Origin: an uncultured Chloroflexia bacterium
GTDB lineage: Bacteria; Chloroflexota; Anaerolineae; Anaerolineales; UBA11858
Direction: 5' to 3'
NCBI GenBank assembly: GCA_963695575.1
Contig: CAVOGS010000014.1
Coordinates: 328,114-392,113, forward strand
Length of the DNA stretch: 64,000 nt
The notes beneath the pieces are model-generated. The model was given only the letters and a program-made list of their open reading frames with translations, was not told the DNA's origin and did not search any database. Made by a program: the position numbers and the translations under genes. This document shows positions 1 through 64,000 of this stretch, one piece after another (the stretch's first letter is position 1; each line of letters starts with the position of its first letter).

Positions 1-453
1 GGTGACCTGCAGGATAAAGATGGGAACGACTCAGATGAGATGAAATTACTGTGTCAGCTGCGGGATGAATATGGTTTAAATGACATGGTAACATTCCTCG
101 GAAAACAAAGCCAGGATACCCTGCCGTACTATTACTCAGCGGCTGAAATGGTCATCATGCCATCATATTATGAATCCTTTGGCATGGTAGCGCTGGAATC
201 GATGGCTTGTGGAACTCCAGTGATCGCTTCCCATGTTGGTGGGTTGATCGATCTTGTTGAAGATGGCGTCACTGGCTACCATGTACCGGTGGATGACCCG
301 ACTGCCCTGAGCAATCGTATAGCGGCTCTCATAAAGGATAAAGCCCTGCGCTATCGGATGGGCCACGACGCCTTTGCGTTTGCTAAAAAATATGATTGGG
401 GTATTATCACGAAAAAAATGATCCAGCTGTATAGTGATTTGATTGGAGAGTAA
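1..453 (+). CDS. Glycosyltransferase family 4 (GT-B fold), C-terminal part; 5' end lies outside the window
   Basis: Frame 1 is open from base 1 (GDLQDKDGNDSDE...), so the listed ORF 40..453 is only the tail. The stretch MPSYYESFGMVALESMACGTPVIASHVGGL is the typical GT4 donor-binding region. Confidence 0.8.
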   Translation, partial: GDLQDKDGNDSDEMKLLCQLRDEYGLNDMVTFLGKQSQDTLPYYYSAAEMVIMPSYYESFGMVALESMACGTPVIASHVGGLIDLVEDGVTGYHVPVDDPTALSNRIAALIKDKALRYRMGHDAFAFAKKYDWGIITKKMIQLYSDLIGE

Positions 454-1121
454 AACCTTTTAATCCAGCCTCGGGATCTTTTGAAACCAATCCATAACGA
501 ATAGCTAATATTGCTGCCTGAGTTCGATCAGCTACACCCAGTTTTTTCAACAACACACTGGTGTAATTCCTGACTGTTCCCTCGGCCAGGAAAAGTTTCT
601 CGGAAATCTCCGTATTTGATAACCCTTGTGATAATAAGGTCAGGATATCTCTTTCTCTCTCGGTAAAGGTGTAGTGAGAGGGTGGTTGGGAATTTCCAAA
701 GTTCTCGGCATATTCTGACAATAACTTTCCGGCAACCTGAGGATCAATAAAAGACATTGCCTGCCAGAGTCCCCTTGATGGATTTAATCAGATCTGCAGG
801 AGGTGTGTCCTTTAATAAATAACCAGAGGCCCCGCTGCGGATGGCATCGAAGATCCATTCATCATCATCGTAGGTGGTTAATACCAGGACATAGATGTCC
901 GGATAAGCATCAGTAATTTTCCTGGTAGCTATAACACCATTCATATCAGCCATCTTTAAATCCATCAATGCCAGATCAGGTTTAACTTTGGGGATCAAAT
1001 CCAGCGCCTCGATGCCTGAGTGGGCTATGCCAACCACATTCAATTCAGGATCTGCATTAATGATGGTCTGTAAACCTTCACACACAATTTCCTGATCATC
1101 ACATATCAAAATCTTGAACAT
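407..1121 (-). pseudogene. NarL/FixJ-family response regulator (receiver + LuxR HTH), split by one frameshift
   Basis: ORF 744..1121 is the receiver domain (ILICDDQ...DLALMDLKMADMNG...LLKD). ORF 407..757 is the LuxR HTH (TERERDILTLLSQGLSNTEISEKLFLAEGTVRNYTSVLLKKLGV). Removing one base from the A4 run at 749-752 gives the continuous reading ...AGNVFIDPQVAGKLL. Confidence 0.85.
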
Positions 1122-2358
1122 GGCTCAACTCCGTTGTTATGCTAATGTGAGTACCTTTTCCCGGCTCACTGGTGACTGTAAGTATTCCATTGCATCCAGC
1201 AGCTCTTTCTTTCATCCCGCGAATTCCAAGTGTGTCCAGGGAACGATTTTCTGTAGTTTTGAACCCAGTCCCGTCATCTTCAATTGCGAGTGTGTATAAA
1301 TGATTATTCACAGTCAGGCTGAGTTTTACCAGGTTGGCTTGTGCGTGTTTGACGATATTCTCAAGTGCTTCCTGGGCAATTCTGTAATAAACCTGTTCGA
1401 TGGGAATGGAGGATTCTGGCACTATATCTGGCAAATCAAGTTTAATCTCGAATTGTCCCCGGGATGCAGCATGTAACGCAAGATTTTCCAGGGCCAGTTT
1501 TAATCCCAGATCTTCAACCTGTTTAACGCGCAGATCTTTTAATGCTCGTCTGGTATCGGTTAAACCTGTTCGGGTTCTTTCCAGAGCGTGATCCAGGCGG
1601 GACGTGATCTCCTGGTGATCTTCTCCCAGGAGAATCTTAATGGCTTCAAGATTCACAGTCAGACCGCTAAGCGTATGCGCAAGCGTGTCATGCAAATCCC
1701 TGGCCAAGCGATTTCGTTCCCGACTTACCGTAAGTTGTTCCTGGGTGATTGCATGTTCGCTGAGTTTTATATTTGCTTCCAATAATTTTCTTTGGTGATC
1801 TCGTTGGGTGGCTATCAATCTGGTGACAATCTGTCCTACCATGCCAAAGGCGAAAGCTCGGATCAATGGTAAACCGAGAATGGGGAGGGTTTCGTAGTTA
1901 ATATATTTTAACCTTGGAAACAGGGTGGAAAGCTCGATCACTGTGGTTACGAAAATAAAAGTGAGGACGATTCTGAAGCGGTACTGCCAGGCGATCAAAA
2001 CCAGAGGGACGATCAAGGTTGGGAATAAAAACCAGCTCCTGGTAATGGTAATCTGGGCGCTTTCCTGGGGGTCAGCTAAGTAGATTAAATTCGTAAAGAG
2101 GGGCAGGATGGTTGCAGCCACCAATGCCAGTGGGAGGTAATAGCGGGGAATCTTGTTTTCAAGCCAGTACCAGGATAGATAACCAAACAAGAGCCCGTTG
2201 ATAACCAGGTTGACATAAGACTGGATCTGGGAGAGATTGATCATCTCGCCTGTTTGCCAGGCTGTGAACAGGGAAAGCACAGCAAAATAGACCATTGCGA
2301 TCCCTGTGAAGTACCGAAATGTACGAATAACCTCGGATCTTTTTCTTTTTACATGCAT
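1099..2358 (-). CDS. Sensor histidine kinase (multi-TM N-terminus, HisKA_3 + HATPase_c), partner of the NarL-type regulator
   Basis: H-box RNRLARDLHDTLAHTLSGL. ATPase motifs IEDDGTGF and GIRGMKERA...GKGTHISI. Several N-terminal hydrophobic helices. Overlaps the downstream regulator gene by 23 nt. Confidence 0.85.
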   Translation of the reverse strand: MHVKRKRSEVIRTFRYFTGIAMVYFAVLSLFTAWQTGEMINLSQIQSYVNLVINGLLFGYLSWYWLENKIPRYYLPLALVAATILPLFTNLIYLADPQESAQITITRSWFLFPTLIVPLVLIAWQYRFRIVLTFIFVTTVIELSTLFPRLKYINYETLPILGLPLIRAFAFGMVGQIVTRLIATQRDHQRKLLEANIKLSEHAITQEQLTVSRERNRLARDLHDTLAHTLSGLTVNLEAIKILLGEDHQEITSRLDHALERTRTGLTDTRRALKDLRVKQVEDLGLKLALENLALHAASRGQFEIKLDLPDIVPESSIPIEQVYYRIAQEALENIVKHAQANLVKLSLTVNNHLYTLAIEDDGTGFKTTENRSLDTLGIRGMKERAAGCNGILTVTSEPGKGTHISITTELSHVQDFDM

Positions 2359-2686
2359 ATCGAAATAATAACATAAGGCCTGCCATCCCGACCGACCTTA
2401 ATTCGCCCGTAAAGCAGGTGATGATCAAAGTCATTTTCTTGAGACAATCTTCATGTAAGAAAAATTTCGAAGAGGTCCCTGTTTTGAGCGCTGATCGGAA
2501 GGACTTACCTGCCACCAAGATCAGGATTGGTGAAGGTTGGAAAATTCCAGTAGCTGCGATCATGATTCGGGTGGAAGATCCAACGAAGTTGTATCTTGTA
2601 TGCTTTCAGATGTGAGTTTTGAAAAAAATAGAAACCCCCAAATGTCCTAAGACTTCGAAGGTTGTTTTTTTGCACTAAAAAAATTA

Positions 2687-3937
2687 TTAAGATATTGAAT
2701 TACCAGCAGCTATCCCTGCAGCCCAGCCTGTGGAGAAAGCGGCTTGCAGGTTAAATCCACCAGTATTGGCATGCACGTTGAGGATCTCGCCAGCAAAATA
2801 TAAACCCTTCACCAGTTTGGATTCCATGGTAATGGGATCGATCTCTTTGGTATCCACACCACCCGCTGTAATGATCGCCTGGTCGAAACCTTTATGACCT
2901 GTGATTTCAAAACGAAAATCATCTTTGAGCCAATGTAGAAGTCTTTGTCTTTCAGTACCGGAGAGTTGGCTGATCTTTTTATCCCGAGGTATTCCAGTTT
3001 GATCGCAGCATACCGGGATCAACTTTTTTGGCAGTAAACCTTCTAACATGGAACTGAACTGTTTCCGACCGATCTCCTGGATATCCCGCAGTAAACGGGC
3101 ATCCAAGGCCTGGTGGCTTAAAGCGGGTTTTAGATCGATCACAACCTCGGTGTTTTTACCCTTTTCCAGCGCTTGGACAACTTTGCCACTGAGGGTTAAT
3201 ATCACTGGGCCGGATAAACCAAAATGAGTGAACATCAACTCCCCAAAAAGCTGATCAGATATTTTATTGTTGATAAATATTGTTGTGGTGATGTTTTTTA
3301 AACTCAGGCCCTGGAGGGAACGGGCAGTATTTCCTGCGGTTACAAGAGGGACCAGAGCCGGCCGGAGTGGATGGATCTTATGACCTGCCAATCGTGCAAA
3401 GGCATAGCCGTCCCCAGTAGATCCAGTACCTGGATAGGCCTTGCCGCCCGTTGCCAGGATGATTGCACCAGCAGTATAGGTTCTCTGTCTGAAATAACAG
3501 CGCTAACCTTTTGATCCTTGATGGTGATCTCTTTTACAGATGTTCCGGTTTTGATTGTCAGGCCTGTTTCTTTGGCCCATTTTAACAATGCAGCAACTAC
3601 TTCTCGGGCATCTTCACTGGCCGGGAAAACCCTTCCTCCTCGCTGTTCAACTGTTGGGACTCCACAGCTTTCAAAAAAATCCCTCAGTTCCTGGTTATAA
3701 AACCGATAGAATAACTGGGTTAGAAATTTTCCATCCCTGTTGAATTCTTTAAGAGATTCTTCGATTGGTGCTGTATTGGTCAGGTTGCAGCGGTGTTTCC
3801 CCGTCAGGAGAAGTTTTCGGGCTGGCGAATCCATCTTTTCAAGCAGCAGTGTATTTGCACCACTGGAGGATGCTTGACCAGCTGCCATTAATCCTGCAGG
3901 GCCTCCGCCAATAACGATGACATCATAATTGGATCAT
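2687..3937 (-). pseudogene. HI0933/BaiN-like NAD(P)/FAD-dependent flavoprotein, two frameshifts
   Basis: The Rossmann motif YDVIVIGGGPAGLMAAG lies upstream of the listed Met and is cut off from ATG 3937 by one extra base near 3927. The frame of ORF 2687..3391 actually reads TYTAGAIILATGGKAYPGTGSTGDGYAFARLAGHKI upstream to about 3478, where the second shift lies. Confidence 0.8.
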
Positions 3938-4036
3938 AAATAGATACCGATTGTGAATTGATTAATGAGCCATTTAATTACAAGTGTAACACTCCTTCCT
4001 CTGGAGATAGGCAAAACAGACTTGGATTGTTGGTGA

Positions 4037-4065
4037 TTGACAAATATGTGGTTTCTCTTTAGAAT
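4037..4065 (+). promoter_or_regulatory. Sigma70-like promoter TTGACA-17-TAGAAT upstream of the riboswitch
   Basis: TTGACA at 4037-4042, a 17-nt spacer, and TAGAAT at 4060-4065. It is correctly placed about 35 nt before the aptamer. Confidence 0.6.
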
Positions 4066-4097
4066 GGTTGGGTAACAGAGCAAGATCGCAACTTAAA

Positions 4098-4326
4098 AAC
4101 TAAATCCGGTAAAGGTGCCACTTATCCCTGATGGGATGGCTCAATGGCGAAGTCTGTGAAATTCAGACGCTGACCCGCAACTGTAATTCGGGAATTAGAA
4201 TTCTCGATAAGCCAGGTCGACCGCCTTTACTGACTGTTCATAACATTCTCGCGGAAAGGAGGTGTGAACTTGGAATATATCATCCATATTCAACTACCTT
4301 CCCTGTCCGAGACAGGGATTTTTTGT
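4098..4326 (+). promoter_or_regulatory. Cobalamin (B12) riboswitch with terminator expression platform
   Basis: Core elements GUGAAAUUCAGACGCUGACCCGCAACUGUAA (4156-4185) and the B12-box-like AUAAGCCAGGUCGACCGCC (4207-4225). It is followed by an intrinsic terminator and then a BtuF-type binding-protein gene. Confidence 0.75.
4301..4326 (+). terminator. Intrinsic terminator (riboswitch OFF structure)
   Basis: CCCTGTC-cga-GACAGGG (4301-4317) followed by ATTTTTTGTTT. Confidence 0.7.
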
Positions 4327-4358
4327 TTAATAATAAAATTATGGAATAAGGTGAAAAA

Positions 4359-5355
4359 ATGAAAAAAACAACGGTTTTGCTAAAGGTACTTTTGGTATTT
4401 GTGTTTACTTTATCAGCTTGTGCGCCAACTGCGGTCGCAGAACCTGCAATGGAACCAGTGAAGGAATCAACGGTAACTTCTATCAACGATTGAACCCACA
4501 GAGGTGGTTGTCCAGCCGGCTGTTGTGATAACAGATGACCTGGGGGTCGAAATCCTATTGGCAGAACCAGCTCAAAAAATAATCTCCCTATCACCATCAT
4601 TAACAGAAATATTATTCAGTGTAGGCGCTGGGGATCGATTGATCGGCAGGGATTCCAACTCCACGTATCCAGATGAGGCTTTGTCGGCAGTGGATCTTGG
4701 TGGTATGTGGGACGGGATTCCAGTCGAAGATATTCTGGCGATGGAACCCGACCTGATACTGGCAGGGGAGATCTTTGCTGAAGCAGCCATTAATGAACTT
4801 CGAGACCTCGGTTTGGTTGTGTATTGGCAAAAAAACCCGGTTGATTTTGAAGGATTGTTCGAAAATATTATGGATATTGCTGTGCTAACGGGCACTGAAG
4901 ATGCTGCAGGTAATGTGATTGAAGGATTGGCAAAACGTGTGGCAGCCTTGGATGAAAAATTAGCTCCCGTGGAAGAAGTACCCCTGGTATTCTATGAACT
5001 GGATGCCTCAGATCCTGCCAACCCCTACACACCTGGTGCAGGCACTTTCATCTCATTCGTGATCTCCAGGGCAAAAGGATTGAACCTCGGTGACAGCCTT
5101 GAAGGACAGTGGGTCCAGGTTAGCTCAGAAGAATTACTGGCCCAGAATCCGGATACTATTTTATTAGCTGATGCCCTGTATGGCATAACCGCTGAGGCAG
5201 TAGCTGAAAGAGCTGGATGGGGGGAAATTCAGGCTGTTGTTGAGGGAGCGATCTATGCTTTTGATCCTTTTATCCTCAGTGTTCCCGGTCCGAGATTGAT
5301 AGATGGTTTTGAGCAGGTTGCAGAAATATTGCATCCAGAGGTTTTTGAAAACTAA
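4359..5355 (+). pseudogene. btuF: Cobalamin/siderophore-type periplasmic binding lipoprotein (BtuF/FecB family), frameshift after the signal peptide
   Basis: ATG 4359 encodes the lipoprotein signal MKKTTVLLKVLLVFVFTLSAC and stops at 4494-4496. The mature domain (IISLSPSLTEILFSVGAGDRLIGRD...) continues in the +1 frame (ORF 4504..5355). Confidence 0.7.
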
Positions 5356-6370
5356 GTGATAAAAACTCGTCCTTTCCTAGTGATTTCAATTTTTATTGGG
5401 ATTCTCTTTTTTGTTGAGCATTGCTCTCGGGGCAGTGACTATCCCCCCGGGTGATGCCCTGAAAATTCTGATAGGCCAGCTGCCCTGGTTTGAATTCTCA
5501 GGAAACTGGCCTCGATATTTTGAAACTATCCTTTTGGACCTGCGGCTGCCACATACGATCCTGGTTGCATTAACAGGAATGGCACTGGCAGGCAGTGGAG
5601 CTTCGTTTCAGGGACTGTTCAGAAATCCCCTTGCGGATCCTTACCTGATAGGTATCGCTTCTGGAGCAGGTCTGGGAGCCATCATTGTGATGTCTATCCC
5701 CCAAGTTGGCAGATTTCTGATCCCGATGGGCGCTTTTCTGGGCGGATTGGCCACTATAGGTGCAGTATATAGATTGGCAAAAGTTGGACGAATTGTGCCA
5801 TTAACAACCTTGATTTTGGCTGGAGTGGCAATAGGATCATTTACCTCCGCGTTAACTTCTTTTTTAATGTTGATTTCTGATGAAATGATCCTCCAGGCGA
5901 TGAGTTTTTTGCTGGGTGGCTCAACAGTGACTGGCTGGGAACCGCTCGTAATAGCACTGCCTTATTTTGCAGTAGGTTTGTTGTTATTGGTTTTGGGAGG
6001 ACATTCCTTAAACGTGCTTCAATTTGGTGAAGAACAGGCTCAACAGCTTGGCTTGCATGTTGAGCCTGTGAAGTTGTTTATTATTATCTCTGCCTCATTA
6101 ACAACCGCTGCAGCGGTATCATTTTCGGGTGTGATTGGTTTCATAGGCCTGGTTGTTCCCCATATAATTCGCCTGGTGTGGGGAGGAGATTATAAGAAAT
6201 TGATCCCGCTATCAATCCTCGGCGGGGGAATCACGCTCCTGCTGGCTGATATTCTTGCGCGAACTGTTATGGCGCCAAGTTATTTGCCTGTTGGCATAGT
6301 GACTTCAATTATTGGCGCGCCTTTTTTCCTGTGGATCTTACGCAGAGCGAAGAAGGAGGTGTTCTGGTGA
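5356..6370 (+). pseudogene. btuC: FecCD/BtuC-family ABC permease, frameshift in the first TM helix
   Basis: GTG 5356 reads VIKTRPFLVISIFIGILFF, then shifts at the T6 run 5407-5412 into ORF 5396..6370. Typical FecCD features are present (RNPLADPYLIGIASGAGLG; GVIGFIGLVVPHIIR). Confidence 0.75.
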
Positions 6371-7162
6371 ACCAGGATACCCATTCTCCTGTTCTTGAAA
6401 TTAAGTCACTCTCCGCCAAATACGGGGAGGTTATTGCCCTCCAGGATATTAATCTGACCGTTCACCGGGGGGAGATCGTTGGTTTGATCGGCCCAAATGG
6501 CGCAGGAAAAACCACCTTGATAAAAGTATTAAGTGGTGTATTGAACGCTTCAGGTGGAGAGATACTGATTAATCAAAAAGAAATTAATACATATACATCA
6601 AGTCAGCGGGCGCGAGCTCTTGCAGTTGTGCCCCAGGCAAGACAGCTGGGAGGAACATTCTCGGTTGAACAAGCCGTCCTTCTTGGACGCACAGCATACC
6701 TGGGATTTCTTGGAAAACCTGGGAAAGAGGATATGTTGAAAACAGCCTGGGCTATGGAAAAAACTGGGGTGGATACGCTGGCAGACCGCAAGCTGGCTGA
6801 GATCAGTGGTGGAGAGCAGCAGCGCGTGCTTCTAGCTCAGAGCTCTAGCGCAGGATACTCCAGTCTTATTATTGGATGAGCCAACCAATCACCTTGATCT
6901 GAAATACCAGGTCAACTTGCTGAGATTGATAAAACGATTGGTGAAGGAAGAAGGTTTATCTGTGTTAATGGCCATGCATGATTTGAACCAGGTTTCAGGA
7001 ACCGCGAATCGGGTTTTGCTGCTCGCGGAAGGACGGATGAAGGCCCTGGGGTCACCCGACGAAGTTTTGACGCCGGAAATTATCCGGAAGATATATCAAA
7101 CTGAAATTGAAACATTTACACATCCTATAACAAATAAACACATTATCTTCCCGGCTGAATAA
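6367..7162 (+). pseudogene. btuD: ABC transporter ATP-binding protein (FepC/BtuD type), frameshift between the signature motif and Walker B
   Basis: Walker A GPNGAGKTT and signature SGGEQQRV lie in ORF 6331..6879. Walker B LLLDEPTNHLD lies in the +1 frame (ORF 6872..7162). The likely start GTG 6367 overlaps the permease stop (GTGA). Confidence 0.8.
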
Positions 7163-7183
7163 TTGGCTCCTTGCGAATAAAAA

Positions 7184-7212
7184 ACGCCAGTTCCTTTCAA
7201 AGCAGCTGGCGT
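7184..7212. terminator. Bidirectional intrinsic terminator between convergent btuD and mvhD
   Basis: ACGCCAGTT (7184-7192) pairs with AGCTGGCGT (7204-7212). It is flanked by an A5 run upstream and a T6 run downstream. Confidence 0.7.
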
Positions 7213-7240
7213 TTTTTGTTGCAGGGAAGTCAAACAGGCT

Positions 7241-7657
7241 TTATTTTTTCAGCGGATTTGGCCCCAGTTCTCTGATGCGTTCTGTCATTTCCTGGGCTGC
7301 GTCTGCAAAGGATTTACCCTGGCCGCCTGAGAGGAAATACATATTAAGTCTTTCTCCATCCAACCCAATATCGTCCAGTATATTTTTTGTATGTTTCACT
7401 TTTAATTCACCCCTTTCATTGCCGCGAACATGGTGGCAGTTCCCTTTGGAACAAGCGATCACATACACTCCGTCCGCGCCATCCTCAAACGCTTTCAGGA
7501 GATATCTGGAATCAGTTTTACCAGTGCAGGGCAGTTTGATCAGCTTCACATTGGCTGGATATTCGAGCCGCAGGGCGCTGGCTGTATCAGCAGCCATATA
7601 GCCGCAATATATACACATAAAGGCTGTAATCTCAGGTTCAAAACGCTTGTCACTCAT
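7241..7657 (-). CDS. mvhD: Methyl-viologen-reducing hydrogenase delta subunit (MvhD/FlpD-like) protein
   Basis: FMCIYCGY...KLPCTGK...ACSKGNCHH Cys pattern of MvhD. ATG 7657 overlaps the hdrA stop (ATGA), so I prefer it to the listed 7669 start. Confidence 0.8.
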   Translation of the reverse strand: MSDKRFEPEITAFMCIYCGYMAADTASALRLEYPANVKLIKLPCTGKTDSRYLLKAFEDGADGVYVIACSKGNCHHVRGNERGELKVKHTKNILDDIGLDGERLNMYFLSGGQGKSFADAAQEMTERIRELGPNPLKK

Positions 7658-10600
7658 AATTCCACCCAACTTCCAAGGACCGGGAAGTCCGGTACCATGA
7701 TCTGATTATCTGTGTAATTCAAAAGTTGGATAGCATTTGCCGGGCACTCAGCTGTGCAGGTGCCGCAGCCGTGGCATAAAGTGGGTTCGATATAAGCAGC
7801 GCCTCCTAGTTCTCCAACCCCTGTGAACTCATCCTTAACACGTGGGATCTCAAAAGGACAGGTGCGCATACATGTTAAGCAGCCGACACATTTATTTGGA
7901 TCCACTACTGCGACCGTTCCTCCAAAGTGGAATGGTTTTTTACTCAAAATGGTTATCGCCCGGCCAGCTGCTGCCTGCGCCTGGCTGATGCTTTCCTCGA
8001 TGAACTTGGGATAGTGAGCAATGCCGCAGACGAAGATTCCCTCTTCCATGAAATCCATTGGGCGCATCTTGATGTGGGCTTCGAGGAAAAAACCTTCATT
8101 GGAAATGGGCACATTCAACAATTTAGCCAGTTCATTGGTTCCACTGGAAGGCTGGATGGATGTGCTAAGGACCAGCAAATCCGGGTGCAGAACAAGTTCA
8201 CGATCCAGCATTTGTTCATGCATTTTTACTATAATCTGACCATTATCATGGTCTACGGATGGTGGGTGTTGATCATCGTAACGGGCGAATATCACTCCCC
8301 GGTCCCTGGCTTCTGTGTAGTACTGTTCCCGGAAACCGTAAGTGATGATGTCTTTATATAACACTGTTACCTGGCAATTGGGATTAATCGTTTTTAGACG
8401 GATTGCGTTTTTAATAGTGCTGATACAGCAAATCCTGGAGCAGTATTCGTAGGTTTCTTCCTTGGGTTTGACACACTGGATCATTGTGACTTGTTTCAGG
8501 TTTGTTATCTCGTCAATGTGAAAGGCCAGTTTGTCTTCCAGCTCCAGCTGGGTGATCGCGCTTGGATGTTCACCAAGCAGATAATGATTTACCCTCGATT
8601 CCTGCCCTCCGGTGGCTACTATGGTAATTCCGTGAGATATCTCACTTTGGGAGCCGTCGTGATGTTTTAAGATTGCGTGATAAGCGCCGACATGGCCGTC
8701 ATGTTGAATGATCTCGGTTTTGGTCATCACTGTGATGTGTTCGTGGGCGATGATACGGTTAACCAGATCTCGCAGTAATCTATTGGGATCTTCCCCTTCA
8801 ACAAGATAGTGGACTTTCTGTAAGTTTCCGCCCAGGTATTTGTCGCGCTCAATAAGAACGACATCATGTCCTGAATCAGCGATTGAAAGGGCAGCCGTCA
8901 TTCCGGAAACGCCACCACCAATAACCAGGGCACGCCTATGGGGGGGAATAGAGGATTTGTAAATTGGCTCCAGTTCCGCCGCCCGACCGACACCTACTCG
9001 AACCATTTCAAGGCCTTTGCGGGAAGCCAACTCAGGCTGATGGGGATGAACCCAGGCCGCAAAACCCCGTAAATTCACCATCTCCATTAAGTATGAATTT
9101 AATCCGACTTCTCGAACCGTTTTTTGGAATAAGGATTCGTGAGTCCTGTGACTGCAGCCCGCAACGACTACCCGATTGAGGTTGTGTTTTCTGATTGAGT
9201 CCTTTATTTTCTGGAGTCCTTCAGGAAAACAACCGTATCCGATATCTTCGGTGTGGACCACGTGGGGAAAATCAGCGGATCTTTCAAGGAGGTTATCAAT
9301 ATCAATAATTCCCTGCATGGTTGGAAAACAGCGGCAGCTGAACACGCCTATCCTGGGGTCCTGCCCCTGAATGTCTATCTCAGGCGGGAATCCTTGATCA
9401 GTCAAGAACGGATATTCTCGCGTGGAATAGGAATTCCCCAGTTTATTCTGGAATAAACGCATTACATCACCAGCAGCGCCTGCGGAGTCAATAATGGTTT
9501 CAGCGATCTCCTTGGGTGAGGAGAATGCACCGCAAACATAAATGCCTGGCTGGCTGGATTCCAGGGGATTGAATTTATCTGTCTGGCAGAATCCGTATTC
9601 ATTGAGGTCAAAGCCGAGCTGACTGGAAACGATAGAGGCTCCGCTGGGGGGCCGGACTCCTACAGACAGAACGATCATATCAAAACGATCTTCCTTGATC
9701 TGGCCGCCATTTTCCGGGTCTGGATACCGGATGATGAGATCCTTTGTTTGGGGATCTTCCTGGATGTCCGAGATCCGGCAGCGGGTGTATTCTACGCCGT
9801 ATTGACTTGTAGAACGATGGAAGTAGGCGTTGTATTCTTTGTTGAAAGCGCGTTCGTCCATAATAAAAATCTGGCAGTGAACTTCGTCCAATCTTTCTTT
9901 GGCTAGAACAGCTTCCTTGGTGGCGTACATGCAGCAAATTGACGAGCAGTAAGGGTGTTTCTGGTCCCTGGAGCCGATGCACTGCAACCAGGCAATTCGC
10001 TTAGGCGGTGTATTGTCAGAGGGGCGAAGAAGCAATCCTTCGGTTGGGCCAGAGCGGCTTACATACCGTTCATACTGCATGCTGTGCACAACGTTCGGGT
10101 AGCGCCCATAACCATATTCACCTAATTCTAGGGGATCGGTCAGGGTATAGCCCATGGCCAGGATGATGGCACCAACCTGGATGGTCTCTTCCCAGGGTTC
10201 TTCAGCGAGATTAATGGCGTTGGTTGGGCAGACATCAACACAGCGGCTGCAGCCTTCGCAGTACTCACCTTTATCGATGTAATACGTATCAGGCAATGAT
10301 CGGGGAGCGCTCTTGTGAACGGCATTCCTGGTGACTATACTCTCCTGAAATTCGCTCGGTAAACGTTCAGGACAGGAAATTGCGCATAGCCCACAATTTG
10401 TGCACAGGGCAGGATCAACATAGCGTGGTTCTCGTAAAAGGGTGATCCGGAAATCTCCTGCCTGGCCTTCCGCAGACTTGATCTGGGTTCTGGTCATCAC
10501 CTCGATATTTGGATGCCGGTTGTGGTCCATAAACGAGGGTGAAATCGCTGGACGAGTGCAGCCGTAGCCGTGATCCGAAGTTCCCCGGCATAAGACGCAA

Positions 10601-10776
10601 TCATGGGTCGGGAACATATAACCCAGCTGGGCAACCCGTCCTCCAAGACCGGGATCCCGTTCAGTCAAATATACTTTTAATCCTGCTTCGGCGAGGTCAG
10701 CGGCGGCCCTCATGCCGCCAATACCTCCGCCAACCACTAAAACTGATGCGGCAGGTTGGTGATGTTCACTTATCAT
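7654..10776 (-). CDS. hdrA: HdrA-like heterodisulfide reductase subunit A family flavo-iron-sulfur protein, enlarged two-module form (1040 aa)
   Basis: N-terminal VVGGGIGGMRAA followed by FPTHDCVLC. A second dinucleotide motif VIGGGVSGMTAA lies mid-protein. There are four CxxCxxCxxxCP ferredoxin motifs (CTNCGLCAISCP, CEGCSRCVDVCP, CVGCLTCMRTCP, CHGCGTCTAECP). Confidence 0.8.
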   Translation of the reverse strand: MISEHHQPAASVLVVGGGIGGMRAAADLAEAGLKVYLTERDPGLGGRVAQLGYMFPTHDCVLCRGTSDHGYGCTRPAISPSFMDHNRHPNIEVMTRTQIKSAEGQAGDFRITLLREPRYVDPALCTNCGLCAISCPERLPSEFQESIVTRNAVHKSAPRSLPDTYYIDKGEYCEGCSRCVDVCPTNAINLAEEPWEETIQVGAIILAMGYTLTDPLELGEYGYGRYPNVVHSMQYERYVSRSGPTEGLLLRPSDNTPPKRIAWLQCIGSRDQKHPYCSSICCMYATKEAVLAKERLDEVHCQIFIMDERAFNKEYNAYFHRSTSQYGVEYTRCRISDIQEDPQTKDLIIRYPDPENGGQIKEDRFDMIVLSVGVRPPSGASIVSSQLGFDLNEYGFCQTDKFNPLESSQPGIYVCGAFSSPKEIAETIIDSAGAAGDVMRLFQNKLGNSYSTREYPFLTDQGFPPEIDIQGQDPRIGVFSCRCFPTMQGIIDIDNLLERSADFPHVVHTEDIGYGCFPEGLQKIKDSIRKHNLNRVVVAGCSHRTHESLFQKTVREVGLNSYLMEMVNLRGFAAWVHPHQPELASRKGLEMVRVGVGRAAELEPIYKSSIPPHRRALVIGGGVSGMTAALSIADSGHDVVLIERDKYLGGNLQKVHYLVEGEDPNRLLRDLVNRIIAHEHITVMTKTEIIQHDGHVGAYHAILKHHDGSQSEISHGITIVATGGQESRVNHYLLGEHPSAITQLELEDKLAFHIDEITNLKQVTMIQCVKPKEETYEYCSRICCISTIKNAIRLKTINPNCQVTVLYKDIITYGFREQYYTEARDRGVIFARYDDQHPPSVDHDNGQIIVKMHEQMLDRELVLHPDLLVLSTSIQPSSGTNELAKLLNVPISNEGFFLEAHIKMRPMDFMEEGIFVCGIAHYPKFIEESISQAQAAAGRAITILSKKPFHFGGTVAVVDPNKCVGCLTCMRTCPFEIPRVKDEFTGVGELGGAAYIEPTLCHGCGTCTAECPANAIQLLNYTDNQIMVPDFPVLGSWVEL

Positions 10777-11435
10777 TCATACTCCTGATACTCACGAATA
10801 TCCACAATATTTGTGTCTTTTAGGTCGCAAATCGCTTCAACTAATTTATCTTTTTCCAGATTCTCTACCTTGCAAACTGAGATCCAGGTGTCTGGATTAT
10901 CAGCTGGATAATAGCCAACACAGACCGAAAGATAACCTCCAGCATTTGCAATCGCGGAGGTTAAACGTGCGATCACACCGCTCTTATCGGGCTGTTCTAC
11001 GGTAACCCTGATGCCTGATTTGCGTGTTCCGAGAAGATCGGTCATGGCTATGAATAGATCCTCTCCTGACATTATGCCAACCAGGGATCCGTCTTTAACA
11101 ACCGGGAGGGAACCAAGTTTTTTATCCGCCATTAACATGGCAGCTTCTTCGATGGGCGTGTCTGGGTCGATCAGGTATACGTCTTTGATCATGATCGAGT
11201 GGACTTTAAGTTGGGAAAGAGTGTAGTTGATCTCAAATTTACTGAAGCGCGAGACGTCGGAAGGCAGAGCTGTTTCGAGTGAACTCTGAGTGATCAAGCC
11301 AACCAGCTTTTGATCCTGATCAAGAATCGGCAGATGGCGGATCTTGTTCTTTACCATTAATTCCCGCGCTTCAGTAACGGCCATCTCCGGTGAACCGAAG
11401 ATGGGATTTGGCGTCATGCGGTCTTTTACAAACAT
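10773..11435 (-). CDS. CBS-pair + ACT domain protein (AcuB-like)
   Basis: Two CBS repeats (IRHLPILDQDQKLVGLIT; LGSLPVVKDGSLVGIMS) followed by the ACT-like GIRVTVEQPDKSGVIARLTSAIANAGG. Its stop overlaps the hdrA start (ATGA). Confidence 0.75.
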   Translation of the reverse strand: MFVKDRMTPNPIFGSPEMAVTEARELMVKNKIRHLPILDQDQKLVGLITQSSLETALPSDVSRFSKFEINYTLSQLKVHSIMIKDVYLIDPDTPIEEAAMLMADKKLGSLPVVKDGSLVGIMSGEDLFIAMTDLLGTRKSGIRVTVEQPDKSGVIARLTSAIANAGGYLSVCVGYYPADNPDTWISVCKVENLEKDKLVEAICDLKDTNIVDIREYQEYE

Positions 11436-11718
11436 AAAATCCTCCCTGCATCAGGACAGTGTCATGATTTGGAAAATGGTCCAACTTACCAGGGTTTAGA
11501 GGTTGGCGGAAAGGCCATTTTAAAGCACTGCGAAGATACCGTATATTTATACCAGAATGTAAAAATATACAACCCGCAATTGGATGAAATCATGATGAAT
11601 ATCACATGAATTGGGAAGTTTATGACATGAAGCACCGCTGCATTCCGAATTAATGAGAAACTACCGGAAACGAAAGGACCGGAAACAGAAAGTTAACCAG
11701 ATCAATAAACTTTTGTGG

Positions 11719-12477
11719 TTATTGCTTCGTAGCCTGATATTTAACATATAAAGCAGATAATCTTTGTTGTAATCGTGAGGAGAGAGCCTTGCCGCCCTGG
11801 CTGGTGACATCATCTTGATTATCAAATATCACATACGGAACAGGCACCCCTTGGATCAGGATTGTTTCTGGTTGGTTGGCAATTACTTCATTCCAATCTG
11901 ATTCCTTGTAAAGAGATTCCATTTTTAGATCTGAAAGTCCGTGTTCTAAAATACTGTCCGGTCTGTCAGGATTGAATCGGGCTCGATTCTTCCGCAGTGA
12001 TTCCTCCCAGGTAACATCAATATAAAGAATGGCCAATCGTTCCGCGACCTTCTGGCTAAGATGGGAAAAGGCACGTTTAAAACCGCCATGGGATGATCCA
12101 CGGGCAAATTCAATCACGAATGTCTTTCGGTGATCTTCTCCCTCTTCATCGCGGGTAGCTTTTTCATATTCAAGATTGATGCGTTCGATCAGCAGATCCC
12201 ACAGGTAAGGGAAAAGAAAATTATCTTCATCGTCAGTGTGGATCCTGGGGTGGCCAAGGTTGCTCAATATGGCATCTTCTTCGAACCAGGTCCATAACAT
12301 TGGAAAATCATCCAGCTCTTCAAATTCGCCAATATGATATTGCTGAATTCGTTTCTCGATCGGGGTGTTTTTCAGATGGGCGATGATCTCACTTTTACCA
12401 GCAGCAGGGCGGGCGATCAATAAAAGATTGTCGAATGTTTTCATGTTAGTTGGGTCCTTATCTGAGGCAGATTTCAA
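11719..12477 (-). CDS. Hypothetical P-loop (Walker A) protein, family not recognised
   Basis: 252-aa ORF with LLLIARPAAGKSEI (Walker A-like GKS). It is the last gene of the minus-strand run that begins at carH. I cannot assign a confident family by eye. Confidence 0.5.
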   Translation of the reverse strand: MKSASDKDPTNMKTFDNLLLIARPAAGKSEIIAHLKNTPIEKRIQQYHIGEFEELDDFPMLWTWFEEDAILSNLGHPRIHTDDEDNFLFPYLWDLLIERINLEYEKATRDEEGEDHRKTFVIEFARGSSHGGFKRAFSHLSQKVAERLAILYIDVTWEESLRKNRARFNPDRPDSILEHGLSDLKMESLYKESDWNEVIANQPETILIQGVPVPYVIFDNQDDVTSQGGKALSSRLQQRLSALYVKYQATKQ

Positions 12478-12506
12478 GTTAATTATAATGGCACTTTAAA
12501 CAAGGA

Positions 12507-13391
12507 TTAATTATCACCTTGCCAGGTTGCAATGAAATCCATCCCTGATGTTTCAAATGGGAGATCAGGTTCATCCATGATCCAATCACCAACGAGGCCC
12601 ATCTCCTGAGCAGAGATCTCAAAATGGGCCATAACGATGCCCATATCGATCCGCTGTAAATCAGCCAGACCTAATAAAGACTTGAATAAAGGCGAGGGGT
12701 AATTCTTGGTTCGTTTGAGGAAAAAGTGAAGCAGATCACCGCGTTTAAGAATTCGCCAGGGCTGTCTATTGGAAGCAGAAGGGGCCAGCCGCACAAGTTC
12801 CAAAGGTTTCTGAAATTCTTCCGCCTGGGCATGTGAAAGCGGTTGAGTGAAGGTATCAGAAAAGAAAATCTCATTCCAGGGCAGGCGCCGGTCAGCGCCA
12901 GCATAGATCCGGCTGATGCGGTCCATCCAGGCTTTTTGATCAGCAGGATAACCGATAGATATGACAGAAGGGATGTTTTCGCCTTTATTGAGGTCCATCA
13001 ACCTGGAAAAGCGGCTTTTTGTAAAAGTGCCTCCCAGCCAACAACTACCGATACCCAATTCAACTGCTCGGAGGATGATCAATTCCATTTGATAGCCAAA
13101 ATCTTCGAGAGCGAACGGCTGGTTTACAACCGAACCAACCACAAAGCCAGCAGGATTTTTTATGAAACCATATGTACCAAGGTCTTTGAGGGAATGAACA
13201 TCTTCTTCACTGGCGGCAGCTATTTGAAAACGAATTGGATTGCCAAATCTACCTTCCTGACACCGCTTCGTGAAGTTTTCCAGCAAGGTAAGGTCCGCAG
13301 GCGAGAGAGGTAGATCTTTGTATGTTCGACAAGAATAGCGTTTTTTTATCAGTTCCGAAACAGGTGAGTTAAAATCTGTATTGTTGATCAT
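12507..13391 (-). CDS. Nitroreductase family protein
   Basis: RYSCRTYKD...APSASNRQPWRI, typical nitroreductase-fold motifs; 294 aa. Confidence 0.7.
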   Translation of the reverse strand: MINNTDFNSPVSELIKKRYSCRTYKDLPLSPADLTLLENFTKRCQEGRFGNPIRFQIAAASEEDVHSLKDLGTYGFIKNPAGFVVGSVVNQPFALEDFGYQMELIILRAVELGIGSCWLGGTFTKSRFSRLMDLNKGENIPSVISIGYPADQKAWMDRISRIYAGADRRLPWNEIFFSDTFTQPLSHAQAEEFQKPLELVRLAPSASNRQPWRILKRGDLLHFFLKRTKNYPSPLFKSLLGLADLQRIDMGIVMAHFEISAQEMGLVGDWIMDEPDLPFETSGMDFIATWQGDN

Positions 13392-13444
13392 CTTGAGAGA
13401 TTATAGCAGGGTTGATTATGGGAGGTTTTGATATTTAGATGTTC

Positions 13445-13864
13445 CTACTCTGGAAAATAATCGTGGAAGACCTCAAACGGGATCACCAGGGCCTCTTTGT
13501 CGTTGATGTATAGGTATACTTTATAGTTTCCCGTCGGCCAGAAATTTCCTTCGTTTTGTAATTCAAAGACTACTGTGGATGAAGATGGCTCAATTTCCTC
13601 GATCTTGATCACAAGGTTTGGGGCACTGCGATTGGTCTCCACAGCGACCCAGCTTGCCTTCAGAACTGTTTCGGGTGCTGGTTGATCGAGGGTGACGACA
13701 CAATAAAATATCGCCCGGGCATCATATTTCTCAGTTGGTTGTGTGCCAGCCGGATCAAGGAATAAACCAGCAGAAACGATTGTGGAGGGGGTTGAATTAG
13801 ATCCGCAGGCGCTGATCAGAACCACCAATATCACAAGGAAGAAGAATGAATTCTTGGTTTTCAA
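13445..13864 (-). CDS. Hypothetical lipoprotein
   Basis: Signal peptide with lipobox FFFLVILVVLISAC-G; 139 aa; no recognisable domain. Confidence 0.55.
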   Translation of the reverse strand: MKTKNSFFFLVILVVLISACGSNSTPSTIVSAGLFLDPAGTQPTEKYDARAIFYCVVTLDQPAPETVLKASWVAVETNRSAPNLVIKIEEIEPSSSTVVFELQNEGNFWPTGNYKVYLYINDKEALVIPFEVFHDYFPE

Positions 13865-13891
13865 TTTAATTCCTCTGAGGGAGTGAAGAAC

Positions 13892-14908
13892 TTACTCTTT
13901 TTGTGCTGAAAATCTGTTGATGAGTTTCATTATGGACCAGAGCACTCCTGCCAGCACAAATACGATCAGGTAATCAATAACGGGGATCCAGGTGATCTGA
14001 TGGATTCCGCCGATGCCTCTCCCGCTGTAGACCCATAATGCCAGGCCAATATAAACAGCCAAAAACGTCCAGCGCAGCCATTTTTGAAGTTTTAGACCGT
14101 GCATCTGGGTGATCACAAATACACCACCAAAACCAAAAGCGAACATAGGCCACATGTTATTGCCCTGCATAACTGCTACCAGGGTACCGTGAGCCAGGAC
14201 TGCAACTTCCTGGAAGATCATCCACCAGCGGTTGGTGTGAATGCGTGTGAAGAACAGACTGCCTTGCAGAAGCAATAAGAACATGTAAAGAAATCCAATT
14301 AAATGACCGCTGGTAGCGATAGTCGGGTGATACCAGAATGTGTAAACAGTTGCCCAGGCAAAGAAATAACCATGATATTTCCGAGCAAAGCGAATTAGGT
14401 CTTTTGAGAAGGGAATTGGTTTTCCGAAAAACATGCCCCTGCGCTGATTTTCCATTAACAAGACCCAGACAAGAAGAATGATTACAGAAACCTGAGAACT
14501 CCAGATGGATACGTCCTGGGCCAGACCGTCATACCAGAGATGGGTTTGCAGGACACGCAGCAGGATAAAAAAGGCATTAACTGCAAGCGCAGCATAATTC
14601 ACCAAGTGGAGCTTGGTACTGTATTTTTTTACTTTAGTCTGGGCATAGTAGATCAAACCCCAGAAGGAGAATTGATGCAGCAGGTAAAACCCCCAGGCCG
14701 TAGCCCTGGTCCAAAATGTAGGATTGGGCAGCTTCCAGTAATACCAGGAGGCTCCCTGATCCGGGTCAAGTTGGATGGCATCCAATTTAGGGCCTAAGAT
14801 CCAGATCAAGCCCACAAAAACCAGACTGGCAACGATCCCAATCCAAAGAACTTTTGTGTCTTGTCGTGGAGCGATATTTTCTTTTGGCTCCTCAACTTTT
14901 CCAGTCAT
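13892..14908 (-). CDS. Hypothetical polytopic membrane protein
   Basis: 338 aa with about 8 hydrophobic, Trp/Tyr/Phe-rich segments. It is tightly packed between neighbouring minus-strand genes. Confidence 0.55.
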   Translation of the reverse strand: MTGKVEEPKENIAPRQDTKVLWIGIVASLVFVGLIWILGPKLDAIQLDPDQGASWYYWKLPNPTFWTRATAWGFYLLHQFSFWGLIYYAQTKVKKYSTKLHLVNYAALAVNAFFILLRVLQTHLWYDGLAQDVSIWSSQVSVIILLVWVLLMENQRRGMFFGKPIPFSKDLIRFARKYHGYFFAWATVYTFWYHPTIATSGHLIGFLYMFLLLLQGSLFFTRIHTNRWWMIFQEVAVLAHGTLVAVMQGNNMWPMFAFGFGGVFVITQMHGLKLQKWLRWTFLAVYIGLALWVYSGRGIGGIHQITWIPVIDYLIVFVLAGVLWSIMKLINRFSAQKE

Positions 14909-14918
14909 TATTTATTCC

Positions 14919-15824
14919 TCATTTGAACAAATCATCTACAGCGGTGGATAATTGATTGTATCGAAATTGATAGCCGGCTGCTAAGAGTCTATTTGGCGCT
15001 ACCTCCCGGCCATCCAGGGCCAGGGTGGCAGCTTCACCAAAAGTCAATTTTAACAGAAAAGATGGAATAGAAAACCAGGCTGGTCTGTTTAGTGTGCTGC
15101 TCAATTGTGCTGTGAATTCTTGATTTGTGACCGGTTTGGGAGCGGTAATATTATAAATTCCCTGGGTTTGGGGATTTTCAATGAAGTATTCAATGCTCTT
15201 CACCAGATCAGTGATATGGATCCAGGACATGATCTGTTTTCCTGTTCCAATAGTACCGCCGATGTAGAATCGGAATGGAAGAGATAACAATGGCAATAAT
15301 CCACCTGCAGGGCTGAGAACCAGACCGATACGCATGATAATCCGCCGTATGCCAAGTTCTTCAACAGACGAAGTCGACTTTTCCCAGGACTGACAAACCG
15401 ATGCCAGAAAATCATCGCCCGGAGGACTATTTTCGCTAACTTGATCCTCCCCCCGGTTTCCATAATAACCGATTGCTGACGCCTGGATGAGAACTTCAGG
15501 TTTGTGAGCCGCTTTTTCCAGGGCAGTGCTGAGTATTGACCCGGCCTGGATCCTGCTGGAGATGATTTCAGCTTTGCGTGTTTTTGTCCAGCGCATCACC
15601 AAGGGATTTTTTCCAGCCAAACTGGAGCCGGCCAGGTTTATCACAGCATTAGAACTATCGATCTCGCTGCTTAAGTCTTGCAGATTCCATGAAATAACTC
15701 TGGCACCAGGCAAGGTTTTTTGTGGATCGCGGCTGACAACCGTTATTTGATGCCCTTTATTCTTAAGTGATCGAATTAAAGCGGTTCCGACCAAGCCTGT
15801 TCCACCGGTGATTAATATATTCAT
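14919..15824 (-). CDS. TIGR01777/YfcH-type NAD-dependent epimerase family protein (SDR fold + DUF1731)
   Basis: MNILITGGTGLVGTALIRSL...; C-terminal APNRLLAAGYQFRYNQL is typical of the DUF1731 tail. Confidence 0.75.
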   Translation of the reverse strand: MNILITGGTGLVGTALIRSLKNKGHQITVVSRDPQKTLPGARVISWNLQDLSSEIDSSNAVINLAGSSLAGKNPLVMRWTKTRKAEIISSRIQAGSILSTALEKAAHKPEVLIQASAIGYYGNRGEDQVSENSPPGDDFLASVCQSWEKSTSSVEELGIRRIIMRIGLVLSPAGGLLPLLSLPFRFYIGGTIGTGKQIMSWIHITDLVKSIEYFIENPQTQGIYNITAPKPVTNQEFTAQLSSTLNRPAWFSIPSFLLKLTFGEAATLALDGREVAPNRLLAAGYQFRYNQLSTAVDDLFK

Positions 15825-15834
15825 AATAACTGTC

Positions 15835-17161
15835 TTAGTGATTATTTATAACTGGGTTCCTCAGCCAGTCTGTAATTACTTCCCCTTCAGGACCTAAAAG
15901 GTCCTCGATAGCCATTCTGAAAGCATTTAAATAATCTACTAGTTGATCGTACTCAAGTTTTCTGGTGCTGATCAAACCAGAGATCCAATTCAGACTAAAC
16001 CGCAGGTAGTTGATATCTCCCAGCGTCAGTGCTGCGGATATATCCTGGATCAATTGCTGATTGGCCTCAAAGATATCGAGCGTGTCGAAGGTTTTTTGGC
16101 TGTCTGGCAAATTGAGACGCAGGGTACGGTCCAGCTCGGGACGGATTTCTTTCAGTCTCTCCACCAGCTTGCTGTTTTGAGGCGGGTGAGGTTTGATATT
16201 GATCCCGATCCCATTATTTTTGATCAGATCTTCAATCATGGAGATCGCCTCTGGTAAGTTATTCCCAAGGTAAATACCAGGCATTGTTTTAGAAAGATCC
16301 GGGATTTGATCAAAAATCCATCCCCCAAATGCTGCCGGGATTTGTTTCTCTGCCAAGTATATTCAAAGTATTCAATAACGCAGCTGTAGTCGAAAGTCTG
16401 GATGCTGTTAGAACTGCAAGGGCTGGTTTGATCTCCAAAATGACTTCACTTAAGCGCTCATTTGGCACATTAGCACCAAGATAAACAACATCCCAGCCCC
16501 TGTGTTTTAAGAGTAGGGTTAATATCAACAGGGTTATTGTATGCTGTTCACCCGGCGCACAAGCAATCATAATTCTTTGGGCATGAACGGGATTGGGCGC
16601 GGCAGTGATCAGCGTTTCGACCTTTCTAATTGTGATCTCAGAAATAAAATGCTCCTGCTGGACAGTTGCCTCTCCCTGATACCAGAGCTGGCCTACTTTA
16701 TCGATAGAAGGCAGGATCACGGCTGTTAAAACGGTTTCTAATGGAAATTGGGCGAAGGCCAACGATAAGATCTGTTCAGCGTGAGGCTCGTCATAACCCA
16801 GGCAGTATTCAATCCATTTTTCCTGGAGGTCCTCGAGCGTATCAATATCATCATCCATTTGAACCAGCGAATCTACTTGCCTCGCCGGGGGTTTATCTTG
16901 TTGTAAGGGGTCGTTCCCTGAATTAACCAGATCCATCCAGTAGTTAACGGCCTGGCTGATGCGCATCCCTTCTTTTTGCCTTGCCACCAGCCATTTTAAA
17001 GTGGATAGATCATAATCAGAATATAATCGGTGTCCACCCTCTGATCGGGCAGGTAAGGGGAGTTTATAACGCCGCTCCCAGGCACGGATCGTATCGGCTT
17101 TGAGTCCCGTTTCCTGGAGGATCAAATTGAGGTTATAACGCGGTTTTCTTGAAATTGCCAT
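15835..17161 (-). pseudogene. carH: CarH/LitR-type MerR-family, B12-binding photoreceptor regulator (one frameshift, C-terminal extension)
   Basis: MerR HTH (LILQETGLKADTIRAWERRYKLPLPARSEGGHRLYSDYDL). Wx9EH motif LWYQGEATVQQEH. B12-binding Rossmann region with GEQHTITLL...GWDVVYLGANVP. ORFs 16310..17161 and 15835..16356 join with a 1-nt correction near 16353 (...LNIL/AEKQIPAAFGGW...). Confidence 0.75.
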
Positions 17162-17188
17162 AATGTTCCTTATCTTATTATTGGCAGT

Positions 17189-17217
17189 AGTCTAAACCAT
17201 ATCTTACGAGATGTCAA
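17189..17217 (-). promoter_or_regulatory. Putative carH promoter (TTGACA-17-TAGACT on the minus strand)
   Basis: The reverse complement of 17212-17217 is TTGACA and of 17189-17194 is TAGACT, with a 17-nt spacer. An AAGGA RBS sits just before ATG 17161. Confidence 0.5.
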
Positions 17218-17231
17218 GGAAAACAGGGAAA

Positions 17232-17264
17232 TAACTAGACAAAAGATAGACAATGGTGTATATT
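17232..17264 (+). promoter_or_regulatory. Two tandem CarH-type 11-bp direct repeats overlapping a TAGACA-17-TATATT promoter for tspO
   Basis: TAACTAGACAA (17232-17242) and AAGATAGACAA (17243-17253) both fit nAnnTnnACAn. The -35 TAGACA is at 17236-17241 and the -10 TATATT at 17259-17264. Confidence 0.6.
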
Positions 17265-17327
17265 AGGCACAACTTACTGGTACTGAATTATTGGAAATGA
17301 AAATATTAGTTGATGGAGATAAATAAA

Positions 17328-18075
17328 ATGAAAAAAATTACAACTGCTCAAATTGTCACGGTTCTGGCAACGATAATTACCATAACGATCAATGCCCTGG
17401 CGAATATTCTGCCCTTAAATGGATTAAATACCGGAGAGATCTCTGATCGTTTTCAGATCTACTTTGTACCTGCTGGGTATGTATTTTCGATCTGGGGTTT
17501 GATCTACCTGAGTTTGGTGGTCTATACGGTATTTCAATTCTTGCCCAAACAGGCTGATAATCCAGTCTTAAAAAAGATCGCTCCATATTATTGGCTTGCT
17601 AGTTTGGCTAATTCGATCTGGATTTTCCTGTGGCATTACGAAGTATTTTCACTGACCCTGGCAGCGATGGTGGTGATATTAATCGCGCTGCTGCTTATTT
17701 ACAAAGCGCTGGCTGGATCTACCGGACTGGAAAAATGGTTAGTGAAACTGCCTTTCAGTCTATACCTGGGTTGGATCAGTGTGGCAACGATCGCGAACAC
17801 CTCCCAGACTTTATTCTTCTTATGATTGGAATGGGTGGGGAATTGCCCCTGAGATTTGGACAATGGGGATGTTAGTGATCGCTGGTTTGCTGGGTTGGAT
17901 GATGTCCTGGCGCGAAAATGACACACCTTATGTATTAGTTTTGATCTGGGCTTTTATTGGTATTACAGTAAGTCAAGCAGGAACAGCCCTGGTGGTAAAT
18001 ACCGCTTGGGCAGTCGTTGTTCTCCTGGTAATAGCAATAATTGCTGGCGTTTATAAGTACAAGAAAGTGTATTAG
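17328..18075 (+). pseudogene. tspO: TspO/MBR-family (tryptophan-rich sensory protein-like) membrane protein, one frameshift
   Basis: FVPAGYVFSIWGLIYLSL..., NSIWIFLWHY..., LPFSLYLGWISVATIAN resemble the TspO helices. ORF 17310..17825 continues in the +1 frame as ORF 17779..18075. ATG 17328 has a GGAG RBS 8 nt upstream. Confidence 0.6.
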
Positions 18076-18084
18076 GAGATAATA

Positions 18085-18921
18085 ATGACTATAAAAATTG
18101 TGACGGATTCAACCTGTGATTTACCTGAAACTGTGATCAAGGAATTGGGTATCACAGTGATTCCTCTCTATATCAATATAGGCAATGAAGGTTTCCTGGA
18201 CGGGATTGATATCTCTCGCCGGGAATTCTATACCAATCTGGCTGATTATCCCGTTCATCCCACAACTGGAACGCCCGGTACATCCGCTTTCTTTAAAGCA
18301 TTTGATGATTTGGTGGATCAAGGGGCAGACGAGATCATGACTATCCACATCTCTGAAAGTTTAAGCGCGACTGTTGATGTCGCCAGGACCGCTGCCAAGG
18401 AATATCAAAAAGTCCCAGTTACGGTCAGGGATTCTGGCCAGCTTTCAACTGGAACGGGTTTTCAGGTCGAGCTGGCAGCCAAAATGGCAAATGAGGGCAA
18501 ATCGCTGGATGAGATCCTGGTCGCATTGGACAGCCTTCGCTCCCGCACCTTTGTAACAGCAGGCTTGGACACGCTGGAGTTTCTAAGGCGCAGCGGACGG
18601 ATGAACCGCTTTATGACCGGGATTGGTAGTTTAATCCAGCTGAAACCAATATTAACTATGAAAGACGGCAAACCAGGGTCCGATCGGGTCAGGACCTCCA
18701 TCCGGGCTGAAAAAAGGCTTATTTCTTTATTAGAAGAGCATCTACCTATTGAGAAATTTGCTCTGGTACACTCCAATGCTCATAAAAAAGCAGAAGAATT
18801 TAAGGCAAAAATCGAGAAATATTTACCTGATGGAGAGATCTTCTCGATGGATATTACACCTGTGATTGGGGCTCATCTTGGTCCTGGGGCGGTAGGGTTT
18901 GCGGTCATTACAAAAGCCTGA
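18085..18921 (+). CDS. DegV-family fatty-acid-binding protein
   Basis: MTIKIVTDSTCDLPETVIKELGITVIPLYI... is the canonical DegV N-terminus; 278 aa. Confidence 0.85.
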   Translation: MTIKIVTDSTCDLPETVIKELGITVIPLYINIGNEGFLDGIDISRREFYTNLADYPVHPTTGTPGTSAFFKAFDDLVDQGADEIMTIHISESLSATVDVARTAAKEYQKVPVTVRDSGQLSTGTGFQVELAAKMANEGKSLDEILVALDSLRSRTFVTAGLDTLEFLRRSGRMNRFMTGIGSLIQLKPILTMKDGKPGSDRVRTSIRAEKRLISLLEEHLPIEKFALVHSNAHKKAEEFKAKIEKYLPDGEIFSMDITPVIGAHLGPGAVGFAVITKA

Positions 18922-18962
18922 CTAATGGGTTTCAGAGCATAAAAAAACAAAAAGGAAAATCA

Positions 18963-19844
18963 ATGAAAAAAGAAAATATTCGCACTTACCTGGGTATTCT
19001 GGTTATCGTCTTGCTGGGACTGGGCGTTGCATTGGCTGGCAGCCAGGGTGGTTATAAAGTAGGCGGAATGCCAATCTATGCCCTGGGCGTCGGATTAGCG
19101 TTTTTGATCCAATGGATTGTATTTGTTCCTGCCTATAAAAATAGGACCGAAAAATACTTCGACTTGACTGGCAGCATCACCTATATTTCTGTGATGATAA
19201 TGGCTGTGATCTTAAGTCCGGAAAGAGATATCAGGACCTGGCTGTTATTGGGATTGGTAGCAATCTGGGCTCTCCGCCTGGGAACATTTTTGTTCCAGCG
19301 CATCAAGAAAGCCGGAGAAGATCGGCGATTCAGAGAGATAAAAGAATCTTTTCCGCGATTCCTTCAAACCTGGACCATTCAGGGTTTATGGGTGACTTTT
19401 TCCCTGGCAGCGGCCCTGGTTGTGGTTACCTCGACAAAACGGGTTGGAGTGGATATTTATCTTGTGCTGGGTTTGTTGGTCTGGTTGATTGGATTTGGAA
19501 TGGAAGCTTTTGCGGATAGTCAAAAGAATCAATTTCGCCAGGATCCAAAAAATGAGGGGAAATTCATCCAAACTGGTTTATGGGCCTGGTCCAGGCATCC
19601 TAATTATTTTGGAGAGATTGTTTTATGGGTAGGCGTTCTGATCATATCTTTACCTGTGCTGGTAGGCTGGCAGTGGGTAGCCTTGATTTCCCCGATTTTC
19701 ATCACGATCTTATTGACCAGGATCAGCGGCGTGCCAATGCTGGAAAAGCGCGCCGATGAGAAGTGGGGCGGTCAAGAGGATTATGAAAACTATAAACAGA
19801 ACACTTCGGTCCTGATTCCGATGCCTCCCAAAGGAGATAAATAA
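18963..19844 (+). CDS. DUF1295 / steroid-5-alpha-reductase-like membrane protein
   Basis: Polytopic; C-terminal WSRHPNYFGEIVLWVGVLI motif is typical of DUF1295. Confidence 0.7.
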   Translation: MKKENIRTYLGILVIVLLGLGVALAGSQGGYKVGGMPIYALGVGLAFLIQWIVFVPAYKNRTEKYFDLTGSITYISVMIMAVILSPERDIRTWLLLGLVAIWALRLGTFLFQRIKKAGEDRRFREIKESFPRFLQTWTIQGLWVTFSLAAALVVVTSTKRVGVDIYLVLGLLVWLIGFGMEAFADSQKNQFRQDPKNEGKFIQTGLWAWSRHPNYFGEIVLWVGVLIISLPVLVGWQWVALISPIFITILLTRISGVPMLEKRADEKWGGQEDYENYKQNTSVLIPMPPKGDK

Positions 19845-20185
19845 TGGTCCTGCAAATCTTAAAAATCATTGGGGCAATAGCCACGATTATCACCGGCGTG
19901 GTATCCCTTTTCTGGCCGCTAAAGGTGCCAGGTTTTACAGGATTGGAGCCAATTGGCGGAAGAGGTATTACCGAAATCAGAACCATTTTGGGAGCACTTT
20001 TTGTTGGTCTTGGTGCTGTTATCCTGTATTACCGCAGCCCGGAAGCCTATACGATCCTGGGGGTCACTTATCTGGCCATGGCTTTGGTCCGCGGGATATC
20101 AATCATTGTAGATCGCTCTGCAATCTCTTCTAATATCATCAGTTTTATCGTTGAATTGGTGTTTGGAATCTTGCTGGTTTTATAA
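19844..20185 (+). CDS. Small membrane protein (possibly DUF4345-like)
   Basis: 113 aa with 4 hydrophobic segments. Its start overlaps the preceding stop (TAATG). The family call is tentative. Confidence 0.5.
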   Translation: MVLQILKIIGAIATIITGVVSLFWPLKVPGFTGLEPIGGRGITEIRTILGALFVGLGAVILYYRSPEAYTILGVTYLAMALVRGISIIVDRSAISSNIISFIVELVFGILLVL

Positions 20186-20197
20186 AGGAAAATCAAG

Positions 20198-20530
20198 ATG
20201 AAAATTGCTAAAGTTTTAACCCTGCTGGGTGTGCTGGCAATGACTGCGGTCCTGGTTTATGGTTTTACCGCCGGAAATTTCTCTGTGGATGGGGGAAAGA
20301 TCCTCCAGAATCCCTGGGGAATCGTTTCCCTGGTGGATCTTTATACTGGGTTTTTCCTGTTCTCAGCCTGGATACTCTTCCGGGAAGGATTTACCGTGAA
20401 ATCCGTTGTCTGGGTGGTATTGATGATGGTCCTGGGATTTTTTACAGCCAGTTTATATGCCCTGATCGCTCTTTATCAGAGCGATGGGGATTGGCAAAAG
20501 TTCTGGATGGGAACCCGAGTACATGAATAG
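20198..20530 (+). CDS. Small membrane protein (possibly DUF1475-like)
   Basis: 110 aa; NPWGIVSLVDLYTGFFLFSAWILFRE. The family call is tentative. Confidence 0.5.
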   Translation: MKIAKVLTLLGVLAMTAVLVYGFTAGNFSVDGGKILQNPWGIVSLVDLYTGFFLFSAWILFREGFTVKSVVWVVLMMVLGFFTASLYALIALYQSDGDWQKFWMGTRVHE

Positions 20531-21200
20531 AATTAAAGAGCTGCAAGATGAGTTAAGAACCGTCTTCGCCGGCAGGGGCCTAAAATTGCTTGATGTAATT
20601 TTGCCCCTGCTGGTATTTTTAGGGTTCAATCCCTGGGTTGGACTGATACCAGCCTTGCTGGCTTCGATTGGAACAGCAGTCCTCTTCTTTGTAATTCGAA
20701 TTATTAAAAAAGACAATTTAGTCTATGCGCTGAGCGGCTTGTTGGCAGTTTTGCTTGCCGCAGGATTTGCAGTGTTGAGTGATTCTGGGGTGGGATTTTT
20801 CCTGCCTGGATTGATTTCCGGCGCCTTAACTGTGCTGCTTTGTTTGGGGAGCATCTTACTTAAAAAACCGCTGGCAGCGCTTTCCAGCCATCTCACCCGC
20901 AGCTGGCCTCTTGCCTGGTATTGGCACGATAGGATCAGGCCGGCATATTCAGAGGTTACCCTGTTCTGGGCGCTGGGATTTGGGTTGAGGTTGGGCTTGG
21001 AATCCTGGTTCTATTTTGCTGGTTCAGTTTCATCTCTGGGACTGATAAGGACATTGATGGGGTGGCCTTATACGATCTTGCTTTTAGTGCTCAGTTATCT
21101 GTACGGGATGTGGCGTTTGGGAGTATTGGCAGGGCCAAGTGTGGAAGAATTTCAAGCTGAGAAACCTGAACCCTGGATGGGGCAAAAAAAAGGGTTTTAA
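20523..21200 (+). CDS. Hypothetical polytopic membrane protein
   Basis: ORF 20484..21200. I prefer the internal ATG 20523 (MNRIKELQ...), which overlaps the upstream stop by 8 nt. About 6 hydrophobic helices. Confidence 0.5.
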   Translation: MNRIKELQDELRTVFAGRGLKLLDVILPLLVFLGFNPWVGLIPALLASIGTAVLFFVIRIIKKDNLVYALSGLLAVLLAAGFAVLSDSGVGFFLPGLISGALTVLLCLGSILLKKPLAALSSHLTRSWPLAWYWHDRIRPAYSEVTLFWALGFGLRLGLESWFYFAGSVSSLGLIRTLMGWPYTILLLVLSYLYGMWRLGVLAGPSVEEFQAEKPEPWMGQKKGF

Positions 21201-21368
21201 CCAAACAGTAATAATTCTTGTCGAGTATTGACTAAATGAAGAGACCCTTACTAACCCTGATTGTCTTGATTAAAAGGGGACATATATCCTTTAAGCGGAA
21301 CCTTGTCCCCTGATTTGGTAAGATAGAGTTCATTAATGTATATCTAAATTCAACAGGTAGGTTTAAGG

Positions 21369-22373
21369 ATGATCCGCAATCAGTGGTATGTTGTTCTGGA
21401 ATCAAACCAGGTCCGAAAAAAACCGATTGGCGTGACACGCCTGGGCGAAAAACTGGTTTTTTGGCGGGACACGGCTGGAAAGGTCAACTGCGCTGTTGAT
21501 CGCTGTCCTCATCGGGGGATCTCATTAAGCCTTGGACAGGTCCACGATGATCATTTGCAGTGCCCCTTTCACGGGTTTGAATATGATAACAGCGGCCGGT
21601 GTGTCTATGTCCCTGCCAATGGCAGAGCTGGGAGAATACCATCCTCGCTGCTTTTGTCATCATATCCAACCCATGAGGAGCAGGGTTTTATCTGGATCTG
21701 GTGGGGACATCAGCCCCTGGAAAATTTACAGCCCCCTGTGTTCTTCGATAATCTGGATCAGTCTTTTGTATACAGCACTGTCCAGGATCCATGGAAAAGC
21801 CATTACTCGCGGGCGATTGAAAATCAGTTAGATGTTGTGCATCTTCCTTTTATTCACCATAATACAATTGGCCGGGGAAATAAAACCGTTATTGATGGTC
21901 CGCTGGTGACTTGGGAAGGTGACCAGAAATTACTGGTTTATGTATTCAATCGACTGGATGACGGTTCTCCACCAAAAAAACCCGCTGACCTCAGTTTGAA
22001 GGAAGCCCGGAGTGTTCATTTGGAATTTATAATGCCCAATCTCTGGCAAAACTTCATCAGTGATGATGTCCGGGTTGTGATCGCTTTTACACCTGTTGAT
22101 GAAAATAACTCGATCTTGTACCTGCGCTTTTACCAGAAATTTGTTCGTTTTCCATTCCTGGGCAAGCTGATAACCTGGTTTGGCATGCCGATGAACTTAA
22201 TTATCGCACACCAGGATCGCCGGGTGGTTATCACCCACAAACCTCAACCAAGTTCTTTTAAATCTGATGAAAAATTGATTCAGGGGGACCTGCCAATCAT
22301 CGAATATCGGAAAAAACGATCCGATTTGAAAGCCCTGGCACTGGAGCTAAAAAATAATGATCAACAGAACTGA
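21369..22373 (+). CDS. Rieske [2Fe-2S] domain non-haem-iron oxygenase family protein
   Basis: CPHRGISLSLG...CPFHGFEY Rieske ligands (CxH...CxxH). The C-terminal catalytic-like domain has DVVHLPFIHH. Confidence 0.8.
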   Translation: MIRNQWYVVLESNQVRKKPIGVTRLGEKLVFWRDTAGKVNCAVDRCPHRGISLSLGQVHDDHLQCPFHGFEYDNSGRCVYVPANGRAGRIPSSLLLSSYPTHEEQGFIWIWWGHQPLENLQPPVFFDNLDQSFVYSTVQDPWKSHYSRAIENQLDVVHLPFIHHNTIGRGNKTVIDGPLVTWEGDQKLLVYVFNRLDDGSPPKKPADLSLKEARSVHLEFIMPNLWQNFISDDVRVVIAFTPVDENNSILYLRFYQKFVRFPFLGKLITWFGMPMNLIIAHQDRRVVITHKPQPSSFKSDEKLIQGDLPIIEYRKKRSDLKALALELKNNDQQN

Positions 22374-23841
22374 GATGAAGGTCCTCGTTACGGGCGCTAC
22401 CGGTTACATCGGGGGAAGATTGGTTCCGGCATTGCTGGAAGAAGGCTATCAGGTCAGGGTATTGGTCCGGGATCCAGAACGGCTGGCAGGCAGAAGTTGG
22501 CTGACGTCTGTTGAGGTCGTTAAGGGGGATGTTCTGCAGATCGAAACCCTGCATTCAGCCCTGAAAGATATTACCGCAGCATATTATCTGATACACAGCA
22601 TGGCAAGTGGCGCTGATTTTCACCAGCGAGATTTGCTGGCTGCCAAGAACTTCAGCAATGCTGCAAAAATAGCAGATGTAAAACAGATCATCTATCTGGG
22701 CGGCCTGGGCGACTATCAAGCTGACTTATCGGAACATCTAAAGTCCCGCCAGGAAACAGGGAAAGTGTTGGCTCAATCAGGGGTTCCGGTAACTGAATTT
22801 CGGGCTGCCGTCATTGTTGGCTCTGGAAGCATTTCGTTTGAAATGATCCGTTATCTTACCGAAAGAGTGCCGGTGATGATCTGTCCGAAGTGGGTCTTTA
22901 CAAAAACCCAACCCATCGCACTCAAGGACGTATTGGCTTACCTGCTGGCAGCCCTGACTACTCCCGGTTCACTTAATCAGATCATCGAAATTGGCGGCAA
23001 AGATGTGATTACATACGGCAAGATGATGCTTGGGTACGCTGAGGGTCGAGGATTAAAAAGGATCCTTGTTCCAGTACCCTTCCTTACTCCAAAACTTTCG
23101 GCATATTGGGTGCATTGGGTCACTCCTGTCTCAGCAGAGATCGCTCATGCGCTGGTTGAAGGACTGAGAAATGAAGTGCTGGTTACTGACCCTTCAGCCG
23201 CTAAGATCTTTCCCCAAATTGATCCTGTTGACTATCAAACAGCCGTTCAAATTGCCCTAGAAAAATTGGCTGCATCTGAAGTGGAAACCCGTTGGACGGA
23301 TTCTCTCACTTCGAGTTTAGGAAAACAAGATCCAGTCCAATTAACCAGCCTGGAGGGTTTGATCATTGAAAACCGCCAGATTAACATAAAAGCGGGGAAT
23401 GGTGAGGTATTCCGGACTTTAACAAGGTTAGGCGGTGAGAAGGGCTGGCTGTATTTCAATTGGGCCTGGCAAATTCGCGGCCTGATCGACCGTGCCATGG
23501 GTGGAGTTGGCCTGCGCAGAGGCAGGAGGGATGAAAATGAACTGCGTGTCGGGGATGCGCTGGATTTTTGGCGGGTCGAGGAGATCCTTGCGGATAAAAA
23601 GCTTCGGTTGCGCTCAGAAATGATCACCCCGGGAGAAGCATGGCTTCAGTATGATCTGGAGAGCGGGGAGGTTGGTGAGGTTAATTTGCGGCAGACAGCA
23701 TATTTTGCACCCAAAGGTTTACCGGGATTATTATACTGGTATGTGTTGTATCCCATTCACGCTTTGGTTTTCTCAGGTCTGATCCGGGGAATAAAGGATA
23801 AAACTGAAAAAAACCAGAGAAATAGGAGGGACATTGCCTGA
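22357..23841 (+). CDS. NAD(P)-binding SDR/NmrA-like protein fused to a DUF2867 domain
   Basis: KVLVTGATGYIGGRLVPALLEEGYQVRVLVRD. The C-terminus (WRVEEI...LRLRSEMITPGEAWLQY) resembles DUF2867. Confidence 0.7.
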   Translation: MINRTEMKVLVTGATGYIGGRLVPALLEEGYQVRVLVRDPERLAGRSWLTSVEVVKGDVLQIETLHSALKDITAAYYLIHSMASGADFHQRDLLAAKNFSNAAKIADVKQIIYLGGLGDYQADLSEHLKSRQETGKVLAQSGVPVTEFRAAVIVGSGSISFEMIRYLTERVPVMICPKWVFTKTQPIALKDVLAYLLAALTTPGSLNQIIEIGGKDVITYGKMMLGYAEGRGLKRILVPVPFLTPKLSAYWVHWVTPVSAEIAHALVEGLRNEVLVTDPSAAKIFPQIDPVDYQTAVQIALEKLAASEVETRWTDSLTSSLGKQDPVQLTSLEGLIIENRQINIKAGNGEVFRTLTRLGGEKGWLYFNWAWQIRGLIDRAMGGVGLRRGRRDENELRVGDALDFWRVEEILADKKLRLRSEMITPGEAWLQYDLESGEVGEVNLRQTAYFAPKGLPGLLYWYVLYPIHALVFSGLIRGIKDKTEKNQRNRRDIA

Positions 23842-24301
23842 TCTAAAGGAATATAAGGATTTTCTGGAAAATGTTAAGATACCTATTCGTTTGGCTGTTA
23901 AGACCGAGTCCGGATGGCCAATGATGCTTTCGCTTTGGTTTATTTATGTGGATGGGTCTTTATACTGCGCAACTCGTAAACAAGCTCGGGTAGTAGCATA
24001 CATACTGAATAATGAGGAATGTGCTTTTGAAATAGCCGGGGATCAGCCGCCTTATTGTGGAATTCGAGGGCAGGCCCGGGCCAGTATTGACCAGCAGCGC
24101 GGTCTAGAAATTCTGGAATTGCTTTTGGATAGATATTTGGGGGGGCGGGATAACAACCTGGCTGAAACGCTACTCAAAAATAGTTCTGATGAGGTCGCAA
24201 TCCGATTGGATCCTATTAATCTATTCACCTGGAACTTTTCAGCCAGAATGAAGGACGTTGGTCCAGGACCAGATTTATTGAATGTGAAAGTGTGTCCCTG
24301 A
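23834..24301 (+). CDS. Pyridoxamine-5'-phosphate-oxidase-like (split-barrel flavin-binding) protein
   Basis: 155 aa. TTG start preceded by AGGAGGG. The overall pattern fits the PPOX fold; the call is tentative. Confidence 0.45.
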   Translation: MPDLKEYKDFLENVKIPIRLAVKTESGWPMMLSLWFIYVDGSLYCATRKQARVVAYILNNEECAFEIAGDQPPYCGIRGQARASIDQQRGLEILELLLDRYLGGRDNNLAETLLKNSSDEVAIRLDPINLFTWNFSARMKDVGPGPDLLNVKVCP

Positions 24302-24349
24302 TGGGAATAGAGGGAAACAATCAACTATGATTATTTACAGGAAGGCACT

Positions 24350-24832
24350 ATGCCCAGAGTTGACTTGAATGTCATTGCACCGGACTTTTCTCTTGAAGCC
24401 TGGGATGGTAAAGCGGTCAATCTATCAGATTTTAAATCTGAAAAGAATGTACTGTTGGTCTTTAATCGCGGCTTTCTTTGACCGTTCTGCCGCCGGCATA
24501 TGGCGCAGTTGCGCGATGATTTTGATAAGTTCCAGGAATTGGACGCTGAAATAGTAGTGCTTGGCCCCGAGGGCAGAGGGGCTTTTCGAACATATTGGGA
24601 AGAGAATGATCTGCCCTTCATCGGATTGCCTGATCCAACCCATTCAGTGTTGAAGCTTTATGGGCAGAAAGTGAACTTGTTTAAATTTGGGCGTATGCCA
24701 GCCATGGTTATCATCGATCAAGCTGGTATGGTTCGATTTGTGCATTACGGTCATTCCATGTCTGATATCCCAACCAACGCTGATGTGCTTAAAACGCTTC
24801 AAACCCTCAATCAGGAGTCAGTAGAAGTATGA
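24350..24832 (+). CDS. AhpC/TSA (redoxin-fold) peroxiredoxin-like protein with in-frame TGA at the active-site Cys position (candidate selenocysteine, U-P-F-C)
   Basis: ATG 24350 (SD aggaagg, 24338-24344) and the listed ORF 24500..24832 are in the same frame. The only interruption is TGA 24479-24481: ...NVLLVFNRGFL[TGA]PFCRRHMAQLRDDF.... Stem-loops follow within 40 nt. Confidence 0.6.
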
Positions 24833-26184
24833 GCTCTATCTGGTGGATCCGGCGCGATCTGCGCCTTGGTGATAATTTGACCTTCCAAAAAGCGCTGGAG
24901 AATCCGCCAGTTCTGCCTGTGTATATACTCGATCCGCTGCTGATAAAAAACGCACCTGACCGCAGGCTGAATTTCCTGTACCAGAACCTCCAATCCCTTG
25001 CCCAGGAATTACAAGCAAGGGGCAGTAAATTGGTTATCAGGACAGGGAAACCGGTTGAGGTGCTCAAAAACTTACTGGAGGAGACCGGGGCATCTTCTAT
25101 CTATGCAGAAGAGGATTTTACGCCCTATGCTCGTGTGCGAAGTGTTTTAATTGGAAGCTGCCTGCCGCTGAAATTGATCCAGGGCCAGCTCGGTCTTCAT
25201 CCTCTGGAGGCCCGTAAAGCAAATGACAAACCTTATCGGGTTTTCACGCCATTCAAGAGAAATTGGCTGGGTATCAATCCCACCATCGACTTGCTGCCTG
25301 TCCCTGATCAGATCCCGACCATCGAAGGTATTCTTTCGGATCTGATCCCAAGTGGAAAAGATGAACCTCTTTTTCCGGCCAGTGAAGAAGCGGCCCGCCA
25401 GCGCTTGGAAAAATTCATTCGCACCAAAATAGATTTTTACCATCTTAATCGGGATCGGATGGACTTGGATGGCTCCTCAAATTTATCGCCATATATCCGA
25501 TTCGGCGTTTTGGGATTGAGGACAGCACTGCACTACGGCATGAAGATGCTGCATGATGTGAACAGCAGGAAAAACTACGAAGGGGTTCAAACCTGGTTAA
25601 GTGAATTATTATGGCGTGAATTTTATATTCATATCATGTTCCATTTTCCCGAATCAAGAACTCAGAATTTCCGTTCTTTATATGATCAACTTCCCTGGAG
25701 GAATAAGGAGGCGGATTTCCAGGCCTGGAAGGATGGCCTGACCGGGTATCCTGTAGTGGATGCCGGTATGCGGCAGTTAAAACAGACCGGCTGGATGCAT
25801 AATAGAGCAAGAATGATCACAGCATCTTTTCTTGTCAAGGATCTGCTTGTTGATTGGCGCTGGGGTGAAAAATGGTTTCAAGAAACCCTGCTTGATGGGG
25901 ATCTGGCAGTCAATAATGGAAGCTGGCAATGGGTGGCTGGAACAGGTACAGATGCCGCACCCTTTTTCAGGATCTTTAACCCTGTCCGCCAAAGCAGAAA
26001 ATTCGATCCAACCACTAAATATATTCGGAAATGGGTTCCTGAATTAGACCATCTGGATAATGATGATATTCACGCCCCCTGGGAGAAAAGAATTAAAGTG
26101 CCAGGATATCCATCCCCGATCGTTGATCATAAAATTTCGCGGGAGCGGGCTCTGCTTGCCTATCGTATAGCCAGCGGTGATTAA
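24829..26184 (+). CDS. phr: Deoxyribodipyrimidine (CPD) photolyase, class I type
   Basis: IWWIRRDLRLGDN at the N-terminus. FAD-binding region TGYPVVDAGMRQLKQTGWMHNRARMITASFLVKDL...DGDLAVNNGSWQWVAGTGTDAAPFFRIFNP. The start overlaps the preceding stop (ATGA). Confidence 0.9.
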   Translation: MSSIWWIRRDLRLGDNLTFQKALENPPVLPVYILDPLLIKNAPDRRLNFLYQNLQSLAQELQARGSKLVIRTGKPVEVLKNLLEETGASSIYAEEDFTPYARVRSVLIGSCLPLKLIQGQLGLHPLEARKANDKPYRVFTPFKRNWLGINPTIDLLPVPDQIPTIEGILSDLIPSGKDEPLFPASEEAARQRLEKFIRTKIDFYHLNRDRMDLDGSSNLSPYIRFGVLGLRTALHYGMKMLHDVNSRKNYEGVQTWLSELLWREFYIHIMFHFPESRTQNFRSLYDQLPWRNKEADFQAWKDGLTGYPVVDAGMRQLKQTGWMHNRARMITASFLVKDLLVDWRWGEKWFQETLLDGDLAVNNGSWQWVAGTGTDAAPFFRIFNPVRQSRKFDPTTKYIRKWVPELDHLDNDDIHAPWEKRIKVPGYPSPIVDHKISRERALLAYRIASGD

Positions 26185-26505
26185 GCAGTTGAACGGGTAG
26201 AAAATATATCTCACTTCAGCTTATCAACATCTTTGTGGTCATCAGGGATGATTGAGCAAGATAAGCGTAAATGAATAGAGAGATTATCTAAGGGTTCTCT
26301 GATTACTCAAATCCCGATCTGATTTTTCCTGAAAGTCCACATCTAAAAATGAATTATTTAAGGAAGGCTCTGAGAAACAGTCATCAGGCTTTAATGGGCA
26401 TGTGACAGTGAAAGGTGATTTTCTTCATGTTTGATTGAATTTCAAAGAAGATGTTTTTTCTTATTGTATAATTCCCCATTGATAATCATCAAAAAATAAT
26501 TAGAT

Positions 26506-27943
26506 ATGAATCATGAAGGACTTTATATGTCTGAATTAATGGACCTGACAGCAGAGTATCAAAATGTCTGGAATAAGGTAAACGAGATGATGGATGTCAG
26601 TTATGGATGTGCTGAATCCTTTGTCGCTGCTGTTGGGGAATACCTCTGGGGAGATGTGGATGATTCCATCAAGATGATCTCCACGGGTTTCAGCGGGGGA
26701 GTGGGCGGGAGCCATGAAGAACTTTGTGGCGGCGTAAGCGGCGCAGCCATTATTATTGGTTTGTTATATGGTAGAACCACTAATGATGAAGCGATGATGG
26801 TGAAGTGCAAACGATTGATCTCCGAACACAGAGATCGATTCGTTCAGGAATTTGGAACAACAACCTGTCAGGAATTACGTGATGCGGAGTTTGGTTCGGA
26901 TGAAAAGAATCCCTGTTCAGCATTGATCGCTCCAGCTGCATTTATGCTGCTGGATATCCTGGAAGAAGAAAAAGAAAGGGAAAAATTGGCTGTTGAATTG
27001 GCAAATCATGTGGAATGCGCTGATGTCCTGCCCCTTAATGAGTTTAAAGAACAGTTTCAGGAAGGTAGCCTTGAAGTGTTGTTGGCAGAGTTGGAGCGGA
27101 TTGATCTGCCGCACGATCACCGTAATTGGATCGGCGATCAGATCAACAAGCTTGGGGATGGCCGGGAAGGAATAGGTATATTGACTGACAATCTCCCTGA
27201 TATTAAGTTTTTACCTGTTCCTGGAGGGAGCCTGGAAATTGAAAGGGCAGGTAAATTTGATGTAAATGAGTTTTTGATATCAAAATACCCAATCACATCC
27301 TTGCAGTTCGAGGTTTTTCTCGACGATCCAGATGGTTTCAAGAATCCGGAGTGGTGGGAAAGCCTGGGGGTTAAATCAGAACAATTGGCTGGAGCGGGAG
27401 AGCAAAGATTCAGAAGTGAGAATTACCCCCGGGATAATGTGAGTTGGTTTGATGCGGTTGCATTTTGTCGCTGGCTGAATCACCAATTACTAACGAAGGA
27501 TGACCGTCGAGATCTGCCGGTCCTTGATTATCATAGAAAATAAGGGTTGGGAGATCCGGCTGCCAACCGAGTGGGAATGGCAAATGGCTGCTACAGGCGG
27601 ACTACCCAACAGGAAATTCCCCTGGGGTCTGGAATGGAATGACAGCCTGGCCCATACAAAACATAATCAGTTGAATAAATCCATGGCGGTTGGAATGTAC
27701 CCCGCTGGTGTCTCGCCAATTGGCGCGCTGGATATGAGCGGCAATGTTTGGGAATGGTGTTTAAATTGTTATGAGAATCCTGAAGACCTGGCTTTGTCCA
27801 GGATGGATCGCCGTGTGTTAAGAGGAGGGTCCTGGTACCATTGGGGCTCCTATGCCCATACCGATATGCGCAGTCGATATTATCCGGATCACCGTTATAA
27901 CGCAGGCGGCTTCAGGGTGGCTTGCGGAAAACCTATAGCATAA
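26506..27943 (+). pseudogene. C_GCAxxG_C_C-family domain fused to a formylglycine-generating-enzyme (FGE-sulfatase/SUMF1) domain, one frameshift
   Basis: N-terminus: SYGCAESFVAAVGEY, LCGGVSGAAIIIG, TTCQELR, NPCSALIAP. C-terminus: NVSWFDAVAFCRWLN | RLPTEWEWQMAA...GNVWEWC...RVLRGGSW...GFRVA, split between ORFs 26506..27543 and 27500..27943. Confidence 0.7.
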
Positions 27944-27971
27944 ATTTCAACAAGAAATCAATATTTAATAA

Positions 27972-27995
27972 TAAGCCAGTTTCCACACTGGCTTA
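27972..27995 (+). terminator. Hairpin downstream of the FGE-fusion gene (possible terminator)
   Basis: TAAGCCAGT-ttccac-ACTGGCTTA, a 9-bp stem. The T tract is weak (AATGCTATTT). Confidence 0.45.
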
Positions 27996-28081
27996 ATGCT
28001 ATTTAAGGCAAAAAGTTAAGAACAAACTTCACTGAATATAAAAATCGAATCCGTAAAAAACGGAATTTCTTTTGGGTAGGG

Positions 28082-28128
28082 TTGATTATTTTTCGATTAG
28101 TCACTATAATGTCCGAACATTAGGACAT
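28082..28128 (+). promoter_or_regulatory. Promoter TTGATT-17-TATAAT with overlapping inverted repeat ATGTCC-N8-GGACAT (candidate GntR operator)
   Basis: -35 at 28082-28087 and -10 at 28105-28110. The inverted repeat at 28109-28128 spans the -10/TSS region just upstream of the GntR gene. Confidence 0.55.
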
Positions 28129-28168
28129 ATTAAGGTTAATTGATCCTGAACACTGACAAGGTCCGGAT

Positions 28169-28900
28169 ATGAAAAATCTGAGCAGGTCCAGCAAAGTACC
28201 TCTTTATTATCAACTTTATGAAATTCTCCATGACCAGATCCAGGATGGTATTTGGCAGCCTGAAGATATGCTGCCAACAGAACTTGAACTGGTCAATAGT
28301 TATGGGCTGAGCAGGGCCACAGTCCGCCAGGCTTTTGATTTGCTTGTGAATGAAGGTTGGGTTTATAGGCGGCGAGGTCAGGGAACTTTTGTCTCCCGAC
28401 CAGTATTTGAGCAGAACATCAACCGGATAGTGAGTTTCTGGGATGACATGCACCAGCGGGGACTGAAACCAGGCACCCAGGTGCTATCAAGTGAGGTCAT
28501 CGAGGCTGCAGAGGATGTTGTTGAATTTCTGGAAATTGAAAAGAACCAGGAACTTGCCAGTCTGGTTCGTTTGAGATTAGCAGATGGGGAACCGCTCAGC
28601 GTAGAGCATTCACTGCTGGTCCACAGCTATTGCCCGGGAGTTCTTGATCAGGATTACGCCAATCGATCACTCAGAAAGATGTTGGCTGATGAATATAACC
28701 TTCACATTACCAATGCCAAACAGAAGATTCGAGCTTTACCCGCAACAAAATATCTGGCAGATCTGCTCAAGATAGATGAAGCTGCACCGCTGCTGCATAT
28801 CGATAGGATCTCCTACACTGAAGATGGAATTCCCATTGAATATTTAAGGATCAATTTAAGGGGAGATCGATATACTTTCCATTCTATTTTGCAGGATTGA
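28169..28900 (+). CDS. GntR/HutC-family transcriptional regulator (wHTH + UTRA)
   Basis: VPLYYQLYEILHDQIQDGIWQPEDMLPTELELVNSYGLSRATVRQAFDLLVNEGWVYRRRGQGTFV; C-terminal UTRA-like domain. Confidence 0.85.
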   Translation: MKNLSRSSKVPLYYQLYEILHDQIQDGIWQPEDMLPTELELVNSYGLSRATVRQAFDLLVNEGWVYRRRGQGTFVSRPVFEQNINRIVSFWDDMHQRGLKPGTQVLSSEVIEAAEDVVEFLEIEKNQELASLVRLRLADGEPLSVEHSLLVHSYCPGVLDQDYANRSLRKMLADEYNLHITNAKQKIRALPATKYLADLLKIDEAAPLLHIDRISYTEDGIPIEYLRINLRGDRYTFHSILQD

Positions 28901-28908
28901 GGAGAGTT

Positions 28909-29901
28909 ATGAAGGAATTTGACGTAGTAACTCTGGGTGAACTGTTAATTGACATGTTCCCGGGCAAGATTGGTTTCCGGATCAGCGAAGTAGAGTCTTT
29001 TATTCCTAAGCCTGGTGGTGCGCCAGCCAATGTGGCAGTTGCTGCCAGCCGGCTGGGATTAAAAAGCGCCTTTATTGGAAAACTTGGACAGGACCATTTT
29101 GGGACTTATTTAAAACAAGTCCTTGATGATGAAAATGTCAACACTAGGGCGATAAGATTCGATCCAGAAGCGAGAACCACAATGGCTATTATTGCCATGC
29201 CGGATGAGAACTCTGCAGAATTTGTGTTTTACCGCAATCCCGGCGCAGACCAGCTTCTCACTGAAGATGATTTGGACCTAAAGATGCTGCGGTCTACCCG
29301 GATGCTGCATTTTTGCTCTGTCAGCTTGACAGATGAACCAGTCCGATCAGCGACATTTAGCGCTGCCCGGATTGCCAGAGAGGCTGGGGCACTGGTTTCT
29401 TATGATGTAAATTATCGGCCTTCTTTATGGAAGAACCCGGAAGAAGCATTGGTTCAAGCCAGGTTAATGATTAAGGAAGTAGATCTGGTTAAGTTGAATG
29501 AAGTGGAAGCCGTCCTTTTAACCGGCCTGGAAAAAATCAACCAGTTTGATCTTGTTCAAGTAGAAAATGCAGCCCTGGAATTGATGAAATCAGGGCCGGA
29601 GATCGTGGTGATCACCCTGGGTGCGGGCGGGAGTTATTTTCAGATCAAGGAAGGCGGCGTTTATGTCCCGCCGTTTAAAGTGGACACGATTGACGCTGTT
29701 GGTTGTGGAGATGCCTTTGTTGCTGGTTTGTTATCAAAGCTGGTTGAACAAAACGATTGGCGAGAGATTTTATCGTTGGCAAGAATGACTCCAGCCCTGC
29801 AATATGCAAACGCTGTTGGCGCACTGACCTCCCTTAAGAGGGGAGCCATACCTGCTATGCCTACAAAAAAGGAAGTCGAAAAATTCTTAGAAGGAAAATG
29901 A
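28909..29901 (+). CDS. PfkB-family carbohydrate kinase (fructokinase / 2-keto-3-deoxygluconokinase-like)
   Basis: FDVVTLGELLIDM...GGAPANVAVA. C-terminal DAVGCGDAFVAGLL anion-hole motif. ATG 28909 has a GAGGAG RBS; the listed TTG 28897 is less likely. Confidence 0.8.
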   Translation: MKEFDVVTLGELLIDMFPGKIGFRISEVESFIPKPGGAPANVAVAASRLGLKSAFIGKLGQDHFGTYLKQVLDDENVNTRAIRFDPEARTTMAIIAMPDENSAEFVFYRNPGADQLLTEDDLDLKMLRSTRMLHFCSVSLTDEPVRSATFSAARIAREAGALVSYDVNYRPSLWKNPEEALVQARLMIKEVDLVKLNEVEAVLLTGLEKINQFDLVQVENAALELMKSGPEIVVITLGAGGSYFQIKEGGVYVPPFKVDTIDAVGCGDAFVAGLLSKLVEQNDWREILSLARMTPALQYANAVGALTSLKRGAIPAMPTKKEVEKFLEGK

Positions 29902-29910
29902 GGAAATAAT

Positions 29911-30747
29911 ATGTATAAATTGTCTTATGAAGAGTTGAAAGAAAAAGCCCGCGAACTGCGCCTGGAAATTCTAGAAATGACCACAAGGGCTGGTTCTGGT
30001 CATCCATCCAGCTCATGGTCATCAGTTGAACTAGTCACAGCCCTTTATTTTGGTGGTGTACTGAAATACAGACCAGAAGAACCATGGTGGGAGGAAAGAG
30101 ATAGGTTCATCATGAGTAAAGGGCACGCAGCTCCCTTATTATACGGGGCATTAGCCCACGCCGGCTATTTTAGCAAAGATGAATTGAAGCGACTGCGCGA
30201 AGTTGGCAGTCCCGTACAGGGGCACCCTATCCAGGGCATGATGCCGGGCGTAGAAGCGACAACTGGATCCCTGGGGCAAGGTTTATCCCTTGGTATCGGT
30301 CATGTGCTTGGCGGAAGATTGGCTGAAAAAAAATACCAGGTCTATGTCCTGCTTGGAGATGGAGAATGTGAAGCTGGTCAGATCTGGGAAGCAGCCATGG
30401 CTGCCGCCCATTTCAAAACAGGCAACCTGGTGGCAATTCTGGATTACAACAAATTCCAGGAGACCGGTCCTATCAGCAGAGAAATTGGCCTGGAACCGCT
30501 GGTTGAAAAATGGCGATCATTTGGTTGGACAGTCCACGAAGTGAATGGTCATGATCTTGAAGAGATTTTGGCTAAGTTCCAATTGGTAAAACAACTGGAA
30601 GCAACCGGCAAACCTCAAATAATCATTGCCCATACAATCAAAGGAAAAGGCGTCTCATTTGTGGAAGCCGATTTTACATTCCACGGCAGAGCCTTAAATG
30701 CGGATCAGGCAGAATTAGCTCGGGAGGAAATCAATGCAGCTCGGTAA
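29911..30747 (+). CDS. Transketolase, N-terminal (ThDP pyrophosphate-binding) subunit
   Basis: AGSGHPSSSWSSVELVTALYF, GSLGQGLSLGIGH and LLGDGECEAGQIWEAA are typical of split transketolase subunit A. Confidence 0.85.
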   Translation: MYKLSYEELKEKARELRLEILEMTTRAGSGHPSSSWSSVELVTALYFGGVLKYRPEEPWWEERDRFIMSKGHAAPLLYGALAHAGYFSKDELKRLREVGSPVQGHPIQGMMPGVEATTGSLGQGLSLGIGHVLGGRLAEKKYQVYVLLGDGECEAGQIWEAAMAAAHFKTGNLVAILDYNKFQETGPISREIGLEPLVEKWRSFGWTVHEVNGHDLEEILAKFQLVKQLEATGKPQIIIAHTIKGKGVSFVEADFTFHGRALNADQAELAREEINAAR

Positions 30748-31711
30748 AATTGCAGGACTGGAATTATGCGATAAGCCCCTCCGAAATATATTCGGAGATG
30801 CGCTTTTGGAATTGGCAAGAGCAAATCCTAAAGTTGTCGTCCTGGACGGCGACCTGGGAAATTCGACCAAGGCGGAGTATGTGCGCCAGGAATTTCCAGA
30901 ACGATTTTTTAATATCGGAATTGCGGAAAGCAACCTGGTTGGTATTGGAGCGGGGTTGGCAGGTGCCGGGTTTTATCCGTTCATTGTCAGTTTTTCCTCC
31001 TTTTTATTATGCAATGCCTATGATCAGATCAGACTGGCTGTCGCCATGTCTGAGATCAATGCCACAGTGATCGGCAGCCATGGAGGTATCACTCTTGGAA
31101 AAGATGGACCAACCCAAATGGGGATAGAAGATCTGGCCTTGATGGGAGGTTTACCCACTTTTACGATTATTGTTCCCTCAGATCCAGCGATGATGCATGC
31201 GGCGGTAAAAGCTGCTCCTGATATCAAAGGTCCAGTATTTATCCGTTCAAGCCGGGTGCCGATGCCTTATATTTACCCAATGGAAAATACGCCCTTTGAA
31301 GTAGGAAAGGCGAACATAGTCCGTGATGGCGCTGACTTGACGATCATTGGCTGCGGCATGATGGTATCTGCCGGTCTGGACGCAGCGGCGCTGTTGGCAA
31401 AAAAGGGAATAGAGGCCAGGGTTCTGGATCTGCATACCATCCGGCCGCTGGATATCGAGTCAATAGCTGCAGCAGCGAAGGAAACAGGTGCGATTGTATG
31501 TGCGGAAGAACATCTGCTCCAGGGAGGTATGGGAAGTAATGTAGCCAGGATCGTATCCCAGGAACATCCTGTGCCGATGCGTTTTGTGGGGTTGGAAGAC
31601 ACCTATGTAGAATCCGGGGACCCCTGGGATCTTTTGAAGAAATATCATTTGACAGCTGATGATATTGCGGCTGCGGGTGAGGAAGTAGTAAAAGCCAAAA
31701 AGGGAGCCTGA
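30734..31711 (+). CDS. Transketolase, C-terminal (pyrimidine-binding) subunit
   Basis: FPERFFNIGIAESNLVGIGAGLA...GPTQMGIEDLALM. Overlaps subunit A by 14 nt. Confidence 0.85.
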   Translation: MQLGKIAGLELCDKPLRNIFGDALLELARANPKVVVLDGDLGNSTKAEYVRQEFPERFFNIGIAESNLVGIGAGLAGAGFYPFIVSFSSFLLCNAYDQIRLAVAMSEINATVIGSHGGITLGKDGPTQMGIEDLALMGGLPTFTIIVPSDPAMMHAAVKAAPDIKGPVFIRSSRVPMPYIYPMENTPFEVGKANIVRDGADLTIIGCGMMVSAGLDAAALLAKKGIEARVLDLHTIRPLDIESIAAAAKETGAIVCAEEHLLQGGMGSNVARIVSQEHPVPMRFVGLEDTYVESGDPWDLLKKYHLTADDIAAAGEEVVKAKKGA

Positions 31712-31712
31712 A

Positions 31713-33003
31713 ATGTTATATAGGGAACTGACACGCAGGCAGTCGGAGAAAGACCCCATCCGCGTGGGAGCAAGCGCCATTGAATGGATGGGCAGCGGCT
31801 TGGTGGCGGCCTTCAGGCATGTTCCCGGGATGGAGATATCAGCAGTTGCCAATCAGGATATCCAGGAAGGTGTGGATGCCTATCTTGCTGCAGGAATACC
31901 GCGTGACCTCGTGGAAATCTCTGATAATAAAAATGAGATTGAGGACCTGATCAGGAGCGGAAAACGAGTTGTGATGACCGATCACCGCCTGTTAGCTGAG
32001 ATCGATTCCCTTGACATAGTCACTGATTCTACCTGGTCGCCGGCTATAGGCGCAGATGTCGCCGAGGCCTGTATCGAACACGGCAAGGATATTGTCCTGG
32101 TAAACATTGAAGCCGATGTCACTGTGGGTCATATCCTGAAAAAGAAAGCAGCTGAAGCTGGCGTACTGTATTCAGTATCTTCGGGTGATGAGCCTGGCTG
32201 TTTGATGGAACTTTACGATTATGTAAAAAGCCTGGGATATGAGGTGATCACAATTGGGAAAGGGAAAAATAATCCATTAAATACAGCTGCTACGCCAGAT
32301 CTGGTTGCCGAATCAGCCAGGAAAGCTGATAAGGATCCTGTTCAAGTAGCTTCTTATGTGGATGGCACCAAAACGATGTTTGAGATGACCTGCGCCGCAA
32401 ATGCTACCGGCTGCAGACCGATGCAGAGAGGGATGATAGGACCCGAAGCAAGCTTTGAAAATGTTTCAGATATCTTTGCCCTGGAGGAAGATGGCGGAAT
32501 CAGCCAATTTCCGGGAAATATTGATTTTGTTCAGGGCCCATCAATGTCAGGAGGGGTATTCATCACTGTCCGGGTAAATGACCAGCGAATTCAGGATGAC
32601 CTGAACTATCTTAAGGTCGGATCGGGAAAATACATAACATTCTTTCGGCATTATCACCTCTGGTTCCTGGAAGCTTCGATCTCGATCGCCAGGGCATACC
32701 TGGAAAAAAATATCTGGCTGGAACCACTTGGATACACCTGTTGCTGATGTAATGACCGTCGCCAAGAAAGATCTGAGCGCAGGGGAAATCCTGGAGCGTT
32801 TTGGGGGTTATACAAATTATGGCGTCATGGAAATGGCAGATGAAGCCCGCAGATTAAATGCTCTTCCTGTCGGCTTGAGTCCGGGTGCAAAGGTCATCCG
32901 GCCCCTGAAAGCAGGTGAGATTATTACCTGGTCAGATGTTACATTGGATGAAAAAAGCACTGTAGTCAGGTTGCGGCGGGAGCAGGATTCGATGTTTGGA
33001 TAA
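31713..33003 (+). pseudogene. NAD(P)-binding homoserine-dehydrogenase-like oxidoreductase with C-terminal SAF domain (COG4091-like), one frameshift
   Basis: IRVGASAIEWMGSGLVAA Rossmann start. The C-terminal SAF-like VADVMTVAKKDLSAGEIL...VIRPLKAGEIITWSDV is in the +1 frame (ORF 32728..33003). The shift is near 32725. Confidence 0.6.
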
Positions 33004-33038
33004 ATTGGACATGGGTTGATTAAGTAAAGGAGCTAATA

Positions 33039-34001
33039 ATGCAAATAGGAGTATTTACAGCATTGTGGGGAAACCTGCCTTTTGAAGAAGCATTGGACAA
33101 GGCGGTCAGCTTTGGGATCACCGCAGTAGAGATTGGAGCTGGAGGGTATCCGGGCCAGCCTCATTGCCCGGTTGATGAACTGATTGACAGCCAAACCAAA
33201 CGGGATGAATGGTTGGGCAAGATTACTGATCGAGGTTTGACACTTAGCGCATTGAGCATCCATAATAATCCCATCCATCCAGATAAAAAGATCGCTTCTG
33301 AGGCGGATCTGGTGATCAAAAAAGCCATTAAGCTGGCAGCGTTGTTGGGTGTGCCAACAATCAATGGTTTTTCCGGCCTTCCCGGTGGGGCTGCTAAGGA
33401 TACAATGCCTAACTGGGTCACTTGCGCCTGGCCTCCCCACTTCCTGGAAATCCTGGATTATCAATGGAATGAAGTCGCAATTCCCTATTGGAAAACGATC
33501 CATCCCCTTCTGGAAGAAAATAATCTCACCCTGGGTTTTGAAATGCACCCGGGTATTCTTGTTTACAACGTTTATAGCTTACTGCGCCTGCGGGAAGCAG
33601 TCGGTCCCCGATTGGGCTGCAATTTCGATCCTTCACACCTGTGGTGGAATGGTGTGGATCCAGTTGCCGCTATTCGAGAACTGGGTGATGCGATCTTCCA
33701 TGTTCATGGAAAGGATGTTTATGTGGATAAATTTAACACCCAGGTAAATGGTTGTAATGACTATAAACATTATGGTGATATCCCGAAACGATCCTGGACA
33801 TTCCGGTCGATAGGATACGGCCATGATCTGAAAGATTGGAAGGATATCATGAGCGCATTAAGGATGGTTGGGTATGATTATGTGATTTCCATAGAGCACG
33901 AGGATGCCATGATGTCACCTGATGAAGGTCTTGGGAAAGCGGTAGGTATTTTAAAAGAAGCCTTGATCTTTGATGACGCAGGCGAGATGTTCTGGGCCTG
34001 A
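33039..34001 (+). CDS. Sugar phosphate isomerase/epimerase (xylose-isomerase-like TIM barrel)
   Basis: 320 aa; ...GITAVEIGAGGYPG...FEMHPG...HVHGKD...ISIEHED metal-ligand pattern of the AP_endonuc_2/XI-like family. Confidence 0.7.
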   Translation: MQIGVFTALWGNLPFEEALDKAVSFGITAVEIGAGGYPGQPHCPVDELIDSQTKRDEWLGKITDRGLTLSALSIHNNPIHPDKKIASEADLVIKKAIKLAALLGVPTINGFSGLPGGAAKDTMPNWVTCAWPPHFLEILDYQWNEVAIPYWKTIHPLLEENNLTLGFEMHPGILVYNVYSLLRLREAVGPRLGCNFDPSHLWWNGVDPVAAIRELGDAIFHVHGKDVYVDKFNTQVNGCNDYKHYGDIPKRSWTFRSIGYGHDLKDWKDIMSALRMVGYDYVISIEHEDAMMSPDEGLGKAVGILKEALIFDDAGEMFWA

Positions 34002-34007
34002 TCGATT

Positions 34008-34724
34008 ATGAGACTGATTTTATTTGACCTCGACGGAACCTTGCTGACGGCAGGCGGAATTGGACGGAGATCCACAAGGCATGCCCTGGAATCTGTGTTT
34101 GGCACTTCGGGAAATTTGGACGAGTTCTATCCGGGCGGAAGAACCCAGGAGGCGATCTTTTCAGATACCCTGGCAGATGCAGGTTTTGCAGAAAGTGAAT
34201 ACCTTGCAAAAAGGGATCAACTCTACCAGGTCTTTCTTGATAATTTTAAGAAAAATCTAGCTGAGGGTGATTTTCAGATCGATCAACTTCCTGGCGCAAG
34301 CAGGCTGATCGATTACCTGAGAGGAAATGAAGACTACGCCCTGGGACTGGTTACAGGCAATCATGAGGTTATAGCCAATTTAAAACTGCAAGCTGCAGGC
34401 TTGGATCCTGCTGCCTTTTTAGGGGGCGCTTATGGACATGAATCCGCTGACCGATCGGAGCTGGTTCCACTTGGAAAGAGCAGGGTTGAAGAAGTCAGCG
34501 GATTCCAATTTCCCGGTTATTACACGATCGTTATCGGCGACACAACCAGGGACGTACTAAGCGCCCGCTCCGTTGGTGCAACTTCTTTTGCTTTGACTTC
34601 GGGTACAGATAGCCGGGAAATGCTTCTCGGATCAGGACCAGATTCGGTATTTGATAACCTGGAAGAAGTTTTGGAACGCTTTACGTTCTTGGATGGAAGA
34701 ACAGGAGGTATTGATGGGATTTGA
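34008..34724 (+). CDS. HAD-superfamily hydrolase (phosphatase, PGP-like)
   Basis: MRLILFDLDGTLL motif I; VTGN and GDTTRD motifs. Confidence 0.8.
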   Translation: MRLILFDLDGTLLTAGGIGRRSTRHALESVFGTSGNLDEFYPGGRTQEAIFSDTLADAGFAESEYLAKRDQLYQVFLDNFKKNLAEGDFQIDQLPGASRLIDYLRGNEDYALGLVTGNHEVIANLKLQAAGLDPAAFLGGAYGHESADRSELVPLGKSRVEEVSGFQFPGYYTIVIGDTTRDVLSARSVGATSFALTSGTDSREMLLGSGPDSVFDNLEEVLERFTFLDGRTGGIDGI

Positions 34725-35887
34725 ACAAGTAGATCGCAGCGGAATAACAAAAATCGGCGTGGGGCTGCTGGGTTATGCCTTTATGGGAAAAGCTCACAGC
34801 AACGCATTCAGGAAACTGGATTATATGATGTATCCCCAGCCAGCAATCCCGGAACTGGTAGCAGTTTGTGGCAGGAATGAAGAAGCAGTCTCCGAAATGG
34901 CTTCCCGCTTTGGATATCAAGGTTATTACACCAATTGGGAAGAAATGCTGATGGATGATCGGATCCAGTTATTTGATAACGTCGGACCAAATAATGTGCA
35001 CGAAGAACCCTGCGTTATGGCTGCTGAACAGGGCAAACATGTCCTGTGTGAAAAGCCTTTGGCCCGCACCACTGAAGAATCCAAACGCATGTTAGACGCA
35101 GTCATAAAGAATAAAGTCAAACATATGGTTGCCTTTAACTACAGGTTTGTGCCTGCTGTGAGAAAGGCTCGTGATTTGATCACAAAGCGGGGCCCTGGGA
35201 AAGATCTATCATTTCCGGGCCATGTATTTGCAGGATTGGATTTTGCCCCATTTTAATACGCCGTATTTATGGAGGTATAATAAAGAGATATCCGGTACAG
35301 GGGCTCTGGGAGATTTTTCACACATCATCGACATCGGACACTTCTTGCTGGGATCCAGGATCAAAAGTGTTCAGTCCACATTAAAGAATTTCATTCCTGA
35401 GAGAAAACTGATGAATGGGAGCGGGTCTCGTGATGTGGATGTCGATGACGCTTTTGCATCGGTGATCGAATTCGAAAATGGCGCCTTGGGCACAGTAGAA
35501 GGGACAAGGTTGGCAAGTGGCAGAAAGAATTATCACGTGTTTGAAGTAAATGGAGAAAAAGGCTCGATCACCTGGAACCTGGAACGTTTAAATGAGCTTG
35601 AAATCCAATGGGCTGAAGGAGAGCCAGCTGAGAGCAGGGGATTCCAGAATGTGCTGGTGACAGAAGGTTCTGACCCCTGGATCAGCAATTGGTGGCCGCC
35701 TGGCCATATGATCGGTTGGGAACATACCTTCGTTCATGAGATCTACCATTTACTGGATTGCATCGTGAATGATAAAGAGGTTGGCACTGAAGGGGCTACC
35801 TTTGAGGATGGTTATAATGCCTGCGTGGTGGCTGACGCGATGGTCGAATCCTCTGAGACCGGCAAGCGAGTGGATTGTAGCTATTAA
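34714..35887 (+). pseudogene. Gfo/Idh/MocA-family oxidoreductase, one frameshift (paralogue of 56153..57310)
   Basis: IGVGLLGYAFMGKAHSNAF...HVLCEKPLA. At the A3 run 35184-35186 the reading switches to ...SGALGKIYHFRAMYLQDW... (ORF 35222..35887). ATG 34714 has a GGAGG RBS. Confidence 0.75.
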
Positions 35888-35961
35888 TGGAGATCCCCAG
35901 AAGTGAGTAAATTGCCAGGCTTTCTCTTACTGACAAAAGTCACATTCTGCAGCTTAACATC

Positions 35962-35994
35962 TTGACAATTAAAAACGATGACAATATGATTGTC
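35962..35994 (+). promoter_or_regulatory. Promoter TTGACA-17-TATGAT with inverted repeat GACAAT-atg-ATTGTC (candidate operator)
   Basis: -35 at 35962-35967 and -10 at 35985-35990. The palindrome at 35980-35994 overlaps the -10. It lies upstream of the second GntR gene. Confidence 0.55.
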
Positions 35995-36024
35995 TTAGTT
36001 GTAATTACAGGATAACAACATTAT

Positions 36025-36838
36025 ATGTCATCCCAATTGCCCAATCTATCAATAGATCGTAATTCTTTTATCCCTTTTTATATTCAGGTGATTGAATCGT
36101 TAACTGGATATATCGAAAATAATAATCTTTCGCCCGGTCATCAACTGCCCGGTGAGGCTGATTTGTGCAGTACTTTTGATGTCAGCCGGACTGTGATCCG
36201 TCAGGCGCTGCAGGAATTGGAATATAAAGGTTTGATATTTCCGTGAAAAAGGACGGGGAACATTTGTTGCTAAACCCAAGATCCACGAAGGACTTTTCCA
36301 GGAACTGACTGGATTTTATCAGGATATGGTGGCGAAGGGCCATCAACCGCGCTCCGATGTCCTGAAACAGGATAAGGTCAGGGCAAATCCGAAAGTGGCT
36401 GCGTATTTGAAATTGGAAACTGGCGCTCCTGTTACTCATATTGATAGGCTTCGATATGTAAATCACGAGCCAATTGTTTTGGTTACAACTTATTTACCAT
36501 ATGATATCTGCCCGGATTTATTAGAAGTAGATCTGACAAACCAATCTCTCTATGCTTATTTGGAGAATGAGCATGGTTTGTTCATCTCAAGTGGAAGGCG
36601 ATTTTTGGAAGCTGTGATTGCTAATCAAATGGAAGCAGAATTACTTCAGGTGGATATTGGTTCTCCATTGCTTTTATTAAATAGTGTTAGTTATTTGGAA
36701 GACGGCACACCAATGGAATATTTTCACGCTTTGCACCGGGGAGATCGTTCCCGGTTCGAGACGGAATTAGTAAGGGTCACTGAACCTGGCGATCTGGCAA
36801 AAAAGATCCTTGATGTAAATGGGTCCGGATTTGATTAG
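36025..36838 (+). pseudogene. GntR/HutC-family transcriptional regulator, one frameshift
   Basis: HTH in ORF 36025..36246 (PGEADLCSTFDVSRTVIRQALQELEYKGLI). After the T3 run 36238-36240 the +1 frame reads FREKGRGTFVAKPKI... and continues into the UTRA domain (ORF 36326..36838). Confidence 0.8.
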
Positions 36839-36897
36839 AACTAGAGATCTTCAAAGGGAACAAATTACATAAATTAAATAATTGAGGAGAGAAGCTA

Positions 36898-37768
36898 ATG
36901 AGCAAAATGAAAGTAGGTATCGATAGCTATTGTTTCCACCGTTATTTTGGCGAAGTCTATCCTCATCAGACAGCCCCTGATAAAACCATGACCATGGAGG
37001 ACTTTCTTGGCTTATGCCAAATACCTTGATGTGGATGGTGTATCCCTGGAGTCCTGCTTTTTTCCTTCCTTTGACAAAGGCTGGTTTAAAGAATTAAATA
37101 GTCAGCTGGATGATTACGGATTTGACCGGGTTTATGCCTGGGGACATCCGGATGGATTGGAAGCCGGGAAGAACCGCGACGAATTTGACAGCATGGTTGC
37201 TCAGATACCCAATGCTAAATTGATTGGCGCTGACGTGATGAGAGTGGTTGCCAGCAGCTTGATGTTCCGCTTCGAACCCCACGGTCCCCAGATCGATATT
37301 CTGGTGGATTGGTTCAAGGAGGCAGTCAAGGTCGCTGAAGATAATGGCGTCAAGCTGGCAGTTGAAAACCATATCGATTACACGGCTGATGAATGTGTAG
37401 AGCTATTGGAGAGGGTCGATTCTCCTTATCTGGGTTTGAACCTGGATACTGGTAACTTCCTGCGATTGCTGGATGATCCCGTCGAAGGAACAAAAAAATT
37501 GGCCAGCAGAGTGTTTGCTACCCATATAAAGGATCTTAAACCCGTGGCCGGCGTGGATGCCAGGGAGTGGTATTTCTTCTCCTCAACACCAGTAGGTGAT
37601 GGATTGGTTAATAACCAGAAGATCGCTCAATATCTCTATGATGCTGGTTATGAGGGTTTCCTGGCTGTAGAAACCGATTCCCTGCACCCGGACTATGCTG
37701 GTCAGGAATTTGACGCAATTGCAAAAAGTGTTGCTAACCTAAAACGAATAGCAGCCAGCGTTTATTAA
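36898..37768 (+). pseudogene. Xylose-isomerase-like TIM-barrel protein, one frameshift (paralogue of 55255..56118)
   Basis: ATG 36898 encodes MSKMKVGIDSYCFHRYFGEVYPHQTAPDKTMTMEDFL, which matches the N-terminus of the 55255 paralogue. The rest (AKYLDVDGVSLESCFF...) is ORF 37007..37768 in the +1 frame. Confidence 0.75.
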
Positions 37769-37903
37769 TTTATCGGGAACTTATTCTGGGCAGTAGATCA
37801 GAATGGGTGGTTTTAATTAAACCAGCCTTTCTGAAGAGGGATGTGACTGCTGCCCAGAATAAATATTTTATAAGTCGGGTAAAGTGGTTCGTGGAGTGGT
37901 ACT

Positions 37904-38758
37904 ATGAGATTTGGAGCAAATACTTTTATCTTTCGATCACCCTTTTCTACAGACAGAGATCTGGATCTGATACCCAAGTTGAAAGACATGGGATTTGATC
38001 TGATTGAGGTGGCTGTGGAAGATCCTGCACTGGTTGATACGGATTTATTGAAAACAGCTCTGGAAGAACATGATCTTGGGGTTGTGACCTGTGGAGCTTA
38101 TGGGCCTGGACGCAACATCAGCAGCCTGGATCCAGTTGAAAGGCAGGCGGCCAAGGATTATTTGATCTGGATGATCGATGCAGCTCAAAAATTGGGCTCA
38201 GATGTTGTTAATGGTCCAATGTACTCAGCAGTTGGTAAAGACCGCTTGGAAGATCCGGCTGATAGAGAGCAGGAATGGCAGTTCGCGGTTGAGGGATTGA
38301 GGGAAATGGCGGCTTATGCAGATAAGCGAGGTGTGAAACTGGCTTTTGAACCTCTGAACCGATTTGAAACTGACCTGGTTAATATTGTGGAGCAGGGTTT
38401 AAAACTGATTAATGATGTAGGTGCTCCAAACCTGGGATTCCACCTGGACACATTCCATATGCATTTGGAAGAAAAAGATTCGGCTGCAGCAATCCGTAAG
38501 GCGGGAGACCGGATCTTCCACTTCCACGCTTGTGAAAATGACAGAGGTGTGCCGGGAACAGGTCAGGTGAAATGGAAAGAAGTATTCGAAGCCCTAGTTG
38601 AAGTGGGCTATGATGGCAACGTTGTGATCGAATCATTTACCCCGGAAGTGAAATCGATTGCCAGGGCTGTTTGTATCTGGCGCGAGATCGCTCCTGATCA
38701 GGATTCGATTGCTCGGGATGGATTAAAATTCATAAAATCCTTTCCTGGAATAAACTAG
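37904..38758 (+). CDS. Ketose 3-epimerase family TIM-barrel protein (D-psicose/D-tagatose 3-epimerase-like)
   Basis: AFEPLNRFE ... HLDTFHMHLEE ... HFHACENDRGVPGTG ... VVIESF reproduces the E/D/H/E metal-ligand blocks I recall for ketose 3-epimerases. Confidence 0.65.
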   Translation: MRFGANTFIFRSPFSTDRDLDLIPKLKDMGFDLIEVAVEDPALVDTDLLKTALEEHDLGVVTCGAYGPGRNISSLDPVERQAAKDYLIWMIDAAQKLGSDVVNGPMYSAVGKDRLEDPADREQEWQFAVEGLREMAAYADKRGVKLAFEPLNRFETDLVNIVEQGLKLINDVGAPNLGFHLDTFHMHLEEKDSAAAIRKAGDRIFHFHACENDRGVPGTGQVKWKEVFEALVEVGYDGNVVIESFTPEVKSIARAVCIWREIAPDQDSIARDGLKFIKSFPGIN

Positions 38759-38786
38759 AAATCAGGGTAAATGGAGATTTTTGATT

Positions 38787-40358
38787 ATGGCAGAGGATAA
38801 GAAAAACAATAAAGTTCCCATGATGGAAGTAGTCAATATTAAAAAGGCTTTCCCGGGTGTGCAGGCCCTGGATGATGTCAGTGTGAAATTTTTCCCGGGA
38901 GAAGTGCATGCGGTTGTGGGTGAAAATGGAGCAGGGAAGTCAACATTGATGAAGATCATGGCTGGAGCGTATACACCTGATAAAGGCGAAATTTTTTTCC
39001 AAGGAGAAAAAGTCTCTTTCAACCATCCAGTTAAAGCTCAAGAAATGGGCATCAGTATTATCTATCAGGAATTTAACCTGCTGCCTGAGAGAACAGTGGC
39101 CCAAAATATTTATTTGGGCAGGGAACCATCCAAATATGGTGTGATTAACCTCCGCCAGCTAAACCAACAAACAGAAGACGTTTTAAAAGAACTTGGCGTC
39201 GAGAATATGATTTCTCCTACGTCCATGGTGAGTTCACTCTCGGTGGCGGAGCAGCAGCTGGTAGAAATTGCCAAAGCCATCTCTCTGAATGCTAAAGTGC
39301 TGATCATGGATGAACCCACAGCTTCCTTAACAAATACAGAAGTGAACTTGCTTTTCGATTTGATTTCCAAGCTAAAGGCCAAAGGGCTGGCTATCATCTT
39401 TATCTCTCACCGACTCTTTGAAGTTTTTAGTATAGCTGAAAAAATCACTGTATTAAAAGATGGCGCTCTCATTAATACAAAACCAATTGATCAGGTAAAT
39501 ACAGAAGACATTGTCTATATGATGGTTGGCAGGACTCTCGATCACTACTTCCCACCTCTGGGATTAGAGGAAGAGTTCGGAGATGTCGTTCTGAAAGTTG
39601 AAAATGGATCGAACGACATTTTGAAGGAAGTCAATTTGGAATTAAGAAAAGGAGAAGTGCTTGGTATTGCCGGCCTGCAGGGATCAGGCCGCACCGAATT
39701 GGCCCAAGCATTATTTGGTGTTGTCCCATTTAAAACAGGAAAAATTGAATTATTCGGGAAAGCAGTCGAGATTAACACCCCCAACCAAGCGATCAAGCGC
39801 AGAATGGGGTTTGTAACCGAGGACCGAAAATCTGAAGGCTTAGCCTTGATGCAGCCGATCCGGGATAATATGCTTTTAGCAATCAGATCTCTTCAGAACT
39901 TGTTGAGTTTTGTTCACCCAGACGGTGTAAGGACATCACGCAGCATGGTCCCTGAGCTGGGACAGCAAGTGGATGTCCGGGTGGATTCTTATGGCAAACA
40001 AGCCCAGGACCTCAGCGGTGGAAACCAGCAAAAAGTAGTGCTTTCCAAATGGCTGGCATCAGGCGCCGAGGTATTCCTTTTTGATGAACCAACTCGTGGT
40101 ATTGATGTTGAAGCCAAAGCCAGAATTCACGATATTATCCGTGGTCTCACTAAGTCAGGAGTGGCAGTACTAATGGTTTCTTCAGAGCTGCCAGAGATCA
40201 TTGGTATGAGCGACCGCATTCTGGTGATGCATGAAGGCACGATTGGTGGTGAACTCCCTCCCGAATCTAGTGAGGCGGACATTATGCTGGTAGCAACGGG
40301 TCAGCAGAGCGGAAATGGAAAAACCAAACCTGCTGCAAACGATGGAGGCACAAAATGA
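38787..40358 (+). CDS. Sugar ABC transporter ATP-binding protein, duplicated ABC domains (RbsA/MglA type)
   Basis: GENGAGKST, LSVAEQQLVEIAKA, LIMDEPTASL; second half LSGGNQQKVVLSKWL, FLFDEPTRGIDV. Confidence 0.9.
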   Translation: MAEDKKNNKVPMMEVVNIKKAFPGVQALDDVSVKFFPGEVHAVVGENGAGKSTLMKIMAGAYTPDKGEIFFQGEKVSFNHPVKAQEMGISIIYQEFNLLPERTVAQNIYLGREPSKYGVINLRQLNQQTEDVLKELGVENMISPTSMVSSLSVAEQQLVEIAKAISLNAKVLIMDEPTASLTNTEVNLLFDLISKLKAKGLAIIFISHRLFEVFSIAEKITVLKDGALINTKPIDQVNTEDIVYMMVGRTLDHYFPPLGLEEEFGDVVLKVENGSNDILKEVNLELRKGEVLGIAGLQGSGRTELAQALFGVVPFKTGKIELFGKAVEINTPNQAIKRRMGFVTEDRKSEGLALMQPIRDNMLLAIRSLQNLLSFVHPDGVRTSRSMVPELGQQVDVRVDSYGKQAQDLSGGNQQKVVLSKWLASGAEVFLFDEPTRGIDVEAKARIHDIIRGLTKSGVAVLMVSSELPEIIGMSDRILVMHEGTIGGELPPESSEADIMLVATGQQSGNGKTKPAANDGGTK

Positions 40359-41360
40359 GCGTAGAGGTAATTGCGGAAAGTAACGATAAGCGGGTACGAA
40401 GCAATTTATGGAAAAAGATTCCCCAGGTATATTATTTCCTGGTGATCGTTCTGGCTGGCGGATTACTCCTTGACCAGGTATTTGCGAATGGAAATATTCT
40501 TTCTAATCCAACCATCCTGCGAAATATTTTGGTCCGCTCAGTCGCTTTGGGAATCGTAGCTGTGGGACAGACGTTTGTAATGATCGGCGCTTCTATCGAT
40601 CTGTCAGTGGCATATACGATCAGTCTGACATCAGTGATGACTTCCTTGATGATGCAAGGGGATCCCGCCCGTGTACCGATGGCTATCGGAATGGTGCTTG
40701 CTGATGGGTGTCGTGGTGGGATTGATCAATGGCTTGATCATCACCAAATTGAATGTGAATGCTTTTATTGCCACGCTGGGTACCGGTTTGATCATTAAGG
40801 GAATTCTAAATGGAACTTTTTCTTCAGGCTCAATGGGGTCTGTCCCAAAAGGTTTTCAAACCCTCGGTTATGACAGTATAGGTCCAGTCCCATTTTCGAT
40901 CATCTTGCTGGCAGTGGTCGTGTTGATTGGTTGGTTTATATTATCCTGGACAAAATTCGGCTCGCATCTTTACGGCGTAGGCGGGGACTTACTTGTCGGC
41001 AGGCTGTCAGGTTTGAGGACATCGCGTGTGCTCATTATCGCCCACATCATTTCCAGCCTTACTGCCGTACTTGCCGGTCTGTTTATTGTCAGCAGGCTTG
41101 GCGCAGGAGCACCCTGGGTGGGTCCGGATGGCGTTTATGATTTGGAATCAGTTGCAACTACCGTAATTGGTGGAACGGCCCTCTCAGGAGGAAGGGGAGG
41201 TGTATTTGGCACCATCGCAGGTGTATTGATCTTTGGCGTGATCGATACTGTCTTCAATCAGTTAGGTGTGGATACGTACTTGAAGATGGTAATAAGAGGT
41301 GCAATTATTATTCTTGCAGTAGCCAGTTACTCCGTTCGCTCAAAACGCGAGGCGGCATAA
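40355..41360 (+). pseudogene. Sugar ABC permease (RbsC/AraH family), one frameshift
   Basis: ORFs 40355..40798 and 40671..41360 join near 40695 (...PMAIGMVL/LMGVVVGLINGLIITKLNVNAFIATLGTG...). Confidence 0.8.
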
Positions 41361-41372
41361 AGAGAGAAAATT

Positions 41373-42381
41373 ATGACTACATCTGTAAACAATCCTGCAG
41401 CCGAAAATGGTACTAAAATTTTTAAAAAAATCTGGGAGTGGATCAGGAAAATCCCACCAGTTTACCCAATCTTTATTGTGGTTGCTTTTGGTGTAAGCCG
41501 ATTGAATCCAAACTTCGCTACAGTGAATGGGATCATGGCCTTCATCAGGCGGGCGGCACCTTTGATCATCCTGGCAATGGGTCAATTATTTGTCCTGGCA
41601 TCAGGTGGTTTCGATCTGTCACAAGGGTCATTGGTCACTTTGACCATCATTGGTAGCTCATTAATTATCTACAACAATGAAGAGTTTACCTATATAGCAA
41701 TTGCGATCATGATCGGGTTTGGAATCGTGATTGGCCTGGTCAATGGATTTGTGGTTGCCTATCTGAAAGTACCCTCGTTAATTGCAACCCTTGGTATGCT
41801 GCTGCTGGTGAAAGGTGGTGGTTTATACTGGACAGGCGGGGCACCCAAGGGATATTTATCCGAAGCCTATCGTTTTATTGGGAGAGGGTATATTGAAAAT
41901 GTTCCGTTAATCGGTCGTTTCCCGATGTCGGGGATAGTCTTGATTGTGGTTGCAGCAATCTTGATCATCTTATTCCATAAAACCAATCTCGGAAAGCAAA
42001 TCCTCGCCATAGGTGACAACGCTCAAGCTGCCAAGCTATCAGGGGTAAAGGTGAAGCAAGTCAGGATGATTGCCTTTATGATTTCTGCAGTCTGCGCAAT
42101 TATTGGAGGCATCCTGCTTGGCGGTTATGGCGGTTCTTCTTATACCGCTGGAGAAGGTATGGAGATGTCAGTCAGTATCTGCGGCTGTGATCGGTGGTGT
42201 GTTATTGCTGGGCGGAAAAGGATCAGTGTATGATGTGGCTTTTGGTGCACTGACTCTGGAAGCCATGGTCAGTTTGTTGAATTTGCTGGGATTGCCAAAA
42301 CCATATCGCGATGCAGTTCAGGGTTTGATAATTATCGCAGCTGTTGCATATGCGGGGTTCCGTACTCGGAAACGTGATTAA
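41373..42381 (+). pseudogene. Sugar ABC permease (RbsC/AraH family), one frameshift
   Basis: ORFs 41373..42233 and 42103..42381 join near 42170 (...GEGMEM/QSVSAAVIGGVLLLGGKGSV...). Confidence 0.8.
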
Positions 42382-42492
42382 TCTGGTAACAATGCTAAAA
42401 CTGCACTGATAAAGGAGGTGATATCGCCCGAGATAAAACCGATTGGAAGTTAAAGCACTAACGTGAAAATCCTATCAAGGAGAAGAAAAAAA

Positions 42493-43810
42493 ATGTTTAA
42501 GAATAAACTGTTTATTGTGCTCAGCCTGATCCTGGTGGCAGCCTTTGCGCTGTCCGCCTGTGGCGGAGCCGCCCCGGCCGAAGAAGTTATGGAAGAAGAA
42601 GTGGCCGAAGAAGTTATGGAAGAAGAAGTGGCCGAAGAAGAAGTGGCTGAAGAAGAAGTCGTTGTAGCTGAGAGCCCAGGTTTACAGATGGAAGCAGCAG
42701 CTGTTGTTCAGGAATTCTGGTCCGATGCAGAATACGAAGAATCAATCACCTGGACCGATGCTGATGTTCTCAACCCGGAAGCTCCTTTGTACCTGCAGTC
42801 CCTGCTTGGACAACAAAGTTGACACGACTCAGTACAAGATGGATCCTCCCTATGATGTCTGCTTCTCCAACGCTGGTGTCAATAACACCTGGCGTGTGAC
42901 CGGCTACGTGACCATGCGTGAGCAGGTTGAGCAGCTGCGGACTGAAGGTCTGGTCAAGAACTTCATCCACGTCGATGCTGAGGGTTCCGATGAGAAACAG
43001 ATCGCTGACATTGAAGACCTGCTCGCAGGTGGTCAATGCGATGTGTTGATCGTTTCCCCCAACTCCACCAATGCTTTGACTCCCATTGTGGAGCAGGCTT
43101 GTGAAGTGCTGCCGGTGGTTGTATTTGACCGCGGCGTGCTGACTGATTGCCCGGTTACCTTCCTGAAGACCGTTGGTGGCTACAAGTTCGGTTACGATGG
43201 TGCTCAATTCATCGTCGAGAACCTGCCCGATGGCGGCGACGTTTTGGCTCTCCGCATCCTCCCCGGTGTGGATGTTCTTGAACAGCGTTGGGGCGCAGCC
43301 CTGGAAGTTTTCGCTGTCAATCCGCAGCTGAACGTGATCGGTGTGGAATTTGGTGCCTACAGTAATCCTGACACCAAAGGCATTGTTGCTGACTACATCG
43401 ATCGTTTTGGTAATATCGATGCTGTCTGGATGGATGCTGGTGGTACCGCAGTCGGTGTTCTGGAAGCCTTCGAAGATGCCGGATTGCCCTTCCCGATCAT
43501 GGTTGGCGAAGATCAGATGGACTACCTGAAGTTCTGGAAAGAGAACGATCTGACCGCGATTGCTCCCACCTTCCCGACCTATCAGTGGCGAACTGCCGTT
43601 CTGGCAGCCGTCATGATCCTGCAGGGTGAACCTGTGGATGCCCGCTGGGTAGTCCCGCAGCCGAATGTCACCCAGGACAATCTGGATCAGTTCTACCTGC
43701 CCGACATGCCGCCTCTGTACTACGCTTTTAGCGGCGCCGAGGACATGACCAACTGGCCGGATGCCTGGATGGAACTTGACACAACCAAATACGTGGATGT
43801 GATCGACTAG
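42493..43810 (+). pseudogene. Sugar ABC substrate-binding lipoprotein (RbsB/Peripla_BP type) with acidic repeat tether, one frameshift
   Basis: ATG 42493 (AAGGAG RBS) encodes MFKNKLFIVLSLILVAAFALSAC. An acidic linker follows. The binding domain (YDVCFSNAGVNNTWRV...) is in the +1 frame (ORF 42704..43810). The shift is near 42805. Confidence 0.75.
42577..42660 (+). repeat. In-frame tandem repeat encoding an acidic linker
   Basis: The 27-nt unit gccgaagaagttatggaagaagaagtg (AEEVMEEEV) occurs exactly twice (42577-42603, 42604-42630). Two 15-nt AEEEV units follow. Confidence 0.9.
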
Positions 43811-43824
43811 TTCATGGATACCTG

Positions 43825-43851
43825 GAGCCCGTCCGTTTTATGGGCGGGCTC
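43825..43851 (+). terminator. Hairpin immediately after the binding-protein gene (possible terminator/stabiliser)
   Basis: GAGCCCGTCC-gttttat-GGGCGGGCTC, a 10-bp stem with one G-U pair. No clear T tract follows. Confidence 0.45.
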
Positions 43852-43928
43852 AACTGCAGTTTGGAATATTGTTTTATTGATTGCGGGCAACTTTCATCGA
43901 TCATTTCATTAAAAGCCCTTAATCAACT

Positions 43929-43960
43929 GGGTAGGTTCGTTCAGCCGAACGAACCTACCC
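43929..43960. repeat. Perfect 14-bp inverted repeat with 4-nt loop in an intergenic region
   Basis: GGGTAGGTTCGTTC-agcc-GAACGAACCTACCC, read directly from the sequence. Confidence 0.9.
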
Positions 43961-44015
43961 ATAGAAAAGAAAGATAATGGAATGCAGCTGATAGCGCATT
44001 CAAGGAGACCGAATA

Positions 44016-44891
44016 ATGATTGAAATTGGATTTCATACTGATGCGTTTAACAGCTCGTACTGGAGTTTTGAAAAATGTTTGCAGTGGGCCCAGGAAAACG
44101 ATGTCCACTATATTGAATGCGGAACAATCGATGGTGTTAGCTGGTTACATGGTCTTGGCTACCAGCCCCATGTTTCTCTTACTGAAGACCCAATGGCTCT
44201 CCGGAAAAAAATGGAAAAATACGGTGTCAAATTCTCTCAATTAGACGCCGCTTTCCCTGTTTCCCTGCCAGAAGGCGCTTCGCTTGGCCTTATATATATT
44301 CTGAATTCCATCCGCTGGGCAAAGCTGGTGGGATGTTCCCATATTGATACTACAGACCATATGTTCAAACCGGAAGGCCTGACAGATGATCAGGCCCTGG
44401 AAATGATGAAAAGGATCTATACAGAAGTCGTTGAGATCGCAGAGCTATATGAGATCATCATCAATATTGAGCCGCATGGTTATTACACAACCAAACCTGA
44501 ATTTATGGAAAAAATGCTTAACTTCGTAGATTCTCCCTATCTTAGAATGAATTTCGATACCGGTAATACTTTCATCGCTGGCCAGGACCCGGTGGCTTTC
44601 TTGACAAAATTCAAAGATAAGGTCAGTCACGTCCATGTTAAAGATGTTTCGGAATCACTGGCAGCTTCCCTGCGTGGGGAGCTCACCGGGATCGCTGTCA
44701 GCAATACAGCAATTGGTGATGGCGTGAACGTTGACAACATCAAAAAATGTTTTGATATCTTTGTTGATATGAAATATGACGGTGTTGTAAGCATCGAATG
44801 TGAGGGGGCAGGGGGTCCTATGATCGAACAAAGTCTGGCCTTTGTTCGTGACCTGGTGGACGACGCTAATAAACGAATGGCTGCAGGGTAA
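44016..44891 (+). CDS. Sugar phosphate isomerase/epimerase (xylose-isomerase-like TIM barrel)
   Basis: 291 aa; ...INIEPHG..., NFDTGNTFIAG, HVHVKD and VSIECEG blocks of the XI-like TIM family. Confidence 0.7.
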   Translation: MIEIGFHTDAFNSSYWSFEKCLQWAQENDVHYIECGTIDGVSWLHGLGYQPHVSLTEDPMALRKKMEKYGVKFSQLDAAFPVSLPEGASLGLIYILNSIRWAKLVGCSHIDTTDHMFKPEGLTDDQALEMMKRIYTEVVEIAELYEIIINIEPHGYYTTKPEFMEKMLNFVDSPYLRMNFDTGNTFIAGQDPVAFLTKFKDKVSHVHVKDVSESLAASLRGELTGIAVSNTAIGDGVNVDNIKKCFDIFVDMKYDGVVSIECEGAGGPMIEQSLAFVRDLVDDANKRMAAG

Positions 44892-44909
44892 TCAGGTAAG
44901 TTATACAAA

Positions 44910-44940
44910 CAGGTATGGCAGGAGTTCCCTGCCATACCTG
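44910..44940 (+). terminator. Strong hairpin after 44016..44891 (probable terminator)
   Basis: CAGGTATGGCAGG-agttc-CCTGCCATACCTG, a 13-bp perfect stem followed by TCACAAAAAAAATTTT. Confidence 0.55.
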
Positions 44941-45015
44941 TCACAAAAAAATTTTACCCCGGAACGTGTAATTACAGGATTATAAGGCAATAGATATACA
45001 GGGAGATTCTCCAAG

Positions 45016-46548
45016 ATGGCAAAAAAGTACTTAATTGGCGTTGACCTTGGTACCAGCGCTACAAAAGCTGCCTTGTATTCTATTGATGGCAAATTAATAG
45101 CTGATTCCACTGTGAATGTTCCGATCCATTATCCAGAACCTGCTGTTGTTGAGCAGGAAAACGAAGATTTTTATACTTCTGCGGCCCAAACGGTAAAAAG
45201 CTGTCTTCTGGAAAGCGGAGTGGATCCCAAAGATGTAGCTGCGATTTCTTTTGACAGCCAGATGGCTGGGGTTGGGGCGATTGACGAGGATCATAAGTCG
45301 GTTTCCAAATTCGATTCCTGGTTGGATATGCGCTGTGAACCTCAGATCAAGTTCCTGGAAGAGAACTATGGAGAGCTGATCACTAAACTTACTGGCTGCC
45401 CTCCAACCTGCGATCACGGTCCAAAAATCCTGTGGTGGAAAAAGGAACGTCCAGCAGAATATAAACGTACAGCGAAATTTGTTATGCCTGGGGGATATGT
45501 CGCGGGCAGGATGGCCGGTTTAAAGGCCGATCAGGCTTTTATCGATTATACATATATCCATTTTTCCGGGCTCAGCAATGCACTTGAAGGAAGTTGGTCC
45601 AAAGAGATCTGCAGTGCTGTTGGCGTGGACCTGGAAAAACTTCCCAAGATCGTTGATCCCTGGCATGTGGTGGGCGAAGTTACAGTTAATTCAGCCAAAG
45701 ATTTTGGGCTGGCGGAGGGGACAATAATCGCGGCTGGCTGTGGGGATACAGCAGCCGGTGCATTAGGTGCTGGCATTGTTAAACCCGGTATGGTTTTTGA
45801 TACCGCGGGAACTGCATCGGTCCTGGCGGGCTGCACGGACCAGTATGCGCCTGATATAAATAACCGGGCTTTATTGACCATGCGTTCTGTTATCCCGGGA
45901 TTATGGCATCCTCTGGCGTACATTGCTGGAGGGGGTCAGGCATTAACCTGGTTCAGGGATAAGTTTTTTAATGCCATAAAGGGAGAAGTCCAGGATCAGG
46001 TTGATTTATATTTGGAGCTGGATAGCCTGGCAAATAAAGCCCCCTTGGGTTCAGCTGATTTATATTTTTCACCTCATTTATCAGGGCGAATCTGCCCGGC
46101 AACACCGGAAATGCGCGGTGCCTGGATTGGGTTTTCATTTTCTCACGCGCAGGAACATTTTTACCGTGCGATCCTGGAGTCAGTGGCCTATGAATATGCT
46201 TATTATCTGAATATATTAAAGGAATTAATTCCGGAATTGAACTTAACTGAAGCCAGGGTGATCGGAGGTGGAGCTCAGAGCTCTTTCTGGAATCAGATCA
46301 AAGCGGATGTTCTTGGTGTGCCATATCTACGTTTGGCAAGAACAGAGTTTGGGACCTGGGGATCTGCTATGGTAGCTGGAAAAGCTGCAGGGATATATGA
46401 CGATCTGGCTCAGGTGGCATATGATCATGCCGCAGCGGCTGGGACACCCACAGAACCCGATCTGAAAAATCATCATCAGTACCAGGTGCATGTAAAGAGA
46501 TATATCGAGCTTCAGGAAACGCTTGTCAGAACATTTCGAAGTTATTAA
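45016..46548 (+). CDS. FGGY-family carbohydrate kinase (xylulokinase-like)
   Basis: YLIGVDLGTSATKAALY at the N-terminus; ...GCGDTAAGALGAG...; C-terminal GGGAQSSFWNQIKADVLG. Confidence 0.85.
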   Translation: MAKKYLIGVDLGTSATKAALYSIDGKLIADSTVNVPIHYPEPAVVEQENEDFYTSAAQTVKSCLLESGVDPKDVAAISFDSQMAGVGAIDEDHKSVSKFDSWLDMRCEPQIKFLEENYGELITKLTGCPPTCDHGPKILWWKKERPAEYKRTAKFVMPGGYVAGRMAGLKADQAFIDYTYIHFSGLSNALEGSWSKEICSAVGVDLEKLPKIVDPWHVVGEVTVNSAKDFGLAEGTIIAAGCGDTAAGALGAGIVKPGMVFDTAGTASVLAGCTDQYAPDINNRALLTMRSVIPGLWHPLAYIAGGGQALTWFRDKFFNAIKGEVQDQVDLYLELDSLANKAPLGSADLYFSPHLSGRICPATPEMRGAWIGFSFSHAQEHFYRAILESVAYEYAYYLNILKELIPELNLTEARVIGGGAQSSFWNQIKADVLGVPYLRLARTEFGTWGSAMVAGKAAGIYDDLAQVAYDHAAAAGTPTEPDLKNHHQYQVHVKRYIELQETLVRTFRSY

Positions 46549-46560
46549 GGAGTTTAATTG

Positions 46561-47592
46561 ATGTCTACCAGGATTAAAATCTGTATGATCGGTGCCGGAC
46601 GGGTAGGAAAACTTCATTCAGGCACATTACGAAGATATATTCCTGACGGAGAAGTAGTCTGTCTGGTTGATACGCAACAAGCTATGTTGGATGAGACGGG
46701 CCAGGAGTTTGGTATTGAGCAGCGGTTTACCTCGCTTGAAGAAGCGCTGGATAAATCAGACTTTGATGCTGTAGTGATCACCACACCGACTTTTACACAT
46801 AAAACATTAGCAGTGCTGGCTGCAGAAAACGGAAAACATGTCTTCCTTGAAAAACCAATGGCAATGGATCTCGATGAATGTGATCAGATCATTGAGGCTT
46901 GCAAGAAGAATGGGGCTCATTTGCAGTTGGGGTTTATGCGCCATTTTGATCCTGATTTCAGCCTGGCTTATGACAGAATCCAGGCTGGCGAAATTGGGGA
47001 ACCTATGCTGGTGAAATCCCTGACTCACGGCCCTGGTCTTCCTCCCCCCTGGGCAAGGGATTTAAAGACCTCTAACGGAAACCTTGCCGAAGTTAACAGT
47101 CACGATCTGGATGCCACTCGCTGGCTGATGGGGTCGAATCCTGAGAGGATATATCTAGAAGTGGCGAATTTTAAAGGGGAAGAGCGCGGGGTTGATACTG
47201 AACATTATTATGACAATATGATCGCCAGCTTAAAATTTGAATCGGGAGGCCTTGGCAGCATCTCCGGTGTTTGTCCTTGTGATTATGGTTACGATGCCCG
47301 AATGGAGATCATCGGTAAAAAAGGCATCATGATCATCGGAGAATTGAAGAATAACGCTTTAACCATAGGCGTAGACAGAGATACAGGATTGGTTACTCCG
47401 ATATTCAAACGCTGGCCAGATCGATTCCAGATGGCATATATCCAGGAAATTGAACATTTCATAATATCCATTCAGCAGGACTCAACTCCCAAAGTCAGCG
47501 GTGATGATGGGCGCTGGGCGGTAGCTGGCGTGCTGGCTGGAACTAAATCACTCCTCGAAGAAAGACCAGTATTGCTGAACGAGGTTATGTAG
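46561..47592 (+). CDS. Gfo/Idh/MocA-family dehydrogenase (inositol 2-dehydrogenase-like)
   Basis: IKICMIGAGRVGKLHS...HVFLEKPMA...; 344 aa. Confidence 0.75.
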   Translation: MSTRIKICMIGAGRVGKLHSGTLRRYIPDGEVVCLVDTQQAMLDETGQEFGIEQRFTSLEEALDKSDFDAVVITTPTFTHKTLAVLAAENGKHVFLEKPMAMDLDECDQIIEACKKNGAHLQLGFMRHFDPDFSLAYDRIQAGEIGEPMLVKSLTHGPGLPPPWARDLKTSNGNLAEVNSHDLDATRWLMGSNPERIYLEVANFKGEERGVDTEHYYDNMIASLKFESGGLGSISGVCPCDYGYDARMEIIGKKGIMIIGELKNNALTIGVDRDTGLVTPIFKRWPDRFQMAYIQEIEHFIISIQQDSTPKVSGDDGRWAVAGVLAGTKSLLEERPVLLNEVM

Positions 47593-47600
47593 GAGATTTG

Positions 47601-48656
47601 ATGAGTAAAACCATGAAAGCCGCAGTCTATCACGGAGCAAATGATATCCGTTTCGAGGATGTCCCTTATCCGGAAATGGGGCCGGGAGATCTGATCATAA
47701 AAGTATTAAACGCAAATATTTGTGGAACTGATATGCGGATTTTGCACGGTGGTCACCGGATGTATCCTGCGGGTACGGTGCGCATTCCGGGTCATGAAGT
47801 TGTGGGTGAGATAACAGCCGTTGGTGATGAAATCACTAAATATCGAGTTGGTGAAAGGGTATTTATCGCTCCCAATATGGGAGAAGGAGATAGCCGGGAA
47901 ACTATATCCGGAAATAACAACCTGGATCCTAACTTTCAAGCCGTAGGGATTAACATCAATGGCGCTTTTGCAGAATACATGCTGGTTCCTGAGGAGGCCG
48001 TCAGGCAAGGGAATGTTATGCCTGTCTCCCCGGAAGAGGACCCGGCTGTCGCGGCCTTGATCGAACCACTGGCTTGTGTGCTTAGAGGTCAGAACGCCGT
48101 GAATGTCAGAAGCGGGGACGTGGTTGTTGTGATGGGGGCAGGGCCGATTGGCATGCTGCATGTATTACTGGCCAAAACGCGAGGCGCTGCTAGAGTGATA
48201 GTGAGTGAACCCGATGACCATCGCCGGCAAAGGGCCTTAGAGCTGGGTGCCGATCAGGTCATTGATCCAATTAATGAAGATCTTGAAAAAATTGTAAAAC
48301 AGGCTTCAGACGGTAGGGGTGCTAATGTGGTCATTGTAGCGGCGCCATCAAAACCTGCTCAGGAATCAGCTTTGCAGATTGCCGCAGTGGGTGGCAGGAT
48401 CAATTTATTTGGCGGTTTGCCAAAAGATGATCCCATTATCCGTTTTGATTCCAACCTTGTGCATTATAAAGAATTGATCGTCACAGGAACCACTGCCTGT
48501 TCGACGCATGACTGTATGCAAGCGGCAGACCTGGTTAATGCGGGTGTAATGGACCTCTCACCCCTGGTTACCAGCCGGTATCCCTTAAGTGAGGTGGAAG
48601 AGGCCTTCGCTGCAGCGGGAGACGGTACGAATATGAGGGTATCGCTGGTTCCTTGA
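47601..48656 (+). CDS. Zinc-binding medium-chain alcohol/polyol dehydrogenase (sorbitol/threonine DH-like)
   Basis: ICGTDMRILHGG, GHEVVGEI and VMGAGPIGML motifs. Confidence 0.8.
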   Translation: MSKTMKAAVYHGANDIRFEDVPYPEMGPGDLIIKVLNANICGTDMRILHGGHRMYPAGTVRIPGHEVVGEITAVGDEITKYRVGERVFIAPNMGEGDSRETISGNNNLDPNFQAVGININGAFAEYMLVPEEAVRQGNVMPVSPEEDPAVAALIEPLACVLRGQNAVNVRSGDVVVVMGAGPIGMLHVLLAKTRGAARVIVSEPDDHRRQRALELGADQVIDPINEDLEKIVKQASDGRGANVVIVAAPSKPAQESALQIAAVGGRINLFGGLPKDDPIIRFDSNLVHYKELIVTGTTACSTHDCMQAADLVNAGVMDLSPLVTSRYPLSEVEEAFAAAGDGTNMRVSLVP

Positions 48657-48657
48657 G

Positions 48658-49587
48658 ATGCAAAAACAAATAACCACTGTTCAGGGCAGGGTCCCTTATA
48701 AAAAACTGGGCATCACAGATGCCCATAATCATCTCTGGATATCCGGGCAGGATGTAAAGGCAGAGAACGCTCCCATATTGGATCAGCAGGAAAAGATCAT
48801 CCAGGAATTGGTTTCGTATAGGCAATTGGGAGGCAATGCACAGCTTGATTGTCAGCCTGGTGGCGCTGGAAGGGATGGGGTAAAACTGCTCCAGATCTCA
48901 AAAGGCTCAGGGGTTCAGATTATTGCCTGTACCGGATTTCATCTGAGGGAATATTACCCAGAACAGTCTACTATTTGGCAGTTGGACACAGAACAGGCTG
49001 CAGAATATATCCTGTCAGAGATTAAAGAAGGGCTGGAAGAAACAAGACAGGCAATACCAGTATTTCCCGGCTTTATAAAAATTGCAGTTCGGGAAACACT
49101 GGAAAAATCCCCCCAGCATTTGATGGCTGCAGCTTTTGTTGCCAGTGCTACAAGTGGTTTGTTAATAGAGATGCATACGGAAAAGGGTGCAGCTATTGAG
49201 GATTTTGTGGATTATTTTGAGAACAAGGGACTGAAACCTGGCAGCCTGGTAATTTGCCATATAGATAAAAGGCCAGATCTCGGTTTACACAAAGAGCTTG
49301 CCAGGGCAGGATATTTGCTTGAGTATGACACATTCTTTCGGCCAAAATACGAGCCGGAAAAATTCCTCTGGCCTTTGATTTTGGATTTGGTGAATTCGGG
49401 GTTTTCGAAATCACTAGCCCTGGCTACTGATCTGGCTGACAGCAGCATGTGGCAGTCCATGGGCAATGGACCCGGCCTAAGCGGATTTATAGATCTGATC
49501 AAAAAAAGGCTGGATGAAGAAATTCAAGATCCAAAGGTCGTTAAGGATTTAGTTGGCGGAAATATCGCCGAACGATTGGCAATCTAA
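48658..49587 (+). CDS. Phosphotriesterase-related (PHP/amidohydrolase) protein, possible lactonase
   Basis: GITDAHNHLWI (HxH), IKIAV, EMHTEKG, VICHID and LATD follow the PTE-family metal-ligand order. Confidence 0.55.
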   Translation: MQKQITTVQGRVPYKKLGITDAHNHLWISGQDVKAENAPILDQQEKIIQELVSYRQLGGNAQLDCQPGGAGRDGVKLLQISKGSGVQIIACTGFHLREYYPEQSTIWQLDTEQAAEYILSEIKEGLEETRQAIPVFPGFIKIAVRETLEKSPQHLMAAAFVASATSGLLIEMHTEKGAAIEDFVDYFENKGLKPGSLVICHIDKRPDLGLHKELARAGYLLEYDTFFRPKYEPEKFLWPLILDLVNSGFSKSLALATDLADSSMWQSMGNGPGLSGFIDLIKKRLDEEIQDPKVVKDLVGGNIAERLAI

Positions 49588-49599
49588 CAAGGAGACTAC

Positions 49600-50190
49600 A
49601 TGATGAAGACTGGACCATTCTCGTTTGACATTAAAGCCCCTGACTATATTCCTGGCGAATATGACAATCATATTAAACGGAATCTGAGTAATATGGCGGG
49701 TCAGTATGCAGATCAGGAGGCTTTTGATGCTTTGTTGGCTGAGAATGACCTTTTACTTTATGAGGTTTATGAGATCAAACGTCCTGAAATTGAAGGTGAG
49801 ATTCTGCATGGAATATCGATTGTGCATCCTGGAAAGGTCGGTAATGAGTTTTTTATGACCAAGGGGCACTTTCATACTGTCCTGGATACTGCAGAAATCT
49901 ATTACACGCTCAAGGGCCAGGGGTTAATGGTATTGGAAACACCTGAAGGAGATTGGGCAGTAGAAAAATTAGAGCCTGGAAGGGTCCTGTATGTTCCACC
50001 TCGCTGGGCTCACCGGTCTGTGAATATCCACGTTGAGGAAGATTTGGTGATGTTTTTCGCCTATCCAGGCCATGCCGGACATGATTACGGGACAATCGAG
50101 ACCCAGGGTTTTCGAAAACTTATCCTGGACGTGGATGGAAAACCGGAAATTGTTGATAATCCCCGCTGGGCACCTCCGGAGGGTAAATGA
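49600..50190 (+). CDS. pgiA: Cupin-type glucose-6-phosphate isomerase (archaeal-type cPGI)
   Basis: TKGHFHTVLDTAEIYY (GHxHx6E) and VPPRWAHRSVN (PPxxxHRxxN) are the two cPGI signature motifs; 196 aa. Confidence 0.75.
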   Translation: MMKTGPFSFDIKAPDYIPGEYDNHIKRNLSNMAGQYADQEAFDALLAENDLLLYEVYEIKRPEIEGEILHGISIVHPGKVGNEFFMTKGHFHTVLDTAEIYYTLKGQGLMVLETPEGDWAVEKLEPGRVLYVPPRWAHRSVNIHVEEDLVMFFAYPGHAGHDYGTIETQGFRKLILDVDGKPEIVDNPRWAPPEGK

Positions 50191-51239
50191 AGGCTCTTAA
50201 GGATTGTAAGATCCTTGTAACACCAACTTCTTTTGGATCACAAGATCTGGAATTAAAAACAGATCTTGAAGACCAGGTTGGAGAAGTGATTTATAACACG
50301 ACTGGAAAACCCCTCAGCTCAGAACAGCTTCAGGAGCTGTTAGTTGATATAGACGGGTATATTGCTGGACTGGACGAAATCGACGCCAGAGCCCTCGAAT
50401 CAGCGCCGGTGTTGAAGGTTGTGGCGCGATATGGCGTGGGGTATAACAACGTCGATCTGGCTGCAGCTGAAAAATTAGGAATTATTGTTACCAATACACC
50501 AGGGGCAAATGCGATCGCTGTTGCTGAGTTAACTGTTGGATTGATTCTAAATATGCTCAGGCCAATCCTTCCGGCGGTTCAAAGGACAAAATGCGGTGAA
50601 TGGCCCCGGTATAAAGGATTCTCGCTGGCAGGTAAAACAGTCGGCCTGCTAGGGCTGGGAGCTATAGGCAAAGAGGTTGCTAAACGGCTGGCGGGTTTTG
50701 ACTGCACGATCTTGGCTTACGATCTGTATCCCGATGAAAAATTCATGGCTGAGTATGGGATAAAGTTGGCTTTAATGGATGATATTTTGCCGGCAGCAGA
50801 TATCGTCTCTCTCCATTTGCCCGGCACTCCTGAAACCAGGGAGATCGTCAACGCAGAATTTATCAAAAAAATGAAATCAGGGGCCTGGCTGGTGAACACC
50901 GCCAGGGGTGATTTGATCAACGAGGCCGCCTTGTTGAATGCTCTTGAAGAAGGTAAATTGCGGGGAGCCGCTCTGGATGTATATCCAGAAGAACCGCCTG
51001 CTAAAGATAATCCATTGTTGCGCCTGGAGCAAGTGATCACAACACCTCATATGGGCGCCCATGCTGATTCCGCCACAAATTTGATGGGCAGCATGTCCCT
51101 GGAAGAATGTCTCAGGGTATCTGCAGGGAAAAAAACCAAAACATCAAGTAAGGCAAGGATAAGTAATGAAAGAAAAGAAAAATATCTTAAAGAAGATCCA
51201 GGAACTGGGAATCCTGGCAGTGATCAGAGGCCCATCTGA
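50187..51239 (+). CDS. D-isomer-specific 2-hydroxyacid dehydrogenase (PGDH-like); the 3' end is probably artefactually extended
   Basis: GKTVGLLGLGAIGKEVAKRL...NTARGDLINEAAL...GAALDVYPEEP...TPHMGA. The tail overlaps eda by 74 nt. Either 1-nt change at the A7 run (51129-51135) gives an earlier stop; for example, removing one A gives a stop at 51160-51162. Confidence 0.75.
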   Translation: MKALKDCKILVTPTSFGSQDLELKTDLEDQVGEVIYNTTGKPLSSEQLQELLVDIDGYIAGLDEIDARALESAPVLKVVARYGVGYNNVDLAAAEKLGIIVTNTPGANAIAVAELTVGLILNMLRPILPAVQRTKCGEWPRYKGFSLAGKTVGLLGLGAIGKEVAKRLAGFDCTILAYDLYPDEKFMAEYGIKLALMDDILPAADIVSLHLPGTPETREIVNAEFIKKMKSGAWLVNTARGDLINEAALLNALEEGKLRGAALDVYPEEPPAKDNPLLRLEQVITTPHMGAHADSATNLMGSMSLEECLRVSAGKKTKTSSKARISNERKEKYLKEDPGTGNPGSDQRPI

Positions 51240-51816
51240 AGAGCTTACTTTGAAAATGGTCGCCGCTCTTGTTGAAGGTGGTGTGACAGGGATCGAAATT
51301 ACCTTTACAACACCAAATGCGCTGCAAGTTGTCAGCGCACTGGACAAGGAATTTGGAGATAAGATCGTTTTGGGGATGGGAACATTGACGAAACCCAAAC
51401 AGGCAGAGGCTGCAAAAAAGGCTGGCGCAAAATTCCTGGTGAGTCCGCATACTTCTAAGAAACTTGCCAAGGCGATGGTAGCGACAGGATTGCCAACGAT
51501 GATGGGCGCGTTAACTCCATCAGAGGTGATGAAGGCCAGGGCTTATGGAAGTGATGTGGTTAAGATATTCCCAGGATCGCTAGGCGGGCCAGCTTATATG
51601 AAATCACTCAAAGGCCCATTTCCTGAGATCCCCATGATGCCCACAGGAGGTGTCTCGGACCAGAATCTCGGAGAGTGGTTTGCTGCAGGAGCGTTTGCCG
51701 TTGGTGCTGGCAGCAATCTATGTCCCAAATCGATGGCCCTGGCAGGAGATTTTGAGGGGATTACAAAAATCGCCCGAATTTATATGACTGCTATTAAAAC
51801 CGCCCGAAGTAAATAA
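51166..51816 (+). CDS. eda: 2-dehydro-3-deoxyphosphogluconate / 4-hydroxy-2-oxoglutarate aldolase
   Basis: GILAVIRGPSEE...EGGVTGIEITFTTPNA...VKIFPG...PTGGV is typical Eda. Confidence 0.85.
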   Translation: MKEKKNILKKIQELGILAVIRGPSEELTLKMVAALVEGGVTGIEITFTTPNALQVVSALDKEFGDKIVLGMGTLTKPKQAEAAKKAGAKFLVSPHTSKKLAKAMVATGLPTMMGALTPSEVMKARAYGSDVVKIFPGSLGGPAYMKSLKGPFPEIPMMPTGGVSDQNLGEWFAAGAFAVGAGSNLCPKSMALAGDFEGITKIARIYMTAIKTARSK

Positions 51817-51829
51817 TAACGAGGAATAT

Positions 51830-52777
51830 ATGGATTTCGACATCATCAAAAAAAATAAACCAACCTTTTATTTTATTGGGGTCACAACCGGTAAATCTTC
51901 GATCAACAAAGTCTTTCCGTTATGGATGGATGTTATGGGAAAACCAGAAGTGGTTCTGGAAGGTATCGATCATCCGCTTCACGATCACCCTGAGAAATAT
52001 AGAGCATCAGTCGCCCAGATCAAATATGATCCTCTTTCCTTGGGCGCCCTGGTCACATCCCACAAGATGAATGTTTATTCAGCAGCAAGTGATATGTTTG
52101 ATTATTTTGATCATTATGCCCAAACGACTGCGGAATTATCATCTATCAGCAAAATGGACGGCCAACTTCGAGGTCATGCCAAGGATCCAATCACTGCCGG
52201 TTTGAGCCTGGAAGCGATAATCGATCCGGGTTATTTTGGAGATACAAAGGGGCATGTATTTTGCCTTGGGGCTGGAGGATCAGCGGTAGCTACATTGTTG
52301 TATCTAATTAATAAAAAAGACCCAGGCGACAGGCCGGAAAAATTCATTGCAGTGAACAGATCTCCCGGGAAATTGGATCACATGCGTGAAATGGTCTCAA
52401 AATATGATACCGACATTGAGGTTGAATACATCCATAATAACGATCCACAAGTTAATGACCAGATTATGGCTTCCCTGCCCGATCACAGCATCGTGATCAA
52501 TGCGACAGGCATGGGCAAGGATACGCCGGGCTCTCCAATAACAAATATGGGAGTATTCCCAAAGGATGGCATAGCCTGGGAATTCAATTACCGCGGTGAA
52601 CTGGATTTTATGCACCAGGCATTAAAACAGGTTGATAGCAGGAATCTTCGAGTAGAAGATGGTTGGATCTATTTCCTTCATGGTTGGTCTCAAGTGATTG
52701 CGGAAGTATTACATATTGATCTAACGCCTGAATTGTTCAAGGAATTAGATGCAGCTGCAAGTGCTGTGCGTGGGTAA
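51830..52777 (+). CDS. Shikimate/quinate dehydrogenase-like protein
   Basis: GALVTSHKMNV..., MDGQLRGHAKDPITAG..., CLGAGGSAVATLLYL and INATGMG resemble the AroE-family blocks. The call is tentative. Confidence 0.5.
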   Translation: MDFDIIKKNKPTFYFIGVTTGKSSINKVFPLWMDVMGKPEVVLEGIDHPLHDHPEKYRASVAQIKYDPLSLGALVTSHKMNVYSAASDMFDYFDHYAQTTAELSSISKMDGQLRGHAKDPITAGLSLEAIIDPGYFGDTKGHVFCLGAGGSAVATLLYLINKKDPGDRPEKFIAVNRSPGKLDHMREMVSKYDTDIEVEYIHNNDPQVNDQIMASLPDHSIVINATGMGKDTPGSPITNMGVFPKDGIAWEFNYRGELDFMHQALKQVDSRNLRVEDGWIYFLHGWSQVIAEVLHIDLTPELFKELDAAASAVRG

Positions 52778-52799
52778 AAACTTTCTATAGGAGGCAGGT

Positions 52800-54125
52800 A
52801 TGTTAGCGCAGGTAGTACCTCTTTATTTCAGAGAAGGCAGGGATGAGGATTTTGATAAGCAGCTCAGTCTTCTGAAAGACCTTCTGGTTAATGATGTGGA
52901 ATTTTTACCAGAAGTTGCTCTTGGTGATCCTATTCCCAAAGCTGATGCTGTTTTATTTCCCCAGATTTTAGGGGAAGCTTACCGCCAGCTGGATGATTTT
53001 AAGGCAATTGATATACCCATTCTGATCATTACTACAGAATTTGGCACAATGGCCATGTGGGACTGGGAAATCATCAAGTATCTGCGTATGAAGGGCGTGG
53101 ATGTTATCGCACCATATAATATGGCTCAGACCAGAAATCTGGCCCGGTCTCTGGCTGTTAAGAAAGAGCTCAAATCGTCTAAATTCCTTGTCTACCAGGA
53201 CAATCCGGGAGAGGGTTTCCAACCGGAGATCTTCAAACGTTTCTTCTGGTGGGAGGAAGAATGCACTCAGCTGATGATGGAAAAATACGGTCTTTCCCTG
53301 GAAAAAAGAAGCTTCAAAGAGATGGCTGCTGAAGCAAAAGAGATCACAAACGAAGCAGTGTTGAAGGTATGGGATGACTGGAAAGACAAGTTACCTCTGG
53401 ATGGGCTTAATGACAATCAACGGAACAGCGCCTTGAAGGTCTACCTTAAATTGAAAGAGGCCCTGGATGCCGACGATAAGATCAAGGCGGTAGGCATCAA
53501 TTGTTTGAACGAGAGCGAATATTCTGATACTACACCATGTCTTGCCTGGAATATGCTCTACGAAGAAAGGAAACTGATCTGGGGTTGTGAAGCTGATACA
53601 GTGGTTATGTTAAGTAAATATCTGCTGAATAAATCCCTGGACTGCCCGATCATGATGACCAATATGTATCCCTTCCTGATGGGTGATGCAGCATTAAAAC
53701 ATGAACGAATACCTTATTTCCCTGAGGTGAATGGCAACCCTGATAATTATATTCTGGCTGCTCACTGCGGCTATTTTGGTGTTGTGCCCCAGTCATTTGC
53801 AACAGACTGGTCTGTGAAGTCAAAAGTGCTGGCCATTGTGGATCAGAACGCCATTGCTCTTGATGCCCGTATGCCGGAAGGCGCGATGACGCTGGCGAAG
53901 CTCAATCCGGACCTGGAAACCATCTCCGTTGTAGAAGGGGAGATTGAAAAATATATCCAGTACCAGGATTCTGATTGCTTAAACGGCGCTGTGATCAGGG
54001 TGAGCGACGGACATAAATTAGTCAGTTCATTAACTTCTCACCATTATCTGATCCTGACTGGACACAGATTGGCTGATATTCGTCAGATCGCACAGGTTTT
54101 TGGCTGGCAAGTTGAATCATTTTAG
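52800..54125 (+). CDS. L-fucose/L-arabinose-isomerase-like family protein (uncharacterised subgroup)
   Basis: 441 aa; ...GINCLNE...TPCLAWNML...IWGCEADT...AHCGYFG.... The GCEAD block is reminiscent of the FucI/AraA superfamily. The call is tentative. Confidence 0.4.
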   Translation: MLAQVVPLYFREGRDEDFDKQLSLLKDLLVNDVEFLPEVALGDPIPKADAVLFPQILGEAYRQLDDFKAIDIPILIITTEFGTMAMWDWEIIKYLRMKGVDVIAPYNMAQTRNLARSLAVKKELKSSKFLVYQDNPGEGFQPEIFKRFFWWEEECTQLMMEKYGLSLEKRSFKEMAAEAKEITNEAVLKVWDDWKDKLPLDGLNDNQRNSALKVYLKLKEALDADDKIKAVGINCLNESEYSDTTPCLAWNMLYEERKLIWGCEADTVVMLSKYLLNKSLDCPIMMTNMYPFLMGDAALKHERIPYFPEVNGNPDNYILAAHCGYFGVVPQSFATDWSVKSKVLAIVDQNAIALDARMPEGAMTLAKLNPDLETISVVEGEIEKYIQYQDSDCLNGAVIRVSDGHKLVSSLTSHHYLILTGHRLADIRQIAQVFGWQVESF

Positions 54126-54134
54126 GGAGCATTG

Positions 54135-55184
54135 ATGCCTGAGGAATACAATTCTATTGAACGAACGTTTAGGACACTAAAATTCCAGCCTGTTGACCGG
54201 GTTCCTGTCGATCTGCATAATTTTATGTTGACCCCTAAATTTCTGGGTGCAGCAGATTTTGCTGATTTTTACCGGGATGGCGCAGCTATGGCAGAAGGCC
54301 AGATCAAAGCCTGGCAGAGGTTCGGCCATGATGTGCTGCTGGTTGAAAATGGCACTGCTGCCCTGGCTGAAGCATGCGGTGTTCAGGTCCTGTATCAGGA
54401 GGATTCGGCGCCGGTAGCCAGCCAACCGGCAATATCCAGCCTGGACGAGGTTGATCGACTTGTTATTCCGGATCCGTATAAAGATCCGTTGTTAAGTGAA
54501 AATCTAAAATCAACCAGGCTGGTAGTGGAAGAAATTGGCGATCAGGCATTTGTGATCGGACGTGGAGATCAGGGACCGTTCAGCCTGGCCTGCGAGATCC
54601 GGGGAATGAGTGAGTTTTTGATGGATCTGGCGCTGGGTGAGGAACTGGATAAAGTGCACCAGCTGCTGGAATTCTGCCTGGATGTTTCAGAGCGCTACTG
54701 CCTGGCCCAGATCGAGCAAGGAGCCCACGCTACATCCATCGGTGATTCACCATCTGGACCAGATGTGATCTCTCCTGCTTATTATCGGGAATTTGCCTAC
54801 CCTTATGTAGAAAAATTGTTCCGCAGGTTAAAGAGACGAGATATCATCGTGGCCTATCACATCTGCGGCAATGCCACACCGATCATTGATGATATGGTTC
54901 GATCTGGAGCGGATATCATTGAGGTTGACCAGAAATCTGACCAGATCTCAGTGAAAGAAGCAGCTGCTGGCAAAACAACCCTTCTTGGACCGGTTGATCC
55001 CAGTGAAGTGATGGCAAATGGCACACCGCAGCTGGTGCAAGAAAAATGTGTGGAAGCGTTAAGAAATATGTCCCCTGGAGGAGGTTTTATCCTGGGTCCG
55101 GGCTGTGCTCTACCTCCAACTACACCGGACGAGAATATTGATGCGATGATAGAAACAGCAAAGAAGTATCAGTTAGAATATTAA
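54135..55184 (+). CDS. Uroporphyrinogen-decarboxylase (URO-D/MtaA-like) family protein
   Basis: RTFRTLKFQPVDRVPVDLHNF...; 350 aa; TIM-barrel URO-D pattern; ...HICGN...IIEVDQ.... Confidence 0.6.
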   Translation: MPEEYNSIERTFRTLKFQPVDRVPVDLHNFMLTPKFLGAADFADFYRDGAAMAEGQIKAWQRFGHDVLLVENGTAALAEACGVQVLYQEDSAPVASQPAISSLDEVDRLVIPDPYKDPLLSENLKSTRLVVEEIGDQAFVIGRGDQGPFSLACEIRGMSEFLMDLALGEELDKVHQLLEFCLDVSERYCLAQIEQGAHATSIGDSPSGPDVISPAYYREFAYPYVEKLFRRLKRRDIIVAYHICGNATPIIDDMVRSGADIIEVDQKSDQISVKEAAAGKTTLLGPVDPSEVMANGTPQLVQEKCVEALRNMSPGGGFILGPGCALPPTTPDENIDAMIETAKKYQLEY

Positions 55185-55254
55185 TCAAGACCTGTAAACA
55201 ACAGCAAGTAAAATTAATTTGAATCTATTTTCAATCTAGAGAAAGGAGTACAAC

Positions 55255-56118
55255 ATGACGTTAAAAGTAGGTATCGATAATTATAGTTACCATCGTTTTT
55301 TCGGCGAGGTCTATCCCCAGCAGGTGGCACCAGAAAAGAATATGACAACGGATGATTTCCTGAGCCGGGCGAAGGAATTTGGTGTGGATGGTGTATCTCT
55401 CGAGTCATGTTTTATTCAGAGCTTTGAGGATGATTATCTGAGTGAGTTAAAAACGAAATTAGATAATTATGGGTTCGATCGTGTCTGGGCCTGGGGGCAT
55501 CCTGACGGATTAGAAGGTGGAAAGAACGAACCAATGCTGGATGACATGATCAAACATATCTCATATGCAAAAAAGATCGGTGCACCGGTCATGCGGACTG
55601 TGGGCAGCAGTCTGGCATTCCGATTCGAGGATCATGAACCCCAGTTGAAAAAACTCACCGAAATGTTCAAAGAAGCTGTCAAAGTGGCCGAGGAATTGGA
55701 TGTAAAGCTGGCTGTTGAGAATCACTTTGATTTTGATTCTGATGAGTTTCTGCGATTATTTGACGACGTCTCCTCTGATTACTTTGGCCTGACCTTCGAT
55801 ACGGGTAACTTCATGCGTTTGCTGGATGAACCTGTAAAAGCGATGGAAAAACTGGGCAAATATGTGTTTGCTACTCATATCAAGGACATTAAGATCACTC
55901 CAGGAGTGGCAGCTGATGAATGGTTCTTCTTCTCGTCAGTGGCAGTGGGTGATGGATATATCAATATGCCGGAACTGGCAAAAATGCTTGTAAATCTGGA
56001 ATATAAGGGTCTTCTAGCTGTTGAACTGGATTTCCCGCATCCGGATGTTGGAACTAACGAAGATGCGGCAGTAAAGAAGAGCGTCAAATATCTTCAAGAT
56101 CTTGTAGCTGGAATATAG
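55255..56118 (+). CDS. Xylose-isomerase-like TIM-barrel protein (paralogue of 36898..37768)
   Basis: MTLKVGIDNYSYHRFFGEVYPQQVAPEKNMTTDDFL...LAVENH...FDTGNF...ATHIKD...LAVELD. Colinear with the 36898 copy along its whole length. Confidence 0.75.
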   Translation: MTLKVGIDNYSYHRFFGEVYPQQVAPEKNMTTDDFLSRAKEFGVDGVSLESCFIQSFEDDYLSELKTKLDNYGFDRVWAWGHPDGLEGGKNEPMLDDMIKHISYAKKIGAPVMRTVGSSLAFRFEDHEPQLKKLTEMFKEAVKVAEELDVKLAVENHFDFDSDEFLRLFDDVSSDYFGLTFDTGNFMRLLDEPVKAMEKLGKYVFATHIKDIKITPGVAADEWFFFSSVAVGDGYINMPELAKMLVNLEYKGLLAVELDFPHPDVGTNEDAAVKKSVKYLQDLVAGI

Positions 56119-56152
56119 AAGATAATAACAATCATAAAAGGATGGATGACCT

Positions 56153-57310
56153 ATGAAAGAGATGAACGTAGCTATCATTGGTTCCAAATTTATGGGCAAA
56201 GCCCATTCCAATGCCTGGAAGAATGTAACCAATTTCTTTGATGTTCCTATCAAGCCGGTCTTAAAAGTCGCCTGCGCCACGAATAAGGAAGCGCTGCAGG
56301 CCTTTGCGGATAATTGGGGTTGGGAAGAAATCGAAACCGATTGGAAGAAAGTTGTGGAACGGGAAGATATAGATATCATTGATATCTGTGTACCCCCCAA
56401 TTTGCACGCGCCGATCGCCATTGCGGCTGCAAAAGCAGGGAAACACATCTTCTGTGAAAAACCGATCTCCCTGACCTCTGGGGAAGCAAAAGAAATGTTC
56501 GATGCTGCGGAAAAAGCAGGTGTGGTCCATTACGTCAATCACAACTACCGCCGCTGCCCGGCAGTTATGCTCGCCAAGCAGATGATAGATGACGGAAAAT
56601 TGGGGCAGATCTACCATTGGCGGGGATGTTACTTGCAGTCCTGGACCATGGATCCAAATTTCCCGCTTACCTGGCATATGAAGAAGGATATCGCGGGAAT
56701 GGGGTCTAATGGCGGTATCAATTCCCATAGTGTTGACCTGGCCCGTTTCCTGGTTGGCGAAATCAAATCCGTCACCGGAATGATGAAAACATTCATCAAA
56801 GAGAGACCTTTGCCCGGAGCAGGCGCAGCTACTTTCAGCGCTGGCAGTGGTGAGGTTACAGAAATGGGGAAGGTAGAGCTCGAAGATGCAATTTCAATGA
56901 TCGTCGAATTTGAAAATGGAGCTCTGGGTTCATTTGACGCCACTACATTTGCGATAGGAAGGTTAAATTACAATTACTTTGAGATCTATGGATCCAAAGG
57001 AGCTGTGCTCTGGAATTTAGAGAGAATGAATGAGCTGCAGTATTACTCTTCAGAAGACGCAGATGGCGAGAAGGGGTTCCGCACCATATCAGCGACCGAT
57101 GCCAGCCATCCCTATATGGCAAATTGGTGGCCGCCAGCGCATAATATTGGATATGAACATGAGTTCCATCACGCCGTGGTCGATTTCTTAAAAGGCATTG
57201 ACTCTGGAGCGGGCGTAAAACCTGATTTTTATGATGGATACCTGGACATGAAAGTCCTGGAAGCCGGAATCGAGTCAGCTGAAAAGAAGAAACAGATCGA
57301 TCTGGATTAA
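56153..57310 (+). CDS. Gfo/Idh/MocA-family oxidoreductase (paralogue of 34714..35887)
   Basis: VAIIGSKFMGKAHSNAW...HIFCEKPIS...NWWPPAHNIGYEHEF. It shares the unusual NWWPP-H-IG-EH block with the 34714 copy. Confidence 0.8.
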   Translation: MKEMNVAIIGSKFMGKAHSNAWKNVTNFFDVPIKPVLKVACATNKEALQAFADNWGWEEIETDWKKVVEREDIDIIDICVPPNLHAPIAIAAAKAGKHIFCEKPISLTSGEAKEMFDAAEKAGVVHYVNHNYRRCPAVMLAKQMIDDGKLGQIYHWRGCYLQSWTMDPNFPLTWHMKKDIAGMGSNGGINSHSVDLARFLVGEIKSVTGMMKTFIKERPLPGAGAATFSAGSGEVTEMGKVELEDAISMIVEFENGALGSFDATTFAIGRLNYNYFEIYGSKGAVLWNLERMNELQYYSSEDADGEKGFRTISATDASHPYMANWWPPAHNIGYEHEFHHAVVDFLKGIDSGAGVKPDFYDGYLDMKVLEAGIESAEKKKQIDLD

Positions 57311-57329
57311 ATAGTAAGATCGGGTGCAG

Positions 57330-57355
57330 GAGACCGGGATATAGTTCCCGGTCTC
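57330..57355 (+). terminator. Hairpin after 56153..57310 (possible terminator)
   Basis: GAGACCGGGA-tatagt-TCCCGGTCTC, a 10-bp perfect stem with a weak T tract (TTCACTCATT). Confidence 0.5.
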
Positions 57356-57378
57356 TTCACTCATTGATAAGGTAATTC

Positions 57379-58267
57379 ATGATATCCACTGCAGAGGTTG
57401 TATTTGAGGGTTTAAATTGTGTTCGGCTGAGCAATGGTCTGGTAACAGTCTGGATCACCACAGATGTCGGCCCGCGGATACTGGGGCTATCCTTAACGGA
57501 AGGCGAAAATTTATTTGTTGTCTCACCTGATGCGAGGATCCCGGTTAAGGGCCAGGGAGATTATTCACTCAGAGGAGGACATCGTTTGTGGTATGCACCA
57601 GAAATACCTGAGACGACATATATCGCAGATGATAAGCCTGTTGAAATTAGTATGACTGGAGAATGGCGTAGAGGTAATCCAGGAGGCTGATGATAAAACC
57701 GGTATTCAGAAATCGATCAAGGTCATTCTTTCTGAAGAAATAGCGCAACTCACCATAGATCATAAACTCTTAAATTCGGGACGAGAAAGTTTCAGACTTG
57801 CTCCCTGGGCGATCACAATGATGCGCCCGGGCGGTTTGGGGCTGATCCCGCTCCAGACTAAACCAGATGATGAAAATGGTTTATGGCCCAACAGGGATCT
57901 AGTTTTGTGGCCTTATACAAAAATCGATTCGCCCCAAATAAAACTGAAAGACAGGGCGATTGCAATCAAGGCTGAGATGGCAGAAGGTGCATTGAAAGTT
58001 GGCGCTTCTAACCCGCTTGGGTGGTTGGCCTATAGTCTGGATGGAACATTATTCGTCAAGAAGACAGCATATCAGGTTGGAGCAAATTATCTCGACAGGG
58101 GGGCTTCATCCCAGATTTACTGCAATCCGGATGTGATGGAACTGGAATCATTGGGCCCGGTAGTGGATCTGGAGCCGGGAGAATGTACCACTCACCAGGA
58201 AATCTGGCAGGTCTACCCGGAAGGGTTCTGGCCTGAAGAGATCAGTGATCTTTTAAATATCTTCTAA
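57379..58267 (+). pseudogene. Hypothetical protein, possibly mutarotase-like/DUF4380, one frameshift
   Basis: ORF 57379..57690 continues near 57655 in the +1 frame (...ENGVEVIQEADDKTGIQKSIKVIL...), which is open up to ORF 57818..58267. The family call is tentative. Confidence 0.45.
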
Positions 58268-58271
58268 TTTC

Positions 58272-58316
58272 AAAAAAAAGACCTCCGAGGTCCTATTGGA
58301 CAGGGAGGTCTTTTTG
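58272..58316. terminator. Bidirectional intrinsic terminator between convergent genes
   Basis: A8 run, then GACCTCC ... GGAGGTC with an inner GTCC-tatt-GGAC stem, then a T5 run. Confidence 0.75.
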
Positions 58317-58353
58317 GTAATAATCAGGCGAACGAAATCTCACAACTTTTATA

Positions 58354-59200
58354 TTACCCCGGATGATATTTCAATGTCAGGCTTCCGACGGGATAAGTAA
58401 TTTCCTGGCTAACGACATCACATTTTACTTTTAACAGGAAGAATAGATCTCTTGAACTATCGCTAAGAGTCTCAAAATTTGCCTGCCCTTTGGCCAGGAT
58501 CAGGGGTGTGTTTTTGAATAAATCCTGAAATTCAGTACTGCAGGATGGCAAATAGGTGCCCGGATACGGGGTGCCTGATTCGACCAGATTTGCAACCTGG
58601 TCAATACCGGCCTGGCGAGCATCTTCAACTAAGGCGTCGTCAAACGCTGGTCCGCTTTTTACTGCATAAATTACTGGCACAGAGAGGGTCTCGATCAGAA
58701 CTTTGTCAAAAACTGATTCTCCAGCATTATCAGCCAGGATAAGGAGAGATGGGGATTGTGATAACTTGATCCGGAATAGTTCCAGGCTATCTCCCCAAAT
58801 TTTATACTCCAATAAACGATTGATCTCCTGATCAAGATCATAACTGCTGGGATTGGATATGTCGAGGATATTTCCCAGGGCGCTAATCCGAATAGCTGCG
58901 TTTAGCTGGTCATCTGCCTCAGAGACAAGTTTTTTTAAGCGGGGATATAACTTGAGTGCTTCTTGAATACTTAAACGCTTGTGGGACCTGAAAAGATCCT
59001 CCTGGTTGGTTTCCAGGAGTACTCTTCTGATAGATCAGTCCCGCAGTGCGGGCTGGAGGTAAGGTCATATCAGCATTGACCCAATCCTGTTGGAACTTTT
59101 CAAGTATCTCCTGCCTGGTATTGTCATCCATGGCCGCCTTATTCAAAGTGGTTTCCATGAGGTTCATGATGCAGGGGATGCAGGCCTGATATGTTTTCAT
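58354..59200 (-). pseudogene. DUF89 / ARMT1-like damage-control phosphatase, one frameshift
   Basis: N-terminus MKTYQACIPCIMNL. The frame of ORF 58354..58812 is open upstream to about 59037 (RRVLLETNQEDLFRSHKRLS...). The ILADNAGESVFD motif is present. Confidence 0.7.
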
Positions 59201-59223
59201 AGTTGGCTAAAGGGACAGGTTTC

Positions 59224-60906
59224 TCAGTTAGCTGCTTGTTTGATGGCAACTTTGTGATTATTCCGAAAGTGGTATGAACCGGATTTCTTTAACACCGCTG
59301 GCACATATTCTTTCTGGACGTCAATGAGCGTATTATTTTCGTTGATTGTGATCTTGCCAATCACAAATCCTGGTATGTCAGCCATCGAAGCAATGCCGCC
59401 TACTATTTCACCGGGGTTGATGCCGTGGGCTTTACCTTTGGGCATGGTTAATTGCACCATACCTTTTTCCTGCCCGGAGGAGGTTTTTTGGAACTGGCCC
59501 TGGCGATTAGATTGACCTTTACGATGGGATTTTTTATTGCTCCTGCCGTTCTTCCCATTATTACTGGATTTGTTAAATTCTACTGGCGCGATCTTTTCAA
59601 TGGGGCGATCGGACATTCCTTTGCGAGCCATTTTTAAAGCCGCTGCGGCAACCTTGACCGGGTTATGTCCGGAAGCGATCATATATTCCACGAGTTCCTC
59701 TTCCCGGGTGCAGCGACCTCGTTCCAGCCAGACTTCCATTTTTTCAAGCAGTCTAAGATCGCGGCGTTCAAGGATATCCTTTTCTGTTGGGAACTGTGTC
59801 AGCTTAATTTTGGTTTTTGCATAACCTTCAATACGGCTGAGAAAACGCTGATCTTTAGGCGCAAGCAAAGAGATCGCTACGCCATTTTTTCCAGCCCGGC
59901 CAGTTCGCCCGATCCTGTGAACATATGCTTCGGGGTCAGTTGGGATATCAAAGTTAACAACGTGGCTGATGTCATCGATATCCAATCCCCTGGCAGCCAC
60001 ATCGGTGGCAACCAGGACCTTGATCTGTCCTCCCCGGAATCGATTTAATACCTGCAGTCGAGCATCCTGGGCCAAGTCGCCATTCAGCGCTTCGGCGGGG
60101 AAACCCTGCTGGATCAGATTGTTAGCGAGTTTACTGGAACCGACCCTGGTTTTGGTGAAAACCAGCGTAGAACCGATTTCCTCCGCTTCAAAAAGGCGGA
60201 TAAGGGCTGCTAATTTGTCTTTTTCTTTAACCATGTAATAACGCTGATCAATCGTATCGACTGTTAATGCTTTGTGCTCTACCATGATCGTTTCTGGATC
60301 ATGCATATACTTGTCGGCCAAGCGGCGAATTGATTGAGGAAGGGTCGCTGAAAACAGCGTTGTCTGGCGGGTTGGAGGGGTTTCCTGGAGGATATTTTCA
60401 ACGTCTTCCACAAATCCCATGCTCAGCATTTCATCGGCTTCATCAAGGATAACAGTATCAACGTGACTGAGATCCAGGATATTCTGCCTGATCAGGTCCT
60501 GCAAGCGTCCTGGTGTGCCAACAATGACATCGACGCCTTCTTTTAGACGGCGGCGGGAGGTACCGTAATGCTGACCACCATAAATGGGAAGGACACTGAC
60601 CTTTTGGTGGCGGCCGTATTCTTTGATCGCGTCTGCGACCTGGATGGCCAATTCACGGGTAGGGGCCAGGACAAGCGTTTTAATCAGGCCCCGATCTTCG
60701 CTATTGATCAGGTTATTTAAGATCGGAAAGGCAAATGCAGCAGTTTTTCCAGAACCAGTCTGGGATTGAGCAAGCACATCTTTGCCTTCCAGCATTAAAG
60801 GAATAACGCGGGTTTGTACTTCGGTAAGTATTTTAAATCCAAGATCGTCAGCCGATTGGATTAAGGTTGGGTGCAGGGTTAACTGCGAAAATTCAGTAGT
60901 CATCAA
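59224..60906 (-). CDS. deaD: DEAD-box ATP-dependent RNA helicase with C-terminal DbpA-type RNA-binding domain
   Basis: AQSQTGSGKT, PTRELA, DEAD, SAT and HRIGRTGRAG. A basic linker and a DbpA-like tail (GEIVGGIASMADIPGFVIGKITI) follow. Confidence 0.9.
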   Translation of the reverse strand: MMTTEFSQLTLHPTLIQSADDLGFKILTEVQTRVIPLMLEGKDVLAQSQTGSGKTAAFAFPILNNLINSEDRGLIKTLVLAPTRELAIQVADAIKEYGRHQKVSVLPIYGGQHYGTSRRRLKEGVDVIVGTPGRLQDLIRQNILDLSHVDTVILDEADEMLSMGFVEDVENILQETPPTRQTTLFSATLPQSIRRLADKYMHDPETIMVEHKALTVDTIDQRYYMVKEKDKLAALIRLFEAEEIGSTLVFTKTRVGSSKLANNLIQQGFPAEALNGDLAQDARLQVLNRFRGGQIKVLVATDVAARGLDIDDISHVVNFDIPTDPEAYVHRIGRTGRAGKNGVAISLLAPKDQRFLSRIEGYAKTKIKLTQFPTEKDILERRDLRLLEKMEVWLERGRCTREEELVEYMIASGHNPVKVAAAALKMARKGMSDRPIEKIAPVEFNKSSNNGKNGRSNKKSHRKGQSNRQGQFQKTSSGQEKGMVQLTMPKGKAHGINPGEIVGGIASMADIPGFVIGKITINENNTLIDVQKEYVPAVLKKSGSYHFRNNHKVAIKQAAN

Positions 60907-61024
60907 AATCTCCTCTAGCGTTTTGATAACTCTGAAGCTTCACAACCCATGTGAATTGAGCGTTTTCCTTGCGGAAAAAGATCTGGGTTCAACCAGCCGC
61001 TTTCCCAATACCCCCTGCGGCAAG

Positions 61025-61053
61025 AAAAAAGCTCGTCCCGATTTTTGACGAGC
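61025..61053 (-). terminator. Intrinsic-terminator-like hairpin on the minus strand, upstream of deaD
   Basis: Minus strand: GCTCGTC-aaaaatcgg-GACGAGC followed by TTTTTTC. It lies between the predicted promoter (61130-61158) and ATG 60906. Confidence 0.6.
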
Positions 61054-61129
61054 CGCCATGTTGAATTTTCAAAACATTTAATATTCAATTGTAGCTGGTC
61101 AAATCTAAACCAGCCGCGGCAGTATACCA

Positions 61130-61158
61130 TCTGGGTTGTGGTTTGTCTATACAAGTAG
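61130..61158 (-). promoter_or_regulatory. Putative promoter TAGACA-17-TATACT with TGn extended -10 (minus strand)
   Basis: The reverse complement of 61153-61158 is TAGACA and of 61130-61135 is TATACT, preceded by TGG. It would give a leader of about 215 nt for deaD. Confidence 0.45.
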
Positions 61159-61192
61159 TGTTAGGAAAAATACACCGGAGAGGTTTTTTTAC

Positions 61193-61225
61193 TGGCGCAC
61201 CTGGAGGGACTCGAACCTCAACCTG
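61193..61225 (-). other. tRNA 3'-terminal fragment (T-arm, acceptor 3' strand, G discriminator, CCA); not a complete tRNA
   Basis: Minus strand reads ...GAGGTTCGAGTCCCTCCAGGTGCGCCA (TTCGAGT T-loop, encoded CCA). I could find no matching 5' acceptor strand, D-arm or anticodon arm upstream. Confidence 0.55.
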
Positions 61226-61646
61226 CTGATGAGAAGTTATTAGAATCTGGGACCATGCTGTGCCTTTTTTGGTTGTTTACCATAACCTCTGGACTCCAGA
61301 TGGGGGAGAAAAATCGACTTTGTGGCAGCTCCTGTTCATTGGCAGGCCTTGATTTGTAATAGCTAACTTACTTGGCAAGACTACGCCGAAAAAAAGAATT
61401 TCCTGCTGAATCTCACTCAGAAAAAAATAGTTTGTTCCTGTCCATTTACGGCAATAGAAGGTTAAGGTTATAATAAAATATAACTATCCCCTAGAAAATT
61501 ATCTTAAGAGTCATAATCAACTACCCTTTTGCTTGATATGGTTGGTTTATGACCATTATTTTTTGGCTTGCTCAGAACTGAAATTGGCTTATTTGCATAA
61601 TTTTGATAAGATATTGACCTTATTAGTAAAAATTATTGGAGTTGAC

Positions 61647-62588
61647 GTGAATAAATATTTTAAAGAATATAAATGGTCTAATATATTCGCAATGCTGAGA
61701 AATCAAAAATTGGACCCTGAAATATGTAGGGATGATTTTTATAATCGTTTGGTTGTTATTACCGGGGCGACCTCAGGTATTGGTACGGCTGCAGCAAAAA
61801 AATATGCTTCGCATGGTGCAGATATTCTATGTATCAACAGGAATGAGGAGAAATCAAAAGAAGTATGCGCAATTTTGGAGAAGACCTACAATATCAAATG
61901 CACATATCTGATCGCGGATTTTTCGAGATTAGCTGATGTTAAAGCTGTTGGAAAAAAATTATCTGAATGGGAGAGAAATATCGATGTTCTAATCCATAAT
62001 GCTGGTCTTTTTATGACAGCAAAAACCATCACAGCAGATAACCTGGAAATGGTATTTCAGACGAATTATCTCAGTTCATTTATCTTGAATTTTTACATCA
62101 AAGAAAAACTCAAATCACAAAAGGGCGGCCGGATAATATATGTAAATTCGGAGGCACATAGATTTGCTGCCTGGGGATTAAATTTGGATGATCTGAATTG
62201 GAATAACCATCGCTATACCGGATTGAAAAGTTATGGCGCTGCAAAAATGGCCCAGCTTTTATCAATGAAAAAACTTAATGAGTATTTTGCTGGGAGCGGT
62301 GCAACAGTGAATGCGATGCACCCGGGAAATATAAAAACCAATAGCGGCCAGAATAATGGCAGAATTTACAAATTCTTTAAAAAAATATTTGTTGATAGAA
62401 CTGCCAGAGATCTGGAAATTTCTGCGGACGCATTATATTATTTAGGTGTTTCCAGTAATCTGGATAAAACATCTGGTAAGTTCTTTAATCTCACAACTGA
62501 AGAAGAACCAGCTCCTCCAGCATTGGATAAAGACGCAGCAGAAAAATTATGGCAAATGAGTCTGGAGCTAAGCGGAGTAAATTTATAA
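61647..62588 (+). CDS. Short-chain dehydrogenase/reductase (retinol-DH-like classical SDR)
   Basis: VVITGATSGIGTAAAKKYA, NAG, and Y..AK (YGAAKMAQ). GTG 61647 has a GGAG RBS 5 nt upstream. The listed TTG 61533 start would add an implausible 38-aa N-terminus. The DNA is AT-rich. Confidence 0.75.
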   Translation: MNKYFKEYKWSNIFAMLRNQKLDPEICRDDFYNRLVVITGATSGIGTAAAKKYASHGADILCINRNEEKSKEVCAILEKTYNIKCTYLIADFSRLADVKAVGKKLSEWERNIDVLIHNAGLFMTAKTITADNLEMVFQTNYLSSFILNFYIKEKLKSQKGGRIIYVNSEAHRFAAWGLNLDDLNWNNHRYTGLKSYGAAKMAQLLSMKKLNEYFAGSGATVNAMHPGNIKTNSGQNNGRIYKFFKKIFVDRTARDLEISADALYYLGVSSNLDKTSGKFFNLTTEEEPAPPALDKDAAEKLWQMSLELSGVNL

Positions 62589-64000
62589 TGGAAAAGAAAA
62601 AAATAGTGATAGTTGGCGCTGGCATGGCGGGTTTAACGGCAGCAGCGTATTTATCCCGGGAAAACTACAATGTTTTATTATTGGATAAAAATGACAGGTG
62701 CGGGGGTTTAGTTAACACATTTGAGGTTAAGGGTTTTTCCTTCGATGCAGGGCCGCGGGCATTTGTAAATTCCGGCATGGTGAAGCCAATCTTAAAAGAT
62801 TTAGATATTAGTTGGAAATTCCTGGAGAATAAAATTTCCATAGCCATTGAAGACGAAATGTTCCGGGTAGATTCAATGGATTCGATAAGTGAATATGAAC
62901 GGATTTTGTGCAAATTGTATCCTCAAAGCAGGGAGGAAATTGAAAAGATCATTTCCGTAATTTCTGAACTTTCCGGGTACACGGAAATTTTATACGAATT
63001 CGACAATCCGAATTTTATAGATTTTAAAAATAATAGAATTCAACTCTTTAAAAAGCTTATACCCTGGACGATTAAATTCCTTTTTGCCTTAGGCAAAATG
63101 AACCAGTTCAAAATGCCAATGGAAGAATATTTAAAGGGATTTACAGCCAACCAGTCTCTAATTGATATCTTAACCCAACTATTTTTCAGGAAAACTCCCA
63201 CAGATTTTGCTCTGGGATATTTTTATGTGTACCTTGATTATTTTTACCCGTTAGGCGGAACGGGCGCTTTATCCAATCTTCTGCAAGAAAAAATTCTGGA
63301 TTGGGGCGGAGAGATCCAACTGAATAAACACGTTGTTGAAGTTACTCCCTCGCAATCAAGTGTGACTGACTCAGAGGGCAACAAATATCAATACGATCAA
63401 TTGATCTGGGCAGCCGATTTGAAAAATCTGTACCGGTATCTTAATCTTGAAGGATTAGATAAAAAAATTATTTCAGAGATTGAATCAAAAACTCACAGCG
63501 TCCTTTCTGCCAAAGGTGCTGAATCGGTTTTCATCGTATCTCTTGCAGCTGACCGGGAGCCGTCCTATTTCCAAACCAAGGGTGGGGAACATATGTTCTT
63601 TACTCCTTCCAGGAAAGGATTAGGTGAGACTGATTTTAAGGATAGATTAGAGTTAATTGAAGAATTTGATAATAAGTCCAAAGAAGAAATATTAGATTGG
63701 ATGGACCGATTTTTGAAGCTTAACACTTTTGAAGTATCTGTACCCGTTCTGCGGGATTCCACTTTAGCCCCAGAAGGAAAAACAGGAATAATAATAAGTT
63801 TCCTCTTTGACTACACTCTAATTGAAAAAATTGAAAATGCTGGTTGGTACGATGAGTTTAAGGAATTTGTAGAAAACCGAATTATCAGTATATTTTCTGA
63901 GACCATTTACGAGGGCTTAGAAAAGGATCTTCTTTTTAAATTCTCATCTACCCCGTTGACCATCAAAAAAGTGGCAGGTAGTTCTGAAGGTGCGATTACC
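62588..64000 (+). CDS. CrtI/phytoene-desaturase-family NAD(P)/FAD-dependent oxidoreductase; 3' end lies outside the window
   Basis: This ORF is not in the ORF track because no stop lies in the window. ATG 62588 overlaps the SDR stop (TAATG). I checked that the frame is open for all 471 codons to base 64000. N-terminus KIVIVGAGMAGLTAAAYLSRENYNVLLLDKNDRCGG. Confidence 0.8.
   Translation, partial: MEKKKIVIVGAGMAGLTAAAYLSRENYNVLLLDKNDRCGGLVNTFEVKGFSFDAGPRAFVNSGMVKPILKDLDISWKFLENKISIAIEDEMFRVDSMDSISEYERILCKLYPQSREEIEKIISVISELSGYTEILYEFDNPNFIDFKNNRIQLFKKLIPWTIKFLFALGKMNQFKMPMEEYLKGFTANQSLIDILTQLFFRKTPTDFALGYFYVYLDYFYPLGGTGALSNLLQEKILDWGGEIQLNKHVVEVTPSQSSVTDSEGNKYQYDQLIWAADLKNLYRYLNLEGLDKKIISEIESKTHSVLSAKGAESVFIVSLAADREPSYFQTKGGEHMFFTPSRKGLGETDFKDRLELIEEFDNKSKEEILDWMDRFLKLNTFEVSVPVLRDSTLAPEGKTGIIISFLFDYTLIEKIENAGWYDEFKEFVENRIISIFSETIYEGLEKDLLFKFSSTPLTIKKVAGSSEGAIT

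Follow-up and report, generated by a model that had tools for sequence, protein, structure and literature searches.

The regulator gene and its conserved domains

The window (the whole 64 kb stretch of DNA that was analysed) carries on its minus strand a gene for a B12-binding regulator of the MerR type, with the following parts.

15835..17161 (-), regulator gene; 441 aa after one inserted base is removed; MerR helix-turn-helix (HTH), four-helix bundle, Rossmann B12 domain and predicted photoglobin
16937..17161 (-), MerR-type winged-helix DNA-binding domain; aa 1-75; Pfam MerR_1, E 1.8e-10
16604..16837 (-), four-helix bundle (B12-binding_2); aa 109-186; Pfam, E 1.8e-10
16216..16582 (-), Rossmann B12-binding domain; aa 194-315; E205-x-H207, G229-x3-P233, G279-G280; Pfam B12-binding
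15838..16185 (-), predicted photoglobin-type globin; aa 326-441; predicted structure (AlphaFold, Foldseek)
16348..16363 (-), frameshift site; one surplus base within AATATACTTGG / AATATACTTGGCAGAG relative to orthologues (DNA alignment, frame analysis)

The gene is written as two overlapping minus-strand reading frames, ORF1 (16310..17161, 283 aa) and ORF2 (15835..16356, 173 aa), which the initial annotation had merged into one. The merger was borne out: with the junction between ...LNIL and AEKQIP..., the two frames give 441 aa (442 codons including the stop), and more than 100 full-length homologues of ~440 aa from the Anaerolineae (Chloroflexota) align to this protein with 40-69% identity and 98-100% coverage.

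ORF1 matched the Pfam families MerR/MerR_1, B12-binding_2 and B12-binding. The RxWERRY motif, defined for the recognition helix of CarH (PMC9304148), is present as R26-A-W28-E-R-R-Y32, of which R26, W28, E29 and R31 are invariant among 116 homologues and Y32 is at least 90% conserved. Within the four-helix bundle, G157-x-x-W160-x9-E170-H171 lies at 16649-16693, residues 159-171 being LWYQGEATVQQEH; in CarH, this Wx9EH motif forms the cap over the adenosyl group, and its presence tells CarH apart from proteins of the CarA type (PMC9304148). The predicted lower axial histidine is H207 (codon 16541-16543), within GEQHTIT (residues 204-210). Both the W-x9-E-H signature and the lower-ligand histidine had been pointed out from the DNA sequence, and both proved to be without exception in the family: G157, W160, Q169, E170, H171, H207, G229, P233, G280 and W392 are present in 116/116 homologues, as are E205-x-H207, GxxW and GxxxP. 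The invariant residues thus cover Wx9EH, ExH and the elements GxxW, EH, GxxH and GxxxP used by SignatureFinder for B12 photoreceptors (PMC11796333). From the classic D/ExH...SxT/V...GG pattern, E205-Q-H207 and G279-G280 are present together only in the frame-corrected protein, the GG lying past the frameshift.

By sequence, the nearest entry in the PDB to the family profile was Thermus thermophilus CarH (5C8D/3WHP, E 3e-36), and the alignment with the AbPcob sequence (8J2Y) spans profile positions 142-414. The intact Wx9EH, the lower-ligand histidine and these nearest structures support the original assignment to the CarH/LitR type (class I). The best structural matches of the regulator (see below) were proven photoreceptors.

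The regulator resembles CarH and class I LitR (T. thermophilus 5C8D/5C8E; B. megaterium, Myxococcus) in its RxWERRY winged helix, Wx9EH bundle and ExH...GG Rossmann domain, and differs from them in several respects. It has ~115 additional C-terminal residues, a predicted globin, and falls far below the cut-off of the NCBIfam CarH equivalog NF052513 (122 bits versus 400, for ORF1 only). Position 161, after the tryptophan, is Tyr in 97 of the 116 sequences and His in only 5, whereas T. thermophilus CarH has His there, which makes a bis-His light state unlikely; the His beside the Trp that forms this state is common in CarH without being universal. A further relative is the MerR-family B12 photoreceptor CtMerR of Chloracidobacterium thermophilum (8JBS/8JBT), which has the same signature residues and whose light response was shown experimentally (Yu et al. 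2024, PMC11796333). Its B12 domain was a structural match to the regulator model (Foldseek, E about 1e-9), but in its 327-aa full chain only that domain aligned and no photoglobin tail was seen.

The C-terminal domain

The initial annotation had noted a C-terminal extension and left it without a function. The extra residues exist (~115), and AlphaFold and Foldseek now suggest what they are. The model of the full regulator (pLDDT 88.5) superposed along the whole chain of the photocobilins, which outranked CarH: 8j2y was matched with E 1.6e-15 and TMt 0.86 (334 columns, rmsd 3.0 Å) and 8j2w/8j2x with TMt 0.83, the superpositions ranging overall over TMt 0.83-0.86, 334-341 columns and rmsd 3.0-3.6 Å. 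The tail has five predicted helices (330-338, 340-350, 360-380, 383-399 and 404-434), and in the model it packs against both B12 subdomains, as expected of a photocobilin. When it was modelled alone (pLDDT 84.5), Foldseek matched it only to allophycocyanins, ApcE, smURFP and the photocobilin 8j2x, with TMq 0.6-0.7. Structure prediction, which had been proposed as a check, thus returned a CarH-type B12 domain and a photoglobin-like tail whose closest known relatives are now the photocobilins; judged from these models, the tail is a five-helix photoglobin-type globin of the kind found in photocobilins. This assignment rests on predicted structure because the tail profile found nothing relevant among PDB sequences at E<=10; ORF2 alone had no match in Pfam and NCBIfam either. 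Searched against 1.84 billion representatives, the tail profile recovered 571 proteins at E<=0.001, and at least 442 clusters at 50% identity bear the tail. Among the 150 matches listed, the match lay at or near the C-terminus of ~440-aa proteins or of shorter apparent fragments, and no bridge to actinobacterial photoglobins was visible.

The B12 domain of photocobilins is defined by W-x-EH and E/DxH (SasPcob 8J2W/8J2X, AbDPcob 8J2Y; PMC10979010). The regulator shares both motifs, the placing of a five-helix photoglobin after a CarH-like B12 domain, the W-Y pattern of AbPcob and the Trp at the bilin D ring. It differs in its N-terminal MerR domain, the characterised photocobilins being stand-alone or fused to a diguanylate cyclase, and in a tail too diverged for detection by sequence only. 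The architecture itself, MerR-HTH + B12-binding_2 + B12-binding + photoglobin, is already catalogued in silico, since Schneider et al. 2021 (PMC8717448) list it, name Chloroflexi as one of the lineages and have a sequence from Anaerolinea thermophila in their photoglobin alignment; the MerR fusions were given there without operator, regulon or experiment. The likeness to those examples (e.g., RPI92725.1) is drawn here at the level of architecture, and the conserved C46/D49 pair of that alignment is not evident in the regulator.

Taken as a whole, the locus probably encodes a CarH-type, AdoCbl-dependent photoreceptor repressor fused to a C-terminal photoglobin, i.e., a DNA-binding "MerR-photocobilin". 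Within this reading, the role of the globin leaves room for a sub-variant, to which we give slightly less than an even chance: a plain CarH-type B12 photoreceptor whose globin has no chromophore and shields the corrin or tunes oligomerisation, the spectral range being that of AdoCbl only. Here the alignment of the tail to those of SasPcob and AbPcob matters, for which hhalign gave a probability of just 22% and which served only to set the register. In this low-confidence register (hhalign/ungapped, fixed at the invariant Trp), Ala366, which is Ala in 96/116 sequences, stands opposite Asp270 of SasPcob, the residue that ligates the pyrrole nitrogens of the bilin, and no Cys occupies the attachment position of phycobiliproteins. 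The pair L370-x-Q372-D373 had been considered as the CXQD of photoglobins and was ruled out, as the reconstructed numbering of SasPcob and AbPcob sets Asp270 seven residues earlier, opposite Ala366. A globin without chromophore would also fit with AbDPcob, where the Asp is replaced by His, biliverdin is bound at ~20% occupancy and a changed role of the globin was suggested (PMC10979010), and with the finding that no heme-oxygenase-like sequence was present in the window or near the 80 loci compared, a weak test made with an approximate query sequence. Against it, polar positions of the tail that face helices 3 and 4 are strongly conserved (N367 98/116, Q372 68/116, D373 98/116, D382 101/116), which suggests a ligand or a specific contact over a passive cap; the conserved Q372-D373 lie two helical turns beyond Ala366, and A366 and G381 are conserved as well. 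Moreover, the Trp that packs on the D ring of the bilin in SasPcob (Trp296) has its counterpart in W392, kept in 116/116 sequences, and AbPcob is still responsive to red light. With Ala in place of the ligating Asp, yet with N367, Q372, D373 and W392 retained, the photoglobin may have another ligand, or another mode of binding it, than SasPcob.

The interrupted reading frame

The frameshift, placed by DNA alignment to three orthologues (L084, L085 and L001), falls inside the Rossmann B12 domain. Were it genuine, the locus would be a pseudogene that is no longer light-regulated, its product truncated within that domain, a view that we hold to be unlikely. It can appeal to the frameshift being present in the sequence as given, to ORF1 ending ahead of G279-G280, so that the 283-aa product would miss part of the B12 fold, and to the adjoining TspO-like gene being broken as well. 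In the 64 kb of the same window, however, no fewer than six genes are split, and each half of these still matches its own family strongly, as fits an uncorrected long-read assembly. Such assemblies typically carry about one indel in every 10 kb, unlike a free-living genome. The 173 codons past the frameshift stay open and retain every family-invariant residue in that part. Relatives with truncations are known too, cut at differing positions, and two of these (P0010 and P0015) have full-length cluster mates at 90% identity or more. Given the number of interrupted genes in the window (six or more), and since the insertion is a +1 relative to orthologues with the conserved residues downstream intact, and since near-identical full-length mates of truncated relatives exist, the frameshift is probably an assembly error and the gene intact in the organism; the concern raised initially, that a real frameshift at ~16353 had killed the gene, is not what this evidence favours. 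Programmed frameshifting was ruled out, the orthologues being single ORFs and five other genes of the window being split as well. The truncated relatives lie on long contigs, and one of them comes from a MAG labelled MFD....

The neighbouring genes

The regulator is followed on its own strand by two genes, and a long same-strand string runs away from it on the other.

14919..15824 (-), SDR epimerase with DUF1731, directly downstream of the regulator (Pfam)
13892..14908 (-), 338-aa membrane protein with no family match, downstream of the SDR epimerase
17328..18075 (+), TspO/MBR-related membrane protein, 248 aa; opens the divergent string; frame interrupted near 17810-17825 by a +1 insertion
18085..26184 (+), rest of the same-strand string (Pfam, synteny, neighbourhood counts)

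The first gene of the divergent string had been named tspO, and this name stands only in part. Neither its two ORFs in the window nor the 248-aa orthologue from L084 matched Pfam TspO_MBR (PF03073), and the family profile found no match in the PDB; 6/15 orthologues did match TspO_MBR at E<=0.1 (best 4.3e-7; one at 20.1 bits against a cut-off of 24). The protein is therefore described as a distant TspO/MBR relative, a clear TspO not being supported. After it follow DegV, DUF1295, DUF4345, DUF1475, DUF3159, Rieske/VanA_C and SDR-DUF2867, and then a sub-cut-off match to Pyridox_ox_2, a peroxiredoxin-like gene and a DNA photolyase (24829..26184, +). The peroxiredoxin-like gene has an in-frame TGA, past which a hairpin is present that, as a SECIS-like fold, was no better than in shuffles. 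The gaps 21200-21369 and 24301-24350 may hold internal promoters.

Across 80 loci of the family, an SDR gene follows the regulator in 31-38, and the neighbourhoods include DegV (27-30), DUF1295 (21-23), CrtI-like proteins (29), photolyase (15) and phytoene synthase (11). Judged by gene content, the family neighbourhood is one of light protection, with photolyase, crtI and crtB, and the association with carotenoid and photolyase genes is one that CarH and class I LitR share; unlike theirs, the surroundings of this regulator contain no crt genes, neither crtI nor crtB being found in the 64 kb window. These neighbours bear on the view that the protein is a light-independent sensor, either a MerR-B12 regulator that reports B12 availability or a CarA-like protein without photochemistry. 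Proteins of this type exist, e.g., CarA of M. xanthus (PMC9304148), and a cobalamin riboswitch with a BtuFCD-like importer is found at 4096-7162, 10 kb from the regulator. Even so, such a role is very improbable: CarA-type proteins are without the Trp of Wx9EH (PMC9304148), a motif complete in all 116 members here, the neighbours are photolyase and carotenoid genes and not those of B12 metabolism, and the top structural matches are proven photoreceptors.

The intergenic region

The divergent intergenic region (17162..17327, 166 bp) contains a putative operator and two promoter-like sites.

17232..17253 (+), putative operator; CarH-type direct repeats of 11 bp, two in tandem, TAACTAGACAA + AAGATAGACAA (motif match, family conservation)
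17236..17264 (+), promoter-like site of the divergent operon; TAGACA-17-TATATT, 10/12
17189..17217 (-), promoter-like site of the regulator gene; TTGACA-17-TAGACT, 10/12

The repeats, at 17232-17242 and 17243-17253, were found where they had been placed and each fits nAnnTnnACAn; the consensus published for CarH, nnnnTnnACAn, is without the A at position 2 (PMC9304148), which corrects the unit given initially. The next 11-mer, TGGTGTATATT, fails nAnnTnnACAn, as had been observed, and a third repeat is absent in the clade of the window, as judged from the close relatives compared. In the 64 kb window the strict tandem occurs once, at the operator, against a chance expectation of 0.12 (at least one in 11/100 shuffles). 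Across the family the tandems exceed chance: the strict tandem stands upstream of 24/78 orthologous regulators where 0.13 were expected from dinucleotide shuffles, and the published TnnACA tandem upstream of 36/78 where 1.0 was expected. Against the operator of the window it counts that there are just two repeats and that repeat 1 doubles as a -35 hexamer, any TTGACA-like -35 fitting TnnACA by itself. The second repeat fits N4-T-N2-RCR in 5/5 close relatives, amid an otherwise variable spacer. A search for a second operator with the relaxed TnnRCR x2 gave 20 matches in the window against 20.7 expected and was uninformative. By these counts, CarH-type tandem repeats are a conserved promoter feature of the regulator family.

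Both promoters proposed for the region were recovered as described. In the divergent one, the -35 (TAGACA) lies within repeat 1 and repeat 2 within the 17-nt spacer ahead of the -10 (TATATT), a layout kept in L084, L085, L001 and L005. The promoter of the regulator lies 14 bp from repeat 1, free of overlap with the repeats, and five close relatives keep its TTGACA and TA[AG]ACT; counted from the start site of the regulator itself, the repeats stand ~50-71 bp upstream, beyond its core promoter. Dark repression of both divergent operons had been predicted from this arrangement. The overlap of the -35 and spacer supports one half of the prediction, and for the divergent operon the regulator is most likely a dark repressor; with its own promoter outside the repeats, repression of that promoter is doubtful. 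Tandem 11-bp TnnACA repeats as the operator, with a -35 element inside one of them, are again a trait of CarH and class I LitR. In contrast to CarH, only two repeats are found in the window's clade, and they lie on the promoter of the divergent gene and not on the regulator's own. The operator of T. thermophilus CarH has three repeats and that of B. megaterium CarH has four. A classical MerR activator, which would twist the DNA at a palindrome in a long-spacer promoter, is scarcely credible: the back-to-back -35 boxes do form an inverted repeat in close relatives (TGTCAAG-N17-CTTGACA), but this is merely two divergent -35 hexamers and imperfect in the window, both spacers are 17 nt and not 19-20, and the element conserved in the family is a direct repeat in 11-bp register.

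A proposed model for light-dependent repression

That members of the family bind AdoCbl and DNA, respond to light and oligomerise is inferred throughout, and the reading of the locus as a MerR-photocobilin leads to the following model. In the dark, AdoCbl would be held base-off/His-on at H207, with its adenosyl group capped by W160, E170 and H171, and the holoprotein would assemble into head-to-tail dimers and possibly tetramers. The MerR winged-helix domains would then occupy the two 11-bp repeats and, by shielding the -35 and spacer in the promoter ahead of the TspO-like/DegV/DUF1295...photolyase operon, block RNA polymerase. Upon illumination, cleavage of the Co-C bond would loosen the oligomer and derepress the operon. 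The photoglobin would pack on the corrin edge, where it might bind a linear tetrapyrrole and widen the action spectrum towards the red, as in SasPcob, or be chiefly a structural shield, the role suggested for AbDPcob.

A bolder extension, which we regard as possible but with the chances well against it, is that the Anaerolineae-wide family is a two-chromophore transcriptional switch, i.e., a CarH-type repressor with a photoglobin that takes up a bilin or some other tetrapyrrole. Red as well as green light would then lift the dark repression at the tandem-repeat operator or, alternatively, tetrapyrrole status would gate it. The TspO-like membrane protein, which would itself bind tetrapyrroles and be under the same control, might be functionally linked to the photoglobin.

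Significance

To our knowledge, among B12 photoreceptors with a direct action on DNA, CarH alone is well understood. It is in use as a green-light optogenetic switch. In the photocobilins a photoglobin extends B12 photochemistry to the red, so far only in enzyme or stand-alone forms. The regulator family described here would join a photoglobin to a CarH-type DNA-binding module, together with a putative operator and regulon, and therefore permits a direct test of whether transcription is controlled by bilin-coupled B12 sensing; it could also yield a repressor-operator pair of broader spectrum. The regulator of the window adds a member to the MerR-HTH + B12 + photoglobin fusions known computationally and is otherwise an ordinary one, read from an error-prone assembly. 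The family as a whole points to a light-induced protection programme in many non-phototrophic Anaerolineae, made up of photolyase, genes for carotenoids and proteins of lipid or membrane type.

Reading frame of the regulator gene

The gene for the CarH-type regulator is divided between two overlapping reading frames:

16310..17161 (-): ORF1, 283 aa, with Pfam MerR/MerR_1, B12-binding_2 and B12-binding
15835..16356 (-): ORF2, 173 aa, overlapping ORF1

Pfam and NCBIfam searches gave no family match for ORF2, and frame analysis showed that its frame opens only from ...IYLAEKQ. Alignment of the DNA with three orthologues located one surplus base in the window within AATATACTTGG (16348-16363), and its removal joins the frames as ...LNTLNIL-AEKQIPAAFGGW... 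into a merged protein of 441 aa. The strings quoted in the initial annotation were all found in their places, i.e., the Wx9EH-bearing LWYQGEATVQQEH (residues 159-171), GEQHTIT with its lower-ligand-type His (residues 204-210), the divergent intergenic region of 166 bp (17162..17327), the two 11-mers (17232-17242 and 17243-17253) and both promoter-like sites.

A genuine frameshift would kill the protein, because ORF1 ends ahead of the Rossmann-fold GG motif. It is unlikely, however, that the gene is truly broken in the organism, and the frameshift is probably not genuine, because the window has at least six genes split alike, the alignable breaks are single-base insertions, the part downstream is open and conserved, and relatives are truncated as well. 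The halves of each split gene, overlapping ORFs that differ in frame, were matched to one Pfam family or one orthologue and correspond to consecutive parts of one family.

Split genes in the window
15835..17161 (-): regulator; two overlapping ORFs in different frames
17328..18075 (+): TspO-like gene; two overlapping ORFs in different frames
6331..7162 (+): ABC ATPase, halves 6331..6879 and 6872..7162
2687..3888, 26506..27943 and 34651..35887: between them, HI0933-like flavoprotein, FGE-sulfatase-domain protein and GFO/IDH/MocA oxidoreductase

The indel density is thus about 1 per 10 kb, such densities being typical of long-read assemblies, and the density of split genes suggests a long-read assembly that was left uncorrected. 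Both alignable breaks are single inserted bases, and the sequence downstream of the regulator break is open throughout, with the invariant residues kept. Three close relatives on long contigs are truncated at other places (P0010, 347 aa; P0015, 340 aa; P0061, 269 aa), one of the truncated relatives coming from a MAG labelled MFD..., and full-length cluster mates at >=90% identity exist for P0010 (441 aa) and P0015 (439 aa).

The regulator family and its motifs

In a sequence search, the merged regulator matched over 100 proteins that are 430-450 aa long, with 98-100% coverage and 40-69% identity, their named sources being Anaerolineales, Anaerolineae or Chloroflexota. When one genome per species was scanned, 532 stretches proved to encode relatives; the best 80 of them are all from Chloroflexota MAGs and all reach the C-terminus. 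Residues G157, W160, Q169, E170, H171, H207, G229, P233, G280, G381 and W392 are invariant in the 116-sequence alignment, and E205 is present in 112. The conserved residues spell out the Wx9EH motif, which sets light-sensing CarH apart from CarA-type proteins, the cobalamin motif ExH...GG (PMC9304148), and all four SignatureFinder elements, GxxW, EH, GxxH and GxxxP (PMC11796333). The DNA-recognition motif RxWERRY occurs as R26-A-W-E-R-R-Y32, and the closest solved structures by sequence are those of T. thermophilus CarH/LitR (5C8D, 3WHP; E 3e-36 with the family profile).

A photoglobin-type tail

The C-terminal extension, earlier described as of unknown function, is present and conserved (A366, N367, L370, Q372, D373, A376, L378, G381, D382, W392, L396 and Y410 family-wide), but has a predicted photoglobin-type fold. 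A profile of the tail found no chain among the PDB sequences and 571 proteins among 1.84 billion representatives; the 150 matches listed are C-terminal or nearly so, in proteins that are about 440 aa long, or shorter and fragment-like. Sequence methods alone did not place the tail; structure prediction does. AlphaFold modelled the whole regulator with a mean pLDDT of 88.5 and the tail as five helices (330-338, 340-350, 360-380, 383-399 and 404-434). Foldseek against the PDB put the photocobilins on top, with AbPcob (8J2Y) at E 1.6e-15, a TM of 0.86 normalised to the target, 334 columns and an rmsd of 3.0 A, and SasPcob (8J2W/8J2X) at TM 0.83, followed by CarH chains whose good match is confined to the B12 core of about 200 residues. 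The tail-only model (pLDDT 84.5) matched allophycocyanins, phycoerythrins, the ApcE bilin domain, the biliverdin-binding smURFP and SasPcob at TMq 0.6-0.7, and nothing besides these was among the top 50 matches. In photocobilins, which are B12 photoreceptors, a five-helix "photoglobin" comes after a CarH-like domain and holds biliverdin beside the corrin, so that red light can trigger Co-C cleavage (PMC10979010).

The tail sequences of AbPcob and SasPcob were rebuilt from HMMER output (paper numbering is chain numbering +2 and +6, respectively), and the register came out the same in an ungapped alignment with the invariant Trp as its anchor and in a profile-profile alignment, the latter with a probability of only 22%. 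SasPcob Trp296 packs on the bilin D ring and Asp270 is the key biliverdin ligand; AbDPcob has a His in place of that Asp and a biliverdin occupancy of only ~20% (PMC10979010). In this 22%-probability register, Trp296 corresponds to W392 and Asp270 to Ala366, an Ala in 96/116 sequences. The family may therefore bind a bilin or not. The conservation of N367, Q372, D373 and D382 would point to a specific ligand or contact of some kind.

Operator and promoters

The CarH repeat nnnnTnnACAn occurs in tandem in an 11-bp register, three times in T. thermophilus CarH and four times in B. megaterium CarH operators, with the -35 inside one repeat and pseudo-repeats tolerated (PMC9304148). The stricter tandem pattern of the initial annotation occurs once in the window (17233-17252; chance expectation 0.12). 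Decisive support for the putative operator comes from the comparison across loci, in which 260 bp of upstream sequence was searched for each of 78 orthologous regulators: the strict tandem was found in 24/78 loci, where dinucleotide shuffles gave 0.13 and random segments from those loci 0.2, the published TnnACA tandem in 36/78 against 1.0 expected, and three relaxed repeats in 9/78 against 0.09. The aligned sites approximate wATaTnTACAA-aAtATTGACAA, followed after 17 nt by a -10-like TGCTAT; upstream, a pseudo-repeat is frequent, and some 12 nt beyond it there is a TTGACA in reverse complement.

The repeats share the regulator's strand at most loci and take in its own -35; L031, L032, L039, L070, L081, L082 and others have them on that strand, some 50-100 bp before the regulator gene. 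They are on the opposite strand in the window and in the four relatives closest to it (L084, L085, L001 and L005); at L013, L025, L056 and L061 they are likewise on the divergent gene's strand. It seems, from these alignments, that one operator type has come to sit on one or the other of two back-to-back promoters. In the window's clade, the divergent promoter has its -35 (TTGACA; in the window itself TAGACA) inside repeat 1, which is not independent evidence for an operator, because any TTGACA-like -35 matches TnnACA. Repeat 2 occupies the 17-nt spacer, where N4-T-N2-RCR is kept in 5/5 and the rest is variable, and is followed by a -10 of TATATT, TATTCT, TATAAT or TATAGT. A third repeat is absent in this clade. 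The regulator has its own promoter-like site:

17217-17189 (-): TTGACA-17-TAGACT, conserved

The repeats fall at about -50 to -71 relative to the presumed start from this site. Of the proposed dark repression of both divergent operons, repression of the divergent operon via the putative operator is well founded by the position of the repeats over the -35 and spacer, whereas autorepression is not.

Proposed mechanism

Around the directly supported elements (domain architecture, motifs, predicted fold, conserved promoter tandem repeats and neighbourhood), a mechanism can be proposed in which AdoCbl would be held His-on at H207 and capped by W160/E170/H171, the dark holoprotein would form a head-to-tail oligomer on the two repeats and so cover the divergent promoter at its -35 and spacer, and light would cleave the Co-C bond and release the DNA. 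A TtCarH-type bis-His light state is unlikely in the family, because the residue after the Trp is a Tyr in 97/116 sequences, as it is in AbPcob. A dimer would suit two tandem repeats, as shown for Cystobacter CarH (PMC9304148); a tetramer is possible, given the frequent third pseudo-repeat in the family.

Gene neighbourhood

Relatives at 66-79% identity retain the synteny, with the regulator, SDR/DUF1731 and a 338-aa membrane protein on the regulator strand, and TspO-like, DegV, DUF1295, DUF4345, DUF1475, DUF3159 and Rieske genes on the opposite strand. Families within 5 kb of the regulator were counted in 80 more distant loci.

Most frequent neighbouring families (loci of 80)
SDR/DUF1731, directly downstream of the regulator: 31-38
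CrtI-like amine oxidase: 29
DegV: 27-30
DUF1295: 21-23
DUF4345: 18-22
SRPBCC protein: 17
DUF3159: 16
DNA photolyase: 15
TspO-like protein: 14
Phytoene synthase: 11

The plus-strand string from the repeat-bearing promoter extends to a photolyase gene (24829..26184), and the 64-kb window holds neither crtI nor crtB. Comparable gene sets are under CarH/LitR control elsewhere (PMC9758184; PMC9304148). The organism appears to import the chromophore, because a cobalamin riboswitch precedes a BtuFCD-like operon; this operon probably encodes a B12 importer, from which the photoreceptor would receive its chromophore:

4096..4242 (+): cobalamin riboswitch (Rfam RF00174, 62 bits)
4504..7162 (+): Peripla_BP_2 / FecCD / ABC ATPase operon

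The divergent neighbour, named tspO in the initial annotation, encodes a 248-aa membrane protein (17328..18075, +) that is only distantly related to TspO/MBR, is longer by about 90 residues at the C-terminus and has many invariant Trp; 6/15 members match Pfam TspO_MBR at E<=0.1, and the family profile found no match in the PDB by sequence. Its orthologues are at L004-L013, L025, L045, L056, L061, L066, L072 and L084. The 338-aa multi-pass membrane protein (13892..14908, -), whose gene follows those of the regulator and the SDR, matches no Pfam family and occupies the same relative position in 8/80 loci at 45-87% identity.

A peroxiredoxin-like (AhpC/TSA) gene (24350..24832, +), which directly precedes the photolyase gene, has an in-frame TGA (24479-24481) in its redox motif, VFNRGFL-TGA-PFCRRHMAQL, in place of the first Cys of CxxC. 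The same TGA is kept in 9/9 orthologues (L010, L022, L025, L043, L045, L047, L053, L056 and L066), which is why the product is probably a selenocysteine (UxxC) protein; a hairpin 3' of the TGA folded no better than shuffles. A 1040-aa protein (7241..10776, -) with several 4Fe-4S and pyridine-nucleotide-disulphide oxidoreductase domains adjoins a homologue of FlpD (methyl-viologen-reducing hydrogenase delta subunit), the two being a heterodisulfide-reductase-like module unrelated to the regulator.

Relation to known systems

By sequence and operator the regulator resembles CarH and would act in the same mode, but it lacks the His after the Trp and falls below NCBI's equivalog score. Its sensor module is, by predicted structure, a photocobilin, and its tail sets it apart from all five LitR classes of Takano's group (PMC9758184). 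The architecture MerR-HTH + B12-binding_2 + B12-binding + photoglobin had already been listed in the photoglobin paper, which names Chloroflexi as one of the lineages and aligns a sequence from Anaerolinea thermophila (PMC8717448), and a search of the published literature found no characterisation of a DNA-binding photoglobin-B12 member. Since the architecture was known in silico, the regulator is one more instance of a catalogued kind, from an error-prone assembly. The results at the level of the family, i.e., the operator consensus, the regulon, the Asp-to-Ala change and the spread across Anaerolineae, are useful leads rather than surprises.

What the first reader, a model, noticed from the sequence alone, without database searches (positions are those of the whole stretch)
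24350..24832. Peroxiredoxin-like gene with an in-frame TGA exactly at the redox Cys: candidate selenoprotein (U-P-F-C) with downstream stem-loops
The ORF track reports only 24500..24832. ATG 24350 has a good SD (aggaagg) and lies in the same reading frame, and the only interruption is one TGA at 24479-24481.

The joined product is a full-length AhpC/TSA (redoxin-fold) protein: MPRVDLNVIAPDFSLEAWDGKAVNLSDFKSEKNVLLVFNRGFL-[TGA]-PFCRRHMAQLRDDFDKFQELDAEIVVLG.... The TGA sits in the column where this family carries the first Cys of the (W)CPxC redox motif. UxxC is the classical arrangement in bacterial thiol-oxidoreductase selenoproteins.

Two candidate SECIS-like hairpins follow:
- CUG-C-CGCC [GGCAUAU] GGCG-CAG (24487-24508). 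The loop starts with GG, 16 nt after the U of UGA.
- GCGC [AGUU] GCGC (24503-24514), with a possible A-U/G-U lower stem extending to 24498-24520.

The errors that riddle this window are 1-nt indels. An indel cannot produce a same-frame TGA with intact flanks, so an artefact is a less likely explanation here. The gene sits directly upstream of, and translationally coupled (ATGA) to, a photolyase in a putative light or oxidative-stress cluster.
Basis: partly seen in the sequence, partly recalled or inferred. Interest (0 to 1): 0.8.

Follow-up and report, generated by a model that had tools for sequence, protein, structure and literature searches.

The report
Selenocysteine redoxin gene beside photolyase
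The "stop" codon inside this small peroxiredoxin-like gene is almost certainly a real selenocysteine codon with its own RNA signal, so this is an ordinary but routinely mis-annotated member of a known class of bacterial selenoproteins.

Summary
ATG 24350 to the stop at 24830-24832 is one reading frame, interrupted only by TGA 24479-24481. The joined 160-aa product is an AhpC/TSA-fold protein.

The TGA is not an error. The same column is TGA in all 80 related genome loci I fetched, mostly Anaerolineae/Chloroflexota MAGs plus Smithella/Syntrophaceae and others. The terminal stop of the same gene is a mix of TAA, TGA and TAG. Rare homologues carry TGC or TGT (Cys) at that column.

Downstream, the codons GCG-CAG-TTG are invariant in 82 of 82 sequences. 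Every other conserved residue in the gene uses its synonymous codons freely. It meets all four published bacterial SECIS criteria.

Sec44 aligns with the Thr/Ser of the peroxiredoxin TxxC motif, and Cys47 aligns with the peroxidatic Cys.

Photolyase lies immediately downstream in 11 other loci and within 10 kb in 33 of 80.

Sec machinery (selA, selB, selC, selD) could not be checked for this genome.

Verdict: a genuine UxxC "Prx-like" selenoprotein, a new member of a known kind.

The parts
24339..24345 (+). Shine-Dalgarno-like AGGAAGG, 4 nt upstream of the start codon
   Evidence: Read directly from the sequence.
24350..24832 (+). Full selenoprotein CDS. It encodes 160 aa with Sec at residue 44, an AhpC/TSA (thioredoxin-fold) domain and the motif F-L-U-P-F-C.
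   Evidence: Translation. Pfam PF00578 75.1 bits and PF08534 62.2 bits. Full-length homologues at 55-93% identity.
24479..24481 (+). Sec codon UGA (residue 44)
   Evidence: TGA at this column in every Sec-form locus (82 of 82 by regex, plus L073). Cys (TGC/TGT) in 8 distinct homologues. The terminal stops of the same gene are mixed.
24488..24490 (+). Cys47 codon (TGC). It is the partner of Sec in UxxC and aligns with the peroxidatic Cys of BCP-type peroxiredoxins.
   Evidence: PDB alignments with 2ywn and 2cx3. TGC in 81 of 82 against a 62-65% TGC background.
24488..24498 (+). Small conserved 5' hairpin UGC(C)-NNN-(G)GCA. It is a possible accessory or spacer element of the SECIS.
   Evidence: C12-G18 pair kept in 75 of 77. 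The third base of codon +5 is G whatever the amino acid: CGG/AGG only for Arg, AAG 13 vs AAA 1, GCG 10 vs GCA 1. Also predicted by RNAalifold.
24499..24518 (+). SECIS hairpin in this window: UAU-G-GCGC [AGUU] GCGC-G-AUG. The core is 24503-24514 and the loop is 24507-24510, with G30 and U31 counted from the U of UGA.
   Evidence: Bases 23-35 after the UGA are invariant in 77 distinct sequences. Zero synonymous variation at GCG/CAG/TTG. Pairs kept in 98% of cells. Energy -8.4 kcal/mol here and -10.8 for the consensus. Meets the bSECIS criteria quoted.
24487..24508 (+). It can form in this window but is not conserved, and it is mutually exclusive with the SECIS hairpin.
   Evidence: Inner pairs broken in 32-42 of 77. 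Only 19 of 77 homologues fold this region at or below -7.5 kcal/mol.
24692..24694 (+). Arg115 codon, in the invariant GRMPA motif. It aligns near the conserved active-site Arg of peroxiredoxins.
   Evidence: Invariant column. Alignment to 3drn.
24829..26184 (+). DNA photolyase gene. Its start overlaps the selenoprotein's stop (ATGA).
   Evidence: Pfam FAD_binding_7 290.9 bits and DNA_photolyase 116 bits. Immediately downstream in 11 other loci.
17310..24301 (+). Co-directional upstream genes of the same cluster: unknown ORF, DegV, DUF1295, DUF4345, DUF1475, DUF3159, Rieske/VanA_C, NAD-epimerase/DUF2867, and a weak Pyridox_ox_2-like protein.
   Evidence: ORF lists. Pfam. Precomputed Pfam of the syntenic L001.
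16310..17161 (-). Divergent MerR + B12-binding regulator (CarH-like architecture). It is a candidate light-responsive regulator of the cluster.
   Evidence: Pfam MerR_1, B12-binding_2 and B12-binding. The same gene sits at the same place in L001 and L002.

Best explanation
24350-24832 is one gene for a 160-residue selenoprotein of the AhpC/TSA (thioredoxin-fold) superfamily.

Proposed recoding mechanism (inferred from the bacterial SelB mechanism): when the ribosome reaches UGA 24479-24481, the hairpin 24499-24518 recruits SelB carrying Sec-tRNA(Sec), and selenocysteine is inserted instead of termination. The hairpin core is GCGC[AGUU]GCGC, and its loop begins 25 nt after the UGA. It presents G and U at positions 2-3 of a tetraloop.

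The product carries Sec44-Pro-Phe-Cys47 at the N-terminus of the first helix. This placement is shown by a structure model of a Cys homologue.

Proposed chemistry (inferred): the selenolate attacks an oxidised substrate, a peroxide or a disulfide. Cys47 then resolves the intermediate into an intramolecular selenenylsulfide, which a thioredoxin-type reductant re-reduces.

Proposed role (inferred from conserved gene neighbourhood only): in this organism, an Anaerolineae-like Chloroflexota bacterium, the gene is the penultimate gene of a co-directional cluster. The cluster ends in a translationally coupled photolyase and lies next to a divergent CarH-like B12/MerR regulator. The likely role is therefore defence against light-associated oxidative damage.
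For: Sec codon:
- TGA is at the same column in the window, L001-L003 and all 80 genome loci.
- The terminal stop of the same gene is TAA 38, TGA 28, TAG 15, so TGA is a working stop in these genomes.
- Homologues with TGC or TGT in the column exist: 8 distinct.
- AGA and TTA variants are single-base neighbours of TGA.

SECIS:
- Codons +8, +9 and +10 are GCG, CAG and TTG in 82 of 82. Codon +11 is only CGC or CGT.
- All other invariant residues show near-maximal synonymous entropy.
- 68 of the 80 loci match a retrieval pattern that lies outside this region, so the retrieval did not select for these codons.
- Helix pairs are kept in 98% of cells, and the only variation is wobble-compatible: C36 to U, and A38 to G.
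- The hairpin region folds at or below -7.5 kcal/mol in 75 of 77.
- All four bSECIS model criteria quoted from PMC13188914 are met.
- 3 of 8 Cys forms carry hairpin-breaking synonymous changes, against 0 of 77 Sec forms (Fisher p about 6e-4, my calculation).

Protein:
- Pfam AhpC-TSA.
- PDB alignments place U44 on the T/S and C47 on the Cys of TxxC in BCP peroxiredoxins.
- The AlphaFold model of Cys homologue P0007 has pLDDT 93.8, with a helix starting at residue 45.
- The nearest folds are Bcp1/Bcp4 (TM 0.82) and ResA.

Context:
- Photolyase is adjacent in 11 other loci and within the flanks in 33 of 80.
- A CarH-like regulator is present.

Trait:
- Anaerolinea thermophila and Caldilinea aerophila are listed as SelD+, SelA+, SelB+ with 4 and 3 selenoproteins (PMC5029168 supplements).
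Against: - No selA, selB, selD or tRNA-Sec was found in the 64-kb window or in about 1.3 Mb of fetched loci. The rest of the genome could not be searched, so Sec decoding in this organism is assumed, not shown.
- There is no compensatory covariation in the hairpin. The evidence is conservation, not covariation.
- Five of eight Cys forms, including two distant ones (L089, L092), keep most of the hairpin bases. Part of the constraint might therefore be independent of Sec.
- In this window the competing first hairpin is thermodynamically more stable than the SECIS hairpin (-10.3 to -13.0 vs -8.4 kcal/mol). The G24-C37 pair is also lost here.
- No Rfam family matched the region.
- The substrate and the link to light are inferred only.
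Confidence: 0.88

Rival explanations
1. Artefact or pseudogene: the TGA is a sequencing error or an inactivating mutation of an ancestral TGC/TGT Cys codon in an error-rich assembly.
For: The window and related long-read MAGs do contain frameshift-split genes, for example 26506-27543 / 27500-27943 compared with one 471-aa gene in L001. TGA is one substitution away from TGC or TGT.
Against: The same TGA is present in all 80 independent genome loci from many studies and sequencing platforms, at 59-93% protein identity. Both flanks stay under purifying selection. The internal stop is never TAA or TAG, although the terminal stop often is.
Confidence: 0.01
2. Genuine stop: two separate products are made, a 43-aa peptide and a 110-aa protein that re-initiates at ATG 24500. 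Gene callers annotate it this way.
For: Public gene calls give exactly this split: 43 of the top 120 database hits start at MAQLR. ATG 24500 is conserved.
Against: - The split would cut a single thioredoxin fold between strand beta3 and helix alpha1 and remove the redox motif.
- Cys-containing homologues are continuous.
- The internal stop is TGA in 100% of cases.
- The Met is part of the conserved HMAQLR helix, which is also present in the Cys forms.
Confidence: 0.03
3. Recoding without selenium: the UGA is read through by near-cognate Trp or Cys tRNA, or by Cys-charged tRNA(Sec). The conserved hairpin then serves as a read-through or pausing signal rather than a SelB-binding SECIS.
For: - Sec machinery was not demonstrated for this genome.
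- UGA followed by C is a leaky context (general knowledge).
- Several Cys forms keep the hairpin bases, which hints at a function not tied to Sec.
Against: - The column is Cys in homologues, and the motif UxxC is the classical selenoprotein arrangement (PMC2398784 Table 2).
- The hairpin fits the SelB-type bSECIS model, including G-U in the tetraloop.
- The host lineages (Anaerolineae, Syntrophaceae) are documented Sec users.
- Cys forms show decay of the hairpin (3 of 8).
Confidence: 0.05
4. It is a selenoprotein, but the functional SECIS in this organism is the reader's first hairpin (24487-24508, loop GGCAUAU) rather than 24499-24518.
For: - In this window and about 13 relatives with CGC-CGG at codons +4/+5, the first hairpin is the minimum-free-energy fold: -10.3 kcal/mol locally and -13.0 extended, against -8.4.
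- Its loop starts with GG, and G18 is conserved in 75 of 77.
Against: - Its inner pairs are broken in 32-42 of 77 homologues.
- Its loop begins 13 nt after the UGA, outside the 16-37 nt window.
- It leaves the invariance of U31, U32 and G33-C36 (TTG, CGY) unexplained.
- G18 is explained equally well by the small hairpin 24488-24498.
Confidence: 0.08

Closest known systems
Prx-like thiol:disulfide oxidoreductase selenoproteins (PF00578, UxxC). First predicted in Geobacter and Syntrophus; called 'Prx-like 1' in the ocean metagenome surveys.
   Same: AhpC/TSA domain and Sec in a UxxC motif with Cys-containing homologues. It occurs in Syntrophaceae and other anaerobes and has a coding-region bacterial SECIS just after the UGA.
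   Different: Direct comparison with the reference protein (WP_010940744.1) was not possible. This clade is overwhelmingly Sec, with few Cys forms. It is centred on Anaerolineae and is often linked to photolyase, features not mentioned in the papers read.
NCBIfam NF040769 'SelL-related redox protein'
   Same: It is the best NCBIfam match. The N-terminal 100 residues, including the redox motif, align (77 bits, residues 10-105 to profile 3-99).
   Different: The score is below the curated cut-off of 120, and only 99 of 173 profile positions are covered. It is a relative, not a member. Fish SelL has UxxU (my recollection; not among the passages read).
BCP/PrxQ-type peroxiredoxins (e.g. Sulfolobus Bcp1 3drn, Bcp4 3hjp, Aeropyrum 2cx3)
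   Same: Closest solved folds (TM 0.82). A Cys sits at the peroxidatic position (Cys47) and an Arg aligns with the active-site Arg region.
   Different: The Pro and Thr/Ser of PxxxT/SxxC are replaced: Asn/Arg at the Pro position and Sec at the Thr position. The centre is a vicinal U-x-x-C as in thioredoxin-like oxidoreductases.
ResA/TlpA-type CxxC thiol-disulfide oxidoreductases
   Same: Same fold (TM 0.70-0.74, 28-29% identity), with a dithiol-type xxC pair at the helix N-terminus.
   Different: No signal or membrane anchor is evident, the first Cys is Sec, and the Prx-like Arg is retained.
E. coli fdhF / Moorella SelB-binding SECIS hairpin
   Same: A hairpin in the coding sequence just 3' of the UGA, with G-U at positions 2-3 of a tetraloop. 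The loop here is AGUU; in fdhF it is GGUC (fdhF from memory of the literature). It fits the generic bSECIS model.
   Different: The loop lies 25 nt from the UGA, compared with 18 nt in fdhF. There is no obvious bulged U. A second small hairpin occupies the spacer. No Rfam model matches.

Membership tests
Bacterial selenoprotein gene (Sec-UGA plus bSECIS) | In-frame UGA aligned with Cys in homologues | tested here: met
   Eight distinct homologues have TGC or TGT at the column.
Bacterial selenoprotein gene (Sec-UGA plus bSECIS) | UGA conserved among orthologues, with flanks conserved on both sides | tested here: met
   TGA in all 80 genome loci plus L002, L003 and the window. Terminal stops are mixed.
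Bacterial selenoprotein gene (Sec-UGA plus bSECIS) | bSECIS model: apical loop 3-9 nt, upper stem 4-16 bp, G in the first two loop positions, 16-37 nt between UGA and loop, MFE at or below -7.5 kcal/mol (PMC13188914) | tested here: met
   Loop AGUU (4 nt, G at position 2 followed by U). Stem is 4 bp + mismatch + 3 bp here and 6 bp in the consensus. Spacing is 25 nt. Energy is -8.4 kcal/mol here and -10.8 for the consensus.
Bacterial selenoprotein gene (Sec-UGA plus bSECIS) | selA, selB, selD and tRNA-Sec in the same genome | not testable with these tools
   None in the window or the fetched loci. The trait is documented in cultured Anaerolineae.
Bacterial selenoprotein gene (Sec-UGA plus bSECIS) | Selenium actually incorporated at the UGA | not testable with these tools
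   Needs 75Se labelling or mass spectrometry.
Pfam PF00578 AhpC/TSA | Score above the gathering threshold | tested here: met
   75.1 bits against a cut-off of 26.
Canonical peroxiredoxin (Prx) | PxxxT/SxxC active-site motif | tested here: not met
   The motif here is N-R-G-F-L-U-P-F-C. The Thr/Ser position is Sec and the Pro position is not Pro (alignments).
Canonical peroxiredoxin (Prx) | Cys at the peroxidatic position and a conserved active-site Arg | tested here: inconclusive
   Cys47 aligns with the Prx Cys. The invariant Arg115 aligns near the Arg of 3drn, but across a gapped stretch.
NCBIfam NF040769 SelL-related redox protein | Score at or above the curated cut-off of 120 bits | tested here: not met
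   77 bits, with partial coverage.
Prx-like thiol:disulfide oxidoreductase selenoprotein family (review table: PF00578, UxxC/UxxU) | PF00578 domain with Sec in UxxC | tested here: met
Prx-like thiol:disulfide oxidoreductase selenoprotein family | Orthology with the reference sequence WP_010940744.1 | not tested
Rfam RNA families | Covariance-model hit over the hairpin | tested here: not met
   No relevant family at E up to 10 in 24300-24700, and none at gathering score in the window.

The most novel reading that the evidence does not exclude
The most novel reading not excluded has two parts.

First, the invariant roughly 29-nt two-hairpin element (UGC..GCA followed by GGCGC-AGUU-GCGCC) may be a distinct bacterial SECIS class shared across phyla. 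It is retained even in several Cys forms, so it may have a second role such as pausing or regulating translation.

Second, the selenoprotein may be a dedicated redox partner of the translationally coupled photolyase within a CarH/B12 light-controlled operon. That would make it a selenium-dependent arm of the bacterial light-damage response.
Probability: 0.12. Interest if true: 0.6.

Novelty: new member of a known kind. Interest (0 to 1): 0.35.

Why it matters
The gene is a clean, well-supported example of a bacterial selenoprotein that current pipelines miss.

- Among the 120 closest database proteins, 43 are truncated at Met51. At least 60 have Trp at the Sec position; the one checked, P0001, is TGA in the DNA.
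- No NCBIfam model reaches its cut-off.
- The family is common in Anaerolineae from soil, sediment and wastewater metagenomes, so correcting it changes selenoproteome estimates for that abundant, poorly cultured class.
- The unusually rigid SECIS gives a simple DNA signature for finding the family.
- The recurrent pairing with photolyase and a CarH-like regulator gives a testable hypothesis about what a UxxC "Prx-like" selenoprotein does. The papers read here describe the functions of such Prx-like selenoproteins as unknown.

Tried and rejected
- Rfam at gathering score on the window and at E up to 10 on 24300-24700: no SECIS-type hit.
- ARAGORN on the window and 84 loci: no tRNA-Sec.
- tblastn with E. 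coli SelA, SelB and SelD against the window plus all loci: no hit at E up to 1e-3.
- Compensatory covariation in either hairpin: none, because the paired bases are invariant.
- Exact look-up of the window's 110-aa ORF to find its source contig: not on record.
The Cys homologue P0007 was used as a proxy.
- A crude scan of the window for other TGA-interrupted ORFs with Cys/Sec-type motifs: nothing convincing apart from this gene.
- The metagenome DNA-pattern scan for Cys forms: only 5 loci, too few for a strong control.
- Retrieval bias as the cause of the codon invariance: considered and rejected. 68 of 80 loci match an independent peptide pattern, and loci retrieved at the protein level show the same codons.
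- Genome-wide TGA reassignment (codes 4/25): considered and rejected, because TGA ends this same gene in 28 genomes.

Full report
**1. Observation**

- AGGAAGG (24339-24345) precedes ATG 24350.
- The frame runs to TGA 24830-24832 with one interruption, TGA 24479-24481.
- The mechanically listed ORFs are 24350-24481 (43 aa) and 24500-24832 (110 aa), in the same frame.
- The terminal TGA overlaps the ATG of the next gene (ATGA at 24829-24832).

With Cys substituted at the TGA, the 160-aa product scores 75.1 bits on Pfam AhpC-TSA (cut-off 26) and 62.2 bits on Redoxin. The best NCBIfam match is 'SelL-related redox protein' at 77 bits, below its 120-bit cut-off.

**2. Is the TGA real?**

A protein search returned two kinds of close relatives.
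- 43 proteins are about 107-113 aa, cover only the C-terminal two thirds, and begin at MAQLR.
- At least 60 are about 155 aa, full length, with Trp at the critical column.

The DNA of one 'Trp' protein (L003) shows TGA, so the Trp there comes from a gene caller that read TGA as Trp. I did not check the DNA of the other 'Trp' proteins.

Two long contigs encoding 'truncated' proteins have the same 43-aa ORF, then TGA, then the rest, in conserved synteny.

A scan of one genome per species returned 80 loci at 59-93% protein identity. They are mostly Anaerolineae/Chloroflexota MAGs. There are also bins labelled Smithella/Syntrophaceae, Acidobacteriota, Thermoleophilia and Spirochaetaceae.
- Every one has TGA at this column. 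L073 is a U-S-F-C variant.
- The terminal stop of the same gene is TAA 38, TGA 28 and TAG 15. TGA is therefore an ordinary stop in these genomes, yet the internal codon is never TAA or TAG.
- The closest relative, L004, is 93% identical and also has TGA. A sequencing error in this window is excluded.

Homologues with Cys exist: 8 distinct sequences with TGC or TGT. Two odd variants carry AGA and TTA, each one substitution from TGA.

**3. The RNA signal**

In 77 distinct sequences, the bases U23 to G35 (counting the U of UGA as 1) are invariant.

*Codon-level control within the gene.*
- Ala +8 is GCG, Gln +9 is CAG and Leu +10 is TTG in 82 of 82.
- Arg +11 is only CGC (68) or CGT (14).
- Every other invariant Ala, Leu, Arg, Gly, Pro or Val column uses 4-6 codons at near-maximal entropy.
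- This is not a retrieval bias. 68 of the 80 loci match a peptide pattern elsewhere in the protein, and loci fetched through protein identity show the same codons.

*The hairpin these bases form.*
- The consensus is U-G-G-C-G-C [A-G-U-U] G-C-G-C-C-A, which is columns 23-38.
- 98% of cells are paired. The only variation is wobble-compatible: C36 to U, and A38 to G.
- In the window the Gln-to-Asp change at codon +12 breaks G24-C37 but creates A22-U39. The window hairpin is therefore 24499-24518, at -8.4 kcal/mol. The consensus hairpin is -10.8 kcal/mol.

*Published bacterial SECIS model (PMC13188914).* All four criteria are met.

| Criterion | Required | Here |
|---|---|---|
| Apical loop | 3-9 nt | 4 nt (AGUU) |
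| Upper stem | 4-16 bp | 4 bp + mismatch + 3 bp (6 bp in consensus) |
| G in first two loop positions | yes | G at position 2, followed by U |
| UGA-to-loop spacing | 16-37 nt | 25 nt |
| MFE | at or below -7.5 kcal/mol | -8.4 (75 of 77 homologues pass) |

- It shares bases with this structure, so the two are mutually exclusive.
- Its inner pairs are broken in 32-42 of 77 homologues.
- Its loop starts 13 nt after the UGA.
- It does not explain the constraint on U31 to C36.
- It is nevertheless the more stable local fold in this particular window.

*A further constraint.*
- Cys47 is TGC in 81 of 82, against a 62-65% background.
- The third base of codon +5 is G in 75 of 77 whatever the amino acid.
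- Together these fit a small hairpin UGC(C)NNN(G)GCA at 24488-24498, which RNAalifold also predicts.

*Limits.* There is no compensatory covariation anywhere. The argument rests on synonymous-site conservation.

**4. Cys forms as a control**

- Five of the eight Cys forms keep the hairpin bases, including two distant ones.
- Three carry synonymous changes never seen in the Sec forms: TTA in L088, CGG in L089 and GCA in L090. Each breaks a stem pair.
- Three of 8 against 0 of 77 is significant (Fisher p about 6e-4, my calculation). It fits relaxation of the constraint after Sec-to-Cys conversion.
- The retention in L089 and L092 is not fully explained.

**5. The protein**

- PDB sequence alignments put Sec44 on the Thr/Ser, and Cys47 on the Cys, of the TxxC motif of BCP-type peroxiredoxins (2ywn, 2cx3, 3drn). 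The invariant Arg115 aligns near their active-site Arg.
- The window protein itself could not be submitted for modelling.
- A model of the Cys homologue P0007 is confident: pLDDT 93.8, pTM 0.90. It places residue 44 just before helix 45-56.
- The nearest solved folds are Sulfolobus Bcp1/Bcp4 (TM 0.82), ResA (TM about 0.72, 29% identity) and AhpE.
- The protein is thus a UxxC oxidoreductase on a peroxiredoxin scaffold. It is not a canonical PxxxTxxC peroxiredoxin.

**6. Context**

- The downstream gene is a DNA photolyase: FAD_binding_7 291 bits and DNA_photolyase 116 bits.
- Upstream on the same strand lie DegV, DUF1295, DUF4345, DUF1475, DUF3159, Rieske/VanA_C, NAD-epimerase/DUF2867 and a small Pyridox_ox_2-like protein.
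- These are preceded by a divergent MerR + B12-binding (CarH-like) regulator at 16310-17161.
- A photolyase homologue is immediately downstream of the selenoprotein gene in 11 other distinct loci. It lies within the fetched flanks in 33 of 80 loci. None of these are in the Smithella/Syntrophaceae bins.
- This supports, but does not prove, a role in light-associated oxidative stress.

**7. Sec machinery**

- No tRNA-Sec, selA, selB or selD is present in the window or in the fetched loci.
- The literature lists Anaerolinea thermophila UNI-1 and Caldilinea aerophila as SelD+, SelA+, SelB+, with 4 and 3 selenoproteins. It lists Syntrophus aciditrophicus with 16-19 selenoproteins, including a 'Prx-like thiol:disulfide oxidoreductase' (PMC5029168 supplements; PMC1794560).
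- tRNA-Sec of the 8/4 type is reported in Chloroflexi (PMC5389517).

**8. Comparison with what is known, and verdict**

- 'Prx-like' selenoproteins with PF00578 and UxxC have been catalogued since the first prokaryotic selenoproteome studies. They are abundant in metagenomes (PMC2398784 Table 2; PMC13188914 table).
- This gene fits that kind. It does not reach the cut-off of any NCBIfam selenoprotein model, and orthology with the reference Geobacter protein could not be tested.
- I rate it a genuine selenoprotein gene (confidence about 0.9), with the 24499-24518 hairpin as its SECIS (about 0.8).
- It is a new member of a known kind, of moderate-to-low interest.
- The points worth noting are the cross-phylum invariance of the SECIS, the near-absence of Cys forms, the photolyase/CarH linkage, and the systematic mis-annotation in public protein sets.

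Noticed in passing
window 43800-43880 (+): ARAGORN calls a tRNA-Ile with anticodon TAT. This is unusual for bacteria, which normally decode AUA with a lysidine-modified CAT tRNA.
   Followed up: no
window 4096-4242 (+): Cobalamin riboswitch, 62 bits against a gathering score of 31.5. It is of interest because a B12-binding CarH-like regulator lies 12 kb downstream.
   Followed up: no
window 16310-17161 (-) and 15835-16356 (-): A MerR + B12-binding (CarH-like) regulator, divergent from the cluster that ends in the selenoprotein and photolyase genes. It appears split by a frameshift here; the L001 homologue is a single 347-aa gene.
   Followed up: partly
window 26506-27543 and 27500-27943 (+): The C_GCAxxG_C_C and FGE-sulfatase domains are encoded by two overlapping ORFs here but by one 471-aa gene in L001.
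   Followed up: partly
database proteins P0001-P0120: Public gene calls mishandle this family. Of the top 120 hits, at least 60 have Trp at the Sec column; the one whose DNA was checked (P0001, L003) has TGA. A further 43 are truncated at Met51, and only 6-7 are true Cys forms.
   Followed up: yes
L096:465-467 and L097:1266-1268: Two homologues have AGA (Arg) and TTA (Leu) at the Sec column, with the SECIS bases intact. Both are single-base neighbours of TGA. They could be natural null alleles or assembly errors.
   Followed up: partly
L089 and L092 (Cys forms, metagenome contigs): Two distant Cys-containing relatives, one from a contig that looks GC-rich (composition not measured), still use GCG-CAG-TTG-CGS for Ala-Gln-Leu-Arg. 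This could be a fossil SECIS or a constraint independent of Sec. It is unexplained.
   Followed up: partly
L084:1942-2904 / L085:1916-2878: A reverse-transcriptase (RVT_1) gene lies directly upstream of the Cys-form homologue P0007.
   Followed up: no

Follow-up and report, generated by a model that had tools for sequence, protein, structure and literature searches.

Two old, diverged TIM-barrel copies beside levoglucosan-dehydrogenase-like oxidoreductases in a 30-kb sugar locus of an Anaerolineales genome

Here we describe a sugar-utilisation supercluster of co-directional genes that lies between 28 and 58 kb of the window, the 64,000-nucleotide stretch analysed here from the MAG of an uncultured Anaerolineales bacterium (Table 1). 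Two of its TIM barrels, TIM_A and TIM_B, and two of its Gfo/Idh/MocA proteins, GFO_A and GFO_B, had been singled out in a preliminary description, and all four were placed correctly: Pfam finds PF01261 on 37007..37768 and 55255..56118, and PF01408, PF02894 and PF22725 on both Gfo genes. The three further TIM barrels, the third Gfo gene (at 46558) and the ABC importer listed there are likewise present. The A copies had been entered as single genes, which is right as to position but passes over the frameshifts that break them in the assembly. A promoter-like TTGACA-17-TATGAT sequence is found at 35962-35990, ahead of the GntR/UTRA gene, and the enzymes encoded within 45016..52777 belong, by synteny across phyla, to the core and accessory set of a conserved cluster.

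Table 1. Genes of the sugar locus, in window coordinates
Feature	Position	Strand	Evidence or remark
TIM1	33039..34001	+	320-aa PF01261 barrel, E-M-H motif, LgdB2-like
HAD-family hydrolase	34008..34724	+	Pfam PF00702, PF13419
GFO_A, LGDH-superfamily Gfo/Idh/MocA dehydrogenase	34714..35887	+	390 aa with inserted base 35181 skipped
GntR/UTRA regulator	36025..36838	+	Pfam UTRA; 270 aa with inserted base 36241 skipped
TIM_A, TIM_B-family barrel	36898..37768	+	289 aa with inserted base 37009 skipped
TIM3, ketose 3-epimerase-like TIM barrel	37904..38758	+	E-P-L-N-R-F-E motif
CUT2-type ABC importer: ATPase, two permeases, Peripla_BP_4 lipoprotein binding protein	38781..43810	+	ORFs, Pfam PF13407
TIM4	44016..44891	+	PF01261 barrel, E-P-H motif (motif alignment)
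FGGY kinase, IolG-like Gfo, Zn-ADH, PTE-like lactonase, cupin GPI	within 45016..52777	+	Pfam, NCBIfam
D-2-hydroxyacid dehydrogenase (inserted base 51119), Eda aldolase, SDH-like protein	within 45016..52777	+	Pfam, NCBIfam
AraA/FucI-fold protein g52800	52800..54125	+	441 aa, structure match
URO-D/MtaA-like protein	54132..55184	+	PF01208
TIM_B, PF01261 TIM barrel	55255..56118	+	Pfam
GFO_B, LGDH-like Gfo/Idh/MocA dehydrogenase	56153..57310	+	Pfam, NF052479, tree
TTE1925-family mutarotase	57379..58267	+	NF052227 on both pieces; frameshift near 57655

TIM_A and TIM_B are 57.2% identical over 285 residues (E 3.5e-117) and 57.1% in a global alignment (164/287), in agreement with an earlier estimate by eye of roughly half. 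GFO_A and GFO_B, also described beforehand as paralogues, are 37-42% identical by tblastn (E 4e-73) and 42.3% globally (157/371), and both carry the FMGKAHSNA and NWWPPxHxIGxEH motifs to which that description had pointed. With identities of 57% for the TIM barrels and 42% for the Gfo proteins, the copies are not an assembly duplication. Nor do they fall within the myo-inositol (iol) orthologue groups, the other possibility raised beforehand, since scores on IolE are 41-45 bits against a cut-off of 290 and GFO_B scores 118 bits on IolG against a cut-off of 355. What fails is the proposal of a duplicated module of TIM and Gfo genes, because GFO_A and GFO_B are assigned by the tree to different subfamilies. 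The locus holds, within 30 kb, two old, diverged TIM-barrel copies beside levoglucosan-dehydrogenase-like oxidoreductases.

The best NCBIfam match of both Gfo proteins is levoglucosan dehydrogenase (LGDH, NF052479), at 407 bits for GFO_B and about 316 bits for GFO_A (in pieces of 154 and 163) against a cut-off of 650. Among solved structures, GFO_B is closest to 4h3v (3e-108), a structural-genomics oxidoreductase of Kribbella flavida without assigned function, and matches LGDH 6a3f at 4.5e-102 and scyllo-inositol dehydrogenase 5ya8 at 1e-49. The tree resolves five groups with support of 95-100, namely LgdC, the GFO_A type, the C3 type, LgdA, and the GFO_B type together with 4h3v. GFO_B shares 43-46% identity with true LgdA and branches as the sister of that clade; GFO_A groups apart from GFO_B, with a third genomic copy (C3:76824). 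The EKP motif is found in GFO_A, which also has the WWPPGHMIGWEH block, and GFO_B keeps EKP together with the catalytic His. The Anaerolineales orthologues of GFO_B read NGGINSH where a D-x-x-x-H dyad is usual, and with its Asp missing catalysis may differ. We take GFO_B to be, as far as homology can indicate, an NAD-dependent Gfo/Idh/MocA dehydrogenase of the LGDH-sister clade.

TIM_A and TIM_B belong to a single uncharacterised PF01261 family of more than 4,000 members (4010 TIM_B homologues at E<=1e-20); among the 120 matches listed, all source names are forms of "sugar phosphate isomerase/epimerase". Alignment A1 gives the family invariants E155-N156-H157, D182, H208 and E257, along with a WAWGHPDGL motif of which 79-AWGHPDGL-86 is invariant, and TIM_A, a deep branch of the family, keeps the E-N-H, D, H and E. 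The AlphaFold model of TIM_B (pLDDT 96) has as its nearest structures Art22 and 3tva, at 17-20% identity; the closest solved relative, 3tva, is a structural-genomics TIM barrel of Planctomyces limnophilus without assigned function and is just 17% identical. Epimerases, the isomerase Art22 and a hydratase rank about equally in Foldseek. The family profile finds 3tva at E 1e-16 (Foldseek 1.7e-14), and neither barrel matches LgdB1 with an E value better than about 1e-7. Both proteins are predicted to be divalent-metal TIM-barrel enzymes.

The [E/H]-x-H position of the two barrels is also found in LgdB1 (as H-P-H), LgdB2 and LgdB3, in extracted sequences and a motif alignment, whereas the epimerases YcjR and TIM3 have E-P-L-N-R in its place. 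The His of this motif is the essential base of AtOGE, in which H134A is inactive, and has been implicated in PuCGE (PMC10628242). Dehydratases carry E-x-H too (AsbF and IolE-type matches), so the motif does not reveal whether a glycosidic or anhydro oxygen would be eliminated or the reaction is a simple dehydration. Like TIM_A and TIM_B, the enzymes of the AtOGE (8bvk), AtHYD (8ro4), DgpA/DgpB-C and PuCGE (7exz) systems include metal-dependent TIM barrels, there acting on C3-oxidised sugars, and the positions of the metal ligands and of a base His two residues past the first ligand are conserved. The differences are considerable, however: the TIM_B-family profile reaches just 3e-5 on 7exz and 2e-3 on 8bvk, GFO_B matches DgpA at just 1e-20, the Agrobacterium system employs a flavoenzyme oxidase where a Gfo enzyme is found here, and the present locus has no glycoside-type (CUT1) transporter or aglycone-related gene. 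The likeness to LgdA/B, DgpA/B/C and IolG/E chemistry that had been proposed holds for the LGDH matches and the [E/H]-x-H motif, but does not extend to orthology with LgdA, LgdB1, DgpA/B/C or IolG/E, as the scores of all four proteins lie below the respective cut-offs and their clades are separate.

TIM_B and GFO_B follow one another in 34 of 37 loci, from at least six phyla (Chloroflexota, Spirochaetota, Acidobacteriota, Planctomycetota, Bacteroidota and Bacillota), with a gap of 35 nt here. The pair forms a functional unit kept in many phyla; it is the signature of a widespread cluster rather than a trait of one sugar locus, as it had first been taken to be. In other phyla an AraA-fold isomerase gene often lies between the two, FGGY kinase, Zn-ADH, IolG-like, SDH-like and cupin-isomerase genes are found nearby, and importer homologues adjoin the pair in L031, L034, L038, L040, L082 and L084. 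TIM_A has a different setting: it stands behind its own GntR regulator and before the ketose-3-epimerase-like TIM3 and the importer. In the relatives L100, L103, L106, L108 and L129 it precedes a GFO_B-type gene (65% identical) in the arrangement TIM_A-(ROK)-GFO_B2, a gene missing from the present genome. TIM_A is either an old paralogue or a copy that was acquired, and it has lost its own GFO_B-type partner.

TIM1, one of the further TIM barrels listed beforehand, is the final gene of a GntR-PfkB-split transketolase-DRL/SAF operon conserved across Chloroflexota and no specific partner to GFO_A; the HAD gene follows TIM1 in relatives whether or not GFO_A is present. At 53-55% identity (E 1e-125 to 1e-133), TIM1 resembles a 323-aa TIM barrel that adjoins LgdC in the Bacillus-type lgd loci L063, L065 and L067, and it matches the structures 2zds (2e-26) and AtHYD 8ro4, a 2-hydroxy-3-keto-glucal hydratase (2e-9).

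These comparisons suggest that the TIM and Gfo enzymes probably process a sugar via a 3-keto intermediate, the most likely chemistry being NAD-dependent oxidation at C3 and then metal-dependent enolate chemistry (elimination or hydration). A neutral monosaccharide-like compound, such as an anhydrosugar, a small glycoside or an unusual hexose, would be imported and oxidised by GFO_B, probably at C3, a position that follows only from the LGDH homology. The keto sugar would bind the metal of TIM_A or TIM_B (E155, D182, H208, E257), with H157 as the base that removes the acidic alpha proton, and the resulting enediolate would undergo beta-elimination or ring opening, or else hydration/dehydration. 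The AraA-fold isomerase, the FGGY kinase and the cupin isomerase could then take the product into central metabolism, and the remaining dehydrogenases could re-reduce or epimerise intermediates. Since AraA-like, FGGY and cupin enzymes would be superfluous if, as in the levoglucosan pathway, the product were plain glucose, they point to a product other than glucose. To the reading as a whole, with a C3-oxidising GFO_B, metal-dependent enolate chemistry in the TIM barrels and frameshifts that are assembly errors, we give slightly better than even credence.

An alternative that we consider unlikely is redox epimerisation in the manner of E. coli YcjQRS, in which the Zn-ADH or a GFO protein would oxidise C3 of a rare sugar or glycoside, a TIM barrel would epimerise the neighbouring carbon via an enediolate, and a second dehydrogenase would reduce the product to a common sugar, with no bond cleaved. 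The annotated precedent, ycjQRS (D-guloside 3-dehydrogenase, 3-dehydro-D-guloside 4-epimerase and D-glucoside 3-dehydrogenase), likewise has a Zn-ADH, a PF01261 TIM and a Gfo protein encoded next to an ABC importer. The present cluster has a Zn-ADH, several Gfo enzymes and TIM barrels, no dehydratase or glycosidase, and a mutarotase that ends the operon. TIM3, which scores 191 bits on D-psicose 3-epimerase NF051856 (cut-off 300), has the E-P-L-N-R motif in common with YcjR, to which it is 27% identical. The best match of YcjR is, however, TIM3 and not TIM_A or TIM_B, in which the epimerase motif is absent and the E-N-H of the eliminase/hydratase/dehydratase class is found. Moreover, the identities of YcjQ, YcjR and YcjS to proteins of the window reach just 25-33%, and the phosphorylases YcjM and YcjT are absent here.

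Less probable still is a pathway for a cyclitol (an inositol isomer or O-methyl-inositol), with the Gfo proteins as inositol dehydrogenases and TIM_A and TIM_B as IolE/IolI-like inosose dehydratases or isomerases. IolG and IolE are of the same superfamilies, the third Gfo protein is IolG-like (256 bits), the Zn-ADH scores 178 bits on the scyllo-inosose 3-dehydrogenase IolM, and several TIM barrels have IolE as their top, though weak, NCBIfam match; to these may be added the 5ya8 match of GFO_B, and a role in O-demethylation is conceivable for the URO-D/MtaA-like gene together with a RACo activator found near L084. Against this, every iol score falls far below the equivalog cut-offs of TIGR04379 and TIGR04380, no IolD, IolB or IolA homologue was seen among the assigned families and the other iol genes are absent here, and an AraA-fold aldose-ketose isomerase with an FGGY kinase fits a cyclitol poorly.

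Neither A gene is open as given, at 1174 nt for GFO_A and 871 nt for TIM_A, which are not multiples of three. ORF calling splits GFO_A into 34651..35256 and 35222..35887 and TIM_A into a short 5' piece and 37007..37768; the binding protein (42493..43810) is likewise split, and besides both A copies seven other genes are broken between 32.7 and 57.7 kb. Against G005, a collinear same-genus genome of 92% nucleotide identity, the alignment shows single inserted bases at 32728, 35181, 36241, 37009, 40697, 42170, 42808 and 51119, exactly at the ORF split points, and skipping each of these eight yields a full-length ORF. In the importer this applies to the two permeases (40697 and 42170) and the binding protein (42808), which read through to 334, 335 and 448 aa. 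A ninth frame change lies near 57655, in the mutarotase gene, the pieces of which share one frame in L001. Because same-genus genomes carry the genes intact (the GFO_A frame is open, at 394-433 aa, in five of them) and skipping the bases restores full-length ORFs, we read the breaks in the A genes as assembly or sequencing errors and not as decay.

Were module A instead redundant and in decay, the frameshifts of the GFO_A, TIM_A, regulator and transporter genes would be real inactivating mutations, in keeping with seven broken genes inside 10 kb and with the GFO_B-type partner of TIM_A already lost relative to other genomes. This is highly improbable: all breaks are single inserted bases with no more stops once skipped, the GFO_A protein is 99% identical to an intact orthologue, and cluster B genes are also hit by two such shifts (51119 and about 57655). 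G005 bears an isolate name, MFD03804.bin.2.113, of the kind given to the other fragmented MFD MAGs, and it has insertions of its own in genes that are intact in the present genome, and the pattern in both genomes argues for assembly error, not selection.

The least probable reading, a genuine levoglucosan (1,6-anhydroglucose) locus with GFO_A or GFO_B as LgdA, TIM_A or TIM_B in place of LgdB1, TIM1 as LgdB2 and another Gfo protein for LgdC, would account for the LGDH matches in NCBIfam and PDB, for the 54% identity of TIM1 to the LgdB2-position protein of Bacillus lgd loci, and for the Gfo dehydrogenases, PF01261 barrels, ABC importer and HAD gene shared with the LgdA/LgdB1/LgdB2/LgdC systems (comparators: Pseudarthrobacter phenanthrenivorans LGDH, 6a3f; Bacillus smithii S-2701M, PMC7676230, for HAD gene and importer; Paenarthrobacter, PMC10066097), but the true LgdA proteins, drawn from three phyla, share at least 66% identity with 6a3f and cluster tightly in one clade, which leaves out GFO_A and GFO_B, both of which lack the LgdA-specific loop LWPIPALGIGYGETK, TIM_A and TIM_B form a separate family, TIM1 is part of the transketolase operon, the AraA-fold, FGGY and cupin enzymes are extra here, and no LgdB1 homologue was detected genome-wide, nor an LgdC orthologue found in the genome.

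Two neighbours of TIM_B deserve comment. The AraA-fold protein g52800 had no Pfam, NCBIfam or PDB sequence match; its AlphaFold model (pLDDT 91) matches L-arabinose isomerase 4f2d in Foldseek (E 1e-17, TM 0.70), and its invariant residues include E264, E302, H322, H414 and H415. The URO-D/MtaA-like protein scores 190 bits on TIGR01463 against a cut-off of 235, and its gene, found among the loci compared only in those of Anaerolineales and in L084, is an Anaerolineales-specific addition.

By ORF calling, the sugar locus lies in a plus-strand run of genes at 28169-58267 (~30 kb), in which Pfam recognizes five xylose-isomerase-like TIM barrels and three Gfo/Idh/MocA dehydrogenases (table). The preliminary description had called the barrels TIM_A and TIM_B, and likewise the dehydrogenases GFO_A and GFO_B, paralogues, and the computed identities bear this out: the two barrels share 57.2% identity over 285 residues (E 3.5e-117; 57.1% in global alignment), and GFO_A and GFO_B are 42.3% identical in global alignment (tblastn E 4e-73). 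The motifs quoted there from the sequence are found in both GFO_A and GFO_B. Because the identities are only 57% and 42%, the copies cannot have arisen by assembly duplication.

Features of the locus, with the single extra bases relative to a same-genus genome and the proteins obtained when these are skipped
Feature	Position	Strand	Assignment (Pfam)	Base skipped	Length (aa)
DRL/SAF dehydrogenase				32728	429
TIM1	33039	+	PF01261
GFO_A	34714..35887	+	Gfo/Idh/MocA family	35181	390
GntR regulator				36241	270
TIM_A (position of piece)	37007..37768	+	PF01261, xylose-isomerase-like TIM barrel	37009	289
TIM3	37904	+	PF01261
Permease 1				40697	334
Permease 2				42170	335
Binding protein				42808	448
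TIM4	44016	+	PF01261
Third Gfo gene	46558	+	Gfo/Idh/MocA family
2-hydroxyacid dehydrogenase				51119	324
TIM_B	55255..56118	+	PF01261, xylose-isomerase-like TIM barrel
GFO_B	56153..57310	+	Gfo/Idh/MocA family

As given in the assembly, neither TIM_A nor GFO_A has an open frame, and in the interval 31.7-43.8 kb seven genes are each broken into two overlapping ORFs. The same-genus genome G005 is collinear with the window over 27175-59118 at 92% nucleotide identity. Compared with G005, eight extra bases were mapped in the window, and skipping each of them gives one uninterrupted ORF of normal length; a ninth shift, near 57655, breaks a mutarotase gene. The nine gene-splitting insertions fall within ~25 kb, roughly one per 3 kb there. 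GFO_A orthologues are intact in five same-genus genomes (394-433 aa open), one of them 99% identical, and G005 has a different set of single-base insertions of its own, in genes of the TIM_B-GFO_B cluster that are unbroken in the window. From this comparison with same-genus genomes, the breaks are very probably errors in the assembly consensus and do not mark pseudogenes. Programmed frameshifting was rejected on the ground that the contexts of the insertion sites are unlike each other, and a shared error motif was also rejected, as no common sequence motif was found around the insertions. The loci of other MFD MAGs are broken up likewise, which would fit long-read data. An apparent pseudogene in presumably long-read MAGs such as these calls for caution, and, given ~1 indel error per 3 kb here, apparent pseudogenes elsewhere in this genome deserve to be re-checked.

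The best NCBIfam model for both GFO_A and GFO_B is levoglucosan dehydrogenase (NF052479, the LgdA equivalog; curated cut-off 650 bits), with scores under the cut-off: 407 bits for GFO_B, and 154 and 163 bits for the two GFO_A pieces. In the PDB, GFO_B matches the structural-genomics protein 4h3v (3e-108) and the levoglucosan dehydrogenase (LGDH) 6a3f. With the 6a3f sequence as query, 20 authentic lgd loci were fetched, in which the true LgdA proteins (Actinomycetota, Bacillota and Pseudomonadota) are at least 66% identical to 6a3f. In a maximum-likelihood tree of 83 Gfo proteins with LgdC as outgroup, the GFO_A type grouped with a third genomic copy on another contig, C3:76824-78002 (support 100/96), and true LgdA grouped with 4h3v and the GFO_B type (95/87); the GFO_B type is sister to an LgdA clade that contains neither GFO_A nor GFO_B. 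By these separate clades, GFO_A and GFO_B are ancient paralogues of different subfamilies, neither of them an LgdA orthologue. The WWPP block, which had been regarded as distinctive of the two proteins, proved to be the general state of the superfamily: WWPPGHxIG(Y/W)EH occurs in GFO_A, GFO_B, the C3 type and 4h3v, and true LgdA is the exception, with a clade-specific loop, LWPIPALGIGYGETK, that is absent from all four. LgdB1 is encoded near 253 of 265 LgdA homologues (PMC10066097); tblastn of the LgdB1 sequences of the lgd loci against the whole genome gave no match at E<=1e-8.

GFO_A and GFO_B both have the Rossmann and C-terminal domains of the Gfo/Idh/MocA family (PF01408, PF02894), together with the EKP motif and the catalytic His, which are kept in all Gfo proteins compared. 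In GFO_B (motif NGGINSH), the position four residues before this His, usually Asp, is Gly. Gly or Ser replaces this Asp of the D-x-x-x-H dyad among the Anaerolineales GFO_B orthologues, and most GFO_B-type proteins from other phyla retain it. GFO_B has no close relation to DgpA of the C-glycoside system, which it matches (7xr9) at 1.2e-20, against 4.5e-102 for LGDH.

A search at E<=1e-20 gave 4010 homologues of TIM_B; among the 120 matches listed, every name given by the source is a form of "sugar phosphate isomerase/epimerase". In an alignment of 37 family members from many phyla, E155-N156-H157, D182, H208 and E257 are invariant, and AWGHPDGL is a motif specific to the family. The AlphaFold model of TIM_B is confident (pLDDT 96), and its nearest solved structures, 3tva and the isomerase Art22, are distant (17-20% identity), with epimerases, the hydratase AtHYD and C-glycoside enzymes behind them at similar scores. 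A literature search on Art22, the second-closest structure, returned unrelated papers only.

Motifs were compared among the five TIM proteins of the window, LgdB1, LgdB2 and LgdB3 from lgd loci, and E. coli YcjR. After the first metal ligand, TIM_A and TIM_B have E-N-H, TIM4 has E-P-H, TIM1 and LgdB2 have E-M-H, LgdB3 and the C3 copy have E-x-H, LgdB1 has H-P-H, and TIM3 and YcjR have E-P-L-N-R. The His of this motif is essential in AtOGE, where H134A is inactive, and is the proposed base in PuCGE (PMC10628242). TIM_A and TIM_B share with the 3-keto-sugar eliminases and hydratases of PF01261 (AtOGE, CGE, LgdB1-3) the four metal ligands and a His two residues after the first, a pattern also found in dehydratases and so necessary, not sufficient, for eliminase/hydratase assignment. 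The E-N-H motif, considered with the role of its His in AtOGE and PuCGE, places TIM_A and TIM_B in the eliminase, hydratase and dehydratase class and not among the epimerases. To LgdB1 they show E values of 3e-7 to 0.05 and 20-30% identity over partial lengths, and they fall outside its ~275-aa, H-P-H cluster; the TIM_B family profile matches PuCGE (7exz) at 2.8e-5 and AtOGE (8bvk) at 2e-3. By these comparisons, TIM_A and TIM_B lie outside every characterized family. Deep-branching proteobacterial relatives of TIM_B (35-47% identical) also adjoin a Gfo/Idh/MocA gene, as in Halomonas heilongjiangensis (L047, 3000-15500), where the neighbours, three FAD_binding_2 (KstD-like) flavoproteins, an SDR and a TctC receptor, are silent on substrate.

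The association of TIM_B with GFO_B is widely kept. In 34 of the 37 loci with sufficient flank, the gene next after TIM_B is of the GFO_B type (at least 50% identical), and the adjacency spans Chloroflexota, Spirochaetota, Acidobacteriota, Planctomycetota, Bacteroidota and Bacillota. In Planctomycetota and some further lineages, a 441-aa protein of the type encoded at 52800..54125 in the window is found between the two genes. This protein gave no sequence match in Pfam, NCBIfam or the PDB, the last searched by single sequence and by profile, and is placed by fold search alone: its model (pLDDT 91) matches L-arabinose isomerase, AraA (E 1e-17, TM 0.70), and, more weakly, L-fucose isomerase. Genes for an FGGY kinase, an IolG-like Gfo, a Zn-ADH, an SDH-like protein and a cupin GPI also recur nearby; those for a PTE-type lactonase, a 2-hydroxyacid dehydrogenase, Eda and a URO-D/MtaA-like protein are additions of the Anaerolineales. 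In several phyla the pair is flanked by CUT2 ABC importers that are homologues of the importer in the window. Against the PDB, the binding protein of the window matched generic ribose/xylose-type CUT2 proteins only, with no hint of the ligand. Its gene encodes at 42463-42700 a lipoprotein signal peptide and then a long acidic repeat linker (EEVMEEEVAEEV...), which we take to be a tether from the lipid anchor to the binding domain. Promoter and terminator scans gave counts not over shuffled expectation, and literature searches for anhydro-alditol or 3-keto-glycoside gene clusters found none matching the TIM_B-GFO_B cluster.

A minimal version of the locus (L084/L085, 1-5175) consists of LacI, URO-D-like, 139-aa cupin-like, ABC, TIM and GFO genes. 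Just upstream, on the opposite strand, lies a gene for a RACo corrinoid reductive activator, a hint of possible corrinoid-dependent O-demethylation of a methylated sugar by the URO-D/MtaA-like protein.

Gfo/Idh/MocA and TIM-barrel pairs underlie several recently discovered 3-keto-sugar routes, including those for levoglucosan and for C- and O-glycosides and the alternative glycosidase pathway of Bacteroides. Systems of this kind are known; the families found here, their AraA-fold companion and the pathway are uncharacterized. From the observed family relationships, kept adjacency, AraA fold and conserved metal and His site, we infer the steps of a pathway. GFO_B would act on an imported, neutral, monosaccharide-like compound and oxidize one of its ring hydroxyls, likely at C3 by homology with LGDH. 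In TIM_B (or TIM_A), H157 would take the alpha proton from the metal-bound keto sugar, after which TIM_B would carry out elimination, ring opening or hydration, and the AraA-fold isomerase, FGGY kinase and cupin isomerase would pass the product to central metabolism. That the pair performs 3-keto-sugar chemistry is probable; that this is specifically an elimination is a tentative reading; and levoglucosan itself is a very improbable substrate. More speculatively, and as a whole rather unlikely, the GFO_B clade, together with the TIM_B family and the AraA-fold protein, could be the core of an undescribed, widespread catabolic route. Its substrate would be a neutral sugar derivative that is abundant but has been overlooked; examples are non-glucose anhydrosugars (mannosan, galactosan), 1,5-anhydro-alditols and small alkyl/methyl glycosides. 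TIM_B would then represent a new family of 3-keto-sugar beta-eliminases or ring-opening lyases, and the product would be an aldose needing isomerization and FGGY phosphorylation, not glucokinase.

The main rival to the proposed pathway is redox epimerization of the YcjQRS type. The epimerase motif, E-P-L-N-R-(F/Y)-E with paired catalytic Glu, is present in TIM3 as in YcjR, but is missing in TIM_A and TIM_B, and the products of E. coli ycjQ, ycjR and ycjS are only 25-33% identical to the window proteins. A cyclitol route ranks lower as a rival, since every iol score falls well short of the equivalog cut-offs, with IolG (TIGR04380, 355 bits) giving 118 bits for GFO_B and 68 and 37 bits for the GFO_A pieces, and IolE (TIGR04379, 290 bits) giving 45 bits for TIM_B and 41 bits for TIM_A, which puts both pairs outside the iol orthologue groups; the preliminary description had named firm membership of these groups as a result that would refute its reading. 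TIM_B-GFO_B is a distinct pair of families; TIM_B homologues number more than 4,000, and the adjacency is kept across at least six phyla, in bacteria that are mostly uncultured. Identification of the substrate of the proposed 3-keto-sugar route would give function to thousands of genes and reveal a carbon source common to Anaerolineales, Planctomycetota, Spirochaetota and Acidobacteriota.

The locus is not simply a duplicated TIM and Gfo module. In four related loci (L100, L103, L106, L108), the order is GntR, TIM_A, ROK regulator, a GFO_B-type gene (65% identical to GFO_B), TIM3 and ABC, and in L129 TIM_A is followed directly by a GFO_B-type gene; the TIM and GFO_B-type pair is doubled in these relatives. 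The window and its closest relatives have a mere 135-nt gap at this site; here the A pair has lost its GFO_B-type dehydrogenase. GFO_A, which had been taken as the partner of TIM_A, is of another subfamily and set across a regulator gene. The ROK regulator is encoded by the 411-aa gene that separates TIM_A from the GFO_B-type gene in these relatives; a first guess of an AraA-like analogue was rejected.

TIM1 is 53-55% identical (E 1e-125 to 1e-133) to the 323-aa TIM adjoining LgdC in Bacillus-type lgd loci, called LgdB2 from its size and position and not from the B. smithii sequence; TIM1 also matches the 2-hydroxy-3-keto-glucal hydratase 8ro4. It comes last in an operon found throughout Chloroflexota (80 loci) and made up of GntR, PfkB, split transketolase, DRL/SAF dehydrogenase and TIM1, which is without lgd genes in more than 50 Chloroflexota loci. 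Because most of the 80 loci have no GFO_A or TIM_A, TIM1 was downgraded as a dedicated LgdB2-type partner of GFO_A and assigned to the upstream transketolase operon. Most of the 80 Chloroflexota loci, and also a few loci from Spirochaetota, keep this operon (28169-34001 in the window) together as a unit. As far as we could find, no route has been characterized in which a hydratase-type TIM feeds a kinase and transketolase.

Elsewhere in the genome, at C3:76824-79002, the third Gfo of the LGDH superfamily adjoins a 323-aa LgdB3-like TIM (34% identical to Paenarthrobacter-type LgdB3). This C3-type pair lies directly downstream of the TIM_B-GFO_B cluster in relatives (L002, L004 and L011), and by DeoC and an FGGY kinase in L082.
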